Source: Phallusia mammillata
Lineage: Eukaryota
Assembly: GCA_965637545.1 (NCBI GenBank)
Contig: OZ281494.1
Coordinates: 6,882,001-6,946,000 of the forward strand
Direction: 5' to 3'
Length of the DNA: 64,000 nucleotides
Shown here: positions 1 to 64,000 of the stretch, piece after piece
Layout: the number at the start of each line of letters is the position of its first letter
Numbering within the stretch: the first letter of the stretch is position 1
The notes under the pieces: generated by a model
What the model was told of the DNA's origin: nothing
The model's database searches: none
The model's input: only the letters and a program-made list of their open reading frames with translations
Translations under genes and position numbers: made by a program

Positions 1-135
1 ACATAATTCTTTGCTCACAAAGCTTTGACTTTGAGAAACCTGGGCAGAATTTTCATATTTTGCACATATACAATTGGCACGTGAGAACTAGTTTCAAAAC
101 TGAAAGGTTTGAAGGCTACAGCAAAACAAAAAATC

Positions 136-435
136 ATGGCAACACTGATAATGACTTTTTTGTTGTTGCTACTACAGTTTTTCCTTTGCTAATGCACAAA
201 CGGATGATTTGCTGACCCAATAGCAAACTAGATGCGGAGTTCCCGTGCAGTGGAAATGAATGTTGCACAAGTCACGTATGCTCAGTAGAAGACCTTGGCC
301 CAGGAGACGTTTCAGTAATAATGCAGTTTATAAATGCAGGTTAGCTGGACTTTGATTTAAAAACACAGAATGTTTGTTAAAATATTGATTGTTTGTTAGT
401 AAATGTACTGTAAACTTCCAGAATTGTATACATAA
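136..435 (+). pseudogene. Pseudogene fragment of gene A (signal-peptide exon fused to the CC exon)
   Basis: 1-435 aligns with 6650-6895 and 8168-8390. The ATG at 136 hits TAA after 18 codons because of a frameshift, and the gene-A frame (NAQTDDLLTQ) has TAG at 221-223. The exon-1 equivalent ends at 236 and is joined through one extra G to the exon-5 equivalent (238-339, EFPCSGNECC...VSVIMQFINA). The next intron and a degenerate exon 6 (from 400) are retained. Confidence 0.85.
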
Positions 436-586
436 GTGCGCAAACTAAAACCTTGTCATACTTTGTATTAAAAACACAGTTTTCACATTGTTTTCTTCCG
501 AAATTTTGTTGTTGTAGTATTTGCAAATACATTTTGTTTTTACTACTGTTACATTTTGAAAAAAGGTCATAATGGCAACAGAAATG

Positions 587-2640
587 CACTACAAAAAACA
601 GTGTGTTGTTTCAACACGCCGGTGTGTTTCAACCACACTAACGGTGTGTTCTAAGAACACGGCAGGTGTGTTGCTACCGCGATAATCGATGTGTATTCGC
701 TTAACGACACGCCGCACGGGACGAACAACACGCCAGGTGTGTCGATTCAAGGTCAAGGTGATCCGTTTCAAGTCCAGAAACACAGAACAACACGCCGCCG
801 TGTTGTTTTGTTGCTTTCCTTCTTTCCTTTTGACTTTGAAATTACTCAACCGTAACGGCGGGAACGCACGAAACGGCTGCAAAGTTCTTTTTTTACTTGA
901 TTGACTTAAAGTAAGTAAGTTGTTAAGAGACTTAATATCAAGGCTAATAGGAGTTAATTGAGTATTAATTGACAAGTTTTAATGTATTCAAGACTTTTGG
1001 ACAATGTGAACAGGATGGTGGTGCAAATCTCATGAAAGGTTGGTATATTTACAATTTTACATACATTTGTAACTTGTGCATGTATAAAACATATGTTTGT
1101 GCATGTTGTAATGGCTTGTTTTTTGTATTAGGCTAGCCTGTTACCAAATGACTGAGTGAAGTGGTTTTCTTGACAATTTGGTATCTCTATCAAGTAAAAG
1201 ACATACAAAACATGCATTCAAGTGACCTCTATTTGCATTTTTTGCCAAATTATTACAGTTCTGTTGGTAAGTGCTTGAAAGCGGTAAAGAATTTAACTTT
1301 CCACAATATCAATTCCTTTATAACAGAACTTTCTGCTTAATGATTACGTATTTCAAGTGTATAATTTGTTGCAGAGTCCTGTACAAAACCTAATGATGCA
1401 TCTGGCCTTACTGTGCATAACATGGATTATTGAACAACCAAGGGAATTCTTTGATGGAATTAATTCTGTTACAAAGGCAGCATGTGGTAGGCATTAAACC
1501 AAATCTTTATGGCTGAGTTGCAAACAAGTAAACATGTATGAGGTAGTTACATTTGAGAAAATACATCTTTTTTCATTATGCAATAGCATATTATCATAGT
1601 GTTCTTGTTGATGGATACATTACTTATACATTATACATTGCTTTATATACATTACTTGTTTTTAGACAATCAACATTAAGGGACATTCAATATCACTTGC
1701 TACCAGAAATCTTAAGGGACGTTTGGTGTGAGTTTAATTGCCTTTTAAGTAATCGGCCTCTTTCTCCAGCATATTTTGAATATATATGGTGTTTACTGTT
1801 TTGCAGATGGTAAACGTAACTCATGTTCTCAAAAGTGCCATAGGGGAACCTTTGGATAATCATATGCTGCTGCTTGTTTGTGAAAGGAAATTGCTACAAA
1901 AAAGAAATGTTGTCATCTTTGAAACACAGGTATTTTGATTAGATACATTAGTAACTCCAACAAACTTTGATTTCATGTAACCTTAACTATTACAATCACA
2001 TTAACTGGCAGTAATTGTTTAATAACTGGTTATTTACTTTACAGGACCAGTTTGCAACATCGCCTGGTTATCCAAGTGTTGTTGTCAATAAAAATGAAAT
2101 GAACAGGTTTTCTTTTGGTTTCGATTTTTTATTGTAATACTTGTTATTTTTATTGTAGTGATATTGAACATGCCATGACTATGCATATGACATATGCCTT
2201 GTTGAGTACATTACAATTATATAGCATCTGACATGCAGTTGAACTTTTGTTTTGTGTGTATTTTTTACCTGTGTTTTTCCCCCACCGTTACATTCATGCC
2301 ATAACTTTGTTTCGTTTGTTCTGTTAAACGTTATGTTCTGTTTCTTCGATAAATGCGCTATTTCGTTGGTATACGGTACTGTTTACAATAAAATACAAAA
2401 CGGTATTTGGTGTGTCATGCTTTATAGCTCTAAACAACACGCAACACGCGTGTTGTATGAGTGTGTTCAAACAACACACCAGGTGTGTCGCAAAACTGCA
2501 GCTTCAAACAACACGGCAGGCGTGTCGTTGAACAACACACCTCCAAACAACACACCACCTGACAACACGGCTTGGTGTGTCGCGTGTTGTATACGGCTTC
2601 AAAATTGGCGTGTTGTTACAACACACCGGCTTTTCTAGTG
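587..2640. mobile_element. Non-autonomous CACTA (En/Spm, CMC) DNA transposon, 2054 bp
   Basis: The left end reads CACTACAAAAAACAGTGTGTTGTTTCAACAC (587) and the reverse complement of the right end reads CACTAGAAAAGCCGGTGTGTTGTAACAACAC (ends 2640). The 3-bp TSD ATG lies at 584-586 and 2641-2643. Subterminal AACACRSC motifs are arrayed at 600-800 and 2430-2630. I recognise no intact transposase. Confidence 0.88.
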
Positions 2641-3062
2641 ATGATAGTTCGCTTATGGTAAGAGTGAACGAACAACCTAGTGTTCCGACAACGAGAGTAT
2701 TATTATGTAAAGGATATAAATGGCCTCTATTTGTATGCAAACCGCAAACAAGTTACATGTTACACGATCCCTGTATCCACACTAACAGTTCATCCATCAA
2801 ACAGAACCACTTCCGCGAATTTCAAACGGGGAAAATGACACGAAAAACGGGGGCAAAATTGATGACTGACCACTCTATATGGTTGCCCACTGCAGTAAGC
2901 GTAGAAACTTTGGTAAGGTTTACAAGCTAAAGCGTCAGGTTTGTTTTGTCTTAGAATAGAATTGCGACAGTCACTCTAATATACTTGGTCACGGTTGCCT
3001 AAATATATTTTTGCGTTAAGTTCTCTTACATTTCAAAGGCATTTGAAACTGAACCGCAAATC

Positions 3063-4776
3063 ATGGATTACAAAAAATCAGCTATTGTGTTGATTATCGC
3101 CTTTCTTGTGGCAGAAGGTAAGTTATGTGTAATTTATTAATCCAGAAATACAAACAACAATATACCTCAGTTGAATACAATTGCAGTTTTGTCAGTTTTT
3201 TAATGCCTTAATAATACAAAACGCTAATAAACTAATCAAAAATTACTTAAAACAGTTTTGAGGCGGTTTTGAATTTGTTTTGTTGTCCCAGGATGCCCGT
3301 TTAAGTGCTACGAATGCCGTTACACGTCGCAGAACGCTTCTAACACCGAGTGTCACGGACCAAACATTAACAACAACTATCTGAGGAACTGCACGATCGG
3401 CGTCAATGCTTGTCAAACAGCTATTGACATTGTGTCCAGTAAGTTCGTTCATGAGACAATAAGTTTACACTAACAACAAAAATTCAAATATCTTCTTGTA
3501 GTTTTAAGTTTAAGCATTATGTGTGTCATGCATAAAACTAGCACCGGATAAAGCCTAGACACTGGCCGTCTGCCAGACTTTGCATAAAAAGCAGATATAC
3601 CTTAAAGCAGGGGCCCGCAAATAGTGGGTCGCGAGACCTTCCAGTCTGGGTCGCGAAATATTTCAAAATTTCCCATGAATGTGAGCATCGCATCTACAGT
3701 ATTAATGAACTTCGGCCTTTTTTCAACCTTTTAATTATTATTGCATTGTTACATATGACTACGTAACTGTTACATACAGTTTAGTCATGCGCTTTCTGCA
3801 CTATCTTATATTAAAAGCAAATACAGATCAAGACTGGAAGAAGAGCACGATTCTCGGCTTGCCGTCTCTCAAATTAAACCTCGAATTGATTTGCTGTGTT
3901 CTCAACACAGAGCCCACCGTTCTCACTTGTTAGAATAAATACGTTCGTTTACATACTGTTTTATGTGAAAATAGCAACTGACAATAGCATAATAGCAGTC
4001 CTAATATTGATATTTAGTTGCTAGTACTTTCCACAAACCCACATGCTTACCACAAACTTCATGCTTGAGTCGCGAGAATTTAGAGCATTTTTTAGGGTCG
4101 CGCCAAAAAGTATTTGCGGACCCTTGCCCTAAAGCACGGCTTCTTACCATTTAACGGATGAATTCACTATGCTCGTTTTCAATGGAAAAGTATGAGCAGG
4201 CCAATAGACACTTCTGACTTTACACTAAATTGTCGACCATGCAGGTGGAAACGCTCAGTTTAAGTTGATAACACGCAAATGCGGATCAACAACTACTCGA
4301 TGTCGAGATTCTCAAGTGTTCGGAATTGCGACAAGATCATGTTATGTGTCGTGTGCCAGCGGTAGGTTTGTGCATCAAATGCCATGTGTGTTCCCTGGCA
4401 TTTTTATTTGTGCTGTTTTTACCCTATAAATAAGAAATCAAAATATAGTTTGGTAGTATTTATTGTAACGTCGTTTTATCCCTTTGTATAGTCTCACATA
4501 TAATTGCTTGAAACAAAACTATATCTGACCAAACCATCATTGCTGGCTGATAAGGAGCAGACATGCATGGGTTAGAAAGACACTCTACTGCCACAAGTGG
4601 TTGTGAAGACCCACTTATCATGTAACTTATAACATTTATCTAATAAAAATCACACATATATTTTTTGATTTGCAGAGGGGTGCAACGTCACAAATGGAGG
4701 TGGAAATGTAGTCAAGAACTTAGCCTTGTTACTAATGGCTCTTATTATTTCTTTTACCACTGTCATTTGGAATTAA
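3063..4776 (+). CDS. Ly6/uPAR (three-finger, LU-domain) protein, predicted GPI-anchored, 139 aa
   Basis: Exons 3063-3117, 3292-3438, 4245-4361 and 4676-4776, all GT-AG phase 1, total 420 nt. The protein has a signal peptide (MDYKKSAIVLIIAFLVAEG), a 10-Cys LU pattern (KCYEC...TEC...RNC...NAC...RKC...TRC...RSC...VSC...EGCN) and a hydrophobic tail (NLALLLMALIISFTTVIWN*). Confidence 0.88.
3608..4126 (+). mobile_element. hAT (Charlie/Buster-type) deletion derivative in Ly6 intron 2
   Basis: 16-bp TIRs CAGGGGCCCGCAAATA / TATTTGCGGACCCTTG, with 8-bp TSD CCTTAAAG/CCCTAAAG. The interior (~3780-3938) encodes ...LSALSYIKSKYRSRLEEEHDSRLAVSQIKPRIDLLCSQHRAHRSH, which matches the C-terminus of Charlie/SPIN-type transposases. 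Confidence 0.85.
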
Positions 4777-4931
4777 ACAAACCAAACAGTTTAAAATTAC
4801 ACTGCCGTTTTTGGTAAATTTAGTTTCGAAAACATACAAATTTAATACTCGGGAACATTAATTGAAACATTTCTATGTGCATAAAAGTGTAAAAGTCTGT
4901 ATATGTATCGTACTACACTGTTTATTGTGGA

Positions 4932-5039
4932 TTTTTTTTCATCACGGGGTTCGAACCCAGGACACTCCCGGGGACGAATCCCGATCAGGACTTTTATGTC
5001 TGTGTATGGGTCAGGCGCGCCAGGCCATTCGGCCAAGTT
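4932..5039 (-). mobile_element. tRNA-derived SINE, copy 1
   Basis: The minus strand carries an A-box (TGGCCGAATGG), a B-box (GGTTCGAACCC) and an A-rich tail. It is nearly identical to the copies at 34662-34783 and 58673-58803. Confidence 0.8.
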
Positions 5040-6801
5040 GTGAACTTTATAAACATCGTTCATTGTCAAACGACTTTTTGTGGAATTGTGGCTGAACAAA
5101 ACAGATGCATATATCCGTTCGGTAGCAGTAGAGATTTAAAAAAGTGTTTTCTGGTGTTAAATGTTCTTCCTTCCCACGCACTGCCGCTAAATCGATCTAT
5201 CAATATTTATTTTATATAGGCATTTCATCGCAGTAAGCATAACATTTCGGGTTTAAGTTTAAGTTTGACACAGTGCGTACTGGCGGAAATACAACTGCAA
5301 ACTTAGCTGTCGCAAATCTTATACACCATAGGCGAAAAATTACAATTGAGGCATAGTTTTTTTTTACTGTGGATCAATAGGACAAGATTAATGAACACTA
5401 ACCGGCGTGGTCAAAATTTAAATGTTAAATATGTGCGTATGTACATAGTTACATCGTTTATGTTCAAACGTTGTCAAATGCTTGTGGTAACGCGTATAAC
5501 CGAAAAAATGTCAAACATACAAAACACAACAGACGAGGGGGCTTTTGACGGTTTAACTTGCGGTTGCCCATTTACCAATAATGGCGTTAGCTGATTCTGC
5601 TAACACGCGTTAAGAGCGTTTCGATTTCTTACTTCTCTTTACTACACCACTTATGCCCTGCTCCGCCTACGCCAAAATGCCTTTATTTTGCGTCGGGCCT
5701 GATAAGTTGTATGGCGCATCTGAGTAGAAACGAATCAAATGTATCACAAGGGACTAGTCAGCGATATGCGTTTAAAGTACATAGTTACCACTTACACGCA
5801 AGGTGCCATTAATGGCGAGTGTCGTTTACATTTTTCCAACAATATAACAATCGTCACTACCTCAAACACTGCGAGGTTAATCTACCTTAATCGAGGAAAA
5901 TCGTAACAAAAAACAAATAACAAGCATCATACGTTACTTGGCATGCGTCCAGTGTTTAAATAACATCGGAAAGTGTAAAACGCCTTTTTATCACTTTTTG
6001 ATACCCTATTCAACTGCAGATTTGTTGAAGGTAATTAAAACGGTAACCAAGACGAAGCAAGTAGGGTGAGAATTCAAACACCGTTAACGTTGCAACCTAG
6101 GTTTGGAGTTTCAAAATATGTTACACCAATGAAAAGTTACATGGAAACTCCCACATTCTCGAAGCACAAAATGCCGAAAAGCCACTGTTACACACTTCAC
6201 TAGAGGCAGAAAGGTCAAAGCTAATTCTGGAAAAATGATTGGATCAAGCAACATACATCGTCAATTATGTTCACCTAAATTTGCCAGAAATCATTTAAAT
6301 GCGCATTTTATGTAGTATTGTCTGACGATGCAGGCATCTAAAAATCTACAAACTATGTTCGAAAATACAGCACAAGCAGACGCCGCAGACCGCCAGCTTA
6401 GAATGCAGGGGTTTTACAATCGGTTCTATGGGGTATTGGGTGACGGTGGTACATAGTTAGGTTGATATTTTGACTACAGCAGTAAACTAAAAAAGTTCTC
6501 TGGCTTATGTAAGCTGTCGTTGGAATCTCTAGCAATCAGTAGCAGGAATAGCATGTATCTCTACTGGGCCTGGTTCAGATTATATTGTGTCATATTTAGC
6601 AACTGTAAAAAGTGATGAAAGTTACGGCTCTAGGTCGTTTGGTGCCTTCACTTAATTCTTTAGTCACAAAACTTTAACTTTGAGAAACCTGCGTCGACTT
6701 TTCGTACTTGTCGTACAGATATTGGATTGGCGCGTAAAAATTAGTTCCAAACCGGAAGGTTTCAAGGCTGCAGCAGCTCAACAAAACAGGCAACACAAAC
6801 A

Positions 6802-9329
6802 ATGATGTTTGTAAAGTTTGTACCACTCTTTTTCCTTAGTGCTCTGACAAATGCACAAACAGATGACTTGCTGGCCCAACTGCAAACTAGATGCGGTAAG
6901 TTTTTCAGAAAACCTCATGGGACATTAGTTGGTTTTGAATGTATAATAATGCTCAATGATCCGCAAACAAACTGATAAAAAGTTTATGTATACTATTACG
7001 TCTTGGTACTTTTTAGAAAGTTCAAGCTGTGAAAATACGTTAGTTGGTGGAAAAGGGTAATTGACTGTAAAACGCTTTAATTGTAATTTGCCTTTTTTAT
7101 TAGAGGATGCCTTTAATCCTTCCAACGGAGATCTATCTTGTCCAACATTGCTCTGCGAAAAGGCTTCATCCGTGACATGCAGTAAGCATACGATTTTAAC
7201 ACTTTCCAAGGTTTTGTTAAATAAAACCTTTCGGGTATTTTCACCTTGGCTCTGTGGTTAAATAATGAAACAACCGTGTATATACATCTAATAATACAAG
7301 CGTCAAAGTAAATGAAAGTGGAAAAAAATCACTAAATAAATCTATTTCTTTTCTGCAGCTTTTGGGCCAGCAATCTTAAGTGAACCTTTTTACTTCGCAA
7401 AAGGATTATGTAAGTGTCCAAACTGTGTGTGTTTTTGAATGTATCAACTGAAAATAACTATAACCAACTGTGCGATTACCACCACAATAAGCAATATTTA
7501 AGCAACTTATGTAGGGTTAAACAAATATACCACAAATAAAAAGCATTAAATCATAGCAAAAACATGTAACCTTTTTGCACAGAGGTAACCAACTATTTGT
7601 CCCATAAACATTAATTGTATATGAAGAAATCATGGCTTTAGTTGTACGTTAAAATTTTCGCTAAAATGACACTTAAACGGCAAACATAAAAGTAGAATAT
7701 GCAACAGACTTTGGTTAATTTTTAATTTGTTTTTCAGGGGATAATAACAGTATTGTGCGCAGCAACATTACAGGTAAATAATATTTAAAGTAAGCAATCA
7801 GTTAAATAATGTTGTAACTTATATCTAACTAGAGCAGGTGTAAAAAACGGTTTTGATTTCTTGCTGTTGTCGACAGTGCGTCGTTCGTTTCAGTTTGCAA
7901 GTTACAGAAGAAACGAGAGTTGTGTATTATCCTGTCTACTTGTGCATATAAATTTGATTTTTTAATTTTTATACCGCCAATTTCAACATTGATGTGCGGA
8001 TTTGTATCCGCGGGCTCAGGTTTTGAAACCGAATTGCAATACATTACTACAAGTTTTTGAAATATATTTTAAGGATTAAAAACTATTCAAACAAACAGCT
8101 CATCGAATTTTGCACAAAAAGTTTTGCCAAGTGCAATGAAATTCTGTGTTCCATCTTTACCTTGTAGAGTTTTCGTGCGGTGGAAATGAATGTTGCCTAC
8201 GTCACATTAACCCAGCAGAAGGCCTTGGGCCAGGAGACGTTTCAGTAATAATGCAGTTTATAAATGCAGGTTAGTTAAACTTTGATGCAAAAATACAAAA
8301 AGATTGCTAAAACTTTGTTTCTTTTTTTATATTTTAGTAAATGTCCCGTCAACTGACATAACTGTCAACTTTGTGAACGTCGATTACTGTAAGTACGCTT
8401 AACTAAAACCTTATCATGTTTTGTGCTTTTAAAACGTATTTTACAGAATGCTTTTGCGGTACTATTTTAAAATGAAAAAAGTTTTTTTTTATCAATGAAA
8501 TACCACACATTTTTTGCACGAACGACCGTTTGGCATTTTTTAAACTTATGTGAAATTATCAAACCATTAATTTACAGGCGTTGGTAGATACGATCCAATC
8601 AATGTGGACCCGAATAAATGCCTTAATTTAACAGCTTTGTGCAGTAAGTTTCCATTTGTGATTTTACATGAAAGTTTGGTTGTGTTTTATATCTATGCCA
8701 TAAAATCATTTTATTTTAAATGTAGAGAATTACATGTCTGAAGCTATGAACCTAACCAATCAAAATGTAGCTAATGTAGAAGGCGTAGAAGTACCACACC
8801 GAAACGTACAAGTTAACATTACACATTATTGCATACAGCCCCTTTGGTGATAACAAATGCGACAACAAGTAAAGCAACAACAATACAAGATACAATAGAA
8901 GCAACTACACCAACAGAAGTTGCAACACAACAAGCAACAACATCGGCAGATTCTACAACATTACAGGAGACATCTACAGATGTCACAACAGCACACGCGA
9001 CAACTGATGATGCACCAAAGACTTCTGCACATGCTACAACTACACTGACGACAAATGCTGATGCACAGGAGACATCTACAGATGCTACAACAGCCTATAC
9101 GACAACTGCTGATGCACAGAAGACATCTGCAGATGCTACAACAGCACAGAAAACAACTACAGATGCTACAACTGCACGGAAGACATCACAAGATGCTACA
9201 ACTCAAGCTACAACTGTGAAAGCAACAACCTCACAAAACAAGACAATAAAAGAAACAGAAAAAGAAGGCAACATCGGAAACTTGGTAAATAAGTTAATTT
9301 TGTTAACTATTGCTTTCTTTCTTGCCTGA
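6802..9329 (+). CDS. Gene A: Cys-rich cap plus mucin stalk, no GAIN or 7TM, probable GPI anchor, 322 aa
   Basis: Exons 6802-6895, 7104-7181, 7359-7409, 7738-7773, 8168-8269, 8338-8388, 8578-8643 and 8839-9329, all phase 1, total 969 nt with an open frame. Signal peptide MMFVKFVPLFFLSALTNA, a 10-Cys cap paralogous to genes B-E, a Thr-rich stalk, and C-terminus EGNIGNLVNKLILLTIAFFLA*. An alternative ending is possible: a donor at 9285 spliced to 9780 gives STPWKRK*. Confidence 0.78.
8964..9210 (+). repeat. Coding tandem repeats in the gene A stalk (3 x 51 bp, then 3 x 30 bp)
   Basis: QETSTDVTTAHATTDDA / PKTSAHATTTLTTNADA / QETSTDATTAYTTTADA, followed by QKTSADATTA / QKTTTDATTA / RKTSQDATTQ. 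Confidence 0.8.
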
Positions 9330-11100
9330 TAATAGCTTGCGAAAAGCTATGTAAATAGTACAGTGTGTATTACGATGCGCTTGTATTTACGCTTTAAAAA
9401 TTAACTGTCACCTTTAGTAAAAGTCGGAAACATATGCAAAAACAAGTTCTTTATTACAACGTATATGAAAAATATGTAAAAAAAAGCTGTCTATATGGTA
9501 TAAACAAAAGTTTGACTTTGTTTGAAATAGTCATGTTGCCTAACCTGTGAGCAGTACCAAAAACTAAGGCGTCCATGTGACATTTTTTATGAGCGGTTTC
9601 TGCTAGACGGCAGCACAGACCAAAACAAGGCGCTGTTTTATCACACGGGTTTTTACTTATTGCTGTACTCATTTGACGTAAAAAGTTTTATATTTAATTT
9701 TACTTTGTATGCAGGGTTTTGCCTAATAATATTTAACAAACTGTTAGGCTTTAAATTTCTGTATTCTGCATTTTTGTAGTCTACTCCTTGGAAACGAAAA
9801 TAAAAATGGCATATTTCATTTGACGAAAACTAATAAGGTGAAAACCGAAGTTTTTCAAACAGTCTTGTTCACATTATTTACGCCGAAACAAACGATCAAT
9901 GTTTTACAAAACATACAAATGACTCACTATGGTTTCCAACCAATTGTTTGAAACATTTTCTATCGTACGAAGACACTCATTACAAAGAGGCTTTATGTCA
10001 TGAGTGTCACTTGTTACGGGCATCGTGACCTAGCGGAAATAATGACCTAGTACGTAGAAGAATCATTAAACCGGAACACTGATGACAAATACAAGAGTAA
10101 ATGTAAGGGGTAATTTTGCGACGTACACCGTAAACAAAAGCGTTACCACGAGAAGCTTCTACGAAGAGGTCGGCAACCTTCATAACAGTTTCAATCATGC
10201 CGGATTATCCCTTTAGACTTTAGTGCAAAACATCAAATGTTGTTATCATCACTTGCTACTGAATACGATGGTCGTAAACAACAACACCTCACTGAAATGA
10301 ATTGATGCGGATAATTCAGTTTCGGTTGGAAAACCGATATGGTGTAAGTGTAACAAAGAGCACTTTTAAGGGCACAACGAAATTAACTATTTAACTTGGA
10401 CATAATTTAAAAGTTTTGATTAGGTGTAGTCACAAATTCGCCAAAACTGGCTTGGCACATAAACCAAATAAGCGAAATCCAACAATCAATCAAGCGAAAA
10501 GCAATGTTTTGTGGGGCAAAAGCAATAACTTTTTACGATTTCGCAGTCACAAACTATGTAAAAGGTGTTCGGTGTTAATTTTATTTCAGTAAATAACGAT
10601 AATCTCAACGTAAAAGAGCCCGATAGCTGAAGACAAGGAAAAACTGGTGTACATGAAGACACAGACCCTAATATAAACTTTTCTATTTTTGCAACATTTT
10701 GCTGCAAAGTTCCACATCCTATCAAGTTACGTCTATGCAAAGTCACATGAAAAAAACCCACGTTCTAAAACCGTCTGGCGAAATTATGGAAGCTCCCAGA
10801 TACACGCTTCACTGAACGTGGGTCGCTCTACCTGCTAAGTTTAGCTTCAGGAATTTTTAAAGTTGTTGATTCAAACACAAACCGATTGACGGCAAACTAA
10901 TAAGTGCTTTGCAGAGTCAAAAATTTACATATGCAACACAACGGTTTTCATGCCATTCCCCCAAAAATATTACAAGGCTCAAAAAGGTAACTTTGGAGAG
11001 TCATAGTTTTTTTTTTAAATCAAAAGAGGAAAAATTAGTTTTGTCGAAACCCTGTAAGGTTGCAATAACAATTATTCAGTCAAAAAACCTCTTTTGTTAA

Positions 11101-11260
11101 CTGAACGTTTCTGAAATACCAATTGTATGAGGTTATCACAAAAGCAATAATAATGCACTATTATTGTGTCAAAAAAAATTTTTTAAGATGAACATTCTGA
11201 AATACCAAATGTTTGAGGGTATATGAAGAACGATAATAATAATAATGGATTGTCACAAGC
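11101..11260. repeat. Two imperfect ~87-bp-period tandem copies
   Basis: TGAACGTTTCTGAAATACCAATTGTATGAGG...AATAATAATG (from 11102) and TGAACATTCTGAAATACCAAATGTTTGAGGG...AATAATAATG (from 11189). Confidence 0.55.
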
Positions 11261-14200
11261 CAATATGTTTTGGTTTGATCGCAGTTATAGCATAATGACT
11301 GTTGAAATTATTTGCACGCAGAAGTTTACTGATTGATTAGATAACAATTTTAAATTTATCTAATCAAATTGATTTAAATTTATCAGCACAACGCTAATCA
11401 GTATTCACTGAAATGACACGTAGGGCAAAAATATGCAAAATCAGGCAAGAGTCCGCAAATGACTTAACCATTACGTTAACCCAAATAATGTCTATGTCCA
11501 CTCACTTCTCAGGCAAATATGTTGACGTCGCTAGTAGCCACAACAACGGGAAATTACCCAACCATGGCAACCGCCACACGGATGAATGCGCATCTCCAGG
11601 CAGGAAAAATTTAAAACTCAATCAAGCAGAAATCGATTCATAGGCAACTCGTTTCGTGATGTGAGTCTGCATGCCACGTCCTAAACAACAGTTAATGCAA
11701 TAATGAGTTCGTTGGAACAATGTACACAAAACAACAAGCTTGTTATCGCTGTTGTTGTGTGCTTTCGATGTTTCTGCCGCGTTTGGACGTCAAAACGTCG
11801 GTTATTTACAGTAAAAAAACGACTCGAAAAGCAATAGGCCTAATTGTGAATGCGCTTACATTGTACAAAAACCTCTCGTTTTTCATAACTAAAGTCTCTC
11901 ATTTTAAGTTGTCATGACAAAACACATAAGTGTTTTACTACGAACGTATGCGATTGTAAAATATTCCAGTTTTCCTTTTGGTTTTTTAACTTTTTATTAT
12001 TGTCAAAGTATTCCATTGTGGTCAACCCAAACGTACATTGGCATGCCCCCAAAAATCCTTAGTTGTAGCCATTCTACACAACCGAATACTACATCGGATG
12101 TATCGAAATTTCCTGTAGCGGGTTTGACATGGAACAGACTGTTTACGGGTGCGTGTTCACATTTGCATTCAGCACTACACACTCGGGTAAACGACATAAG
12201 AGTATGGGAAATTTCCTTCGATTTCCAACAAAGACCTTAAGTTCTATTTCGGGTCTCGAGCAATAGAAAGTCGACCAAGCGAAGTGGGGTTGGGATCCAG
12301 AAATTTTAAATGAACTGACATCAACTGCAGTGTTTTTTTTTTCACTAAATAAACTTGAACTTCCGCTGGGAATAAAAACGAGATATATTTAGCATTAAGA
12401 CCAAATACAAGCAAGAACATGTTGTAATGTCACCATGAACGTAAAATGTATAGATTACTGTTTCTGATACTTATGCAATAATAAATGAAAGCCTTAATTT
12501 TATAAAATACAAAAGCCGTAAAAGGCAAAAGCGGCGATAAAAGAAGCAAATCATTCGAAACACCGCAAATCCCAACAAAGTTTGTTTACAAAACTAACTG
12601 ACGTTTTTGTAAAATCACATTACGTGAGTGAGCTAATTCCAGTTGTCTATAAATTTCCTAAAGCCTTAGGGGTTTTGTGCCTAAAGTAATGTGCTATGAA
12701 GAACTGAAACCACTTTGTGTGGCAAACAAGGAGTAACGAGTCTAATTTAAGTTCAACGACGAAACCCAGTTCAAGTTCCTATAGTCCAATCCATTGATGT
12801 AGACCACTTGAATGTGTTTAGGTTCGAATCACATAAACGTTAAAATAACACTTGTGTTGCGATACGTTGTGTCCTTGCTGCATTGTATCTGGCGTGAATT
12901 GTTTAGCTAAACTACAAATGACATAGCCGATACGATATGCCAAATGTTTTCTTCAATTCAATGTAAGGATGTGAATGTACACTATTAGGCCTCCAATAAG
13001 TCTTAACTTCTTATGAGCTTTGTATAATTAGTTTTAAGTAATACGAGTTCAGACGTCAATCAATTTCCGATATAAATAGGACTTCTATAAATATTCAGTA
13101 ATTGAAAGTTGGAACTAGAACCACTTGCACAAATAATTTCCAAATTTTGATGATGACTCAATCGACATAATTCAACAAAGAAAGCCAATTTAAAGCCCTA
13201 CTATTGTAGACGTACTCAGTTATTTTCTGGTTTACGAAAACTATTATGTCATTTTAGTTTCGATGACCATAATATGCGTCAATGACCACAATCGCCTCGA
13301 ACGAATTTAACTGCTGTACAAAACGCAGGAAGTTTTAAAAACACAAAAGAGGTAGTAAGGCACGTTAGACACTAAGCTGCCTAGAAGCACAGAATTTTAA
13401 AAGATTTAGCAAACGTAAAACGCAAATACTATGGAAAAGTGATTTTAGTCTATGTTTGGAAAAAAACCTCGCCTACGGTCACAACCCAGCCGTTAGTTTT
13501 CGAAGTAATGTTGAGAAAAAGGCTGAGAGCAAAACCACCACAGGTACGCGTAGAAGTTGGGAGAAAACCACTTGCGTTAAGTTGCGCTTGGGATAGGTTG
13601 CGTATGACAAGTGCGTTTCAGTCTAGGTTAAGTGATTAAACTCCAGATTAACAGAATTTTAATATAGTGAATTTAGTTCAGGCTATGCACCTAAATCTTA
13701 ATGCATACGGGTGTGTAATGCACGAAACATTCAAAACATGTATAAATTTGATTAGAATTAACTATAGTTAGATGATGCCTAGTTCCATATACAGGGTGTT
13801 TCAACAAGCAAATTTGAATAACTTGCGTAGAATGTTGGCAATAAGCAGAATGACGTGCGCCAGTTGAAAAATCGTGACTTAAGTCAAAAACTGGGTTTGC
13901 TTTTTGTTGTGATTTTCGGCCAAATAGTCAGTGCGCAGTTTACTACATACAAGTCAACAGTGGCTGCAGCAAGTTGACTGCAGAGGCATATAGTAATACT
14001 ATGGATAAATTTAAGTTTTAAACCTTCATACCGGAAGTTGAAACCGTGACGTATGTTCAATGAAGATCTACTGCTATGTGTTGACCTTTTAGTGTGACAC
14101 AAATACAAGTTGCCTTGGCAGAGTAGATACAGAAGTTTGTACAGTTACAAACCTATATCTTCCTTTATTTTAAAGCAATGTAAGACTAAAGTGCCAACAA

Positions 14201-14675
14201 AAAATCCTTCTATGTGCGCAAAAATTGCATGGTAATGTTACGGTATAGGTGTAGCTATTAGCAGGCCGAGACGTTACGTCAAACACAACGGATATTGGAA
14301 GCTTCGAATTACACAGTGCAGTACTTGTCTGAATTGCAGTGAGTGAATTACAAATGCAGTACCGTATAGGCTATATAAGACAGTGTGCAGAATGAAAAGC
14401 AACCAAGTTTTATTAAGATTTTAACCACAATTTACAAAACAGCACGTTGCAAATTGTAGGGTTTTGTGCTTGACACTGTTTTGACAAATGAATGGCTTGA
14501 CTTGGTTCTTTGTAATGTAATTAATCAACACCTTGTAAAAATCACTCATGTTCGCAATCAGGAGACCTAGTCGGTTCTATCAGTACAAAGTTACATCGCA
14601 CAAACCTGCGTCATGCTTTTGCTCATTAATTTCTTAGCAATCGTTTATGCGCTTCTGGTTTAAGAGCGGGTATGT

Positions 14676-14718
14676 GACCAAAGCAGGTTTTTTTTTTTTT
14701 TTTTTGACCAAAGCAGGT
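14676..14718 (-). mobile_element. Orphan poly(A) retro-insertion with a 12-13-bp TSD
   Basis: GACCAAAGCAGG, then T18 (14688-14705), then GACCAAAGCAGGT. Confidence 0.7.
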
Positions 14719-15207
14719 GATAAATAAAACTAAACCTTACATGACTCTGAAGACCACGTGCTTGAATGTCGCACAGCAATCCTTTGCAAAAACAGGTGCC
14801 AAAAATAAACTGGTGGCGTGTCGCGCTGCGCATTGGGTTCTGCTGGGTGGGGAAAACTGTGACTCGGTTGGTATTTTAACTATTATTGTGCTCAGCGTGA
14901 AAAGGCCGACAGACAAAAGTTTGCTGCTTGTTCACAGGTAAACAGTCAGTAGTCAGAATTGCACGCACTGTGAGCAGACCCGCACAGATTCTGCGAATTG
15001 CGTTCTGAAGGATTAACTTTGCCATTTCGGACATAGTTTTCCAAAAATTAATTGAAGTTGAATTATTGTTTTTATTAGATAGACATATTTCGTTTTACTT
15101 TTTTGACTTAAATTTATTGTGGTTCTTACACTCAATTCAAACCAGCGGACATCGTTAAACCAAACTAGTTACTGACGCCAACCCTCATTGTGCATAACTG
15201 TCTACAC

Positions 15208-15423
15208 CAGGGGTTCTTAACCTGGGGTGCACGCACCCCCAAGGGGTGCGAGAACTGTTCCTAGGGGGTGCGGGGATGCTGAATCATTAAGGTTGGTTTG
15301 GTCTATTCTATTTAAGCAATTACAGAAGGGGGAGCGAAAATTGGTTAGTGATTTGTAAGGGGTGCGAAAATTGGTTGGTCATTTGAAAGGGGTGCAGCAA
15401 GGAAAAAAGGTTAAGAACCACTG
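15208..15423. mobile_element. hAT MITE, 216 bp
   Basis: TIRs CAGGGGTTCTTAACC / GGTTAAGAACCACTG; perfect TSD GTCTACAC. Confidence 0.88.
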
Positions 15424-17068
15424 GTCTACACGCTCAGGTTTTACTTGTGTTCGATATGCATTCTATAATATATGAACATAACGTTGTCTAAAGGAGTTTG
15501 AATGAATATAAAATGTTTGTGGTTGTAAAAGTTGTGGGCGTAAGTGAGGAAACTTGCGTTTTTAAAGGAAAGTAGGCGGAAACCTGTCGTTAAGTAAGTT
15601 ATCTAAGTTCAAATCGGAGTAATGCTGTTGATTTAGATTGACATCACAACAAACATACATTCTTGCCTCTAAAACCGTTTCGTAAAGACACTATTACAAA
15701 ACATTGTAGCTGAAAAGAATGTAGGCATTGTGTACGCTTTTAAGTGGTTTTTAATCAAAGTACTTTGCAAATATAGGTGCCAAGAGATCCTAAGGAAACA
15801 AATGGTTTCGAGAAATTTAAGATCACAAATTTTACTGGTTCCTTTATTGTTAATGATGCTGTTCAACAGCGGACTGCGAATAGTGTAGGTTAAATAGAAG
15901 TGAGTTTATGCATGCACTTACTCTATTGAAGGGACATATAAGAGCCGTTGCACATAAAGACGTCACTGCAGGCAACCCACGCATTTTTTTCCACCTACAC
16001 GACTTTCCATCCTCCATGTTTTACACACTATATCTCTGCAACAGTTGGCGCTTTGTACTGTACGTTACCTAATGGTATGTTGCATTTTTCACTTAATATT
16101 GCTCATTGCGTACGATGTGTTTAAGGAAGCATAAGTAGGTTTATGAAAAGTTACAATATCGTTTCTGCGCACAGAGTGTAGTATTTTATGCCCACAAACA
16201 AGCTTACCTGTGTATTTAGTTGTAATTGTCAGGGTATACTGGTGTGAACGGTGATACGATAGAAAATGATTCGCCGTGACAAATAAAGTTAGATTAAAAA
16301 GGCATGATACTTAATGTGATTTAAAAACTAGATATTTATAAACATTCTAAACATTCCTGCTAAATGTCATGTCAATTGCCAGTACACACAATGTACGTGG
16401 GTATTAAAAGCAGAATGAGGAGATGTTTAAGATTGTCGAAAATCTGAAAGGTTATTTTGATTTTCAATGTTAGTAACTCATATATGCGGACATATAATAA
16501 ATACAATAGCTCACTTATTTGGTTACTATAATAATTTAAAAACATCGGGTATAGGATGGACTGTTTGTGAGCGATAACTGTGCAAACGAAAATTTTTGTC
16601 ACAATCCATCATAACGAATGAAAGTAAATGATTGCAAACAAACGTGATGTACCGCCATGCAAACTGTGCCGGGCAACAGAACATAGATGTGTTGTTAGCT
16701 TCAAGTGATTTGTAGTTTTAAATTAAATATGTGACGTACATGAGAAAAGACAGGGACTTTCGCTGGAAAATGGGTGTTATTTCGCGGTCAAAAATTCATA
16801 GTGTTTTTTAACTTACATATAACTAGAGATGTTTACTAGGTTACTGTAGGTCAAAACTTTGTGGGTAAGTACAGCTCTACTGGTTGCATTTGATGCAGTT
16901 CTAATAAAGCATGGGGCATTAAATGTCTATAAAATAACATTTTGGTATTTGATTTTGAAGGTCATTTCAAAGTGTAATATGTAGGCTTAAACGTAAATGT
17001 AGAAACTATAACTTTGAACCATTTATGCCACGTGTGAAAAGAAAGAAGTTTAAGGAAAACTAATCACG

Positions 17069-20000
17069 ATGCTTTCAAAAATATTATCACTGCTTTTATT
17101 AATTGCCGCAACGGATGCACAATCGGATGAATTACTTCTTTGGCAGCGATTAAGATGCAGTAAGAAACATCTAAATACAAGTTAAATGTCATAAACATAA
17201 TATATCTTTGTAGTTTATTAACAGCATTTCATGAGTGAATAACAAGCTTGTAAAAACAAGTTTTTTTGCAAAATGTATACTATTTGCTTATCATTTTAAT
17301 GTACCTGTAACGTTTTTCAACCATTAGGTGTTTTGTGTATTTATTTAGTAAATTTTCCTTTTCTGTGCGTAAAACAAAGTTAAAACTAGAATAGTGGTTT
17401 TCCTATATATTGCCGGGTTATATATACTACATCATATTTAATGATGTATCACATATTCCATTTACTATATTCATAATGGATATATATTTGGCACCTACAT
17501 TTGATTGGGTCCCTATCTTTTTCCTGGCACTTTATAACATAATTGTTTCTGCAAGCATAATCTAATGGGTCCTCACCACTAGCGTATTTAGGGGCGGGGG
17601 GACAAGGTGCCTATATAGACAAAATATATAAAGACAAAAACAATATGTGTCCCCTTCCCATAATGAAGTGAGAAAATTAGACCCAAATGCTGTGAGACTT
17701 GTTCGCCTAACTCAGGGGTCGCCAACCCGCGGCTCCGGAGCCGCATGCGGCTCTTTGATCCCTCTGATACGGCTCAGTTTTTGAATTTACCAAATGTTGT
17801 ACATTTGAATAAAAATTATGTGACGATTATGCCGAACACAAAAGTCGAACACGAAAATTGAAGTGCAGTAGCATGACTGTACTCGCTTGTTGCAGTTACC
17901 TGCAAGCCCATCTCTATACCACCAAACGTGAAGTCTGAAAGAGGCAAACTGGCGGTGCGCAGGTTAATACGCAATATGAGACAATACTGTTTTTGTTTGC
18001 AGTGTGTGTGCGCGCGTAACAATAGCTGTTTGTTAATTGTTACGTAACAAACGCGTTAACAAAGGAATACAAATCTGCAAAAACAGAATATGCAACGCTA
18101 CGTAAAGTTGTTTTCTCTGCTGACGAGACTAGTATACCAGTGTGTCTAATATGCATTGAAACACTAGCTAACAACAAAAAGTCGAATGTCATAAGACTAA
18201 AAACGTTTTGCATTTTATTTTAAATTTTAAAACGACTTTGTGGCTCCCAGTGTTTTTTTCTACGTGAAACTGGTCCGAGTGGCTCTTTGAGTAGTAAAGG
18301 TTGGCGACCCCTGGCCTAACTGATTTGGAATTTGTTTAGGCATATTAAGCAGTCTTACAGCGGATGTGACAAATTGTTCAACATTACTGTGCGAAAAAAA
18401 TTCTTCGGAAGTGACGTGCGGTAAGTACATCGCTAAACCTTATCATGTGTTGGATAATGTTTTGATTTCCTTTGTTGTATGATGAAACTTAAAAACGCAA
18501 AAAAAACATGCATTCACTTGAAACAAATTCATGATTGATGTGAATAATATACGTAACCATTTTTTGTGTTTTTTACAGTTTTTGCGCCTGTAATTCCATT
18601 GGATCGATTTCGTACAAACATCAGTAAGTCAAAAACTTCAACTTATATCATATAACGTGCAAGGGATTAAATTGCAAACATCAGTCATACATTTATGGTT
18701 ACTAAACGATTACAAAAATGTCTTTAAAAAAACGAAGCCAATAAATAACATAAAATTCATTTTGAAACAGAAAAATGTAGAACAGAAGAAATATTTAAAA
18801 CAACTTTTTTAGATGCCTCTCTTCCAACATGTTACCGCGGAAGCGGAAATTGTAAGTACAAAATTTATTTGTTTTAAATTTCAAAATTTTATCGGACAAA
18901 CATCACTTTTGACAAAAACATAAATACTGCAGTATTTATTATTCGTAAAAGTGAATTTCCAGTAGAAAATCCATTATATAATGATTTATAAGAGATGCAA
19001 TTGTTACGTAAATCCAGTTAGTTTTTAATCTACATTTTGTTTTTTACTCATTTTCATTTTCGGGTTATTAATAACAAACTTTTGTTTTGCAAACTTTCAC
19101 TGAAGTTTACAGAGAAAAAACTACGCTCAAAAATCAGAGCAACGAGTTTCTTTCACGCGAGGGTAAAGCGATCATTACTGATAATTTGTGTGTTTTAAAA
19201 ACTAGTAACTTGGACCGATATATTTGTGTCCAAATGTAGGTTTATACCAGTTTTTTTTAACAAAAGTTTGTTTTAAACACCTTTTTTGTCAAAAAAAGAA
19301 GAAAAAACTGCAGTAGAGAGTCGTTTTAGTAATACGTTTTTTTAAATCAACGACTTCTCTAACGTACACGATAGCTTCAATGGAAAAAGTCAAAAAAACA
19401 CTAAATTTCACAAAGCGAGAACTTTGTTTGGGTACCCGCACGTTAAAGCAGCGATTTTTCCGCCCCCTACCTGCAATCGGAAATAAGTCTGGTAATTGCT
19501 TGGTACCTCAACGATTACGCTGAAATTTTAAATAAAGATCAAGAATTATTTTAAAAGTTTACCTATATAACATTTTTTGCATTAATTTTTTATTTTGACC
19601 TGTGAAAACAAAACAAACCTAAAAGGATAAAATTGCTGAATCAAGCCACCAACAGCCAAACTATGAAACCTATGTGTCACACACTATAGTGTATTTTAAA
19701 CCTGAAGTTTAAAGTACTTTCCATTGACCAAACATAACGAAGACTGTACGAAAACAATTGGTGGAAGAGGACCCACAATAATGTTGGGATTAATTGTTAA
19801 TATTGAATTTAAATTTAAACTAAGCTACTGCGGTTTTGAGACGGCCTGTGGCAAACGCGACTGTGTGACGACTTGGGGTATTTAATTCTCCCCCTTGCTT
19901 TGTAGGGGATACCGATACGATTAACGGAGCTAACATTACAGGTACTTTCTTGGTTATATATGTAAATGATGTGTTTAATAAAATAAAATCAAAACGCTTA

Positions 20001-23000
20001 ATTTTTGCAGCGTCTTCGTGCAAGGAACTGGATTGTTGCTTAACGCATATAAACTCGCCCAGTGATACGGAATATGATCTTTCCGCAGTTTCAGTAAACA
20101 TGATATTCATAAACGGCACAGGTTGGTAAACCTTTCAAAGAACAAACTCTATACACTTGCGCCTGCTCTATGTCATGCGATACTTGGTGCAGGATAATGT
20201 TCTAACTTGCATATATTACAGAAACAGTATCACAGGAATCAAATCTAAGTTGATTTTTTTCAGACCTAACAAAAAATGTTGCATTTAAGCTCAGTTTTTT
20301 ATGGCGAAACCTATACTCACCATTTAAATCAAGTTTTCCTAAAGGACGTTTGCTCTGTTTCAAAGCAAAATACGGAAACAACTTAAACAAACATGTCTCC
20401 CGTGTTTTATAACATGTGGTGTTATTGTGCTTGCATTTCAACAAAAGTTTTAACTTGAAGTTGTAACAAAAACGTTAAAAAAACATTTTTCCACACGAAG
20501 GTAACATACATTATATTAAAGTGTTTTTTAACTTTTTATAGAAATTGATCCAATCTTGGTTGGTCCGATCAATAATGTGAGAATCATCATTGTAAACTTC
20601 GACTATTGTAAGTAAACGCAAGCAAAACAACGTCATTTTGGTTGTGAAAAAGTTATTGTGTAATAGTTTTATTGTCAGACAGATCCAAAACTTTTGGTTG
20701 GCGTTAGCATTAGCATATTACAGTAAAAAAAACAGAATGTAGAACACTAACTAAGACAAGTTTCTTCAACAGGTCTTAGAGTTTCTACCGATTCACTTAA
20801 TGTATACCCAAACGACTGCCTCAATCTAAAAGATCTTTGTGGTAAGTTTCAATGTGTGCAAATATGCATGAAGCTTTTTTTTCCTATTTCTGTTGCACGT
20901 CGACATTTTTTTGACATGGAATCCCAATTAAATGACTTCGTTGCATGAAAGCTACAAGTATAGTATCACTCACTAGAAGACAATAGCTATGTAACTCTAG
21001 CAGTCCGCACTAGCGTAATGCAGCCAAACGTTACTCAACCTTGCACACAGCCTCTTTATCGACTCCAACAACAAGAGCTACAACAAGCCAAGCAACACCA
21101 GTAGCAACAAAAACAGAAGCCATGACACCACAAGCTACAACTGCGCTAACTCCAACAACACAAGCTACAACACAAGAAGCAACAACAATAGTAGCTACAA
21201 CGACAATCGCTGCAACAACAGAAGCCCTGACACCACAAGCTACAACTGTTCGAACTCCAATAAAGCAAGCTACAACAGTGCATATTTCAACCGCAGAAAC
21301 TACAAATGCAGAAACTTCGACTATAGTGGTTACAACATCACTTGCTGCAACAACACAAGTTACAGCGACAACGCAGGAAGCTACAACAACAATGCAGACT
21401 ATGGCACCACAGACCACGACAATGCAGACTACAGAAGTGAAAACTACAACCGAGAAAGCCACAACATCTAAGGCATCAGCATCACAAACTACACAAGACG
21501 AAACAACACAAGAACAAGGTCAAGAAGTAACTAATAGCGACATGGTAGTTGGTAGCGGATTAAACACAACTGTAGAAATGTCTACAACGCCACAGCCTGA
21601 CCCAACAGCAACACAAGCTGGTAACATCTCTGTGACAAACACTGTGACATCATCAGCACTTACGTTACTTATGCAAAACACAAACACTGTCACTGTACGC
21701 CAAATTACGTCTGGTATTACGAGCATGAGCATGGTTAATTTTGTTTCTAATTTAGCTAACACAACTACAAATGAGACACCCACAACCGCAGAAATACCGA
21801 CCAAAACCACTGTGACTGCGGAATCCACGACATCACATATAACAACACAAACGACTACAGCACCCACAGACAAAGAAACAACCACAGACAACGTAATAAT
21901 CTCAACACAAACAGAGAAAACAACTCAAGCGGCTACAATTGAAAAGACAACTACCCTAAACAAGGAAACAACTATGGAAATAACCACGGTACCCACAACT
22001 ACAGAAACAACCACGCTACTTACAACTGCAGATACAACGACTACACCCACAACTGCAGATACAACGACTGCAACCACAAGTGCGGAAACAACAACAGCAT
22101 TAACAATTGCAGAAACGACGACAGCACCTACAACCACAGAAGACTTAATTACAGAAACAATCACGCCAATTACATCTGCAGAAATAACAACTGCACCCAC
22201 AACCACAGAAACAACGACAGCAGACAAAACTACAGCTCTCACAATAGCAGAAACAACCACACCACTCATAACTGCAGAAACAACCACACTATCCAAAACC
22301 ACAGTAACATCCACAACACTCACAACTGCAGAAACAACCACACCATCCAAAACTACAGAAACAACGACCGCACCCACAACTACAGTATCAACCACAGCAC
22401 TCATAACCGCAGAAACAACCACAGCACCCACAACTATAGAAACAACCGAATCACCCACAACGCCAGAAACATCAATTTCATCCACCGCAAAGATCAACAA
22501 CGAAACAGAAAACATCACAATCGCAGTAATTCCCAATAACCCTGAAACAATAACAACCATTGGAATAACACAATCACGCATGATGTTGCCTGTTTCCACA
22601 GCTGCTGTCGCAACATCGACTGTGAGCACAATGAGTGCAGTAGCCGCTACACAATCAACAACTACAGTTTCATCAACAGCTTCTCGTGTGCCCGACAGCG
22701 ATATCTCAGATGTTGTCGAAAACGAGGCGATTGGGTCAATCCGCTCCATGCTTGGTTTGGTTGAATCCAGTGAAGTATTCGTGACCAGAGACGTCAGCAC
22801 GCCGATAGAAGGAAGATTTTCACAAGCTTACTTCTCTGGGGCAACGGTTAATCCCTCCGCCGTCGAAAGCCTGCTTCAAGTCGCAGTTGTTTCATCACAA
22901 TTCGATATCACTGCAGATGTAAGTGAGTTTGCTTCTGCCGAGGAAGCAGATGGACTCAGTACACAAGCTTTACCTTTCTCCGGTTCACCAGCCCTTAGCG

Positions 23001-26000
23001 TAACCGCTGTAGACACACAATCTCGCAGTATAGTCGAAGCCAAACTCAGTTACTCGATTCAAATCAACGCTACTGCTGATAGTGGTCAGACGGTCGCAAA
23101 TCTTGCCAGGACAAATAATAACAGCGGGACGTACGCGGTGACAAGAATCAACAAAGTAGAAACAAGATGCGGATTTTTCAACGCAACCCAAAGGAGGTTT
23201 TCGTCAAACGGTTGCACATTGCTTCCAAGCAACACAAGCGAAGAAGTTTCGTGCTTCTGTAACCACACAACGTTGTTTGCTGTCCTGCTCTCTGTTCAAA
23301 CCTACGAGGTCCCATCGACGGTCAAGGTAGGACTTAAGTAGCTTTAGTGAGATTTAAAGAAATAGAAATACGGGGACAATAAAACTATACAGCTGTTTAC
23401 AAGACGGGACTACGCTAAATCGATAAAGTAAAGTTTGTTGACAGTTTGGCTCACCATAAAGTTTGGACTATAAATATTTCATACAATTTACACCGCAACA
23501 ATGTGTTTGCTAAATACCTAATAGCGTCAAAAAATTTTATCAGAAAGCGCATAATTATGCTGCAAAAACAAAACAAGTTTTTTAATTGAAATTCGTGTTC
23601 CTAGTCGAACAAATCAAAATCTTATTCAATCTAGGGGTAAGCGATAATAGTAATGAACAAAAATCGAAAAACGAATAATATGTCGTACGCTGCAAGCATA
23701 TAGTTGTACGCTGCAAGCAGATTTAGAATTGCACACGGCTTTCTGTTACGTGAAATCTATTGACAGCAAGCTCGGGACAGACTATTTCCGGGGATTGAGC
23801 TGCCTTTGCTTATAACGTGGGGCCATTTGCGCGACTTCTTTGTAAACCCAACGTCTTGACGTTTTGTTTTTTAAAATTTCTTGCATGAAAACAAAAAATC
23901 AACCATTAGGCTATATTCAAAAAGATTGGCCTCGTTTTAGCAAATTGGGGCTGGCCCGTTCTTTTAACACTAAGTTACCTCTGAGTCAAATGTGACATCA
24001 TAAAAGAGTGGTTGTTACGTTGTGCATACGCATCAGGTTGAATACAACGTCCCACGCATACCATGGTGCAAGAGCGACTTTCTAATGTTTGTAAAGCACG
24101 AAACCCATTGTTTCATTTAAAGTACCTAAGTTATTGGGTTATCCTTTGGAATTTTTTTATTTACAAAAAATGGAACAAATTTTTTTATGAAAACGCCATA
24201 CAACAATGACAATAAATTTGACCCTTTCTATCAAAAACTGGACATTCATGTGTGTAAAACCCCAACTAAAAGGGGACTGACAGTTTTATTGAAAGGCACC
24301 CGAATATTTGTGGAAAACCCCGCTGCGCCACAATGGCTTGTTTCGGGAGAAACACGGCACCTTTTTTCCGACCCGCTTCTAACAGGTTTGCCCTGGGAGC
24401 AATGCCCCTTGTGACGTCAATGGCGTGTCTTATATCGCGTTACGCATGACTAGACTTCACTGCCGCGTCCCAAGCGCTGGAGTCTCAAGGGTTGGGTAGC
24501 GAAGCTTTGGAGCCCAGACCACATCTCGCCGCATACTAAATATTTGAAGCACAGAGACTCGTGGAAACAATTCAAGTTGCGTTTTTAACCTTTTTAGTGT
24601 CATAAAAGACGAGTAAGACGAAACGAGGGGCTTGCTTTACAACTGTAAAATTTTCGTATCGTGTCCCAACGGTTAATGAAACCCAAAACGACACGAACTT
24701 TATTTTTAGTGGACGAAATTCCAACCGGGTTATTTGTGCAACAAAATGCTAAAGCGGGCCATTGCCATAGGTTTAACAACACAGTATTTGCAAAACCTTG
24801 TGTGTTCGGTGTTAAAGGCGTCGTTAGGTTTGTTGGTACATTACAAACGACTCAAAATGAACAACGGTGTTTAGCTTAATAGGATGAATATTGCTGGAAC
24901 AACTGATTTCGGTCTGATGTACGAAAGCCGCTTGCATCTCTTGACCAAAAGTCGATTTTGATGTACCGTAGCCGCTTTCCATTCTTAACTAAAAGTCGAT
25001 TTTGATGTAGCAAAGTCGCTCTTAACTAAAACTCTCTTCACAGTTGCTGTCATACATCACCGAGTCGATCAGCATATTGTGTCTCATCATCACCATTGCC
25101 ATACTTATGACAGTCCGGAAGAAAGTGAGAAGTGACAGAACGGTTGTGCAAATCAACCTCTCGGTCGCCCTCCTGTGTTTGCACATTTTTAACCTCTTCC
25201 AGGACTTGGCGGTCGAGGACAAGCGAGCGTGCGAGTTCGTTACCGTGACAACGCACTTTTTTCTGTTGGCCTCGGGTAGGTTCCGTTATTATTATGCACG
25301 CCAGTGATATTTTGACATGGTCACCAGAAATGACAAACATCGACTGTGACTTTCAATGCGTGAAAACGGTCGGTGTTTTAGGGACTCGCAACACGCCCTT
25401 TGATTGCAGTTATGGGAAAAAAAGCTAAGTTAGCTGTGACTATCAACTTTCAATGCATAAAACCAAATTAGCTTTCAAATGTTAGAATGACGTTGGCTGA
25501 CTAGCGATTTTCCAACTAAGGTGCATGGACGCCTATAAGAGACCTGCATGTTGTGTTGGCTTGGAAGTCCTCAAATCCGAAAACCAAAAAGTAAACAATA
25601 CATAAACTGGCTTTATCCGCAATAGTGGTAGTTTAATAGAATGGGCCGTACATTTCGTCACACATTGTCTTTTAGACCGATTTTTACAAAACCTCTTATG
25701 TGATGTTATTGTAAAGAATTTCTAGACATGCATTTGCATTCCGATTGTCAGCTAGCATAATTCATGTCGTAAAATTCCTACTGTTCACTTCAAAACAAAG
25801 AAAACTAAGTATGTAAAACGTGACTTTGCACTGTCAAACACTGCAGTTGTATTGCTAAGCTCTGCAGTCGTCGACGAATAGGGATTGCTATTATATTTGA
25901 CAACTTTAAAGTATAATTATGCAACAGGAACTTGGATGCTTTGGGAAGGCCTGACACTTTTCATCAAAACCACCGACAAAATACTTTCGCTGAACAAGAA

Positions 26001-27523
26001 AAACCCTCGCAAAGTGGCGGCCACAAAGTTGGCATTGGGTTGGGGAATTCCTCTGCTGATTGTGGTACTAGCCAGTGCCATTGGTTTCCCCACAAACCGT
26101 TACATGGATTCCGATCAGTACAGCAACAACTACTACAGATGCTGGGTAAGTTTAACAGCCTAAAATCATAAATAGAAAAAAATGTCACCGAGACACAAAA
26201 TTTTGTTTTAAATTTAAAAGGAAAGAAAACTTAACGGCTATTTGATTTGTCGTTATCCTTGAAATTGTCGCAATGGAACGTCAAATTTTTAGATGCAGCA
26301 TTTTAGTATAATGTGTACGATTTTCTGTCTTGCACGTTGACCTGAACAGCAAACAACCAAAAGGGACGACTAAAGCGGGAAACTGCAGCAACAAATAATA
26401 TGTCCGGTCATAACAAACAGTGGTAACCAAATCGTTTTTTCTCTGCAGGTTGGAACTGAGTACAACGCTCTTCTCGCCTCGGTTATCATTCCTATGATAA
26501 TCATCTACGTTGTCAACATCCTAATCGCCTTCAAAGTGATGTGGTTTGTCCACAAACTTCGGAGTAGCGCTAGAGAACTAAAACCGTCCAACGGTGCTCA
26601 CCGCGGATCTAACGTAGGCGCCGCGGTTCGAAGCGACGCCAAAAGCGTTGGCGCCACGCTCAAAGTTTTTCTCCTACTCATCCCGGTACTGGGGGTACCA
26701 CTGCTTTTCGGGTTTTTGACAAGTAAGAATTCGTTTCAATGCTCGTTTGGTATCTGTGCAATGCCTTATGTGCAGAAATCGAAGTAAACTGTTTAATAGT
26801 ATACACATCCATTTAATAAGGTATAGCTACCAGACGTAATGCATAAACGAGCATTACTCTTACAGCAGATTTTATTGTAGATAATCGACGTTTCGATGTC
26901 ATACACAAGTCACATTTATCAGAATAATGACATATCTTCAAAACGGCGTTTAATATTTATGATAAAAACTGATGAAAGAACAATAGTCATTTATGCAAGC
27001 TAGTGGTTTGGATGTATAGATAACCAATATTTCCACATACTTGCAGACTTTTCAAAAACTTGGTAGTAAACGCGTATAGCATTGAATTTTTGCTACAGCA
27101 ATACACATCAGCATCAACGCATATGAACATTTGCAACCATTATTGCAATTGTGTAGGTGTTAACAAGCTTGCAGAGCAAAGTTTGCAATTACCTGCAGTG
27201 ACAATATTGTCTTCCTGAACCGCCACTTAAATATAATTTGCATTGTAGGCATTGAACCATACGAAGCATCTGTGGTGTTCATGTACATCAACGTCATCCT
27301 TAATGGACTGCAAGGTTTATTTCTCCTTCTCGTATACTGCGTGTTTGGAACCGAGGTTCGGGAGGCCTGTTCCCGTTATGTACAAAGAGTCAAGCTGCGA
27401 TACACAAGTGAACCTCCAACCCACAACCCCAGCAAGGGAACGCCAAGCACCCACTCGACTAACACAAGTTCAGGATCGGGAAACAAAACCAACAGTTTGC
27501 CGGAAAATCAACACAGAATCTAG
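17069..27523 (+). CDS. Gene B: adhesion GPCR (cap, ~550-aa mucin stalk, GAIN/GPS, 7TM), 1270 aa
   Basis: Exons 17069-17159, 18340-18420, 18579-18623, 18813-18851, 19906-19941, 20011-20121, 20542-20607, 20773-20841, 21051-23326, 25044-25275, 25928-26145, 26449-26722 and 27249-27523; total 3813 nt with consistent phases. GPS reads CGFF...FSSNGC...CFCNHTTLFAVLL (23168-23290). 7tm_2 motifs include INLSVALL, WMLWEG, LGWGIP, RCW and NGLQG. Confidence 0.9.
17713..18313. mobile_element. hAT MITE, 601 bp, gene B intron 1
   Basis: TIRs CAGGGGTCGCCAACC / GGTTGGCGACCCCTG; perfect TSD GCCTAACT. Confidence 0.88.
21960..22480 (+). repeat. Degenerate coding repeats (TTAETTT/TTAPTTT) in the gene B stalk
   Basis: Recurrent ACTGCAGAAACAACC and GCACCCACAACYACAG units; the translation is built of AETTTA/APTTTE blocks. 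Confidence 0.75.
24940..25031. repeat. Short imperfect tandem repeat just upstream of the first 7TM exon of gene B
   Basis: CTTGACCAAAAGTCGATTTTGATGTA..., CTTAACTAAAAGTCGATTTTGATGTA..., then a third partial unit CTTAACTAAAA ending 12 nt before the acceptor at 25043. Confidence 0.7.
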
Positions 27524-27967
27524 GCCAACTATAAGGATTTTCTCTGTGCCTGGAAAACTGAATCTTTCATCACGCCCGGACGCAAAACAATTTTCTTACA
27601 AAACTTTTGTCTGCTACGTCCGCTTTCATACAAACAGTTTTACAAAGTCATTATTTATTTATTTCATGTTGTAAAGTCGGATCAAGTTAATAAGCTCGAA
27701 CCCGATTATTTCTTCAAAAACGAAAGAATATAGTAATCGACATGAAAAAAATATTTTATATTTCTTGGAAGCAATTCTTAGGACGTTGAAAGTCAACATT
27801 TTTATCCATTGGTTTTATGCGATCAGTGTTTTTATAATTTGTTTTATTGCTGTTTTTCCTAATTTCGAAAAAAAATCATCACAGGGTGCAACCTGTACAA
27901 TCTAATCGCAAATGATGTAACCAGCACCTGCACATTTGTTAATCACCCTTTAATTTGTTATTTACAT

Positions 27968-28143
27968 CAGTGGTCGGTAACCACCGGTCCGCGAGGAGTT
28001 CGTTACAGGGCCCTATAATTTTGCAGGGTAAATGCTATAAAACAGTTTGCCAATGTATCCCGGGTAGTTTTTTGAAGACCGGTCCGCGAATAAATTTCAC
28101 TTTTAAAAACGGTCCGCAGTGCAAAAAAGGTTGCCGACCCCTG
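27968..28143. mobile_element. hAT MITE, 176 bp, copy 1 only
   Basis: TIRs CAGTGGTCGGTAACC / GGTTGCCGACCCCTG; TSD ATTTACAT. The empty site in copy 2 is at ~33829-33836. Confidence 0.85.
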
Positions 28144-28508
28144 ATTTACATGATATTTTTCTGCACAGTTGCAAGTTCTTTTTCGCCTTTTTCTATGCAA
28201 TTTTGGATTTGCGTCATGCACTTGTACAGCACAGTCAAAGTGTAATAAACTGCTTCAAACAGACATAGAAGTTTTGTTTGAAAGCAAAGAAATGCAGACG
28301 AACCGGTTAGTCGGGAAATCAATGAGCCCAGTGCTTTATTCCGTTTTACCGGTTTTTACGGTTAACCCCGAATGCAAATTAATCTGTAGTATAATTCAGT
28401 AATTTAAACATAAGAATCCTAACCATTTGTATTACAAGTTAAATACATTTGCTTTCCAGCCTAAAGTCATGCCTAACACACAAACGATTTTCAATTAACA
28501 CATAGTAT

Positions 28509-28726
28509 CAAGTTTAAAGAGCTCTTCTGGCAAATGTGATTTTATTCCGACGTTTCGACGTCGTATACAGGTCGTCTTCATCAGGGTAAATAACACTGAA
28601 TGCGACTAGTACAGTGCAAGATAAACAAAGGAAAAAAGAATAGAATGCAAGCACGTCACAACGCAACGAAAACACCGCGCGATAACAAATGATTGGCCCT
28701 CAAATCTTTAAGCAGGTGCCTGTAGC
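28509..28726 (-). mobile_element. Short insertion (Penelope-like/retrozyme-like fragment) with a 12-bp flanking direct repeat
   Basis: It is absent from copy 2 (empty site 34177-34188), is flanked by AACACATAGTAT at 28497-28508 and 28727-28738, and contains a hammerhead-like core. Confidence 0.65.
28541..28593 (-). ncRNA. Putative minimal type I hammerhead ribozyme
   Basis: The minus strand reads UUAUUUACC-CUGAUGA-A-GACG-accuguauacga-CGUC-GAAAC-GUC|GGAAUAAA. This gives both core boxes, a 4-bp helix II, a loopless palindromic helix III, a GUC triplet and a bulged helix I. Confidence 0.62.
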
Positions 28727-28919
28727 AACACATAGTATGGTTTAAAACGCAAGCAAACAAACAAGATACAGTTTTTAAGGTAAGCAGAGGATGCCGCTGT
28801 TTTCTACCTTTCAGGTATTCAAGAGCACCACCACGCGGTCAATTTTACACATAAACTTATTCGCAAAGTGTCGCTCACGACCCGCAGTATTTTTTCGCTG
28901 TTTTATCTTGTTACATTTT

Positions 28920-29022
28920 GGGAGTAACTTGGCCGAATGGCCCAGGGCGCATTATTCATTTACAACTATTAAGAAAACTAAGCGGTGTTCGTCCTCGAGA
29001 GCATTTAAACCCGATGAAAAAA
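28920..29022 (+). mobile_element. Degenerate SINE copy (duplicated at 34369-34472)
   Basis: AACTTGGCCGAATGGCCCAGGGCGC matches the SINE head; the TTCGTCC core and a decayed B-box follow. Confidence 0.55.
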
Positions 29023-29233
29023 GTCCTGTGCATTTCTAGTAGTTATTCAACTCCTGTGAGATTGTATCTACATCACAACACGTTTTGTAGCAGCATTAGG
29101 CTTGAAAGTTAAAGAAACCCAGACTTGTCGAAACAATCAAATCCAATTAGCAATAAAATAAGAGAGAATTAAAATCTTGCAAGGTTTATCTGATTTCGTT
29201 TGTTTTAAGCCTCCCGTATTTTAGGGTCTAGAT

Positions 29234-30116
29234 CAGGGGTGGCCAACCGGTCAAAGCCTAAGAGCCATATTTTTTATTGTGTTACCACAAAGAGCCACAT
29301 TATACACATAAGCACATTGGTTAAATGGCTCGTCCTTTTCTCACACACAGAGACCTGTGCTTAGCCAAAACTATTCTAAATGTCGCACACCAACATAATA
29401 ATGACACAATTAAACTTGTACAGACCACGGGCCAGTCATTTTCGACAATAAATGGTCATGGCAAACACTGTCTGTCACACAAAACTCTCATTTCAACGAA
29501 TCCATCAAACAAAAACATATGAATTAAAATACCCCTTTTTTCTCATTCTATAAATAACGTGCGGTGAGATTCATTTCTGGTGAATTGCTAAAATCTTTTT
29601 TCACTGCCAATTTGAAGGCTAACTTGACAAAAATTTGTTTATTTAAAAGATTTTCCCTGCTGAAAAAAACTTGCGGTATTTTCATCTAACGCGCACGCGC
29701 CCCAAACACCTAACGCGAAATTGGCGAAACTAAGTTCATTGCGACGTCATTAATGCATTCACCACCAACAATCGCTCAATTCAAACCCAAGACAAACTGC
29801 TGATAAAATATAACGTTAGTCATAACCCGAAATGAGCAACCATTCATTGTTCACAATTGAATACATGCCATCATAATCAAGCCATTTGCCACATAAAGTT
29901 GCAGTTTTACAGCAAGGTTTGTGACCATACCGATAATAAGTTTGTTCAAAAGCAAAATTATTAAAGCTTTAAAGCTTTAAACGATTTTTGTACCAGATCT
30001 CCACATACTAACCCAAATATACACAATGGCCCCAAACTTCGCCAACAACTTAAGAGCCGCATAAAACCAGGCGAAGAGCCGCATGCGGCTCGCGAGCCGC
30101 GGGTGGGCCACCCCTG
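29234..30116. mobile_element. hAT non-autonomous element, 883 bp, copy 1 only
   Basis: TIRs CAGGGGTGGCCAACC / GGTGGGCCACCCCTG; perfect TSD GTCTAGAT at 29226-29233 and 30117-30124. Confidence 0.88.
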
Positions 30117-31834
30117 GTCTAGATCCTCAATAAATAGTATCTTCAATCGTACATTATAAATAGTGTAAACAGTGCAAATCACCTTTATTTTGATCATAGT
30201 ACCTAATGATGATAACATTCCAAAAAAGTAGGTAGGCATTAACATTAAGTGTATAAAAAGCATTGACAACTGACTGTTACGTCATGAGCGTGGTAATAAT
30301 TGCACTTAGTCAATCCAGTGTCGACGCTTTAATGTCGTAAGAAGTGTAACACAATGTAGTGTAACAAGCAGCTAACAGTAGGCAGTTGTTATTGACTACC
30401 ACGTAACTGCAATGTGGTTTGATGTACGAATTTGACACAGTGAAGTAAAGACAATCCGGATTAGGAAATGTAGAAAGAAACACTTTATTCTGATGACTAG
30501 GCAAAGATCCGGATTAAATGTATCGCATCAATTTAACCGAAGCGTTTTGTCCAGAAAGATATTACACATTCGTACCACCAGTTTTATCGTGGTTATTGGC
30601 AATAATCCGGATAACCGAAGTTTACTGTACTGCTACTATAGGCCGGGAAGTGGTTGTTATAGTTGTTTCAAATTTCGACAAGGAAGTAAAGAGCAGAGGA
30701 AGAGTAAGTATTGCTTGTTGCGTGTTGGCCTCCTGGCACACACAGAACATCAAGTGTATGGCCAACGACATAAAGGCTGATTAAATATGCTTGTGTTTCA
30801 TCCATAGTCGTCACGATCAAAATAAATAAATGTTTATTTTTAAACGAAGGCATCCCTTATATGATCATTTAGGCACAAATTTTGGCCTGTTGGTAAGAAT
30901 TAAAAATACTATCATCATAGATTTGTTTTTAACTACATTGAACAGCTGTGTAAACTGACTTTAATATTCCCGTTTTGCGTGCATTAAACAAAGGCATTAT
31001 TCCCGTATTTTGCGAGCAGTAAACAAGGGCATTTTATATTGATACACTTTAGTCAATTCCCAATTGACGTACTTCGGTTAGGTACAAAAGGAAAATGACG
31101 ATAAATCGCACGATCGGTAATCTATATAGTGAGTCAGCTTGATTCCTATTCGTCACCAAAAAACATGATATAAATGTTTTAGCAAAGTTAAGCAAAGACA
31201 CTTCCTGGTAAAGACCACGCACGCCTTAGCGGTATATGGGATTTAGGTTAGAGGAAAGTTGTTTATACGAACGAAAAAATACAACCCATTAATTAAGTAA
31301 ATCTTTGCCATTATCAGGATCAGTAAATGCTTACATATATCGACTTGGAGTACCAGAGCTTAAAAAACGCAAAATTAATCTACACTTTTCACAATAATTG
31401 TTATAGTTGCTTTTTAGTTGCATAGTTTCAGTTTCAACACTTATATACATTTAATAGGTCAGAGCACAACACACATTAATAGCTGGGCTTTCGTGTCATT
31501 AAAACTGCATTATTCTACTTCAATGGGTATAAAAGCCTCCTTAACTTAATGAGCAGCCTAATTATATCAATGTGAAACAAATACGAAGCAAAACTAGCTC
31601 ATCGTAAGTCAGTTAATATATGTTCATTAGTTTGCAAATGGAAGTCAATCGAAATAAACTTTTTGCTAATATTAAGTGACTTAATTACTGATGATCTGAA
31701 AAGCCATCAACAACAATGCATCAGAAAGCAGTTTTAGCTTAACACTCGTTAAACGCGTTTACGTCAAAGGGAAGTACTAAAGGATCTAATTTCCAGCGAG
31801 TAAAGCTTTACAGTCAGGCGATGCGGGTATGAAA

Positions 31835-33387
31835 GGGAAGGCCTGACACTTTTCATCAAAACCACCGACAAAATACTTTCGCTGAACAAGAAGAATCCTC
31901 GCAAAGTGGCGGCCACAAAGCTGGCATTGGGTTGGGGAATTCCTCTGTTAATCGTGCTTTTAGCCAGTGCCATTGGTTTCCCCACAAACCGTTACATGGA
32001 TTCCGATCCGATCCACAAAAACTACTACAGATGTTGGGTAAGTTCAACAAGCTAAAAATATTTGTCTTCGAGGCACATCTGTTTGCAAATTAAAAAAAAG
32101 AACTTAAACGGTTGTTTAAATTGTCTTTACCCTCATAACAATGTCGCAATGGGGACGTCAAATTTTCCGTTAAGCACAGTTTTAGTTTAATGTGTACGAT
32201 TTATTTTGTCTTGCACGCTGACCTATAAAGTAAACTACCACAAGCCACGGCAAAGGCGAGGAACCGCAGCAGCAAATAATTAAATCCGGCCATAACAAAC
32301 AGTTGTAACCAAATCGTTTTTTCTCTGCAGGTTGGAACTGAATACAACGCTCTTCTCGCCTCTGTTATCATTCCTATGATAATCATCTACGTTGTGAACA
32401 TCCTAATCGCCTTCAAAGTGATGTGGTTTGTCCACAAACTTCGGAGTAGCGCTAGAGAGCTAAAACCGTCCAACGGTGCTCACCGCGGATCTAACGTAGG
32501 CGCCGCGGTTCGAAGCGACGCCGAAAGCGTTGGCGCCACGCTCAAAGTTTTTCTTCTACTCATCCCGGTGCTGGGGGTTCCTCTGCTTTTTAGGTTTTTG
32601 ACAAGTAAGAATTCGTATGAAAGCTCGTTTGATATTTGTGCAATGCAGTATGTCCCAGAAATAGAAGTAAACTGTTTAAGAGTATACACATGCAAGCTAA
32701 TCCAATAAATAAGCTATCGCTGCCAGGCATTTTGTGTAAACGAGCATTACTCTTTCAGTAGTTTTTATGAAAGATAATCGACGTTCCGACGTCATATACA
32801 AGACGCATTTATCGGGATAATGACATATCTTTGAAACATCGAATTATTTATTATAAATACTGCTGGAAGAGCATTACTAGTTTATGCAAGCTAATGGCTT
32901 GACTGTATTCATAACCATATTTCCACATACATGCATTGAATTTGAATTACAGCACGAAATTATGCATAACCTGAAGTTACAACCATTATTGCAATTATTA
33001 ATTTGCTAGCAAGTTTCCAAAGTAAAGTTTGCAATCAACTGCAGAAACATACTTCCCTACAGAGACAATATTGTCTGCCTGAATCGCCACTTAAATATGA
33101 TTTGCATTGCAGGCATTGAACCATACGAAGCATCTGTGGTGTTCATGTACATCAACGTCATTCTTAATGGGCTGCAAGGTTTATTTCTCCTTCTCGTCTA
33201 CTGCGTCTTTGGAACCGAGGTTCGGGAGGCCTGTTCCCGTTATGTACAAAGAGTCAAGCTGCGATACACGAGCGAGCCTTCAACCCACAACCCCAGCAAG
33301 GGAACGCCAAGCACCCATTCGACTAACACAAGTGCAGGATCGGGAAACAAAACCAACAGTTTGCCGGAAAATCAACACAGAATCTAG
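31835..33387 (+). pseudogene. Gene B': duplicated 3' 7TM exons (partial exon 11, intact exons 12 and 13)
   Basis: 31835-32037 (starts at EGLTLF and lacks the native acceptor), 32331-32604 and 33113-33387. The frames are open and the remaining splice sites are intact, but there are no upstream exons of its own. Confidence 0.8.
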
Positions 33388-34661
33388 GCCAACTATAAGG
33401 ATTTTCTCTGTGCCTGGAAAAATGAATCTTTCATCACGCCCGGACGCAAAACATTTTTCTTACAAAACTTGTCTGCTACGTCCGCTTTCATACAAACAGT
33501 TTTACAAAGTCATTATTTATTTATTTCGTGTTGTAAAGTCGGATCAAGTTAATAAGCTCGAACCCGATTATTTCTTCAAAAACGAAAGAATATAGTAATC
33601 GACATGAAAAAAATATTTTATATTTCTTGGAAGCAATTCTTAGGACGTTGAAAGTCAACATTTTTATCCATTGGTTTTATGCGATCAGTGTTTTTATAAT
33701 TTGTTTTATTGTTGTTTTATGTTTTTCCTAATTTCGAAAAAAATCATCACAGGGTGGAAACTTTACAATCTAATCGCAAATGATGTAACCTGCACCTGTA
33801 CAATTGTAAATCACCCTTTAATTCGTGTTTTACATGATATTCTGCACAGTTGCAAATTGTTTTTCGCCTTTTTCTATGCAATTTTGGGTTTGCGTCATGC
33901 ACTTGTACAGCACAGTCAAAGTGTAATAAACTGCTTCAAACAGACAGAGAAGTTTTGTTTGAAAGCCAAGAAATGCAGACGAACCGGTTAGTCGGGAAAT
34001 CAATGAGCCCAGTGCTTTATTCCGTTTTACCGGTTTTTACGGTTAACCCCGAATGCAAATTAATCTGTAGTATAATTCAGAAATTTTAGCATAAGAATCC
34101 TAACCATTCGTATTACAAGTTAAATACCTTTGCTTTCCAGCCTAAGTCACGCCTAACACATAACTTATTTTCAATTAACACATAGTATGGTTTAAAACGT
34201 AAGCAAACAAACAAGATATAGTTTTTAAGGTAAGCAGAGGATGCCACTGTTTTCTACCTTTTAGGTATTTAAGAGCACCACCATGCGGTCAATTTTACAC
34301 AGAAACTTATTCGCAAAGTGTCGCCCACAATGCGCATTATTTTTGTGTCGTTTTATCCTGGTTCATTTGGGCAGGAACTTGGCCGAATGGCCCAGGGCGC
34401 GTTACTTATATACAACCATTAAGAAAACTGAGCGTGGTTCGTCCTCAAAAGCATTTAAATTCGACGCAAAACATCCTGTACATTTCTAGTAGTTATTCAA
34501 CTGCTGTGAAATCGTTTAACGTAGCTACATTACAACACGTTTTGCAGCAACATTAGGCTTGAAAGTTTAAGAAACACAGATTGGTCGAAAGCATCAATTC
34601 CAATTAGAATTAAAAGTAACACAGAATTAAAATCAAAGACGAACTTGAACAGTCATAAGTT

Positions 34662-34783
34662 GGAAGGAACTTGGCCGAATGGTCCGGCGCGCCTAACCCA
34701 TACACAGACATAAAAAAAACCTGATCGGGATTCGTCCCCCGGGAGTGTCCTAGGTTCGAACACCGTGAAAAAAAATAAAAAAA
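34662..34783 (+). mobile_element. tRNA-derived SINE, copy 2
   Basis: A-box TGGCCGAATGG, B-box GGTTCGAACAC and an A-rich tail. It lies in a segment absent from duplication copy 1. Confidence 0.8.
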
Positions 34784-34981
34784 CAAGCAAGTAGAATGCA
34801 ACTGATGTCCCTTAGGCCGGAGTCAATAGGTTGACGAGATTGTGTCCTCTGCAGTCATACTAGTCATACCTGTACGTACTCCAAGGAAAAAAATACCAAA
34901 TAAACTTATCTGGCACGATTTGATCCTGCAAGGTTTATTCGAATTCGTTTGTTTCAAGCCCCCGTATTTTAGAGTCTAGAT

Positions 34982-35393
34982 CAGTGGTTCTCAAATTTTT
35001 TCATTATTTTTTCAAAACGGCCCCTATGCCATTACATCAAGGGCTCGCGGTCCTTTAGCTGAAATGTGTATTTTAGCAAAAACAAAGTTGATTTGCAGAA
35101 TTTTAGCCAGTGAAGCAAAAATATCTAAAAACAGTTTGCGACATCACAGACAAGACAACAAAAACATTACAATTGTGCGCGAACAATTGCTTTTTTGTTA
35201 CTTGTCACGCAATAAAGGCGATAGTTTAGCAATGGAGACAGTCGATCTTTAATTTTACTTTGATTTACACTTATTCAGTGGCACAAACTTACGCCAAATA
35301 AGATTAAAGAAGTACTTCAACCTTATCACGGTCCCCCCCAAAATTGCCTCATGGACCCCTAAAGCACCGTGGACCCCAGTTTGAGAACCGCTG
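34982..35393. mobile_element. hAT MITE, 412 bp, copy 2 only; same family as 62647-63064
   Basis: TIRs CAGTGGTTCTCAAA / TTTGAGAACCGCTG; perfect TSD GTCTAGAT at 34974-34981 and 35394-35401. Confidence 0.88.
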
Positions 35394-35437
35394 GTCTAGA
35401 TCCCAAATAAATAGTATCTATAATAAATAGTCTAATC

Positions 35438-36020
35438 CAGTGATTTTCAACCGGTGTTCCGCGGAACACTAGTGTTCCGTGAAAGATCGTCAGGTGTTCC
35501 GCGAGAAATTTGCTGGTTTGAATATAGGATTCTAATGTTTCAGACTTCTATGGTTTGAATTGTGTTTTATGTCAAACACCGGCCGAATATCACTGGTTTA
35601 ATACAATAGGCGGAAATAGGTTTTCTTTTATGAAAATAATTATCCGCCATCCCCGATTGGAATGTTTTGTAGTGATTGGCTTATTGTTGTGTAATATTAA
35701 GACTCGTTGTCTAATAATGAAATAGCTGAATCGCGGGTAAATTGCTGACCGTTGGTGCAATTTAGCTTTGGGTGATCTTCAAAAAAACAAAAAACATTGA
35801 AACGCTGTCTCAGTCGACACGAGATTCAACAAATTTTCTGACGTTCAACATAATTGCTTGCGCGGAAAACGATGAATCACGGAACAGTCAGTGCTAGGCG
35901 AATATTGTATTTAGGTAACTAGTTTCTACTTTTCAATGCATCAAAATTTCGTTTGGTGTTCCGCAAACATATTTTAAAGTATAAAGTGTTCCGTGGCTCA
36001 AAAAAGGTTGAAAAACACTG
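35438..36020. mobile_element. hAT MITE, 583 bp, copy 2 only
   Basis: TIRs CAGTGATTTTCAACC / GGTTGAAAAACACTG; TSD GTCTAATC/GTCTAATA. Confidence 0.85.
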
Positions 36021-36930
36021 GTCTAATAGGTGCAAATCACTTTTATTTTGATCATCTTTTGATCAAAGATCTAATGATGACAAGTTTCAAAGAAAAAAGT
36101 ATGTAGGCATTAACATTAAGTGTATTAAAAGCATTGACAACTGACTGTTACGTCATGAGCGTGGTAATAATTGCACTTAGTCAATCCAGTGTCGACGCTT
36201 TAATATCGTAAGACGTAAGAAGTGTAACACAATGTAGTGTAACAAGCAGCTAACAGTAGGCAGTTGTTATTGACTACCACGTAACGGCAATGTGGTTTGA
36301 TGTACGAATTTGACACAGTGAAGTAAAGACAATCCGGATTAGGAAATGTAGAAAGAAACACTTTATTCTGATGACTAGGCAAAGATCCGGATTAAATGTA
36401 TCGCATCAATTTAACCGAAGCGTTTTGTCCAGAAAGATATTACACATTCGTACCACCAGTTTTATCGTGGTTATTGGCAATAATCCGGATAACCGAAGTT
36501 TACTGTACTGCTACTATAGGCCGGGAAGTGGTTGTTATAGTTGTTTCAAATTTCGAAAAGGAAGTAAAGAGCAGAGGAAGAGTAAGTATCGCTGGTTGCG
36601 TGTTGGCCTGCTGGCAGACAGAGAATGAAGATGTATGGCCAACGCCATAAAGGCTGATTAAATATGCTTGTGTTTCATCCATAGTCGTAACGATCAAAAA
36701 AAGAAATGCTTATTTTTAAATGGAGGCATCCCTTATGATCATTTAGGCACAAATGTTGGCCTGTTGGTAAGAATTAAAAATACTAGCATCATATATTTGT
36801 ATTCAACTACATTTAACAATTGTGTGAACTGACTTTAATATTCCCGTATTTTACGTGCATTAAACAAAGGCATTATTCCCGTATTTTGCGCGCAGTAAAC
36901 AAAGGCATTTTATATTGATTCACTTTAGTC

Positions 36931-37492
36931 CAGTGGTTCTTAACCTTTTTGGTGTGGTTTCCCACTAAAGTCAATCACCAACTTCGAATTTCCCCCTCTG
37001 TTATTTTTATAAACATGTTTTGTGCCCTTCGTTAACAAAAAAAATATTCTTTAAATGAAATACTTTTGTGGAGCGCTTTGTTCTGGTCCCTAAAGGTATA
37101 CTGCAATCTTATTTAGTTTAAATAGCGCTTCTGTAAGAGATTAAACTTTTTGGAATACTGAAGAGTCTGCTATGCTTGCATTAGTCATTTATTGCATCAC
37201 AATCAACAAAGGAAAGGCTTCTATTCGCGCACAACAGCAAAGTCATTGATGGTTTCAGTCTTGTCTGTGATGCAACAAACGGCCTTTGGATTTGTATGTG
37301 TCTTGTAAACCTTGGTTAAACCAATATTACATGTTGCTGCAGAAAAATTTTAGTAATGTAGCTTTCAACGGATAATTCAAAGCCCGTTTCGACCATCGAG
37401 TCCGAGTTTGCTCCTGTCAAGTCACATAATTTCCCTCCGAAAACATTAAATTTCCCACTAGTGGGAAATTTCTCACCGGTTAAGGACCACTG
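36931..37492. mobile_element. hAT MITE, 562 bp, copy 2 only
   Basis: TIRs CAGTGGTTCTTAACC / GGTTAAGGACCACTG; perfect TSD CTTTAGTC. The empty site in copy 1 is at ~31048-31055. Confidence 0.88.
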
Positions 37493-38744
37493 CTTTAGTC
37501 AATTCCCAATTGACGTACTTCGGTTAGGTACAAAAGGAAAATGACGATAAATCGCACGATCGGTAATCTATATAGTGAGTCAGCTTGATTCCTATTCGTC
37601 ACCAAAAAAACATGATATGAATGTTTTTTACGTTAAGCAAAAACACTTCCTGGTAAAGACCACGGACGCCTTAGCGGTATATAGGATTTAAGTTAGAGGA
37701 AAGTTGTTTATACGAACGAAAAAATGCAACCCATTAATTAAGTAAATCTTTGCCATTATCAGGATCAGTAAATGCTTACATATATCGACTTGGAGTACCA
37801 GAGCTTAAAAAACGCAAAATTAATCTACACTTTTCACAATAATTGTTATAGTTGCTTTTTAGTTGCATAGTTTCAGTTTCAACACTTATATACATTTAAT
37901 AGGTCAGAGCACAACACACATTAATAGCTGGGCTTTCGTGTCATTAAAACTGCATTATTCTACTTCAATGGGTATAAAAGCCTCCTTAACTTAATGAGCA
38001 GCCTAATTATATCAATGTGAAACAAATACGAAGCAAAACTAGCTCATCGTAAGTCAGTTAATATATGTTCATTAGTTTGCAAATGGAAGTCAATCGAAAT
38101 AAACTTTTTGCTAATATTAAGTGACTTAATTACTGATGATCTGAAAAGCCATCAACAACAATGCATCAGAAAGCAGTTTTAGCTTAACACTCGTTAAACG
38201 CGTTTACGTCAAAGGGAAGTACTAAAGGATCTAATTTCCAGCGAGTAAAGCTTTACAGTCAGGCGATGCGGGTATGAAAGGAAGCGCTGCAGTTGGCTGT
38301 GTTGATTAAAACACGATTTGGTGCCACTGTCGGTGTAGATATACATGAAACATTTTAGTTGCCTAAACAGCTTAGAGCAACGACTCACAGGTTTTCGAAA
38401 ATATTTGTTAGTGGGAATATATATATAAAACAGTTTAGTTGCCTAAACAGCTTAAAGCAAAGATTCACAGGTTTTCAAAAATATTTGACTAAGATTTTTG
38501 TTGTTAAATTATGGCAAGAGTTTTCCTTTAGTTATTATAAAATGTAAACCATTCTGAGATAATGACATAAACTCCAATGGGGGTTCAGTTAGTTTAGGTG
38601 AATAGAATGTATATTTCGCAAGGCATGTTCTGTTTCTAATACGAATTCACTGGTTTTGCCTTAACCAATGGTTTAAAACCGACAATGGCAACCACTGTCC
38701 GTCAGTATAAGCACAGCTGCCTATGTTTTCTTGATAGGTTAGGT

Positions 38745-39463
38745 CAGTGGTTCTCAAACTTATTTTTGTTGCGACGCCTCTGGAAAAGTTTTCTGGACTT
38801 GTGACGCACCAGCAAATAAAAGTTAATTAGGAAACTTATCAATAAACAGTTAATTTAAATTTATTAAACAGAACTTCAGTGCACCCGGCAATCACGTGCG
38901 GGCTTTTGTTAATTGTTTCAATTATTGCGCACGATTGCATTGTCTTGTCTGCTGCAAGATCTCAGCAGCATCAATAACGAATTAAAATGAAAGTAATGTT
39001 TCAACTTACGCACAATATAAACAAATGCACAAAAATTTACTGCTGCAACTCATGCACAATAATCACTTAAAACTTTAGCTAACAATTATACGTTATAACT
39101 ACCTCAAGCCTTTGCTAGAAAAGTCGTCTTTGTTATGAAGCAAGACTCCGTTCACATAATCAAGTTTAATGCCCGCGAAGCGTCGCCCCAGACACGCGCC
39201 TATCACGCACTTGCTACTTGTAATGTTTGGTCTCGACGTACATGAACGGACAGCCGCATTTTTGATCAAAACTTTTGAGGTAAATTTACGTCAATCCGCA
39301 CTCTACACAAAAAGTATTTGGACGTAGATATACGTTAACCGCACTGAAACCTCATTTTTATGAGATAAACTGAGTTCTGCCACGAAACGGAAATATTCTG
39401 CGACGCCCTTGGAAAATTGAAACGACGCACCAGGGCGTCGCGACGCACAGTTGAGGACCACTG
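38745..39463. mobile_element. hAT MITE, 719 bp, ending ~150 bp upstream of the gene C start codon
   Basis: TIRs CAGTGGTTCTCAA / TTGAGGACCACTG; perfect TSD GGTTAGGT. Confidence 0.88.
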
Positions 39464-39611
39464 GGTTAGGTCATTTACAATAAAATAACTATTTATCACA
39501 CATTTATCACGCAATATTTTATTCTTTAACCATTAAACTTTGTGTACAGCACTTCAAGCTTACTGTGTTTGCTAAATTGATTTGGCAAAGGTGCATCCAG
39601 TTAAATACGCC

Positions 39612-42600
39612 ATGACAATAAATACTGTGAACCAGGCAATTACTACACATCTTTTGGGTTGTTTGGTGTTGGCTGTAACTTTCCACAGCATTGATGCATT
39701 GCCGAATGCTACAGTGTTTTGTCGTAAGTGAAGTTAAATTTTAGAACAGTAAACAATATCAAATCATTTTTAACGTTTTGGGCGTAGCACGGTGGTAGTT
39801 ATTTATGCATGCAAACTTTGTATAAAAGTTAGATATGTTTTATGTCTACAATCGACAACTAAAATACTTAAAGTGCACTGGTATAATGTTAAAGCACATA
39901 TCTGGCATCATTATTTGGTTTGTATGGCGTATACTGGAAAAAATAATTCCATTCAATATCTTCCCCATAATGAACTATAAAAAATAACCGATTTGTGTCA
40001 ATGTCTATTACACAAGTTGTGGTAATGGCCCGAAATGATAAAGTTATGTATAAACCCACTTCAGTTGTGTACGATATTCGCGGGGGTTCGGTTAATATTT
40101 CGACTTCCAATGTTCTTTACACCACAAAACCAGAAAGTACACAAAACTATTTTATGATCAAAACCTTCAATGTGAAATAATAAAGTAAAATTAAATCAAC
40201 TAAGCGCAAAGCATACATTTTCACAGCTGCTGTTTGATTAGTTTTTAAAAGCAAAACTAAAAACCACGCAGGGATAGCAAAAACGCGACAAACAGGAGAT
40301 CACAATAGACAGTAATTCCAAAACAAATATTATTGTCATACAACATTATTTGATTTTTTAGAGCGTGGACCGCCAACATGCGCGACCTTGTTATGTGAAC
40401 CAAGAGCAGGCATTTGGAATTGCCGTAAGAAACGTTTTAGTTTATTTGTTAACCTTTTTTATCTTGAAGTTATTGTTAATCTTAAGTTTTTTGGGCTAAT
40501 TCAGTTGTTGTCAGTATATTTTACGTTATTGCACCATTATTTGCTGCAAAAACCTTTTTTAAAGCTAAGATATTGGAGTACTGCTAGTTGCCAAAATATT
40601 TTAAACGTTTTTATTTCAGTATTTGCCCCACTAAAAGAAGGAAGTAAGGTGTACATTGGACAATGCGGGTCATGTAAGTAAAACTTATCCCACAACAAAA
40701 CGTATGTTAAAATGGGTTATAGCTGATAAGAGATACATTTTACTTTTTCAATCAAATATCCAATCGATTTTTTTAGACCACAATGTAATTATAAAACAAA
40801 AAATAAATTATTAATCAAATATTAACAAACACATTTTATTATTGGTTTGTTTCGCTTTAAAATGAGTGATTTGGAATGTTTTAGAATGTGTGTTTTATTG
40901 TAATTAGTACTGTCCGTATTTGCTGGGCAATATTAAAATACATCCTGCACATTTTTTTCCTTTATAAGTCGTTTCATGAATATCTATAAGTATTTATTAA
41001 CAAAACTTGCTTTATTATTGTAGGGAACGGAGATATAATAAACAACTTAAATATAAAAGGTTGGTAACACATATGTACTGTATTAGCAAAAACTTATGCA
41101 TCAGATACGAAATTTTCTGGTGCTCTAAAAAAGAAACCGCCATAAGCACCAAAATGTGTACTTTAAGAGTTTACTGCAAAATGTGTACTGCAACAATGTT
41201 GTCGTAGGCTTATTTTGGATGTTAAATCTATAGTTCTTTGATTGACTATGATTACACTTAAATAACAGAATACACGTGCACTGGGAATAATTGCTGTTTA
41301 AAGAGCATTTTAGCGTCAAACAGCAACCCGAAAATAAAAGTCAAGATGCAACTATATCAAACAACAAGTAAGCATCTTCATGATAACAAACGTGTGTAGC
41401 CTACATACTAGCCACATTTAAACTAGATTTTAGACTGCATTAATTCAACAATATGTATAGTGTAACAGTATCTAAATAAAACAAGGAATAGAAGTAAAAT
41501 AATTAAAAAGCAATTCTAGACCTCGCTGAAAGTATTAAACGCGAGAATATATTTCTGAACTTTATGTCTCTCCTACCACTATAGCGACATTGTTTTCGTT
41601 TTGTCTCATTTCTTACTTTGCTTCAAATACATGGCGTTTTGTGTATCCTTCGGTCGCGTCAATGAAATCCCAGTATAAGTCATTTAACAAAAATAATTGA
41701 TTTCATTATAATTCCAAAATAACAAGACTCATGTGTAAACCAATGTCTTTCAATCAAACATATTTGGAATGTCTTACACTATAATATTTTGACAGATGTG
41801 AATGTCAGCGAAATCAAAATCATAAATTACACACAATGTAAGTACTGAAAATGGTTTGTAAATGTTAAAATATCAGGTTCTGATAGCTGTTAACAACAAG
41901 CTTAGACAAGTTTTTGTCGTCCTTACACAAATTATTTCTTTGAAACAATCATAAATGGGTCGGGTCTATTGAACGCGTAATACTTAATAAGCCACCGTCG
42001 CCTGCCTCGAATGCTGAACATGTCAGCTTCGTAGTAGGTGATAGCCAGTAATCTGTTCTTTTAAATGGTATTGCAGTTACTGGCAAAATTTATATCACTT
42101 TTACTTTTATTCTAGGCGTTCAAGCAAGTCCCCTCATCAAAACATTTGATCCGCCAACAGTTCTGAACAGTTTTCCAAAGAACTGCCTCAACTTAACACA
42201 TTATTGCAGTAAGTTTAACTTGTTTGCCAGATTTAAAAATTTGTTCACGTCATAAAGCACTCCTCGATTGTAAAAAAACAGTAATTGTTTGTAATCTGAA
42301 CTTGTCTGTGTTCGCACAACTATGTTTATCCAAATTAAAAAGAAATGTATTCGTTTGTAAGCAGGCAGAATTCAGCGCCTAAACACACATCCAAACAACA
42401 CTGCTAAGAACTGGATAGTAATTGAAAAACCGTAAGGTAAACTCGTGTTTTTTCAGATTTTACAACTACAACACCGTCAACTTCAACTGCATTAGTTACA
42501 ACGCAACCAACAACACAAACCCAAACATTTACTACAACCCCACCTACTACCAGAGCACAGGCAACAACAAAAATGGATACAACGTCCACCGTTATGACAG

Positions 42601-45600
42601 CAACGTCAGTAACGCAGTTTAATGCAACTACAAGCCAACCTACAACAAATCCATTGTCAGTAGCAACTTTAACCCTGCAGTCTGTATCTTCAATATTTTA
42701 CAGTACAACTGCAAGTACACGTCCATTAGCACCAACAAGTCTTAGCGCCGTTAGCAGATCAGTTAACGTAACGAGGTCAGAATTCATCAAACAGGCGGTC
42801 CAGGCTGCTAATAACTCAACCGCTACTGAAGTAAACCTGCTCAATTTGACAACAGTGGGAAACAAAACTATTGTCACAAGCAACAACACCAGTCCAGTGC
42901 AACTGAAACTTTCCCAAACAAGCGTAAATGGACTTTCACCACAGTTCGGAGGATCATGGGATGTTGTGATTGTCGTAGTGGAGTTTAAGCTACCTCAGAA
43001 TGTACAAACATTTACAGCACAAACTTCCCATAGCGGAATAAAAACCGAAGTTTTGCCATTCCCTGGTGCCCCAACAATCAGCATAACTGTCATTGATGCA
43101 AATTCACACAGTAAGGTCAGTGCAAAACTGAACTACGTTATATCGTTGCAAAACACCACCTCCCAAGTACAAGCCATGCTCAACCAAATAATCAACAACA
43201 AAAGCAGTAACGGGAAGTATGGAGTAACCAGAATCAACAAGATAGAAACCAAATGTGGATTTTTTGATACAACGCAGCAGAGGTTTTCAACCAGAGGTTG
43301 CTCACTGCTTGCAAGCAACTCAAGCCAGGTTTCATGTTTCTGCAACCACACAACCTTGTTTGCGGCTTTGCTTTCCGTTCAGTCCTTTCCCATACCGTCA
43401 GAAGTTGTGGTAAGCACATAATGTAATTAAGTTCTTATATTATTTGTCAAGTATTTCCAAATATACATTAGGCATAAATAGATTGCAAAGGTGAGTACTA
43501 TTCACCGGCAAGTTTAAATAATTCACTACTCCAGCCTCCATAAGTGCACAAAATTAAGCTTACAATTATAGCAGTATGTTTATAAATAAGGCAATAAAAA
43601 CCAACATGTATTTAAGTGTTTGAAAAGTTTTATCATGATTAAACAGTGGCTATTATTCGCAAGGCTGCTTGGCTGCGTTTTTTCATTGTTTACGCTTCAA
43701 CTACATACTGGCGTTAAAATATCAGGAAGGAAAAGCAGCAGCACAGTAACGCTTTCGGTGTACAACACATCAATAACAAACACTTTACGTAGAGCAACTA
43801 CCCGGAACTTTTGATGTTAATGAAGCTCAAGCGGCAAGCGTCGTTACAAACAACTCATTTAAAAAATGACACAAAACTGATCATACCGTTGTGCTTTAGG
43901 GCTACACTGTCGCACTCTTAATCTTTAGGTCTCTGTTCTGCAATAAAAGAAATTACATTAGTGGTACAGTCGCTGCATAACAAAATATTACAACCAAATG
44001 CAACACAATCAGCCACAGTTTTATTGTAACTGCATGAAAACATTTTTATCATACTGCATGAAAAATACGATTTAATGAAATCGTTATAAAATTCGATTTG
44101 AAACATATGTGTAAACCAGTGATTCTCAAACTGTGTGCCGCCGCACACTAGTGTGTCGTGAGAGATTTCCAAGTGTGCCGCGAAATATTCTCTATTTTAA
44201 AGTGCAAACATTCCCTGGTATTTTAGGACATGATGACGAAATACTGGTGCACATGACAACGTTTCAAAGCTCATACTTTTGTTATTGGTAACAAAAAGCG
44301 TTCTTACCCACCACAGTACTCTTGAAAGTTAACATTATATGATCAAATTCTGTTATGTTTACCTGCGAAGTGTGGCGCGGAAGGAAATTTTAGTTCTTTA
44401 AGGCGCCGCATGCTTAAAAAGTTTGAGAACCACTGGTGTAAACGTATTTTTATTTTTATTTGCAGTTTCTCTCCTACATTACTGAAGCAATCAGTATCTC
44501 TTGCCTCATTATCACAATATCAATACTGATGACAGTCAGAAAGAAAGTGAGAAGTGACAGGACAGTTGTTCAGATCAACCTCTCCGTCGCCCTCCTGTGT
44601 TTTCACATCCTAAATCTTGCCAACGTGTGGGCGTTAGTGGACAAACGTCTGTGTGAAACAATGACCATTCTCACTCACTTCTTCTTGCTTGCAACAGGTA
44701 AGCTCAGAAGATGTATGTCAGAAGTAAAGTAATTCATCTCCGTGGTTTTGCAGTTCACCGAATAGCACATAAATACCAGACGAATTTACCCAATGCATGT
44801 TGGAACGTTTAAATTGTTGGAATTTGAAATTTAAACAGTTTTTGGTGCAAGTTGCTGTCCCTGTTCGGCCTGCGTGAGGTCAAGTAAATTAAAATATAAA
44901 TGAGAAAAACAGGCCTGTTTAAGCTGTGTATGAAAACGGCAGTGTTGCTTTCCATTTGAAAACAATGCCACTTTTTCCATATTTTACGGTAGTGACGCAC
45001 GTCCGTATCCGAACAGGTTGTCTTACCCTAAATGTCTAAATAAAATTAATACGGGGTAAAATTAAGTTCAAGATATTGTTTTATCGGCCCTCCAACACAA
45101 TCCAGTTTTCTTATGTGGCCCCTATTAAAAATAATTGCCCACCCCTGATCTAAAATTATATACACGCAGGTACATGGATGCTTTTGGAGGGCATCACTCT
45201 GTACTTGAAGACTACTGATCGAATCCTGACCTTGAACAAGAAGAGTCCTCGCAAAGTAGCGGGCACCAAGTTGGCATTGGGTTGGGGAATTCCTTTGCTG
45301 ATCGTGCTACTAGCCAGCGCCATTGGTTTCCCCACGAACCGCTACATGGATTCGTACGTCAACAATTACTACAGATGCTGGGTACGTGTGGGTTTTGTAA
45401 GGGAAATGACTTCGAGCTGTTACAGGATTACGATTGTGGTTGGCCCAATTTTTCACACAGTATGAATAATAAAGAAAACTCTATACAGAAATGTATGACA
45501 ACAAGTGACAATTAGATGCCAAAAGCTAAAGAATGCCCTAAAGTTGACAAAACTTTGATGAAAAAGTGATTAAACGTTCCGTAAAACTAAATCACATTTT

Positions 45601-46776
45601 GCAAACGAATAGAGTAAAATTGAATACAGTAAACTTTCCAATAATAAAAAAAATCAAACAAGGCAAACGCAATTAGAAGACCTCAGCTTATTTAAGAGAT
45701 AACAGTAACAAAACATCCAGTACCACCTCTTTTAACGTTAGTCATGAATGATCAAATGTCTCCTGTCATAGGTGGGAACACAAAACAAATTCCTGCTCGG
45801 GTCCGTTATTATTCCCATGGTAGTATTTTACGCCACGAATGTCGTCATCGCCATCAAGGTTATCTGGTTTGTCCACAAGCTGAAAAGCAGTGAGCTGAAG
45901 CCCTCCGCGTCCCGATCGTCGTCGGCTAACGCTGAGAATATCGGCGCAGCAGTGAAAGTCTTTCTTATGTTGTTTCCGGTTTTGGGGCTTCCCCTGTTCT
46001 TTGCATTCATGACAAGTAAGTCACGTGGTTTGATGAAATAGTTTGCTTTGGCTTGGAAGCGAATCTGTCGATCAGGTTTTGATCTTAAACCGGACCCTTA
46101 AACTCACCTAGCCGTTGCAGATTGTTTAAGTGCAATGTTGGTGAAAAAACATGTGTTCCGTGCTTGCACAAATAAAACCCTAGAGAATTAAATTAAAAAC
46201 ACATATATACCTTGCCATATGGAAATGCTTACTGCTGACCGACTATTTCAGTGTGAAGCACTCATATGCGTAGCATCATATTGGGATTCCTATCACATAT
46301 TTTACACCCTGAGATTTGTCACAGATTAAATTTACCTTGTCTTGCAAAAAAGTAGAGCAAAATGACACGACCCAAAACAATTTAACTTCCGCAAGGCTAT
46401 TAGCTTCCCAACTCATCAACAGTGCAATATTTATCATCTGTTTAAGCCTTCAGTCCTTAACCTCACTGTTTTGTTCATTGAAAGTTAGCAAGCAAAAGTA
46501 ATTACAGCGCTTAACTTTTTTTAGTCTCAATTAAACACGTTCCTCTTTGCAGGCATTGAGCCGTACGAAGCATCAGTGGTGTTCATGTACATCAACGTCA
46601 TCCTCAATGGGTTGCAAGGTTTATTTCTATTGTTTGTGTACTGTGTGCTGTGTAGCGAGGTTCGTGAAGCAGCTGGGAGGTCGTTTGAGAGAATTCGGCT
46701 ACGGTACTCAAAGGAGGAATCGACCAAACTTCACACAAGGTCATCCCATAACGCCCCTTCAGTGGCGATGACCTGA
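39612..46776 (+). CDS. Gene C: adhesion GPCR (cap, ~100-aa stalk, GAIN/GPS, 7TM), 787 aa
   Basis: Exons 39612-39723, 40362-40424, 40620-40673, 41024-41059, 41269-41367, 41796-41837, 42116-42208, 42457-43409, 44466-44697, 45170-45381, 45772-46015 and 46553-46776; total 2364 nt, open. GPS reads CGFF...FSTRGC...CFCNHTTLFAALL. Confidence 0.9.
44117..44435. mobile_element. hAT MITE, 319 bp, ending 30 nt before a gene C acceptor
   Basis: TIRs CAGTGATTCTCAAACT / AGTTTGAGAACCACTG; perfect TSD GTGTAAAC. Confidence 0.88.
45060..45147. mobile_element. Truncated hAT MITE (right end only)
   Basis: It ends in TTGCCCACCCCTG with internal CGGCCC/GTGGCCC motifs like those of 46797-47144. I found no left TIR or TSD. 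Confidence 0.45.
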
Positions 46777-46796
46777 TAGAAACGAAGCCTTTAGAT

Positions 46797-47144
46797 CAGT
46801 GGTGGCCAAACTACGGCCCGCGGGCCGCATCCGGCCCCCAGTCCTGTTTCATCCGGCCCGCCAAACACCTTGCCTGTTTTTTTTCCAAGCACCATATTTA
46901 CCACTGTGAACAAGCAGTGCAACAGCGCTGGCTGCTACGAGCACTAGCTTGTGGCAAGCGTTGTTATTTTCGGAATAAATGCCCAAGATGGTTTTATTTA
47001 TTGTTATTCTACTACAATAATATATATTTTAATAAAAATGGCAAACAGTTACGACTAATTTTTCGTAAATCTCATTAATCCGGCCCTCCAGTGGCAAGAC
47101 AGTTGCAAATTTGACCCTCTGGTAAAAAAGTTTGGCCACCCCTG
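46797..47144. mobile_element. hAT MITE, 348 bp, 20 nt after the gene C stop
   Basis: TIRs CAGTGGTGGCCAAACT / AGTTTGGCCACCCCTG; perfect TSD CTTTAGAT. Confidence 0.88.
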
Positions 47145-49170
47145 CTTTAGATAAATGGAAGCAACCATCGCAAGACTCCGTATGTTCACTGTGTTTTGCC
47201 TAAAGTGTTCATTGCAACCTGTTTTTGAGGATTTTAAGCGATGCTAAATTGTAAGTCTGTTTTAGTGGATGTCAGTTTTTTCTGAACATTGCTATGAGGC
47301 TCATTAGTCTTCACCCACAAAGCAACGGACTGGCTGATTCCAGGTTTAAGTTTCATTACGAGTATTGTTTGTTTTAGTGGTGTCTATTTTTTATAACAAT
47401 TATTTAAATGTTTTAACTATTTTTTCTTATTTGGAACAAAATTGTTAAACTGACAAACTGGACCTTGAAGATCTGCTTGCGGGTTTAAAAACAATTTGTC
47501 ATCTAGGTTGATCACAGTTCAATTATTGTGGTGCCATTCGCTACCAACACTAATTCTCGAACCTTAGTGCAGCAAAAATCCTTATCTCTCCTAAAAAGTT
47601 ACTGTTTGGTATGTTTGCATGCAATTAATGTTGGCTATTTTGAGTAAACCGCTTCGTAAAATAACAGCTCTGGTATGAGTTTTACCTCATTCACTTGCCT
47701 AAGTAAATGTTTTGCCCTTTTCTATCGGATGCAGTGCCCAACTTGTCGCGGGTCATGTTGCAAAAACGTTGACGCGTTGCAATTTCCTTTCCTTGCCTAG
47801 AGAATGTTTTGTAACACAATAGTTTAAATCGGCGGCTAGCACCAAAACTGATGTTTTTTTAAGCATTGATGCAAACACCTAATGTGTACAAAATCAGAAT
47901 AAATTTTTGCGCTGTATTTCTGTTCTTCTTTGCGATTAAGGATGTTTTTTGGTTTCTTCATAAATGTTTTATTTATTGCGCCAGTCATGTTTTTTGTATC
48001 TCACTATAGTATCCTGTTTTAGTAGACTTTTAGTAGACGTTACGCAACAGCCTACGATGCAACGCACTGTTAACTGATATATAATTAAGGAGGCATGATC
48101 AGAAATTGCTGTCACCAGCAGGTTGTCCGAGTAGATACATGTCAATGTTTTGCACTTTTCTTGTTTTGCAGTGTTGTGTAAATTATTTTTCCGCAGTATT
48201 TAATGCTTTAAAGTTGTACCATTGAAATAGTTGCAATACAAAAATTGTACATTTGTATAAATTATTTATAATTTGCCCAAGAACAAAATCGCTGAACAAT
48301 GTTTTAGACAAAACTTGGGGGTGGGTCGATTTGTGAATGGTATTAGTTGGAATGCTTCAGGTTCGAACAAAATCATTTAAATTACTCATGGGTAACCAGA
48401 CAGGAACAAATCTAGGTATTCAAATCAAGTCTAAACACATTCATATGTAGCTATACGATACGAGTATAAGTGCCACATAAAACTATATCAAAAAATTTCT
48501 TCAACCAAGGATTTATTTGTTTCTACAAGTTCAACAAAGGAAAATTTGTTAAAAACGATGTTTAAACAACCACCACTGCAATATCCAATCCATCATTGTT
48601 GTATGCAGACTAATTTCTTTATTATATTGAGACATCTAACCAATTTAGCCATGGTCAAGACTAGACAAAAATTTTCTGTGGGCACAACGCCTTTGTATAC
48701 AATACCCTCCACGGTAATTATGTATTTTACTGAATATAACAGATTGTTTAGCGGTCGGTGTTGAAACATGGTTGAAGCTGAGTTTGTCTCTTAGGCAACC
48801 TTTGTAAATGTGTTTAGTAAAATAATACAAGACTGGTATTGCCTACTTGTTAAAAAATTTGAACACTCAGTATAAACTGATGCAAAGATCAAAAGCAATA
48901 ATGGAAACGAGATGTTGTCGGCAATCAATGATTTTACAAGTTCTGTTTCAACAAATTCAACAATCTTGAACATTCAACAAAACTGTGGAAAAAACCGACG
49001 CACAATCTGACATAAAATAAGATTGCAGAAAACCCATTAGCACTATTTAAGTTAACAAGAGTGAAGATATTTCAATATACACAATCGAAGTATCGACGTC
49101 CTATGCGAGACGCATATCTTAAAACACAAAGTTTTTTTTTCTGAACCAACAAAATCATCGGTCGTTCTAC

Positions 49171-49504
49171 GGTGGTACTAAATACCGCATGTGGCCGCAT
49201 GTGACCGCATGGTATACCTCATGCTACCGCATTTGACCGCATGTGATCACAAGGCAGGAATCTGTGAAGGACTTAATATGCTTTTGCCAAAAAATATTTT
49301 TGCGAAAAGCGCTGACGGTTAGAACTATTAGGGTTGGGTGAAGGTTTGAAATTAAAATCAATCTAGAATCTGGTCTCGTTTACCCCTAATGGGGCTGGAA
49401 TTCTTACATTTCGCATAACATGATGTATTTTAAGAGAAAACACATGCGGTCACATGCGGCCACATGCGGCCACATGCGGTCACATGCGGTATTTAGTGCC
49501 ACCC
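49171..49504. mobile_element. Mutator-like foldback MITE with 10-bp subterminal tandem repeats
   Basis: TIRs GGTGGTACTAAATACCGCATGTG / CACATGCGGTATTTAGTGCCACC(C), with inverted arrays of CCGCATGTGR. The 10-bp TSD GTCGTTCTAC is at 49161-49170 and 49505-49514. Confidence 0.8.
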
Positions 49505-50377
49505 GTCGTTCTACACTCCCTGAACTCTGTTTTATTTGCAGTCAAGCTTGTTATCGCTGTTTTTGTGTGTTGCCGATGCTCTTGATACTTAACAAAAATG
49601 TTCTATTCCTAATGAAGGCGTCTCGCGTCGGTTGTTCATAACGAAAGTGAAGGAAAATATTACTTAACCATACACTGTATAGTTGTTCGTATTACAGCCT
49701 ACAGTAACCACCGTGTAATCGAGAAGATTTGTGCATGGCCAACCACAAGTAAAGACATCATCGGTTCTACAACCTGCGAATTTAGTATTGGGGTCAAAAC
49801 AGGTCGAGATGGATGAAAAAGTGATGAATCGCAAATGAATCGATAATATCTTACCATTAATATTACAGCAACAAAACCAACTTGGTGTAGATCGAATAAA
49901 AACATAGTTTGGAAATGAAAGATATTTAATTCTTTGATTAACTTTCATGGTTAACAACAACAATTTGATATTAACACAGTCGTTGAAACGGACACTTCAG
50001 TAAGACCGAGATTATTTTTAATTCAGCTACACAGGTCTCACGCGTATTCAGCCGCAAAACGACGTCGTGCTTCCTATGCATGAAATATAACACCATGAAG
50101 GCTTGGTTAAGAGCTTGGCTTGAACGCATACGCCGCCAAATGTTCCATAAAACTAGCCGGTAATAATCTGTTAGGCAAAGCTAAAAAAGTAAACGTTATG
50201 TCAAAAAAGTTTTAGTTTTGTCCAGGTATAGAGCAAGCATAGATGCGGGATAGAACAATTTACTAATCAGAAGTTGCGTTTTACAATTTTCTTGGCTATT
50301 TCATTATTTCAGCAAAATCGAAACAAGTTAGTGTCGTTCGGAAAACGCTCGTGCGTTAAGAAAACTAAAAATTTACA

Positions 50378-60400: not shown

Positions 60401-63400
60401 AGGTTAAAATGTAGTAAGGAATTATATTTAGCTTCGGTCGAAAGTCGGACAACTCTACAAGGGAATTTCAAAACGACCATTCTGTACGTCAAAAAGTTTG
60501 AACACCACTGCCCTTGGCCTGGGAAATAATCTATGCGTCCTAAAATGTGTCGATAGACCGTTTAGTGGCCTTTATAAACAAAAAGGTTCACCACCCCTGG
60601 CCCAAACTGTTGCACTGCCAGCCAACTAACAGTAGGCAGTGTTTACATTGCATTAAATTTGAACGTTAATAAAATACGATGTAGTAGCCGTGTTTGTCAC
60701 TACCACCCACTTGTAGCCGACATGTCTTGTTGATTGCACATTTAACAACTTACGTTTATGGGCGTTTTGCCGCAAACAAAGTCATGCTGCAAAACACGCT
60801 GGCTTGTATAGGGATCCCGTTAAAACAAAACAATAAAAACTTTCGCTTTTCAAATTGGTACACAACGTTAAAAAAACAGCAAAAATCAGCGCTCGCTTGA
60901 AACAAATGCAATCGGCCTGAGTAAGACAAACCGAAAAACGCAATAAGGCGTATAACATTAACAAATAAAAGAGTGCAAAACCCGATCGTTCAAATTATGT
61001 GTACAATAAATATATGTTACTTTAAAAATAAAATTTCGCTTTGACTGAAGTGTAAACACGGCTCTTGCTGATCCAACCTTTAACAAATGACACATGACAC
61101 TTTAAGCTACTATAGGGCTGTTTTATTTCAAAGAAATTTAAGAGAATCCTTAGCACGAAATAGAGAACATAAGTCTCATATTATTTACGCTTGAAAAGTA
61201 TGTTGTATTCATATTTATATTTGTTTTACAGTTTCACAAAAAGTCAAGATTTTCATCCAACACTATGAAGCATGTAAGTGTATGAAATGTAAAATGGCCA
61301 GCACAGTTAACTACGTATCGTTTGCATTCTTTAAAAGTAAAAACATGTGAGTAATATTACCAGCTTAAAAATAATCTATTAATGTACGAAGGTGTTCCTG
61401 CTTCTCATGACCCGTATCCAGCAGCAACATACCTAAACAATAATCCAACACAATGTCTCAACCTTTCCCACTATTGCAGTAAGTATCAATTTCTTGTATA
61501 GTTACCATGGTATTAATGGTGTTCAAATTCTGATGAGACAGATTTATTGTAGTTTAGGCTATTTGATTTTTATTAGGAATTACACTTACAATAAAAAAAA
61601 TTTTTTTGCCCGATATTAGTCCATAACCAATCTTTGTTAGGTTATAAACTATACGTGACAATTTTTAAAAATTTCGTCAACACTAATTTGGATATTTAAT
61701 AAAGGTCCTGTATGGCTTTTTTATTTTATTTCAAATCTTTTTAGCAATCTTTACCTTTTTATATTGTAGCGTTTTGGCGCATAGTTCTTTAACACACAGT
61801 ACATTCTAGTACTGTACTGATGTTATTTTGTTTTGTTTTCCAATCACGAAAAATCTTCTGAATATTTCTATTTGAATACCGAATTTTGTCACATATATTC
61901 CACAAATTAGTCAAGCCTCCCCCCACAGATATTCAGATAACGTTTTTCACTCAAGATCCATAAAACCTGATAATAAACACAAACACGCCTTTGCAAATCA
62001 TTTTATATGGGTTCAAGTAAAAACCCCAGACAGTGCTTAAGTAGATTTGTTCAATAAAAATAGGATGTATAAATTAGCTATAGCACAGATACAAAAAAAA
62101 TGTTGACATTTGTAGACACGACAAGTACGACAACGGCTGTGACGACAAGTATGGCTACTACTACTCAATTAACGACAGATCTAACAACCACGATGCCGCT
62201 TTCGACCTCAGACTCAACAGCTTTTATTACATCTATGCACCCAGCAACAGGTTAGAAAAGTTATTTGCCAATTTGACAGAGTGAATTACCAAATAGTTTT
62301 TTATATTGATTATAATTTACTTGTTCGTTACTAACTCATTAAACAGTTTAATCGTAGTACAATTTATCAAAGCAGGTGTGAGAAACCTATTTTACCGTGG
62401 GCCGCATAATTTGCACAATGTTATAATATTACCGAACCGAGGGTCCACAAAAAATACTTCGCATCAAAAAATGTTGGATATAAATCGACAAAAAATGACT
62501 AAGGAAAATGCTTATACATGAACATGCGGGTCCCAGAAATAGTCAATCAGGTCGCAGGTGGCTCACGGGCTGTGTTCCCTAATCCTTCCAAATTGTGCAA
62601 AAACTTGAATACATAAACCGGTATTTATAAAACAACCCAGTTAAAGCAGTGGTTCTCAAACATTATTTTTTTAAAACGGTCCCTTTGTTATTATTTCGAG
62701 GGCTCGCAGTCCTAAATGAGAATAAGCATAAATGTGAATTTCAGACAAACGAAAGTTGATTGCAAGATTTTAGCTAGTAAATGCAACATTGCGCATAATA
62801 ATGACCCAAAGACAGCTTGTGACATCACAGGCAAAAAAAGCATTGCAATTGTGCGCGAACAATTGCATTTTTGATAGTTGTCATTCAATAAAGGCTATTG
62901 TTTAGCAATCGACAGTCGATTCTCAATTCGAATTTGATTGAAATTTATTCAGTGGCACAAACTGACGCTACATAAAATTATAGGATTACTTCAACCTTTT
63001 CGTGTCCGCCAAAAATTGCCTCATAGGCCCCTTAAGGACCGCAGACCCAGTTTAAAAACCGCAGAGTAAAAGCATAAGTTTGCTATAAGTCTTAATCACA
63101 CGGCGGGAAGTAAACATAGCTAAACTGCATGTTCCAGGTGAGCCAGAGCTGCAAGGCTATATCCAATCCGAGTTGATTGAAATCGAATTGTCCGGAAACC
63201 AAGGGGAAGGAAAACTGTCCGAAATATCATTTAATGTGGAAACCACAGATCCGAACATTGGTTCCGAAGTAATGAATGCGAGTTTAAGAGCTAACTCATC
63301 GATAGTTAAGATAATCGCCGCCCAGCTGCAGGCAAATGGTGATTTGTCACAATATACTAAAGGTACACCCAATGGACACTACACAAATAAGTTGCAACCA

Positions 63401-64000
63401 ATACCAGGGACTCCAACTCTTAACTTGACAGTTACGAGTGAAAACAACACCAGCAGATTGCAGGCAAAGATAAGTTTCGTCATCAGTCTTGAAGATGTAG
63501 ATACTTCTGCATACGTTTTGTCTATCATTAGCTCCAACAGCATTGGATATGCAATAACGTGGCTTAAACAAGTCAATGAAGCCTGTGGTTTCTTTGACAC
63601 AACTAAGCAACAATTTAGCACCGATGGCTGCAGTACAACTTCAACCACCACAACCAGTATCACATGCTTTTGCAACCACACCACCGTGTTTGCTGTCTTG
63701 CTTTCAGTGCAATCGTATGAAATCCCATCACCAGTTGTGGTAAGTCACTGGTCCAAAGTTGATGTAATACACAATGTTCCTAATAGTGGATATACAAGTT
63801 AACATGTTACTGCCAGGCACATTGTATGAAAAAGTATTTATTTTCGAGTAGATTTTATTGCAAAGCAACCGTTTTTAAAAATCACGTAGAAAATAGGGAA
63901 ACTTTTTTCATAAGAAATAGTATTATATGTAGCAGCCAAAAGTATGCCTTGAAAATGTTTTTTTTATTTTTTAGTTGCTCTCATACATCACTGAATCCAT
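57427..64000 (+). CDS. Gene E: adhesion GPCR, 5' part only (7TM runs off the window)
   Basis: Exons 57427-57526, 57950-58015, 59156-59209, 59390-59425, 59500-59604, 61232-61273, 61392-61478, 62116-62250, 63138-63739 and 63975 onward (LLSYITES...). GPS reads CGFF...FSTDGC...CFCNHTTVFAVLL. Confidence 0.86.
58077..58650. mobile_element. hAT MITE, 574 bp, gene E intron 2
   Basis: Perfect 15-bp TIRs CAGTGGTCTTCAACC / GGTTGAAGACCACTG; TSD ATCTAGTA/ACCTAGTA. Confidence 0.88.
58673..58803 (+). mobile_element. tRNA-derived SINE, copy 3, full length with TSD
   Basis: GGGCAGAAACTTGGCCGAACGG...GGGTTCGAACCCCGTG followed by ~A24; TSD ATTGAACAATAT / ATTGAACGATAT. Confidence 0.85.
60040..60598. mobile_element. 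Nested or rearranged hAT MITE fragments
   Basis: A TIR pair CAGCGGTTTTCAAAC (60162) / GTTTGAACACCACTG (60510) without a matching TSD, plus a second right end GGTTCACCACCCCTG (~60598). Confidence 0.45.
62647..63064. mobile_element. hAT MITE, 418 bp; same family as 34982-35393
   Basis: TIRs CAGTGGTTCTCAAAC / GTTTAAAAACCGCAG; TSD AGTTAAAG/AGTAAAAG. The interior is collinear with 34982-35393. Confidence 0.82.

What the first reader, a model, noticed from the sequence alone, without database searches (positions are those of the whole stretch)
6802..64000. Tandem aGPCR array with divergent ectodomains on a conserved signalling chassis
Seen: at least four aGPCRs (B-E) plus a 7TM-less paralogue (A) lie head-to-tail. 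Their caps share little beyond Cys, FAP, W and CLNL, while the 7TM exons remain easily alignable, about 90% at DNA level over part of TM3-TM4 of B vs C. Established: local expansion with variable ectodomains and constant signalling parts is typical of immune, allorecognition and environmental-sensing receptor families. Inference: this may be a lineage-specific diversified recognition system built on aGPCRs.
Basis: partly seen in the sequence, partly recalled or inferred. Interest (0 to 1): 0.85.

Follow-up and report, generated by a model that had tools for sequence, protein, structure and literature searches.

The report
Tandem ascidian adhesion-GPCR gene cluster
This stretch of a sea-squirt genome carries a real head-to-tail cluster of related adhesion-type receptor genes that share an undescribed cysteine-rich tip. 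The cluster looks like an old, ordinary gene-family expansion under purifying selection, not a hypervariable immune or self-recognition system.

Summary
I built intact GT-AG gene models on the + strand:
- B, C and D are full adhesion GPCRs.
- E has the same layout but is cut by the window end.
- A has the cap and mucin stalk only, with a hydrophobic C-terminal tail.
- There is also a dead cap fragment (1-430) and B', a partial copy of B's TM3-TM7 exons.

Each receptor reads: signal peptide, ~140-aa 10-Cys cap (seven small phase-1 exons), Thr/Ser mucin stalk (~15 to ~590 aa), compact GAIN/GPS, 7TM. Pairwise identity is 27-46% in the cap, 30-43% in GAIN and 63-77% in the 7TM.

The "diversified recognition system" reading is not supported:
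- The cap is no more divergent than GAIN.
- The cap exists in Ciona's single-copy counterpart, where it is as conserved as the 7TM.
- Synonymous sites between paralogues are saturated, so the duplications are old, and no ω exceeds 1.
- In gene D, 8 of the 9 listed differences from other individuals in cap exons e2 and e7 are synonymous.

Ascidian-specific, GPS-only adhesion GPCRs were described in 2008, and tandem pairs also occur in Clavelina and Styela.

New here: the cap domain, and B' under constraint (ω 0.12) despite a lost splice acceptor. Unresolved: ~10% divergence from other individuals, and expression of B-E.

The parts
1..430 (+). Dead cap fragment. Cap exon 1 is fused directly to cap exon 5 (exons 2-4 and their introns are missing). 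It carries an in-frame TAG and one extra G, and the start of the next intron is retained.
   Evidence: 75-78% DNA identity to 6650-6896 and 8167-8365. The alignment shows the precise junction, the stop and the frameshift. tblastn with gene A hits 158-338.
6802..9329 (+). Gene A (323 aa): signal peptide, 10-Cys cap (exons 6802-6895, 7104-7181, 7359-7409, 7738-7773, 8168-8269, 8338-8388, 8578-8643), then a Thr-rich mucin exon 8839-9329 that ends in a hydrophobic tail at the extreme C-terminus. No GAIN, no 7TM.
   Evidence: Model with GT-AG introns and no stops. Tandem 51/102-nt repeats in the mucin part. No Pfam family. Its cap is 46% identical to B's.
17069..20841 (+). Gene B cap exons (8 exons; the FAP exon is split in two).
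21051..23326 (+). Gene B large exon: a mucin stalk of about 590 aa (27-nt repeats at 21977-22471) followed by GAIN/GPS (from about 22640).
   Evidence: Pfam GPS 3.3e-08. Tandem repeats. AlphaFold model of 22640-23326 with pLDDT 78 matches the GAIN domains of CD97, BAI2, BAI3, CELSR1 and latrophilin-1.
25044..27523 (+). Gene B 7TM exons: TM1-2 25044-25275, TM3-4 25928-26145, TM5 26449-26722, TM6-7 plus tail 27249-27523.
   Evidence: Pfam 7tm_2 on the TM3-4 piece. Splice sites. Model.
25943..38281 (+). Two units of a roughly 6-kb tandem duplication (25943-31836 and 31835-38281). The breakpoint lies 15 nt inside B's TM3-4 exon.
   Evidence: blastn self-comparison gives 85-98.5% identity in blocks. 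Breakpoint context.
31835..33387 (+). B': a copy of B's TM3(partial)-TM4, TM5 and TM6-7/tail exons (31835-32037, 32331-32604, 33113-33387). It has open reading frames and kept its internal splice sites, but lost the native acceptor and the first 5 codons.
   Evidence: Exons 92-96% identical against introns at 80%. dS 0.16, dN 0.02, ω 0.12.
39612..46776 (+). Gene C (788 aa): cap exons 39612-42208, mucin plus GAIN exon 42457-43409, 7TM exons 44466-44697, 45170-45381, 45772-46015, 46553-46776.
50378..55417 (+). Gene D (826 aa): cap exons 50378-52672, short Thr/Ser stalk plus GAIN exon 52903-53492, 7TM exons 53710-53941, 54110-54568, 54723-55417 (191-aa tail). The second GPS cysteine is replaced by Arg. 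The intron 53942-54109 is in frame and free of stops.
   Evidence: RNA contigs of a paralogue are spliced at the same junctions, after 53491 and 54568|54723.
57427..63739 (+). Gene E (5' part only): cap exons 57427-61478, mucin exon 62116-62250, GAIN/GPS exon 63138-63739. The 7TM exons lie beyond the window.
   Evidence: Pfam GPS 5e-09. Model. Closest to Phallusia proteins P0007/P0138.

Best explanation
What it is. This is a tandem cluster of paralogous adhesion GPCR genes from a tunicate-specific subfamily. It lies in an ascidian of the family Ascidiidae, most likely Phallusia mammillata or a close relative.

Architecture. Each full gene encodes:
- a signal peptide;
- a cap of about 140 aa with 10 cysteines, which matches no Pfam family or solved structure;
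- a heavily O-glycosylatable Thr/Ser stalk of very different length (about 15 aa in D, about 590 aa in B);
- a compact GAIN domain whose GPS reads CxCNHT/T;
- a class-B2 7TM domain.

Origin. The cluster arose by old tandem duplications of one ancestral gene. In the only Ciona locus examined, the counterpart has no paralogue within 10 kb. Partial duplications produced three more elements:
- A, made from the 5' part, which is probably GPI-anchored;
- B', made from the 3' part;
- a dead cap fragment.

Mechanism (inferred, not shown). The cap binds an unknown partner. The mucin stalk sets its reach and transmits force. The GAIN domain and its tethered agonist (T-x-F-A-V-L-L) then activate the 7TM domain, as in other adhesion GPCRs. 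The paralogues have diverged in cap surface and stalk length under overall purifying selection, which is ordinary sub- or neo-functionalisation.
For: Domains and fold:
- GPS and 7tm_2 are found by Pfam.
- The GAIN fold is predicted at pLDDT 78 and matches solved GAIN domains.
- The gene models are intact.

Family placement:
- The 7TM search found only 137 relatives with E <= 0.001 among 1.84 billion representatives. All 20 top hits whose names I looked up and that carry a name are tunicate proteins.
- The nearest named vertebrate hits are ADGRD2, at 27-32% identity.
- The tree puts B-E and Phallusia P0138/P0007 in one clade (100/100), with a Phallusia protein and then Clavelina and Ciona proteins as sisters.
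- The Ciona locus has cap exons directly upstream of the GAIN/7TM gene and is flanked by unrelated genes.
- The cap HMM hits Ciona P0142 and Phallusia P0007/P0138.

Selection:
- dS between paralogues is saturated. dN is 0.5-0.8 in the cap, 0.5-0.86 in GAIN and 0.15-0.27 in the 7TM, and no ω exceeds 0.42.
- Listed differences in D's cap exons e2 and e7 are 8 synonymous to 1 non-synonymous.
- B versus B' gives ω 0.12.

Context:
- Same-strand neighbouring family members with different N-termini also occur in Clavelina and Styela.
- Kamesh et al. 2008 (PMC2396169) list 24 'unclassified' Ciona adhesion GPCRs, 21 of them with GPS only, and call them probably ascidian-specific.
Against: - No transcript of B, C, D or E was seen. 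Two RNA runs of the same species label hold only a paralogue's spliced contigs over gene D.
- D lacks one of the four GPS cysteines, so it may be impaired.
- The GPS has Thr instead of the canonical Leu before the cleavage point. Autoproteolysis is therefore uncertain.
- Ligand, G-protein coupling and tissue are all unknown.
- The ω estimates between paralogues rest on saturated synonymous sites.
- The between-individual count uses only the 40 best-supported of 734 differences.
Confidence: 0.8

Rival explanations
1. Diversified recognition system. The caps would be a variable recognition repertoire for immunity, allorecognition or gamete self/non-self discrimination, wired to a constant 7TM signalling unit, with A acting as a decoy or co-receptor.
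For: - The ectodomains diverge 3-5 times faster than the 7TM in amino-acid terms.
- There is a 7TM-less cap-plus-mucin paralogue.
- The expansion is lineage-restricted.
- DNA contigs of other individuals with the same species label are only about 85-95% identical across gene D, and more than one haplotype appears per run.
- Ascidians do use a GPS-containing, N-terminally hypervariable receptor (s-Themis) for self-sterility (PMC7018956).
Against: - The cap is no more divergent than GAIN.
- No ω exceeds 0.42.
- The duplicates are old, not a fast birth-and-death family.
- The listed differences in D's cap exons are almost all synonymous.
- The Ciona cap is mostly as conserved as the 7TM between two Ciona forms.
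- No linked partner or ligand gene was found in the window.
- Only four to six copies are known.
- The ~10% divergence also affects introns and the 7TM, so it may be genome-wide or reflect a cryptic species.
Confidence: 0.08
2. Stalk-length series for mechanosensing. The functionally relevant difference between paralogues would be the mucin stalk (about 15, 45, 110 and 590 aa), which tunes reach and force transmission to the GAIN domain. Cap divergence would be secondary drift on a conserved scaffold.
For: - Stalk length differs about 40-fold, while the cap keeps all ten Cys and its exon structure.
- B's stalk is built from young 27-nt repeats.
- Force-dependent activation through GAIN is an established mode for adhesion GPCRs (general knowledge; PMC3321182 for the GAIN domain).
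Against: There are no functional data. Cap residues outside the Cys framework differ too much (27-46% identity) to assume the paralogues share a ligand. Mucin repeat length is often polymorphic and need not be selected.
Confidence: 0.1
3. Decaying cluster. Most copies would be untranscribed relics of past duplications, with only one or two genes still functional.
For: - There is a dead cap fragment.
- B' lost its acceptor.
- D lost a GPS cysteine.
- No RNA run holds gene D's words.
Against: - All five gene models keep open frames through 8-13 exons with canonical splice sites, although dS exceeds 1 between them. Unconstrained copies of that age would be riddled with stops.
- 7TM ω is 0.08-0.15.
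- Even B' shows ω 0.12.
- Related Phallusia paralogues exist as proteins that I take to be cDNA-derived (that provenance is my own knowledge, not in the tool output), and one is present as spliced RNA contigs.
Confidence: 0.04

Closest known systems
'Unclassified Adhesion' GPCRs of Ciona (Kamesh, Aradhyam and Manoj 2008, PMC2396169)
   Same: These are ascidian adhesion GPCRs with only a GPS recognisable in the N-terminus and no clear vertebrate orthologue. They form paralogous groups created by duplication. The Ciona protein XP_026694790.1 (P0142) has the same cap, short mucin, GAIN (CFCNHTT) and 7TM layout and falls next to the window clade.
   Different: The paper did not describe the cap domain. 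In the passages I read I saw no tandem arrangement of the adhesion genes. The Ciona counterpart has no paralogue within 10 kb of flank, whereas here there are at least four full copies plus partial copies in 64 kb.
Vertebrate ADGRD subfamily (ADGRD1/GPR133, ADGRD2/GPR144)
   Same: These are the nearest named vertebrate hits to the 7TM/GAIN region (27-32% identity). Databases label the Phallusia and Ciona relatives 'ADGRD1-like'.
   Different: ADGRD proteins carry an N-terminal pentraxin/laminin-G domain (Pfam PF00354/PF13385). The cap shows no such match. The tunicate proteins form their own clade (100/99). The GPS reads HT/T rather than HL/T.
s-Themis / v-Themis self-sterility loci of Ciona (PMC7018956)
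   Same: An ascidian receptor with a GPS motif, a variable N-terminal region and duplicated loci.
   Different: s-Themis is a polycystin-1-like protein (REJ, GPS, LH2, PKD channel), not a 7tm_2 receptor. Its hypervariable region is highly multi-allelic, and its ligand gene lies inside its first intron. None of these features was found here.
Tandem family members in other tunicates (Clavelina lepadiformis LOC143463218 and its neighbour; Styela clava LOC120333789 and its downstream neighbour)
   Same: Same-strand neighbouring genes of the same tunicate 7TM family, with differing N-termini (none recognised in Clavelina; VWA plus EGF_CA in Styela).
   Different: These are pairs rather than an array of four or more, and the cap HMM does not hit them.

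Membership tests
Adhesion GPCR (class B2) | Secretin-type seven-transmembrane domain (Pfam 7tm_2) | tested here: met
   7tm_2 scores 2.3e-19 on D's TM1-5 ORF and 7.8e-07 on B's TM3-4 exon. B, C and D assemble to a full TM1-TM7 region. E's 7TM lies outside the window.
Adhesion GPCR (class B2) | GPS motif inside a GAIN domain immediately before TM1 | tested here: met
   Pfam GPS is found in B, C, D and E. The AlphaFold model of B's 229 aa before TM1 (pLDDT 78, pTM 0.72) matches the GAIN domains of CD97, BAI2, BAI3, CELSR1 and latrophilin-1 (Foldseek probability 0.95-1.00, E 2.6e-5 to 1e-2, TM about 0.4). The domain is compact, about 190-200 aa with one preceding helix.
Adhesion GPCR (class B2) | Canonical autoproteolysis triad His-Leu | Thr/Ser | tested here: not met
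   All copies and their tunicate relatives read C-x-C-N-H-T-T (N, H, T, T are invariant or nearly so in alignment A3). The residue before the scissile bond is Thr, not Leu, and N-H-T is a glycosylation sequon. Whether cleavage occurs cannot be tested with these tools.
Adhesion GPCR (class B2) | Tethered-agonist (Stachel) sequence T-x-F-A-V-L-M-like after the GPS | tested here: met
   T-[LV]-F-A-[VA]-L-L-S-V-Q is present in B-E.
ADGRD subfamily | N-terminal pentraxin / laminin-G-like domain and orthology of the 7TM domain | tested here: not met
   No Pfam match in the caps' Ciona and Phallusia representatives, even at E <= 5. The tunicate clade is separate from vertebrate ADGRD2 in the tree. 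A language-model lead to beta-sandwich lectin-like families scored only 0.68.
Ascidian 'unclassified, GPS-only' adhesion GPCRs (Kamesh 2008) | Only GPS recognisable in the N-terminus, and no unambiguous vertebrate orthologue | tested here: met
   and the paper text. Identity with particular ci01... gene models of that paper was not checked.
Polymorphic allorecognition / self-sterility receptors (s-Themis, FuHC type) | Allelic hypervariability concentrated in the recognition domain | tested here: not met
   Gene D compared with contigs of other individuals: cap exons e2 and e7 show 8 synonymous and 1 non-synonymous listed differences. The GAIN exon differs by 11-15%, 7TM exons by 5-9%, and the cap-plus-intron region by 11-16%. 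Only the 40 best-supported of 734 differences were visible, so the test is weak.
Polymorphic allorecognition / self-sterility receptors (s-Themis, FuHC type) | Tightly linked polymorphic partner (ligand) gene | tested here: inconclusive
   No other protein-coding gene was recognised in the window (ORF list; ten intergenic ORFs without a Pfam family). Small-exon genes could be missed.
Polymorphic allorecognition / self-sterility receptors (s-Themis, FuHC type) | Expression in gametes, blood cells or contact epithelia | not testable with these tools
   Run identities and tissues are coded. Only one read-laying run was available.

The most novel reading that the evidence does not exclude
The cluster could be a polymorphic recognition locus after all. 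The roughly 10% divergence between this haplotype and the contigs of other individuals, with several haplotypes per run, would then be locus-specific long-lived allelic variation. On this reading the membrane-anchored, 7TM-less cap protein A would act as a partner or decoy for the receptors. B/B' would provide two alternative 7TM back halves for one ectodomain.
Probability: 0.07. Interest if true: 0.8.

Novelty: new member of a known kind. Interest (0 to 1): 0.35.

Why it matters
It gives a cleanly annotated example of how tunicates build their large, vertebrate-unrelated adhesion GPCR repertoire. The route is tandem and partial duplication of one gene that carries a modular ectodomain encoded by symmetric phase-1 exons.

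It defines a cysteine-rich N-terminal domain, conserved between Ciona and Phallusia-like ascidians, that matches no Pfam family or solved-structure sequence.

It flags two testable oddities. One is a GPS that reads HT/T throughout the tunicate relatives aligned here. The other is a 5'-truncated half-receptor copy that is still under purifying selection.

It does not open an immune or allorecognition question unless population data show cap-specific diversity.

Tried and rejected
- Word-indexed protein searches found nothing, both with B's GAIN region and with the Ciona cap.
- A fragment alignment of the cap exons stacked all Cys-containing pieces on the same columns, so I discarded it.
- A single-sequence AlphaFold model of the Ciona cap reached only pLDDT 37, too poor for any fold search.
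- The cap has no relatives among solved-structure sequences and no Pfam family.
- The atlas feature hits to FAMeT, galectin and LamG-like families scored 0.68 or lower, and structure TM scores were below 0.4. These are leads only.
- Rfam at gathering threshold found nothing in the window.
- RNA-run word searches for gene D gave 0.00 shares.
- I first read Phallusia P0138/P0007 as orthologues of E from another species. RNA contigs from runs with the window's species label translate to P0138/P0001 peptides. They are therefore more likely further paralogues in the same nominal species. The species name itself stays an inference because names are coded.

Full report
**What is in the window**

The window has 35-42% G+C and no N runs. 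A self-comparison at DNA and protein level shows one set of exon-sized similarities recurring on the + strand at about 7-9, 17-27, 32-33, 40-47, 50-55 and 57-64 kb. Pfam finds the GPS motif four times and 7tm_2 in the exons that follow.

I built gene models by hand from stop-free segments, paralogue similarity and splice-site logic. All have canonical GT-AG introns and no internal stop:

| Gene | Coordinates | Length | Content |
|---|---|---|---|
| A | 6802-9329 | 323 aa | cap and mucin stalk only |
| B | 17069-27523 | 1271 aa | full receptor |
| C | 39612-46776 | 788 aa | full receptor |
| D | 50378-55417 | 826 aa | full receptor |
| E | 57427-63739 | cut by window end | cap, stalk, GAIN/GPS |

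No further copies are hidden in the window apart from a fragment at 158-338. Ten intergenic ORFs have no Pfam family, and Rfam finds nothing at gathering threshold.

**Architecture**

Every gene starts with a signal-peptide exon followed by six small exons (seven in B), all in phase 1. Together they encode a cap of about 140 aa with ten conserved cysteines.
- FAP (FGP in A) opens the third exon.
- W opens the 36-nt fourth exon.
- CLNL (CLDL in D) lies in the seventh exon.

A Thr/Ser-rich stalk follows, with very different lengths:
- about 150 aa in A;
- about 590 aa in B, which contains 27-nt tandem repeats;
- about 110 aa in C;
- about 15 aa in D;
- about 45 aa in E.

In B-E the same exon, or the next one, continues into a compact GAIN domain. 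An AlphaFold model of B's last 229 residues before TM1, made with a 16-row alignment, reached pLDDT 78 and pTM 0.72. Its best structural matches are the GAIN domains of CD97, BAI2, BAI3, CELSR1 and latrophilin-1.

The GPS reads C-x-C-N-H-T-T, followed by [LV]-F-A-[VA]-L-L. This is a good tethered-agonist sequence, but Thr stands where the canonical cleavage triad has Leu. The same variant is present in all the tunicate relatives aligned. D has Arg in place of the second GPS cysteine.

A ends after its stalk in a short hydrophobic tail at the very C-terminus.

**Divergence by domain**

| Measure (between paralogues) | Cap | C-terminal GAIN | 7TM |
|---|---|---|---|
| Pairwise identity | 27-46% | 30-43% | 63-77% |
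| dN | 0.5-0.8 | 0.5-0.86 | 0.15-0.27 |
| Rough ω | up to 0.42 | about 0.3 | 0.08-0.15 |

Synonymous sites are saturated (pS about 0.6-0.85). The duplications are therefore old, and the ω values are rough.

However, the cap is not special relative to GAIN, and nothing points to positive selection. B and C share a 100-nt stretch of 91% identity in TM4 despite this saturation, which looks like local gene conversion.

**Partial copies**

- *Tandem duplication and B'.* A roughly 6-kb tandem duplication (25943-31836 versus 31835-38281) begins 15 nt inside B's TM3-4 exon. The second unit therefore carries a copy (B') of the TM3-TM7 exons without its native acceptor.
  - B and B' exons are 92-96% identical, their introns only 80%, and the 3' UTR 96.8%.
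  - dS is 0.16, dN is 0.02 and ω is 0.12.
  - If B' had been free of constraint, the combined ω should be near 0.5. B' has therefore been constrained for most of its life.
  - An in-frame, phase-compatible AG lies 22 nt upstream of the homology. Using it would replace the conserved TWMLW start of TM3 with charged residues. Whether B' serves as an alternative back half is open.
- *Dead fragment.* At 1-430 there is a dead cap fragment in which exon 1 is joined exactly to exon 5. It has a TAG and a 1-nt frameshift.

**Relatives and organism**

An exhaustive HMMER search with D's TM1-5 found only 137 proteins with E <= 0.001 among 1.84 billion representatives. All 20 top hits whose names I looked up and that carry a name are tunicate proteins, from Phallusia mammillata, Ciona, Clavelina and Styela. 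The nearest named vertebrate hits are ADGRD2, at 27-32% identity.

In a maximum-likelihood tree, B-E and Phallusia P0138/P0007 form one clade (100/100) shaped ((B,C),(D,(E,P0138,P0007))). Its sisters are Phallusia P0005, then Clavelina P0002 plus Ciona P0142/P0003.

An HMM of the five caps hits Phallusia P0007/P0138 and Ciona P0142 (XP_026694790.1). P0142 has the same cap, mucin, GAIN and 7TM layout.

In a Ciona assembly the cap exons lie just upstream of the GAIN/7TM gene, where they are called as a separate 118-aa gene. The locus is flanked by DnaJ and PITPNM-like genes, with no paralogue within 10 kb on either side. Between the two Ciona forms, four of five cap pieces are 94-95% identical and one is 63%, against 89-95% for the 7TM.

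Clavelina and Styela also have same-strand neighbouring family members with other N-termini.

**Reads**

Names are coded.
- Two 2024 runs hold 0.91-0.93 of gene D's words.
- Older DNA runs of the same species label hold 0.02-0.03.
- RNA runs hold 0.00.

Laid at 80% likeness or more, the older DNA runs hold contigs collinear with D. They differ by 11-15% in the GAIN exon, 5-9% in 7TM exons and 11-16% across the cap exons and introns, with more than one haplotype. Counts of the listed differences that fall in coding sequence:

| Region of D | Synonymous | Non-synonymous |
|---|---|---|
| Cap exons e2 and e7 | 8 | 1 |
| N-terminal leader | 3 | 7 |
| 7TM | 3 | 2 |

The two RNA runs hold only pieces under 90% alike. 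These pieces are spliced at my predicted junctions, and their flanking letters translate to peptides of Phallusia mammillata P0138/P0001. A paralogue outside the window is therefore transcribed, gene D was not seen, and the species is probably P. mammillata or a sibling lineage.

**Comparison with what is known**

- Kamesh et al. 2008 (PMC2396169) reported 30 adhesion GPCRs in Ciona. Twenty-four were 'unclassified' and 21 had only a GPS in the N-terminus. They interpreted these as ascidian-specific or fast-evolving.
- Scholz et al. 2019 (PMC6900090) stress that invertebrate adhesion GPCRs need new subfamilies.
- The present cluster belongs to that known kind.
It is polycystin-like, multi-allelic and nested with its ligand gene. 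None of that is seen here.

**Verdict**

The lineage-restricted expansion is supported. The 'diversified recognition system' is not supported by any test I could run, although population and expression data are still missing.

Points of modest novelty:
- the unannotated 10-Cys cap domain, conserved from Ciona to this ascidian;
- the family-wide HT/T GPS;
- the constrained half-copy B'.

Noticed in passing
window 1-430: A dead cap fragment in which cap exon 1 is joined exactly to cap exon 5, so exons 2-4 and their introns are gone, while the following intron is retained. It has an in-frame TAG and one extra G. Because all cap exons are phase 1, this could derive from an exon-skipped transcript or from a precise deletion.
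   Followed up: partly
window 31790-33387 (B') versus 25928-27523 (B): The 5'-truncated copy of B's TM3-TM7 exons shows ω 0.12. Its exons are 92-96% identical to B's, while the introns are only 80% identical, although the native acceptor was lost. A fortuitous in-frame AG lies 22 nt upstream. It might be an alternative 3' half of gene B.
   Followed up: partly
window 25943-38281: Identity along the two duplicated units is very uneven: 80% in the two introns, 94-97% in the 3' UTR and just beyond it, and 98.5% at 31047-31836 versus 37493-38281. This suggests later gene conversion or unequal exchange in parts of the unit.
   Followed up: no
window 53418-53492 (gene D GPS): D reads S-G-R-S where B, C and E have a cysteine (G-C). 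One of the four GPS cysteines is therefore missing, by a single-base difference, in an otherwise intact gene.
   Followed up: no
window 53942-54109: D's intron between the TM1-2 and TM3 exons is 168 nt long, in frame and free of stops. TM1-TM5 therefore reads as one 295-aa ORF, and retaining the intron would insert 56 residues.
   Followed up: no
window 50300-55500: DNA contigs from older runs with the same species label are collinear with gene D but only about 85-95% identical, with several haplotypes. I could not tell whether this is locus-specific or genome-wide (a cryptic lineage).
   Followed up: partly
window 26040-26140 versus 45280-45380 (approximate): B and C are 91% identical over the best 100 nt of the TM3-4 exon, although their synonymous sites are otherwise saturated. 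This probably reflects a short gene-conversion tract.
   Followed up: no
window 4932-5039, 34662-34786, 58674-58798; also 34982-35391 versus 62647-63062: Short interspersed repeats (about 110 nt at 89-90% identity, and about 410 nt at 74%) are shared between intergenic DNA, the region downstream of B' and an intron of gene E. They are probably transposon remnants.
   Followed up: no
L001 7256-9575 (Ciona assembly GCA_018327825.2): The cap exons of the Ciona counterpart are annotated as a separate 118-aa gene upstream of the 596-aa GPS/7TM gene, which looks like a split gene model.
   Followed up: partly
Rfam at gathering threshold reports no family anywhere in the window. This does not exclude a minimal motif.
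   Followed up: partly

What the first reader, a model, noticed from the sequence alone, without database searches (positions are those of the whole stretch)
6856..61478. Shared ~130-aa Cys-rich cap domain that I cannot assign to a known family
Seen in all five genes: C-x(6-12)-C-x3-LC-x(8-9)-C-x-F[AG]P...W-x14-C-x4-CC[LM]-x2-I...[MI]-x-[FL]...C...CL[ND]L-x3-C. The Trp codon (T|GG) and one Cys codon (T|GY) are split across introns in every paralogue, and the Trp exon is always exactly 36 nt, which strongly supports the models. The spacing does not fit LU, EGF, sushi, TSP1 or Ig patterns as I know them. Because it is spread over 36-111-nt exons, ORF finders miss it entirely. Inference: possibly an undescribed ligand-binding module.
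Basis: partly seen in the sequence, partly recalled or inferred. Interest (0 to 1): 0.82.

Follow-up and report, generated by a model that had tools for sequence, protein, structure and literature searches.

The report
Sea-squirt receptor head domain, unassigned
Five neighbouring sea-squirt genes, four of them adhesion-type G-protein-coupled receptors, start with the same ~130-residue, ten-cysteine domain built from tiny exons; it also occurs in two other sea squirts and matched no described protein family in the tests I could run.

Summary
All five + strand genes (A-E) encode a 124-137-residue domain with ten aligned cysteines. It sits behind a signal peptide and is spread over seven exons whose introns are all phase 1 with AG/GT borders. 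One exon is exactly 36 nt in all five genes.

Corrections:
- Gene B has Arg (A|GG), not Trp.
- In gene A the C3-C4 spacing is 7.
- Gene E's last cap exon starts at 61392, behind a weak acceptor.
- A sixth, decayed copy lies at 1-494.

The genome is an ascidian close to Phallusia. B-E are adhesion GPCRs (GPS + 7tm_2). A is cap plus Thr-rich stalk plus hydrophobic tail.

The domain is real and older than this array. A profile of the five caps finds two Phallusia mammillata proteins that run across the e5-e6-e7 junctions. It also finds a Ciona intestinalis receptor N-terminus (24 bits; best of 2000 shuffles 8.3). The Ciona gene has the same exon layout, the same phases and the same split Trp and Cys codons.

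Pfam, PDB sequences and the ESM Atlas gave nothing for the Ciona homologue. AlphaFold2 without an alignment failed (pLDDT 35). The spliced caps have no reference, so no profile or fold search was run on them. "Undescribed" is therefore supported but not proven, and ligand binding is inference.

The parts
6802..8643 (+). Gene A cap: exons 6802-6895 (signal peptide + Cys1), 7104-7181, 7359-7409, 7738-7773 (36 nt), 8168-8269, 8338-8388, 8578-8643
   Evidence: Exon models with AG/GT borders, all introns phase 1, ten Cys
8839..9329 (+). Gene A last exon: Thr-rich stalk ending in a short hydrophobic tail and a stop. No GAIN domain or 7TM follows.
   Evidence: ORF 8829-9329; phase-matching acceptor at 8839
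17069..20841 (+). Gene B cap: exons 17069-17159, 18340-18420, 18579-18623, 19906-19941 (36 nt), 20011-20121, 20542-20607, 20773-20841. Arg (A|GG) stands where the others have Trp.
21024..27451 (+). Gene B remainder: large Thr-rich stalk + GAIN/GPS exon (open to 23341; acceptor 21024 or 21051), then 7TM and C-terminal exons at 25053-27451
   Evidence: ORF 21041-23341; Pfam GPS; tblastn with gene D pieces
39612..42208 (+). Gene C cap: exons 39612-39723, 40362-40424, 40620-40673, 41024-41059 (36 nt), 41269-41367, 41796-41837, 42116-42208. Eleven Cys.
42457..46767 (+). Gene C remainder: stalk + GAIN/GPS exon (42457-43421), then 7TM and C-terminal exons at 44460-46767
50378..52672 (+). Gene D cap: exons 50378-50510, 51034-51099, 51245-51298, 51450-51485 (36 nt), 51749-51838, 52339-52380, 52592-52672
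52873..55417 (+). Gene D remainder: short Ser/Thr stalk + GAIN/GPS exon (open to 53579), 7TM (53704-54591, read through one in-frame intron), C-terminal tail exon
   Evidence: Pfam GPS and 7tm_2; ORFs
57427..61478 (+). Gene E cap: exons 57427-57526, 57950-58015, 59156-59209, 59390-59425 (36 nt), 59500-59604, 61232-61273, 61392-61478
   Evidence: The last exon's start is supported by the Phallusia protein P0007.
63089..63802 (+). Gene E GAIN/GPS exon. Its 7TM lies beyond the window end.
   Evidence: Pfam GPS
1..494 (+). Decayed sixth copy, like gene A: promoter and exon 1 joined exactly to exon 5 (exons 2-4 and their introns absent), then part of exon 6. There is a frameshift in exon 1.
   Evidence: Cap profile hit of 31 bits at 234-338; frames. 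blastn: 1-237 matches 6650-6896, 237-427 matches 8167-8365, 433-494 matches 8390-8454.

Best explanation
The cap is a genuine extracellular, disulfide-rich protein domain. It has ten conserved cysteines (so probably five disulfides) and spans 124-137 residues from first to last Cys. By sequence it is so far seen only in phlebobranch ascidians: this genome, Phallusia and Ciona.

It is encoded by the end of the signal-peptide exon plus six small exons separated by phase-1 introns. It forms the N-terminal tip of a tandemly duplicated family. In four genes it sits on a Thr/Ser-rich (mucin-like) stalk above a GAIN/GPS domain and a secretin-type 7TM, which makes an adhesion GPCR. In one gene it sits on a stalk with only a hydrophobic tail.

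The most likely role is the ligand- or surface-binding head of the receptor. Binding at the tip of a stiff glycosylated stalk would pull on the GAIN domain and expose the tethered agonist (TTLFAVLL...), as in other adhesion GPCRs. The receptor-less gene A product would display or compete for the same ligand.

Shown: the domain exists, is conserved and sits in this position. Inferred: disulfides, binding, force transmission and the role of gene A.
For: - Five intact seven-exon models with canonical splice sites, uniform phase 1 and ten aligned Cys.
- GPS and 7tm_2 lie downstream in B-E.
- The best 7TM relatives are ascidian proteins: Phallusia mammillata at 70-79% identity, Ciona, Clavelina.
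- The cap profile finds Phallusia P0007 and P0140 at E about 1e-15. Their sequences run continuously across the e5/e6/e7/stalk junctions.
- The cap profile aligns collinearly with residues 16-117 of Ciona P0142 and keeps W-x14-C. Score 24.3 bits against at most 8.3 in 2000 shuffles.
- The Ciona gene (L001) has the same exon layout: every junction read (e1 to e6) is phase 1, the Trp codon is split T|GG and a Cys codon T|G, and it has a 30-nt mini-exon.
- No known family was found by Pfam, PDB sequence search or the ESM Atlas.
- The literature reports most Ciona adhesion GPCRs with no recognised N-terminal domain.
- Caps are the most diverged part of the paralogues: 25-42% identity, against 36-51% for GAIN and 40-71% for 7TM compared with D. 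That fits a recognition surface.
Against: - No transcript of this species covers the exons. RNA-like runs hold none of gene D and only a repeat in B's intron 1.
- No confident structure: AlphaFold2 without an alignment gave pLDDT 35.5.
- The window's own spliced caps could not be given to Pfam, a profile search or a structure tool, so 'no known family' rests on one Ciona homologue, two half-domains and single exons.
- Nothing tests binding.
- The GPS motif reads H-T-T instead of the usual H-L-T/S, so autoproteolysis is uncertain.
- D's signal peptide is weak, and E's last acceptor is weak.
Confidence: 0.6

Rival explanations
1. The cap is a strongly diverged member of an already named disulfide-rich fold, for example a PAN/apple- or MANSC-like module or a beta-sandwich lectin-like domain. 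It would then be new only at the sequence level.
For: Lineage-specific 'orphan' ectodomains of adhesion GPCRs have turned out to be known folds once structures were available; the N-terminal domain of GPR56 is one case (my knowledge). The stretch C-x4-C-x7-9-C-x-F-[AG]-P resembles the C-x3-C...C-x-[AS]-F core of PAN/apple modules as I recall it, which is a lead only. The sensitive tests could not be run (one search failed; no profile search).
Against: Pfam at E<=10 gave no PAN, MANSC, LU, EGF, sushi, CUB or lectin hit on the Ciona domain, the Phallusia halves or the e5 exons. There was no PDB sequence match. Atlas structure neighbours were unrelated, with TM <= 0.43. The spacing after C-x-FAP (about 35 residues to the next Cys) does not fit PAN as I recall it.
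Confidence: 0.35
2. The cap is not one domain but two independent modules: a small four-cysteine knot (Cys1-4, exons 1-2) followed by a beta-rich six-cysteine module (exons 4-7).
For: The cysteines cluster as 4 + 6, with a variable Cys-poor linker (exon 3). The decayed copy at 1-494 joins exon 1 directly to exon 5 in frame at the junction. Clavelina shares only the first part's motif and its split-Cys intron.
Against: All five genes and Ciona keep both parts together, in the same order and exon layout. No protein with only one part was seen. The exon 1-5 copy is otherwise decayed.
Confidence: 0.15
3. The small exons are not used: they are mis-modelled or belong to dead genes, and the receptors start downstream.
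For: There is no RNA support in this species. One Ciona annotation calls the cap as a separate 118-residue gene and starts the receptor after it. Some splice sites are weak (E e7 acceptor; the A e5, B e5 and E e5 donors).
Against: 35 of 35 exons are open with matching phases in five paralogues that are only 25-42% identical, which decay would not preserve. The Phallusia proteins join e5-e6-e7 to the stalk, GAIN and 7TM in one chain. NCBI's Ciona model XP_026694790.1 joins the cap to the receptor. A truly decayed copy (1-494) looks different.
Confidence: 0.05

Closest known systems
Unclassified, Ciona-specific adhesion GPCRs (Kamesh et al. 2008, PMC2396169); e.g. Ciona intestinalis XP_026694790.1 (P0142)
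   Same: Same receptor subfamily: the closest 7TM relatives. The N-terminal domain is homologous, with the same exon layout and split codons.
   Different: In Ciona the domain is shorter in the middle and has CC at the exon 2/3 junction. It has C-x5-C instead of C-x4-CC, a 30-nt instead of a 36-nt mini-exon, and lacks the CLNL-x3-C ending. The paper recognised no N-terminal domain in these receptors.
EGF-TM7 receptors (ADGRE: CD97/EMR) and other adhesion GPCRs with a binding head on a mucin-like stalk
   Same: Architecture: N-terminal cysteine-rich binding module, Ser/Thr-rich stalk, GAIN/GPS, 7TM. The likely way of working is the same: ligand capture at the tip, force on the GAIN domain.
   Different: The head is not EGF. 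There was no Pfam EGF hit, the cysteine spacing is different, and it is one ~130-residue unit instead of ~40-residue repeats.
Ly6/uPAR (three-finger) domain
   Same: Small, extracellular, 8-10 cysteines with an adjacent CC pair. It is also found both on GPI-anchored proteins and on receptors.
   Different: The cap is about 50% longer, lacks the N-terminal C-x2-C and the C-terminal CC-x4-5-CN, and has CC in the middle. There was no Pfam UPAR_LY6 or Activin_recp hit. The pattern comparison is from my memory of the family.
PAN/apple and MANSC modules
   Same: An N-terminal position in membrane proteins. A C-x3/4-C ... C-x-[small]-F stretch resembles the PAN core as I recall it.
   Different: There was no Pfam hit. 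The cap has ten rather than 6-8 cysteines, and a long beta-like stretch lies between the motif and the next cysteines. Fold not tested.

Membership tests
Adhesion GPCR (genes B-E) | GPS motif / GAIN domain directly before the first transmembrane helix | tested here: met
   Pfam GPS at E 5e-9 to 6e-6 in the exons of B, C, D and E
Adhesion GPCR (genes B-E) | Secretin-type (family 2) seven-transmembrane domain | tested here: met
   Pfam 7tm_2 at E 2e-19 in D. Homologous exons are present in B and C. E's 7TM lies outside the window.
Adhesion GPCR (genes B-E) | Canonical autoproteolysis triad H-L-[S/T] at the GPS | tested here: not met
   The motif reads C-F-C-N-H-T-T in all four genes. Thr replaces Leu at position -1. 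Cleavage itself cannot be tested here.
Adhesion GPCR (gene A) | GAIN/GPS and 7TM | tested here: not met
   The last exon 8839-9329 ends in a stop after a Thr-rich stretch and a hydrophobic tail. Gene A is a cap-stalk protein, not a receptor.
Any Pfam-A family (for the cap) | Match above or near the gathering score | tested here: not met
   No family at E<=10 except zf-POGZ at E 0.28 (12 bits against a cut-off of 27). Tested on Ciona P0142:1-140, Clavelina P0138:1-165, two Phallusia halves and three e5 exons. The window's spliced caps were not tested because they have no reference.
Ly6/uPAR (LU) | 70-90 residues, C-x2-C near the start, CC-x4-5-C-N at the end | tested here: not met
   The alignment of the five caps shows none of these features. 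No Pfam hit.
PAN/apple, MANSC | PAN fold with its 3-4 disulfides | not testable with these tools
   The only model has pLDDT 35.5. No Pfam hit.
Ascidian receptor cap (proposed here) | Ten Cys in the order C-x6-12-C-x4-C-x7-9-C ... [W/R]-x14-C-x4-CC ... C ... C-x6-C, behind a signal peptide | tested here: met
   Met in all five genes. Ciona keeps the order but varies in three places.
Ascidian receptor cap (proposed here) | Seven-exon layout, all introns phase 1, Trp codon split T|GG and Cys codon split T|GY | tested here: met
   Window genes; in B the split codon is A|GG. Ciona locus L001, junctions e1 to e6 read.

The most novel reading that the evidence does not exclude
The cap is a new disulfide-rich fold that arose within ascidians. 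It spread as a phase-1 exon set onto adhesion GPCRs and a receptor-less stalk protein, and it diversifies quickly as a recognition surface (for microbes, self/non-self or settlement cues).
Probability: 0.3. Interest if true: 0.6.

Novelty: new variant of a known kind. Interest (0 to 1): 0.45.

Why it matters
Adhesion GPCRs are defined by what their N-terminal heads bind. Most of the many ascidian-specific members have been described as having 'only a GPS domain'. This finding shows that at least one such subfamily has a conserved, structured head that gene finders and domain scans miss, because it is cut into 30-111-nt exons.

That gives a concrete object for a structure and for ligand hunting in a chordate model group. 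It also corrects gene models: one Ciona annotation splits the head off as a separate gene. The uniform phase-1 layout, and the same head on a receptor-less stalk protein, make it a tidy example of a mobile exon-set module.

It does not change the understanding of how these receptors work.

Tried and rejected
- Word search with B's GAIN region found nothing. So did the cap half of Phallusia P0007, apart from itself, and the Ciona cap region. That database shows only cluster representatives, and the Ciona representative lacks the cap, so these blanks say little.
- I first took window 38087-38179 for gene C's first exon, from a weak match to A. I rejected it because it has no in-frame ATG and the wrong donor phase. 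The exon at 39612-39723 fits.
- I rejected the acceptor at 61422 for E's last cap exon in favour of 61392.
- Clavelina P0138/P0002 N-termini: the cap profile scores -1.5 and -1.2 bits, no better than shuffles. Pairwise against Ciona gives p about 0.08. Only the C-x4-C...CC[LF]G motif and the split second Cys at the exon 2/3 junction are shared. I left it as a possible remote relative.
- Aligning exon fragments to the Ciona domain to feed structure prediction failed. MAFFT misplaced the fragments, pairing the window's exon-5 CC with Ciona's exon-2 CC against the exon structure. I did not use these alignments.
- AlphaFold2 on the Ciona domain alone gave pLDDT 35.5, so I ran no fold search on it.
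- RNA: two run searches and one lay of four RNA-like runs showed contigs only on a repeat in B's intron 1 at 17380-18315.
- Scanning the Ciona and Clavelina loci exon by exon with the cap profile gave nothing significant.
- The spliced cap proteins exist only in my scripts and have no reference. I did not type them into Pfam, PDB, structure or Atlas tools.
Full report
**What the window is.** The window has about 37% G+C and no gaps. Its long ORFs on the + strand are Thr-rich stretches that end in a C-F-C-N-H-T-T-x-F-A-[VA]-L-L motif, followed by hydrophobic segments. Pfam calls GPS in four of them and 7tm_2 in the one tested. A full-library search with gene D's 7TM ORF gave only 137 hits. The best named ones are Phallusia mammillata (70-79% identity), Ciona intestinalis and Clavelina lepadiformis adhesion-GPCR-like proteins. 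The genome is therefore an ascidian close to Phallusia, as earlier notes on other windows of this genome also say.

**Checking the observation.**
- The two most distinctive motifs occur exactly five times, all on the + strand. C-x4-CC[LM]-x2-I lies at 8176, 20019, 41277, 51757 and 59508. CL[ND]L-x3-C lies at 8619, 20817, 42184, 52648 and 61454.
- Starting from these and the other motif pieces, I listed acceptors and donors around each block and chose those that agree in phase across paralogues.
- Each gene has seven exons (coordinates under parts). Exon 1 carries an ATG, a hydrophobic signal sequence and ends one base after the first Cys codon. Exons 2-7 each begin with two bases and end with one base of a split codon, so all introns are phase 1.
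- Exon 4 is 36 nt in all five genes.
- The Cys before the last exon is split T|GY in all five.
- The residue at the exon 3/4 junction is Trp (T|GG) in A, C, D and E, but Arg (A|GG) in B.
- From first to last Cys the domain spans 124-137 residues with ten aligned cysteines.

**Independent support for the models.**
- It found the N-termini of two Phallusia proteins, P0007 and P0140, at E about 1e-15. They are N-terminally incomplete, but they run in one chain from the end of exon 5 through exons 6 and 7 into the stalk, GAIN and 7TM.
- P0007 is 58% identical to gene E over this stretch. It reads ...HYEAC-VP... across the exon 6/7 junction exactly as my 61392 model does.
- The profile also aligned collinearly with residues 16-117 of Ciona P0142 (XP_026694790.1) and kept W-x14-C. 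The score of 24.3 bits compares with a maximum of 8.3 in 2000 shuffles of the same residues.
- I fetched the Ciona locus (L001) and mapped the protein onto it. It has the same exon layout, and every junction I read (e1 to e6) is phase 1:
  - exon 1 ends in phase 1 just after the first Cys;
  - exon 2 ends one base into the codon after a Cys;
  - exon 3 ends in T before a mini-exon that starts GG (split Trp), and that mini-exon is 30 nt;
  - exon 6 ends in T of a split Cys codon.
- Shared intron positions and phases between species whose proteins barely align are strong evidence of common descent, and of a real, spliced domain.
- Clavelina's receptor N-terminus shares only the first motif and the split Cys at the exon 2/3 junction. 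It is not significant by sequence.

**What surrounds the cap.**
- In B-E the last cap exon is followed by Thr/Ser-rich stalk exons of very different length (about 600 residues in B, a few dozen in D), then the GAIN/GPS exon and the 7TM exons.
- Gene A has only a 160-residue Thr-rich exon that ends in a short hydrophobic tail and a stop.
- Cap identity between paralogues is 25-42%. Measured against D, GAIN is 36-51% and the 7TM segments 40-71% identical. The head is the fastest-changing part.
- A sixth copy at the very start of the window is decayed. DNA 1-237 matches A's promoter and exon 1, and 237-427 matches A from exon 5 onward. Exon 1 is thus joined to exon 5 at the splice junctions. There is a frameshift in exon 1 and a truncated exon 6.

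**Is it a known domain?**
- Pfam at E<=10 found nothing relevant in the Ciona cap region, the Clavelina N-terminus, the two Phallusia halves or three window e5 exons.
- phmmer of the Ciona domain against all PDB chain sequences gave nothing below E 0.78.
- The ESM Atlas gave no feature hit. Its own model's neighbours had TM <= 0.43 and were unrelated bacterial proteins.
- The Ciona GPCR survey lists 24 unclassified adhesion receptors and states that 21 of 30 have a GPS domain as the only recognised N-terminal domain (PMC2396169).
- A later classification paper and two more literature searches turned up no description of such a domain.

**Limits of that answer.**
- The window's own spliced caps have no reference, so I did not hand them to Pfam, PDB, Atlas or structure tools.
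- I could not assemble a usable alignment for structure prediction, because fragments misaligned.
- AlphaFold2 on the single Ciona sequence gave pLDDT 35.5, so no fold search was meaningful.
- A diverged known fold therefore remains a live rival.

**Expression.** RNA-like runs of this species hold none of gene D's sampled words. They hold a few per cent of gene B's 10 kb. Laid on 16900-22899, all their contigs fall on 17380-18315 inside intron 1, at high depth and with many mismatches, which points to a repeat and not the gene. Expression in this species is untested.

**How it most likely works.**
- Shown: a signal peptide, a ten-Cys domain, a mucin-like stalk, GAIN/GPS and 7TM, in that order.
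- Inferred from what is established for adhesion GPCRs: the N-terminal module binds a partner, the O-glycosylated stalk holds it away from the membrane, and pulling on it releases or exposes the tethered agonist that starts right after the GPS (here TTLFAVLL).
- The unusual Thr at position -1 of the GPS leaves open whether the receptors are cleaved.
- Gene A would present the same head without signalling, as an anchor, decoy or co-receptor.
- The divergence of the heads among neighbours suggests different or shifting ligands.

**Verdict.** The domain is real and shared by at least three phlebobranch ascidian genera. In every test I could run it is unassigned to any described family, but the decisive profile and fold tests remain to be done. 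I rate it a new variant of a known kind: an adhesion GPCR family with an undescribed head domain. Its interest is moderate.

Noticed in passing
window 1-494 (+): Decayed A-like copy in which exon 1 is joined exactly to exon 5 at the splice junctions, while the exon 5/6 intron is kept. It could be a deletion between phase-1 introns or a copy made through a partly spliced, exon-skipped transcript.
   Followed up: partly
window 22700-23341, 42573-43421, 53019-53579, 63173-63802 (+): The GPS motif reads C-F-C-N-H-T-T-x-F-A in all four receptors, and Phallusia and Ciona relatives also read H-T-T. Thr stands where adhesion GPCRs usually have Leu before the cleavage site.
   Followed up: no
window 25927-27451 and 31837-33315 (+): The 3' half of gene B's 7TM plus its C-terminal exon is present twice, about 5.9 kb apart, with near-identical ORFs (26494-26787 and 32376-32708).
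   Followed up: partly
window 17380-18315 (intron 1 of gene B): A repeat covered at high depth, on both strands and with many mismatches, by contigs of four RNA-like runs of the same species. It is probably a transcribed transposable element.
   Followed up: no
L001 7256-9257 and 10001-13944 (Ciona intestinalis GCA_018327825.2): This annotation calls the cap as a separate 118-residue gene and starts the receptor (596 aa) after it. NCBI's XP_026694790.1 (751 aa) joins them.
   Followed up: partly
window 53704-54591 (+): Gene D's 7TM reads as one 295-codon ORF because an intron of roughly 50 codons between TM3 and TM4 is in frame and free of stops. Relatives match it as two stretches (about 2-80 and 133-288).
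   Followed up: no
L002 10001-14510 and 16257-20474 (Clavelina lepadiformis): Two adhesion GPCR genes lie in tandem. The first has a Cys-rich N-terminus with C-x4-C...CC-F-G and the same split-Cys intron as Ciona. The second was not examined.
   Followed up: no

What the first reader, a model, noticed from the sequence alone, without database searches (positions are those of the whole stretch)
6802..9329. Gene A: cap plus mucin paralogue with a GPI-type tail and no GAIN or 7TM (candidate decoy or co-receptor)
Seen: A has the full cap, closest to B (LLCEK, W..N/DxI...NIT, VSVxMxFIN). A ~150-aa Thr stalk follows, then GNIGNLVNKLILLTIAFFLA*. I found no CNHTT or KKVRSDRTVV exons between 9330 and 17000. 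Established: a short C-terminal hydrophobic segment after small residues is the GPI-signal pattern, and GPI-anchored decoys exist in other receptor families (e.g. TNFR-family DcR1). Inference: A is a non-signalling binder for the same class of ligand.
Basis: partly seen in the sequence, partly recalled or inferred. Interest (0 to 1): 0.75.

Follow-up and report, generated by a model that had tools for sequence, protein, structure and literature searches.

The report
Receptor-less cap-and-stalk paralogue gene
At the head of a sea-squirt cluster of adhesion-type receptor genes sits an intact shortened copy that keeps only the outer "cap" and sugar-coated stalk and may end in a lipid-anchor signal. 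Nothing yet shows that it is expressed or acts as a decoy.

Summary
Gene A (6802-9329, + strand) fits an eight-exon GT-AG model in which every intron is phase 1. It encodes 322 aa: a signal peptide, a 10-cysteine cap, a ~140-aa Thr-rich stalk and the tail ...EGNIGNLVNKLILLTIAFFLA*.

- **Cap:** it is 50% identical to neighbour B's cap, with all 10 Cys aligned. It has changed no faster than B's since the two split, so it looks selected.
- **Missing receptor part:** I found no GAIN, GPS or 7TM coding sequence between A's stop and B's start.
- **Tail:** it meets the minimal rules for a GPI signal (N304-I-G306, a 5-aa spacer, 11 hydrophobic residues). Only 0.3% of random ORF ends in this window are as hydrophobic. 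It is at the short limit, and no GPI predictor was available.

Weak points:
- No RNA was found, and there was no control gene.
- The acceptor that joins the stalk (8839) is the weakest in the array. A stronger acceptor at 8726 would give a cap-only secreted product.
- Splicing of A's phase-1 exons into B cannot be excluded.
- The "decoy or co-receptor" idea is pure inference.

The nearest database proteins are Phallusia mammillata adhesion-GPCR cDNAs that carry the same cap end with GAIN and 7TM. Verdict: a real truncated paralogue, plausibly GPI-anchored or secreted, of moderate interest.

The parts
6802..6895 (+). Exon 1: start codon, signal peptide (MMFVKFVPLFFLSALTNA|QTDD) and the first conserved Cys (C31). 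The donor is gtaagt, phase 1.
   Evidence: B, C and E have equivalent first exons that end in Cys with phase 1. The -3/-1 residues are T and A, read by inspection.
7104..7181 (+). Exon 2: cap, DAFNPSNGDLSCPTLLCEKASSVTC (3 Cys)
7359..7409 (+). Exon 3: cap, FGPAILSEPFYFAKGL
7738..7773 (+). Exon 4: cap, (W)DNNSIVRSNIT with two N-glycosylation sequons
8168..8269 (+). Exon 5: cap, FSCGGNECCLRHINPAEGLGPGDVSVIMQFINA. This is the best-conserved cap exon (3 Cys).
8338..8388 (+). Exon 6: cap, NVPSTDITVNFVNVDY. Its last base starts the split codon for C138.
8578..8643 (+). Exon 7: end of the cap, VGRYDPINVDPNKCLNLTALC, with a strong donor (13.2 bits)
   Evidence: The same ...CLNL..C | stalk junction is seen spliced in P. 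mammillata cDNA proteins P0002 and P0006.
8839..9329 (+). Exon 8: Thr-rich stalk, hydrophobic tail and the TGA stop. The acceptor cattattgcatacag|CC is weak (1.3 bits).
   Evidence: It is the only phase-compatible AG that opens the stalk frame, and B has a homologous ttgcacacag|CC.
8963..9202 (+). In-frame tandem repeats (periods 51, 102 and 30 nt) inside the stalk
9270..9278 (+). Best candidate GPI omega triplet, N304-I305-G306
   Evidence: Rule-based reading only, no predictor run.
9294..9326 (+). C-terminal hydrophobic segment LILLTIAFFLA (11 aa). Both DNA runs carry the variant T316A at 9306.
8726..8850 (+). Competing reading: acceptor at 8726 (7.5 bits), in frame with exon 7, running 41 codons to a stop at 8848-8850. 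This would give a cap-only product of 199 aa.
   Evidence: tblastn found no counterpart in B.
9285..9779 (+).
9799..9804 (+). First AATAAA after the stop, 470 nt downstream

Best explanation
Gene A is a stand-alone, truncated paralogue of the neighbouring ascidian-specific adhesion GPCR genes. It was most likely born by partial tandem duplication of their 5' half.

It keeps a promoter-proximal signal-peptide exon, the six short phase-1 exons of the 10-Cys 'cap', and the start of the large exon that encodes the O-glycosylated Thr-rich stalk. Where B-E continue into GAIN/GPS and the 7TM domain, A's reading frame ends after a short hydrophobic stretch.

The most likely product is a heavily glycosylated surface protein that presents the cap on a mucin stalk. 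It would be attached by a GPI anchor added at about N304. If the short signal is inefficient, it would be released into the medium.

Shown: the exon structure, the homology, the conservation of the cap, the absence of GAIN/7TM, and the form of the tail. Inferred: expression, use of the 8839 acceptor, GPI attachment, and any binding or decoy role.
For: - The eight-exon, all-phase-1 GT-AG model gives one open frame of 322 aa.
- The cap is 50% identical to B's, z = 35, with all 10 Cys aligned.
- Lineage-specific changes against outgroups C, D and E are 7 for A and 7 for B, so A's cap has not evolved faster than that of an intact receptor.
- Against its decayed copy at 1-427, A's exons are 84.6% identical and the non-coding sequence 77.1%. 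The copy, not A, carries the frameshifts and the stop.
- The stalk frame stays open for 170 codons. The other two frames are broken about every 50 codons. The stalk repeats have periods that are multiples of 3.
- The mean Kyte-Doolittle hydropathy of the last 11 residues is 2.97. Only 5 of 1585 random ORF ends in the window reach this. A crude omega/spacer/tail rule is met by 0.3% of them.
- The one tail polymorphism (T316A) keeps the tail hydrophobic. No frame-breaking variant is listed in two DNA runs.
- No GAIN, GPS or 7TM remnant lies in 9330-17068.
- The 9284 donor is no better than background.
- Family members are transcribed and spliced at the same cap/stalk junction in P. mammillata cDNAs.
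Against: - There is no transcript evidence. 12 candidate RNA runs held none of the sampled words, and two of them laid nothing. No control gene could be laid.
- The 8839 acceptor has the lowest score of 22 array acceptors (1.3 bits leave-one-out). An upstream acceptor at 8726 scores 7.5 bits and leads to a stop before the stalk.
- The putative GPI signal has only 18 residues after omega, with a 5-aa spacer and an 11-aa tail. This is the short extreme, and no trained predictor was run.
- The tail is T-rich sequence directly after a GT. It is the kind of peptide that reading into former intron sequence would produce.
- No orthologue could be searched for, so conservation of the truncated architecture across species is unknown.
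- Polymorphism data are too few to show constraint (5 exonic and 7 intronic substitutions).
Confidence: 0.45

Rival explanations
1. A is a non-functional or silent relic of a partial duplication. Its cap still looks intact, but the stalk, stop and hydrophobic tail are accidents of truncation, and the tail is read-through into T-rich former non-coding sequence.
For: The array holds other partial copies: a decayed A-like fragment at 1-427 and a duplicated 3' part of B. No RNA was found. The acceptor into the stalk is weak. Exonic and intronic polymorphism levels are alike.
Against: All seven introns keep GT-AG and phase 1. All 10 Cys and the signal peptide are kept at only 50% identity to B. A shows no rate acceleration relative to B. 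A tail this hydrophobic occurs in 0.3% of random ORF ends.
Confidence: 0.2
2. A encodes a cap-only secreted protein. Exon 7 splices to the stronger acceptor at 8726, translation stops at 8848-8850 (199 aa), and the Thr-rich ORF lies in the 3' UTR.
For: The 8726 acceptor scores 7.5 bits against 1.3 for 8839. It is phase-compatible and opens 41 sense codons. The resulting 82-nt intron is within the local size range.
Against: B-E have no counterpart of the 8726-8850 segment. It adds an eleventh, unpaired Cys. It leaves unexplained the 170-codon open Thr frame, the in-frame repeats and the GPI-like end. B shares the ttgcayacag|CC acceptor motif.
Confidence: 0.15
3. A's cap exons are an alternative 5' cassette of gene B. 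Because every cap intron in A and B is phase 1, exon 7 of A could splice in frame over about 12 kb into B's large exon or cap exons. That would give B a second, different cap.
For: Phase compatibility. A lacks its own GAIN and 7TM. A and B lie on the same strand with no recognisable gene between them.
Against: A has its own stalk exon and stop. B has its own signal-peptide exon, and C-E are each self-contained. The cap introns mapped in A and B are mostly under 0.5 kb and none exceeds about 1.3 kb. No transcript data exist either way.
Confidence: 0.1
4. A is secreted. The donor at 9284 is used and joins 9780, replacing the hydrophobic tail with STPWKRK* just ahead of the AATAAA at 9799.
For: The junction reads through as stated, and the AATAAA overlaps the new stop.
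Against: The donor scores 3.7 bits, equal to the weakest real donor. Decoys of that strength occur 5.2 times per kb in the intergenic DNA. The acceptor is below the median. No paralogue has an intron in its stalk.
Confidence: 0.05

Closest known systems
Neighbouring array genes B-E and Phallusia mammillata 'adhesion G-protein coupled receptor D1-like' cDNA proteins (CAB3220065.1 = P0002, CAB3220061.1 = P0006)
   Same: They share the cap (10 Cys, CLNL..C end), the phase-1 exon pattern and a Ser/Thr-rich stalk directly after the cap.
   Different: They continue into GAIN/GPS (CFCNHTT) and a 7tm_2 domain. A stops after the stalk.
Ascidian-specific 'unclassified' adhesion GPCRs of Ciona (Kamesh et al. 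2008, PMC2396169)
   Same: A lineage-specific, tandemly expanding adhesion-GPCR group whose N-termini show no recognised domain except GPS.
   Different: That survey lists receptors only. It does not describe 7TM-less paralogues.
GPI-anchored truncated paralogues of transmembrane receptors, such as TRAIL-R3/DcR1 (TNFRSF10C) and T-cadherin (CDH13). These are named from general knowledge and were not tested here.
   Same: The ectodomain of a signalling family is kept, the transmembrane and cytoplasmic parts are replaced by a short hydrophobic GPI signal, and the gene lies beside or near full-length relatives.
   Different: They belong to unrelated protein families. Their anchoring and ligand binding are experimentally shown, and A's are not.
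7TM-independent ('N-terminus-only', trans) activity of adhesion GPCR ectodomains, such as C. elegans LAT-1 deltaTM2-7 (PMC3776922) and the review PMC13197933
   Same: A membrane-tethered ectodomain without a working 7TM can be biologically active.
   Different: Those are engineered or shed fragments of full receptors, and LAT-1's activity needed the GPS. A is a separate gene and has no GAIN or GPS.

Membership tests
Adhesion GPCR (class B2) | 7TM domain of the secretin/adhesion type (Pfam 7tm_2) | tested here: not met
   No tblastn hit to the 7TM exons of B-E in 6802-17068 at E < 1. Pfam finds 7tm_2 in D but nothing in A's last exon.
Adhesion GPCR (class B2) | GAIN domain with GPS motif next to the membrane | tested here: not met
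   GPS is found in B and C. A and its downstream spacer have no GAIN/GPS similarity or C.C.H[LT][TS] motif.
Cap module of this ascidian receptor array | Signal-peptide exon ending in Cys, then short phase-1 exons with 10 conserved Cys and the motifs C.T.LC, C.G..CC and CLNL..C | tested here: met
Cap module of this ascidian receptor array | Assignment of the cap to a described domain family or fold | tested here: inconclusive
Pfam finds nothing for exon 5 or for the cap end of P0002. A profile of exon 5 searched against 1.84 billion representatives gave only three spurious repeat proteins.
Mucin-like stalk | Long Ser/Thr-rich, tandemly repetitive segment | tested here: met
   42% Ser+Thr over 140 aa, with 51/102-nt repeats. 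Glycosylation itself was not testable.
GPI-anchored proteins | N-terminal signal peptide | tested here: met
   A hydrophobic core and a T-N-A|Q cleavage pattern, conserved in B. Read by inspection, no predictor run.
GPI-anchored proteins | C-terminal signal: small omega and omega+2 residues, a polar spacer, and a hydrophobic stretch running to the C-terminus | tested here: inconclusive
   N304/G306, spacer NLVNK (5 aa) and LILLTIAFFLA (11 aa) satisfy a minimal rule that 0.3% of random ORF ends meet. Both lengths are at the lower limit, and NetGPI, PredGPI and big-PI were not available.
GPI-anchored proteins | Release by PI-PLC or chemical detection of the anchor | not testable with these tools
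   Bench experiment
Decoy or co-receptor | Expressed, and binds the ligand of (or associates with) the signalling paralogues | not testable with these tools
   No RNA was found. No ligand is known for any member.

The most novel reading that the evidence does not exclude
A is an expressed, GPI-anchored 'N-terminus-only' gene derived from an adhesion GPCR. It would tune the neighbouring receptors, either by competing for the cap's ligand or by pairing with their caps. That would make it a natural, genetically separate version of the 7TM-independent ectodomain function so far seen only with engineered or shed fragments.
Probability: 0.12. Interest if true: 0.55.

Novelty: new variant of a known kind. 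Interest (0 to 1): 0.3.

Why it matters
Adhesion GPCR ectodomains are known to act without their 7TM part, but this comes from engineered truncations and shed fragments. A conserved, separately encoded, membrane-anchored cap-and-stalk gene next to its full-length relatives would be a natural experiment on that idea. It would also give a handle on the unknown ligand of a large ascidian-specific receptor group.

If A is instead just a leftover of duplication, it only illustrates the birth-and-death turnover already evident in these arrays.

Tried and rejected
- **Extra exons rejected.** An exon at 7017-7056 breaks the frame and has a 1.2-bit donor. An exon at 8726 followed by a GC-AG intron 8783-8838 would reach the stalk but needs a non-canonical donor.
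- **Word searches.** A's last exon found nothing among proteins of 89-283 aa, a range that cannot contain the 322-aa model. B's GAIN region found nothing among proteins of 421-1340 aa. The D 7TM query gave only two P. mammillata fragments.
- **Large profile search.** The search with the exon-5 alignment returned three repeat proteins with many weak stretches. I judged these spurious.
- **Other look-ups.** The exact look-up of P0002 on contigs found nothing. Cluster look-up added one longer cDNA protein, P0006, also 5'-truncated. Pfam on exon pieces found nothing for the cap.
- **RNA.** Two candidate RNA runs laid no contig.
- **Loose contig end.** A 30-nt loose end at 8942 was searched in the window with no match.
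- **Earlier notes of the scan.** Searches by sequence and by words gave no A-like truncated genes.
- **Left out under the operators' rule.** The joined 322-aa model has no reference, so it was not sent to Pfam, the structure tools, homology searches or any GPI predictor. It was only translated, counted and aligned inside local scripts from window coordinates.

Full report
**Setting**

The window is AT-rich (about 36% G+C) and full of short GT-AG introns. It carries a same-strand tandem array of adhesion GPCR genes. Pfam finds GPS in the large exons of B and C, and 7tm_2 in D. GAIN/GPS exons ending in CFCNHTT lie at about 23.3, 43.4, 53.5 and 63.7 kb, followed by 7TM exons.

The only database relatives found are cDNA-derived Phallusia mammillata proteins named 'adhesion GPCR D1-like / GPR133'. 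They are 61-78% identical to D and E. The genome is therefore an ascidian of, or near, Phallusia. Ascidian-specific adhesion GPCRs with no recognised N-terminal domain are known from Ciona (PMC2396169).

**Gene model**

Three-frame reading and a frame-and-phase search give eight exons: 6802-6895, 7104-7181, 7359-7409, 7738-7773, 8168-8269, 8338-8388, 8578-8643 and 8839-9329. Every intron is GT-AG and phase 1. The total is 969 nt, or 322 aa.

Two further ORF pieces look like exons but are not in the model. 7017-7056 breaks the frame. 8726-8850 joins exon 7 in frame but reaches a stop at 8848-8850 instead of the stalk, and B has no counterpart of it.

The protein has these parts:
- a signal peptide (cleavage pattern TNA|Q)
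- a cap of about 140 aa with 10 Cys and three N-glycosylation sequons
- a 140-aa stalk (36% Thr, 42% Ser+Thr) built partly of in-frame 51/102-nt repeats
- the tail KEGNIGNLVNKLILLTIAFFLA

**Homology of the cap**

Homology-guided exon finding recovers the same exons, with the same phases, in B, C, D and E. A's cap is 50% identical to B's over 127 aligned residues, z = 35 against shuffles, with all 10 Cys aligned. The P. mammillata cDNA proteins show the cap end (CLNLSHYC) spliced directly to a short Ser/Thr stalk, then GAIN and 7TM. The family and this junction type are therefore transcribed.

**Is the cap under selection?**

At sites where A and B differ and an outgroup (C, D or E) decides, A has 7 private changes and B has 7. 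A's cap has not sped up relative to that of an intact receptor.

A decayed copy of A's 5' end lies at 1-427. In it, exon 1 carries frameshifts and a stop and is fused directly to exon 5. Against this copy, A's exons are 84.6% identical and the non-coding sequence 77.1%. Both results argue that A's cap has been kept by selection. Neither says when the 3' half was lost.

**Absence of GAIN and 7TM**

tblastn with all GAIN, 7TM and C-tail exons of B-E finds nothing below E = 1 between 9330 and 17068 or upstream of A. A six-frame motif scan is also empty. The spacer holds no long ORF and no repeat shared with the array.

**The tail**

The last 11 residues have a mean hydropathy of 2.97. Only 5 of 1585 stop-terminated open frames in the window, on both strands, reach this value. 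A crude rule is met equally rarely, at 0.3%. That rule requires small omega and omega+2 residues, a 4-10 residue spacer, and an uncharged hydrophobic end.

The best omega site is N304, with G306 at omega+2. The spacer is 5 residues and the hydrophobic stretch is 11. Eleven residues are too short for a membrane span. By the textbook description of GPI signals, which is my own knowledge, both lengths sit at the lower edge. The variant at 9306 in both DNA runs changes T316 to Ala and keeps the tail hydrophobic. No trained predictor was available.

**Alternative ends**

A position-weight matrix was built from 25 donors and 22 acceptors of the array.
- The 9284 donor scores 3.7 bits, equal to the weakest real donor (median 10.2). 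Decoys of that strength occur 5.2 times per kb in the spacer. The 9780 acceptor is below the median.
- The 9284 donor is phase 0, so it could not join B's phase-1 exons in frame.
- The acceptor that opens the stalk (8839) scores only 1.3 bits when left out of the training set, the lowest of all. An acceptor at 8726 scores 7.5 bits, is in phase, and leads to a stop at 8848-8850, which would give a cap-only product.
- In favour of 8839: it is the only AG that can open the stalk frame, and B has a near-identical ttgcacacag|CC at the same place. B also has a second possible acceptor 27 nt upstream, and C uses a strong, different one.
- Also in favour of 8839: the Thr frame stays open for 170 codons while the other two frames break about every 50.

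**Expression and variation**

The run search found two DNA holders and 12 small runs guessed to be RNA. Those 12 hold none of the sampled words. Laying two of them on 6600-12599 gave nothing. They are not confirmed to be RNA, and no control gene could be laid. Public Phallusia RNA appears from the papers I found to be largely embryonic. This absence therefore carries little weight.

The DNA contigs show five exonic substitutions: I128T, T129I, T316A and two synonymous. They show seven intronic substitutions, and the listed indels fall only in non-coding parts. This is too little to measure constraint.

**Interpretation**

The best reading is a stand-alone truncated paralogue that displays the cap on a mucin stalk, either GPI-anchored or secreted. 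Four readings remain open:
- a silent relic
- a cap-only secreted product through the 8726 acceptor
- an alternative 5' cassette for B, since all introns are phase 1
- a spliced secreted end through 9284->9780

The decoy or co-receptor function is analogy only. 7TM-independent ectodomain activity is documented for engineered LAT-1, where it needed the GPS that A lacks (PMC3776922). In the 300,000 characters held of the 2026 consortium review, the words 'decoy' and 'GPI' do not occur (PMC13197933).

It was not sent to Pfam, the homology searches, structure prediction or any GPI predictor. Searches were made exon by exon by reference. The joined model was only translated, counted and aligned in local scripts from window coordinates.

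Noticed in passing
window 1-427: A decayed partial copy of gene A. Upstream sequence plus exon 1 (75% identical, with frameshifting indels and a TAG stop) is fused directly to exon 5, intron 5 and the start of exon 6 (78% identical). The copy runs off the window's start.
   Followed up: partly
window 9316-9624: Right after A's stop, both DNA runs carry a second haplotype at about half depth. It has 17 substitutions and a 13-bp deletion in 309 nt, about ten times the diversity seen inside the gene.
   Followed up: no
window 8942: In both DNA runs, a contig follows the stalk exon up to 8942 and then continues into more than 250 nt of sequence not present in the window. Depth over 8800-9199 is also raised. 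This could be a structural variant of exon 8 or a second copy elsewhere in the genome.
   Followed up: partly
window 23.3, 43.4, 53.5 and 63.7 kb; P0002, P0006: All array members and the P. mammillata cDNAs have the GPS site as CFCNHT|T rather than the usual H-L|T/S. Whether these receptors self-cleave is open.
   Followed up: no
window 6896-8838, 17160-21050 and the paralogues: Every cap intron in A, and in B-E where mapped, is phase 1. Cap exons are therefore freely exchangeable in frame between genes.
   Followed up: partly
window 26437-27496 and 32283-33360: The 3' part of a receptor (TM5-7 and the start of the C-tail) is present twice downstream of B. This is another partial duplication in the array and is already the subject of another note on this window.
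   Followed up: no
window 11068-11240: An 87-nt tandem duplication (75% identical) in the A-B spacer.
   Followed up: no
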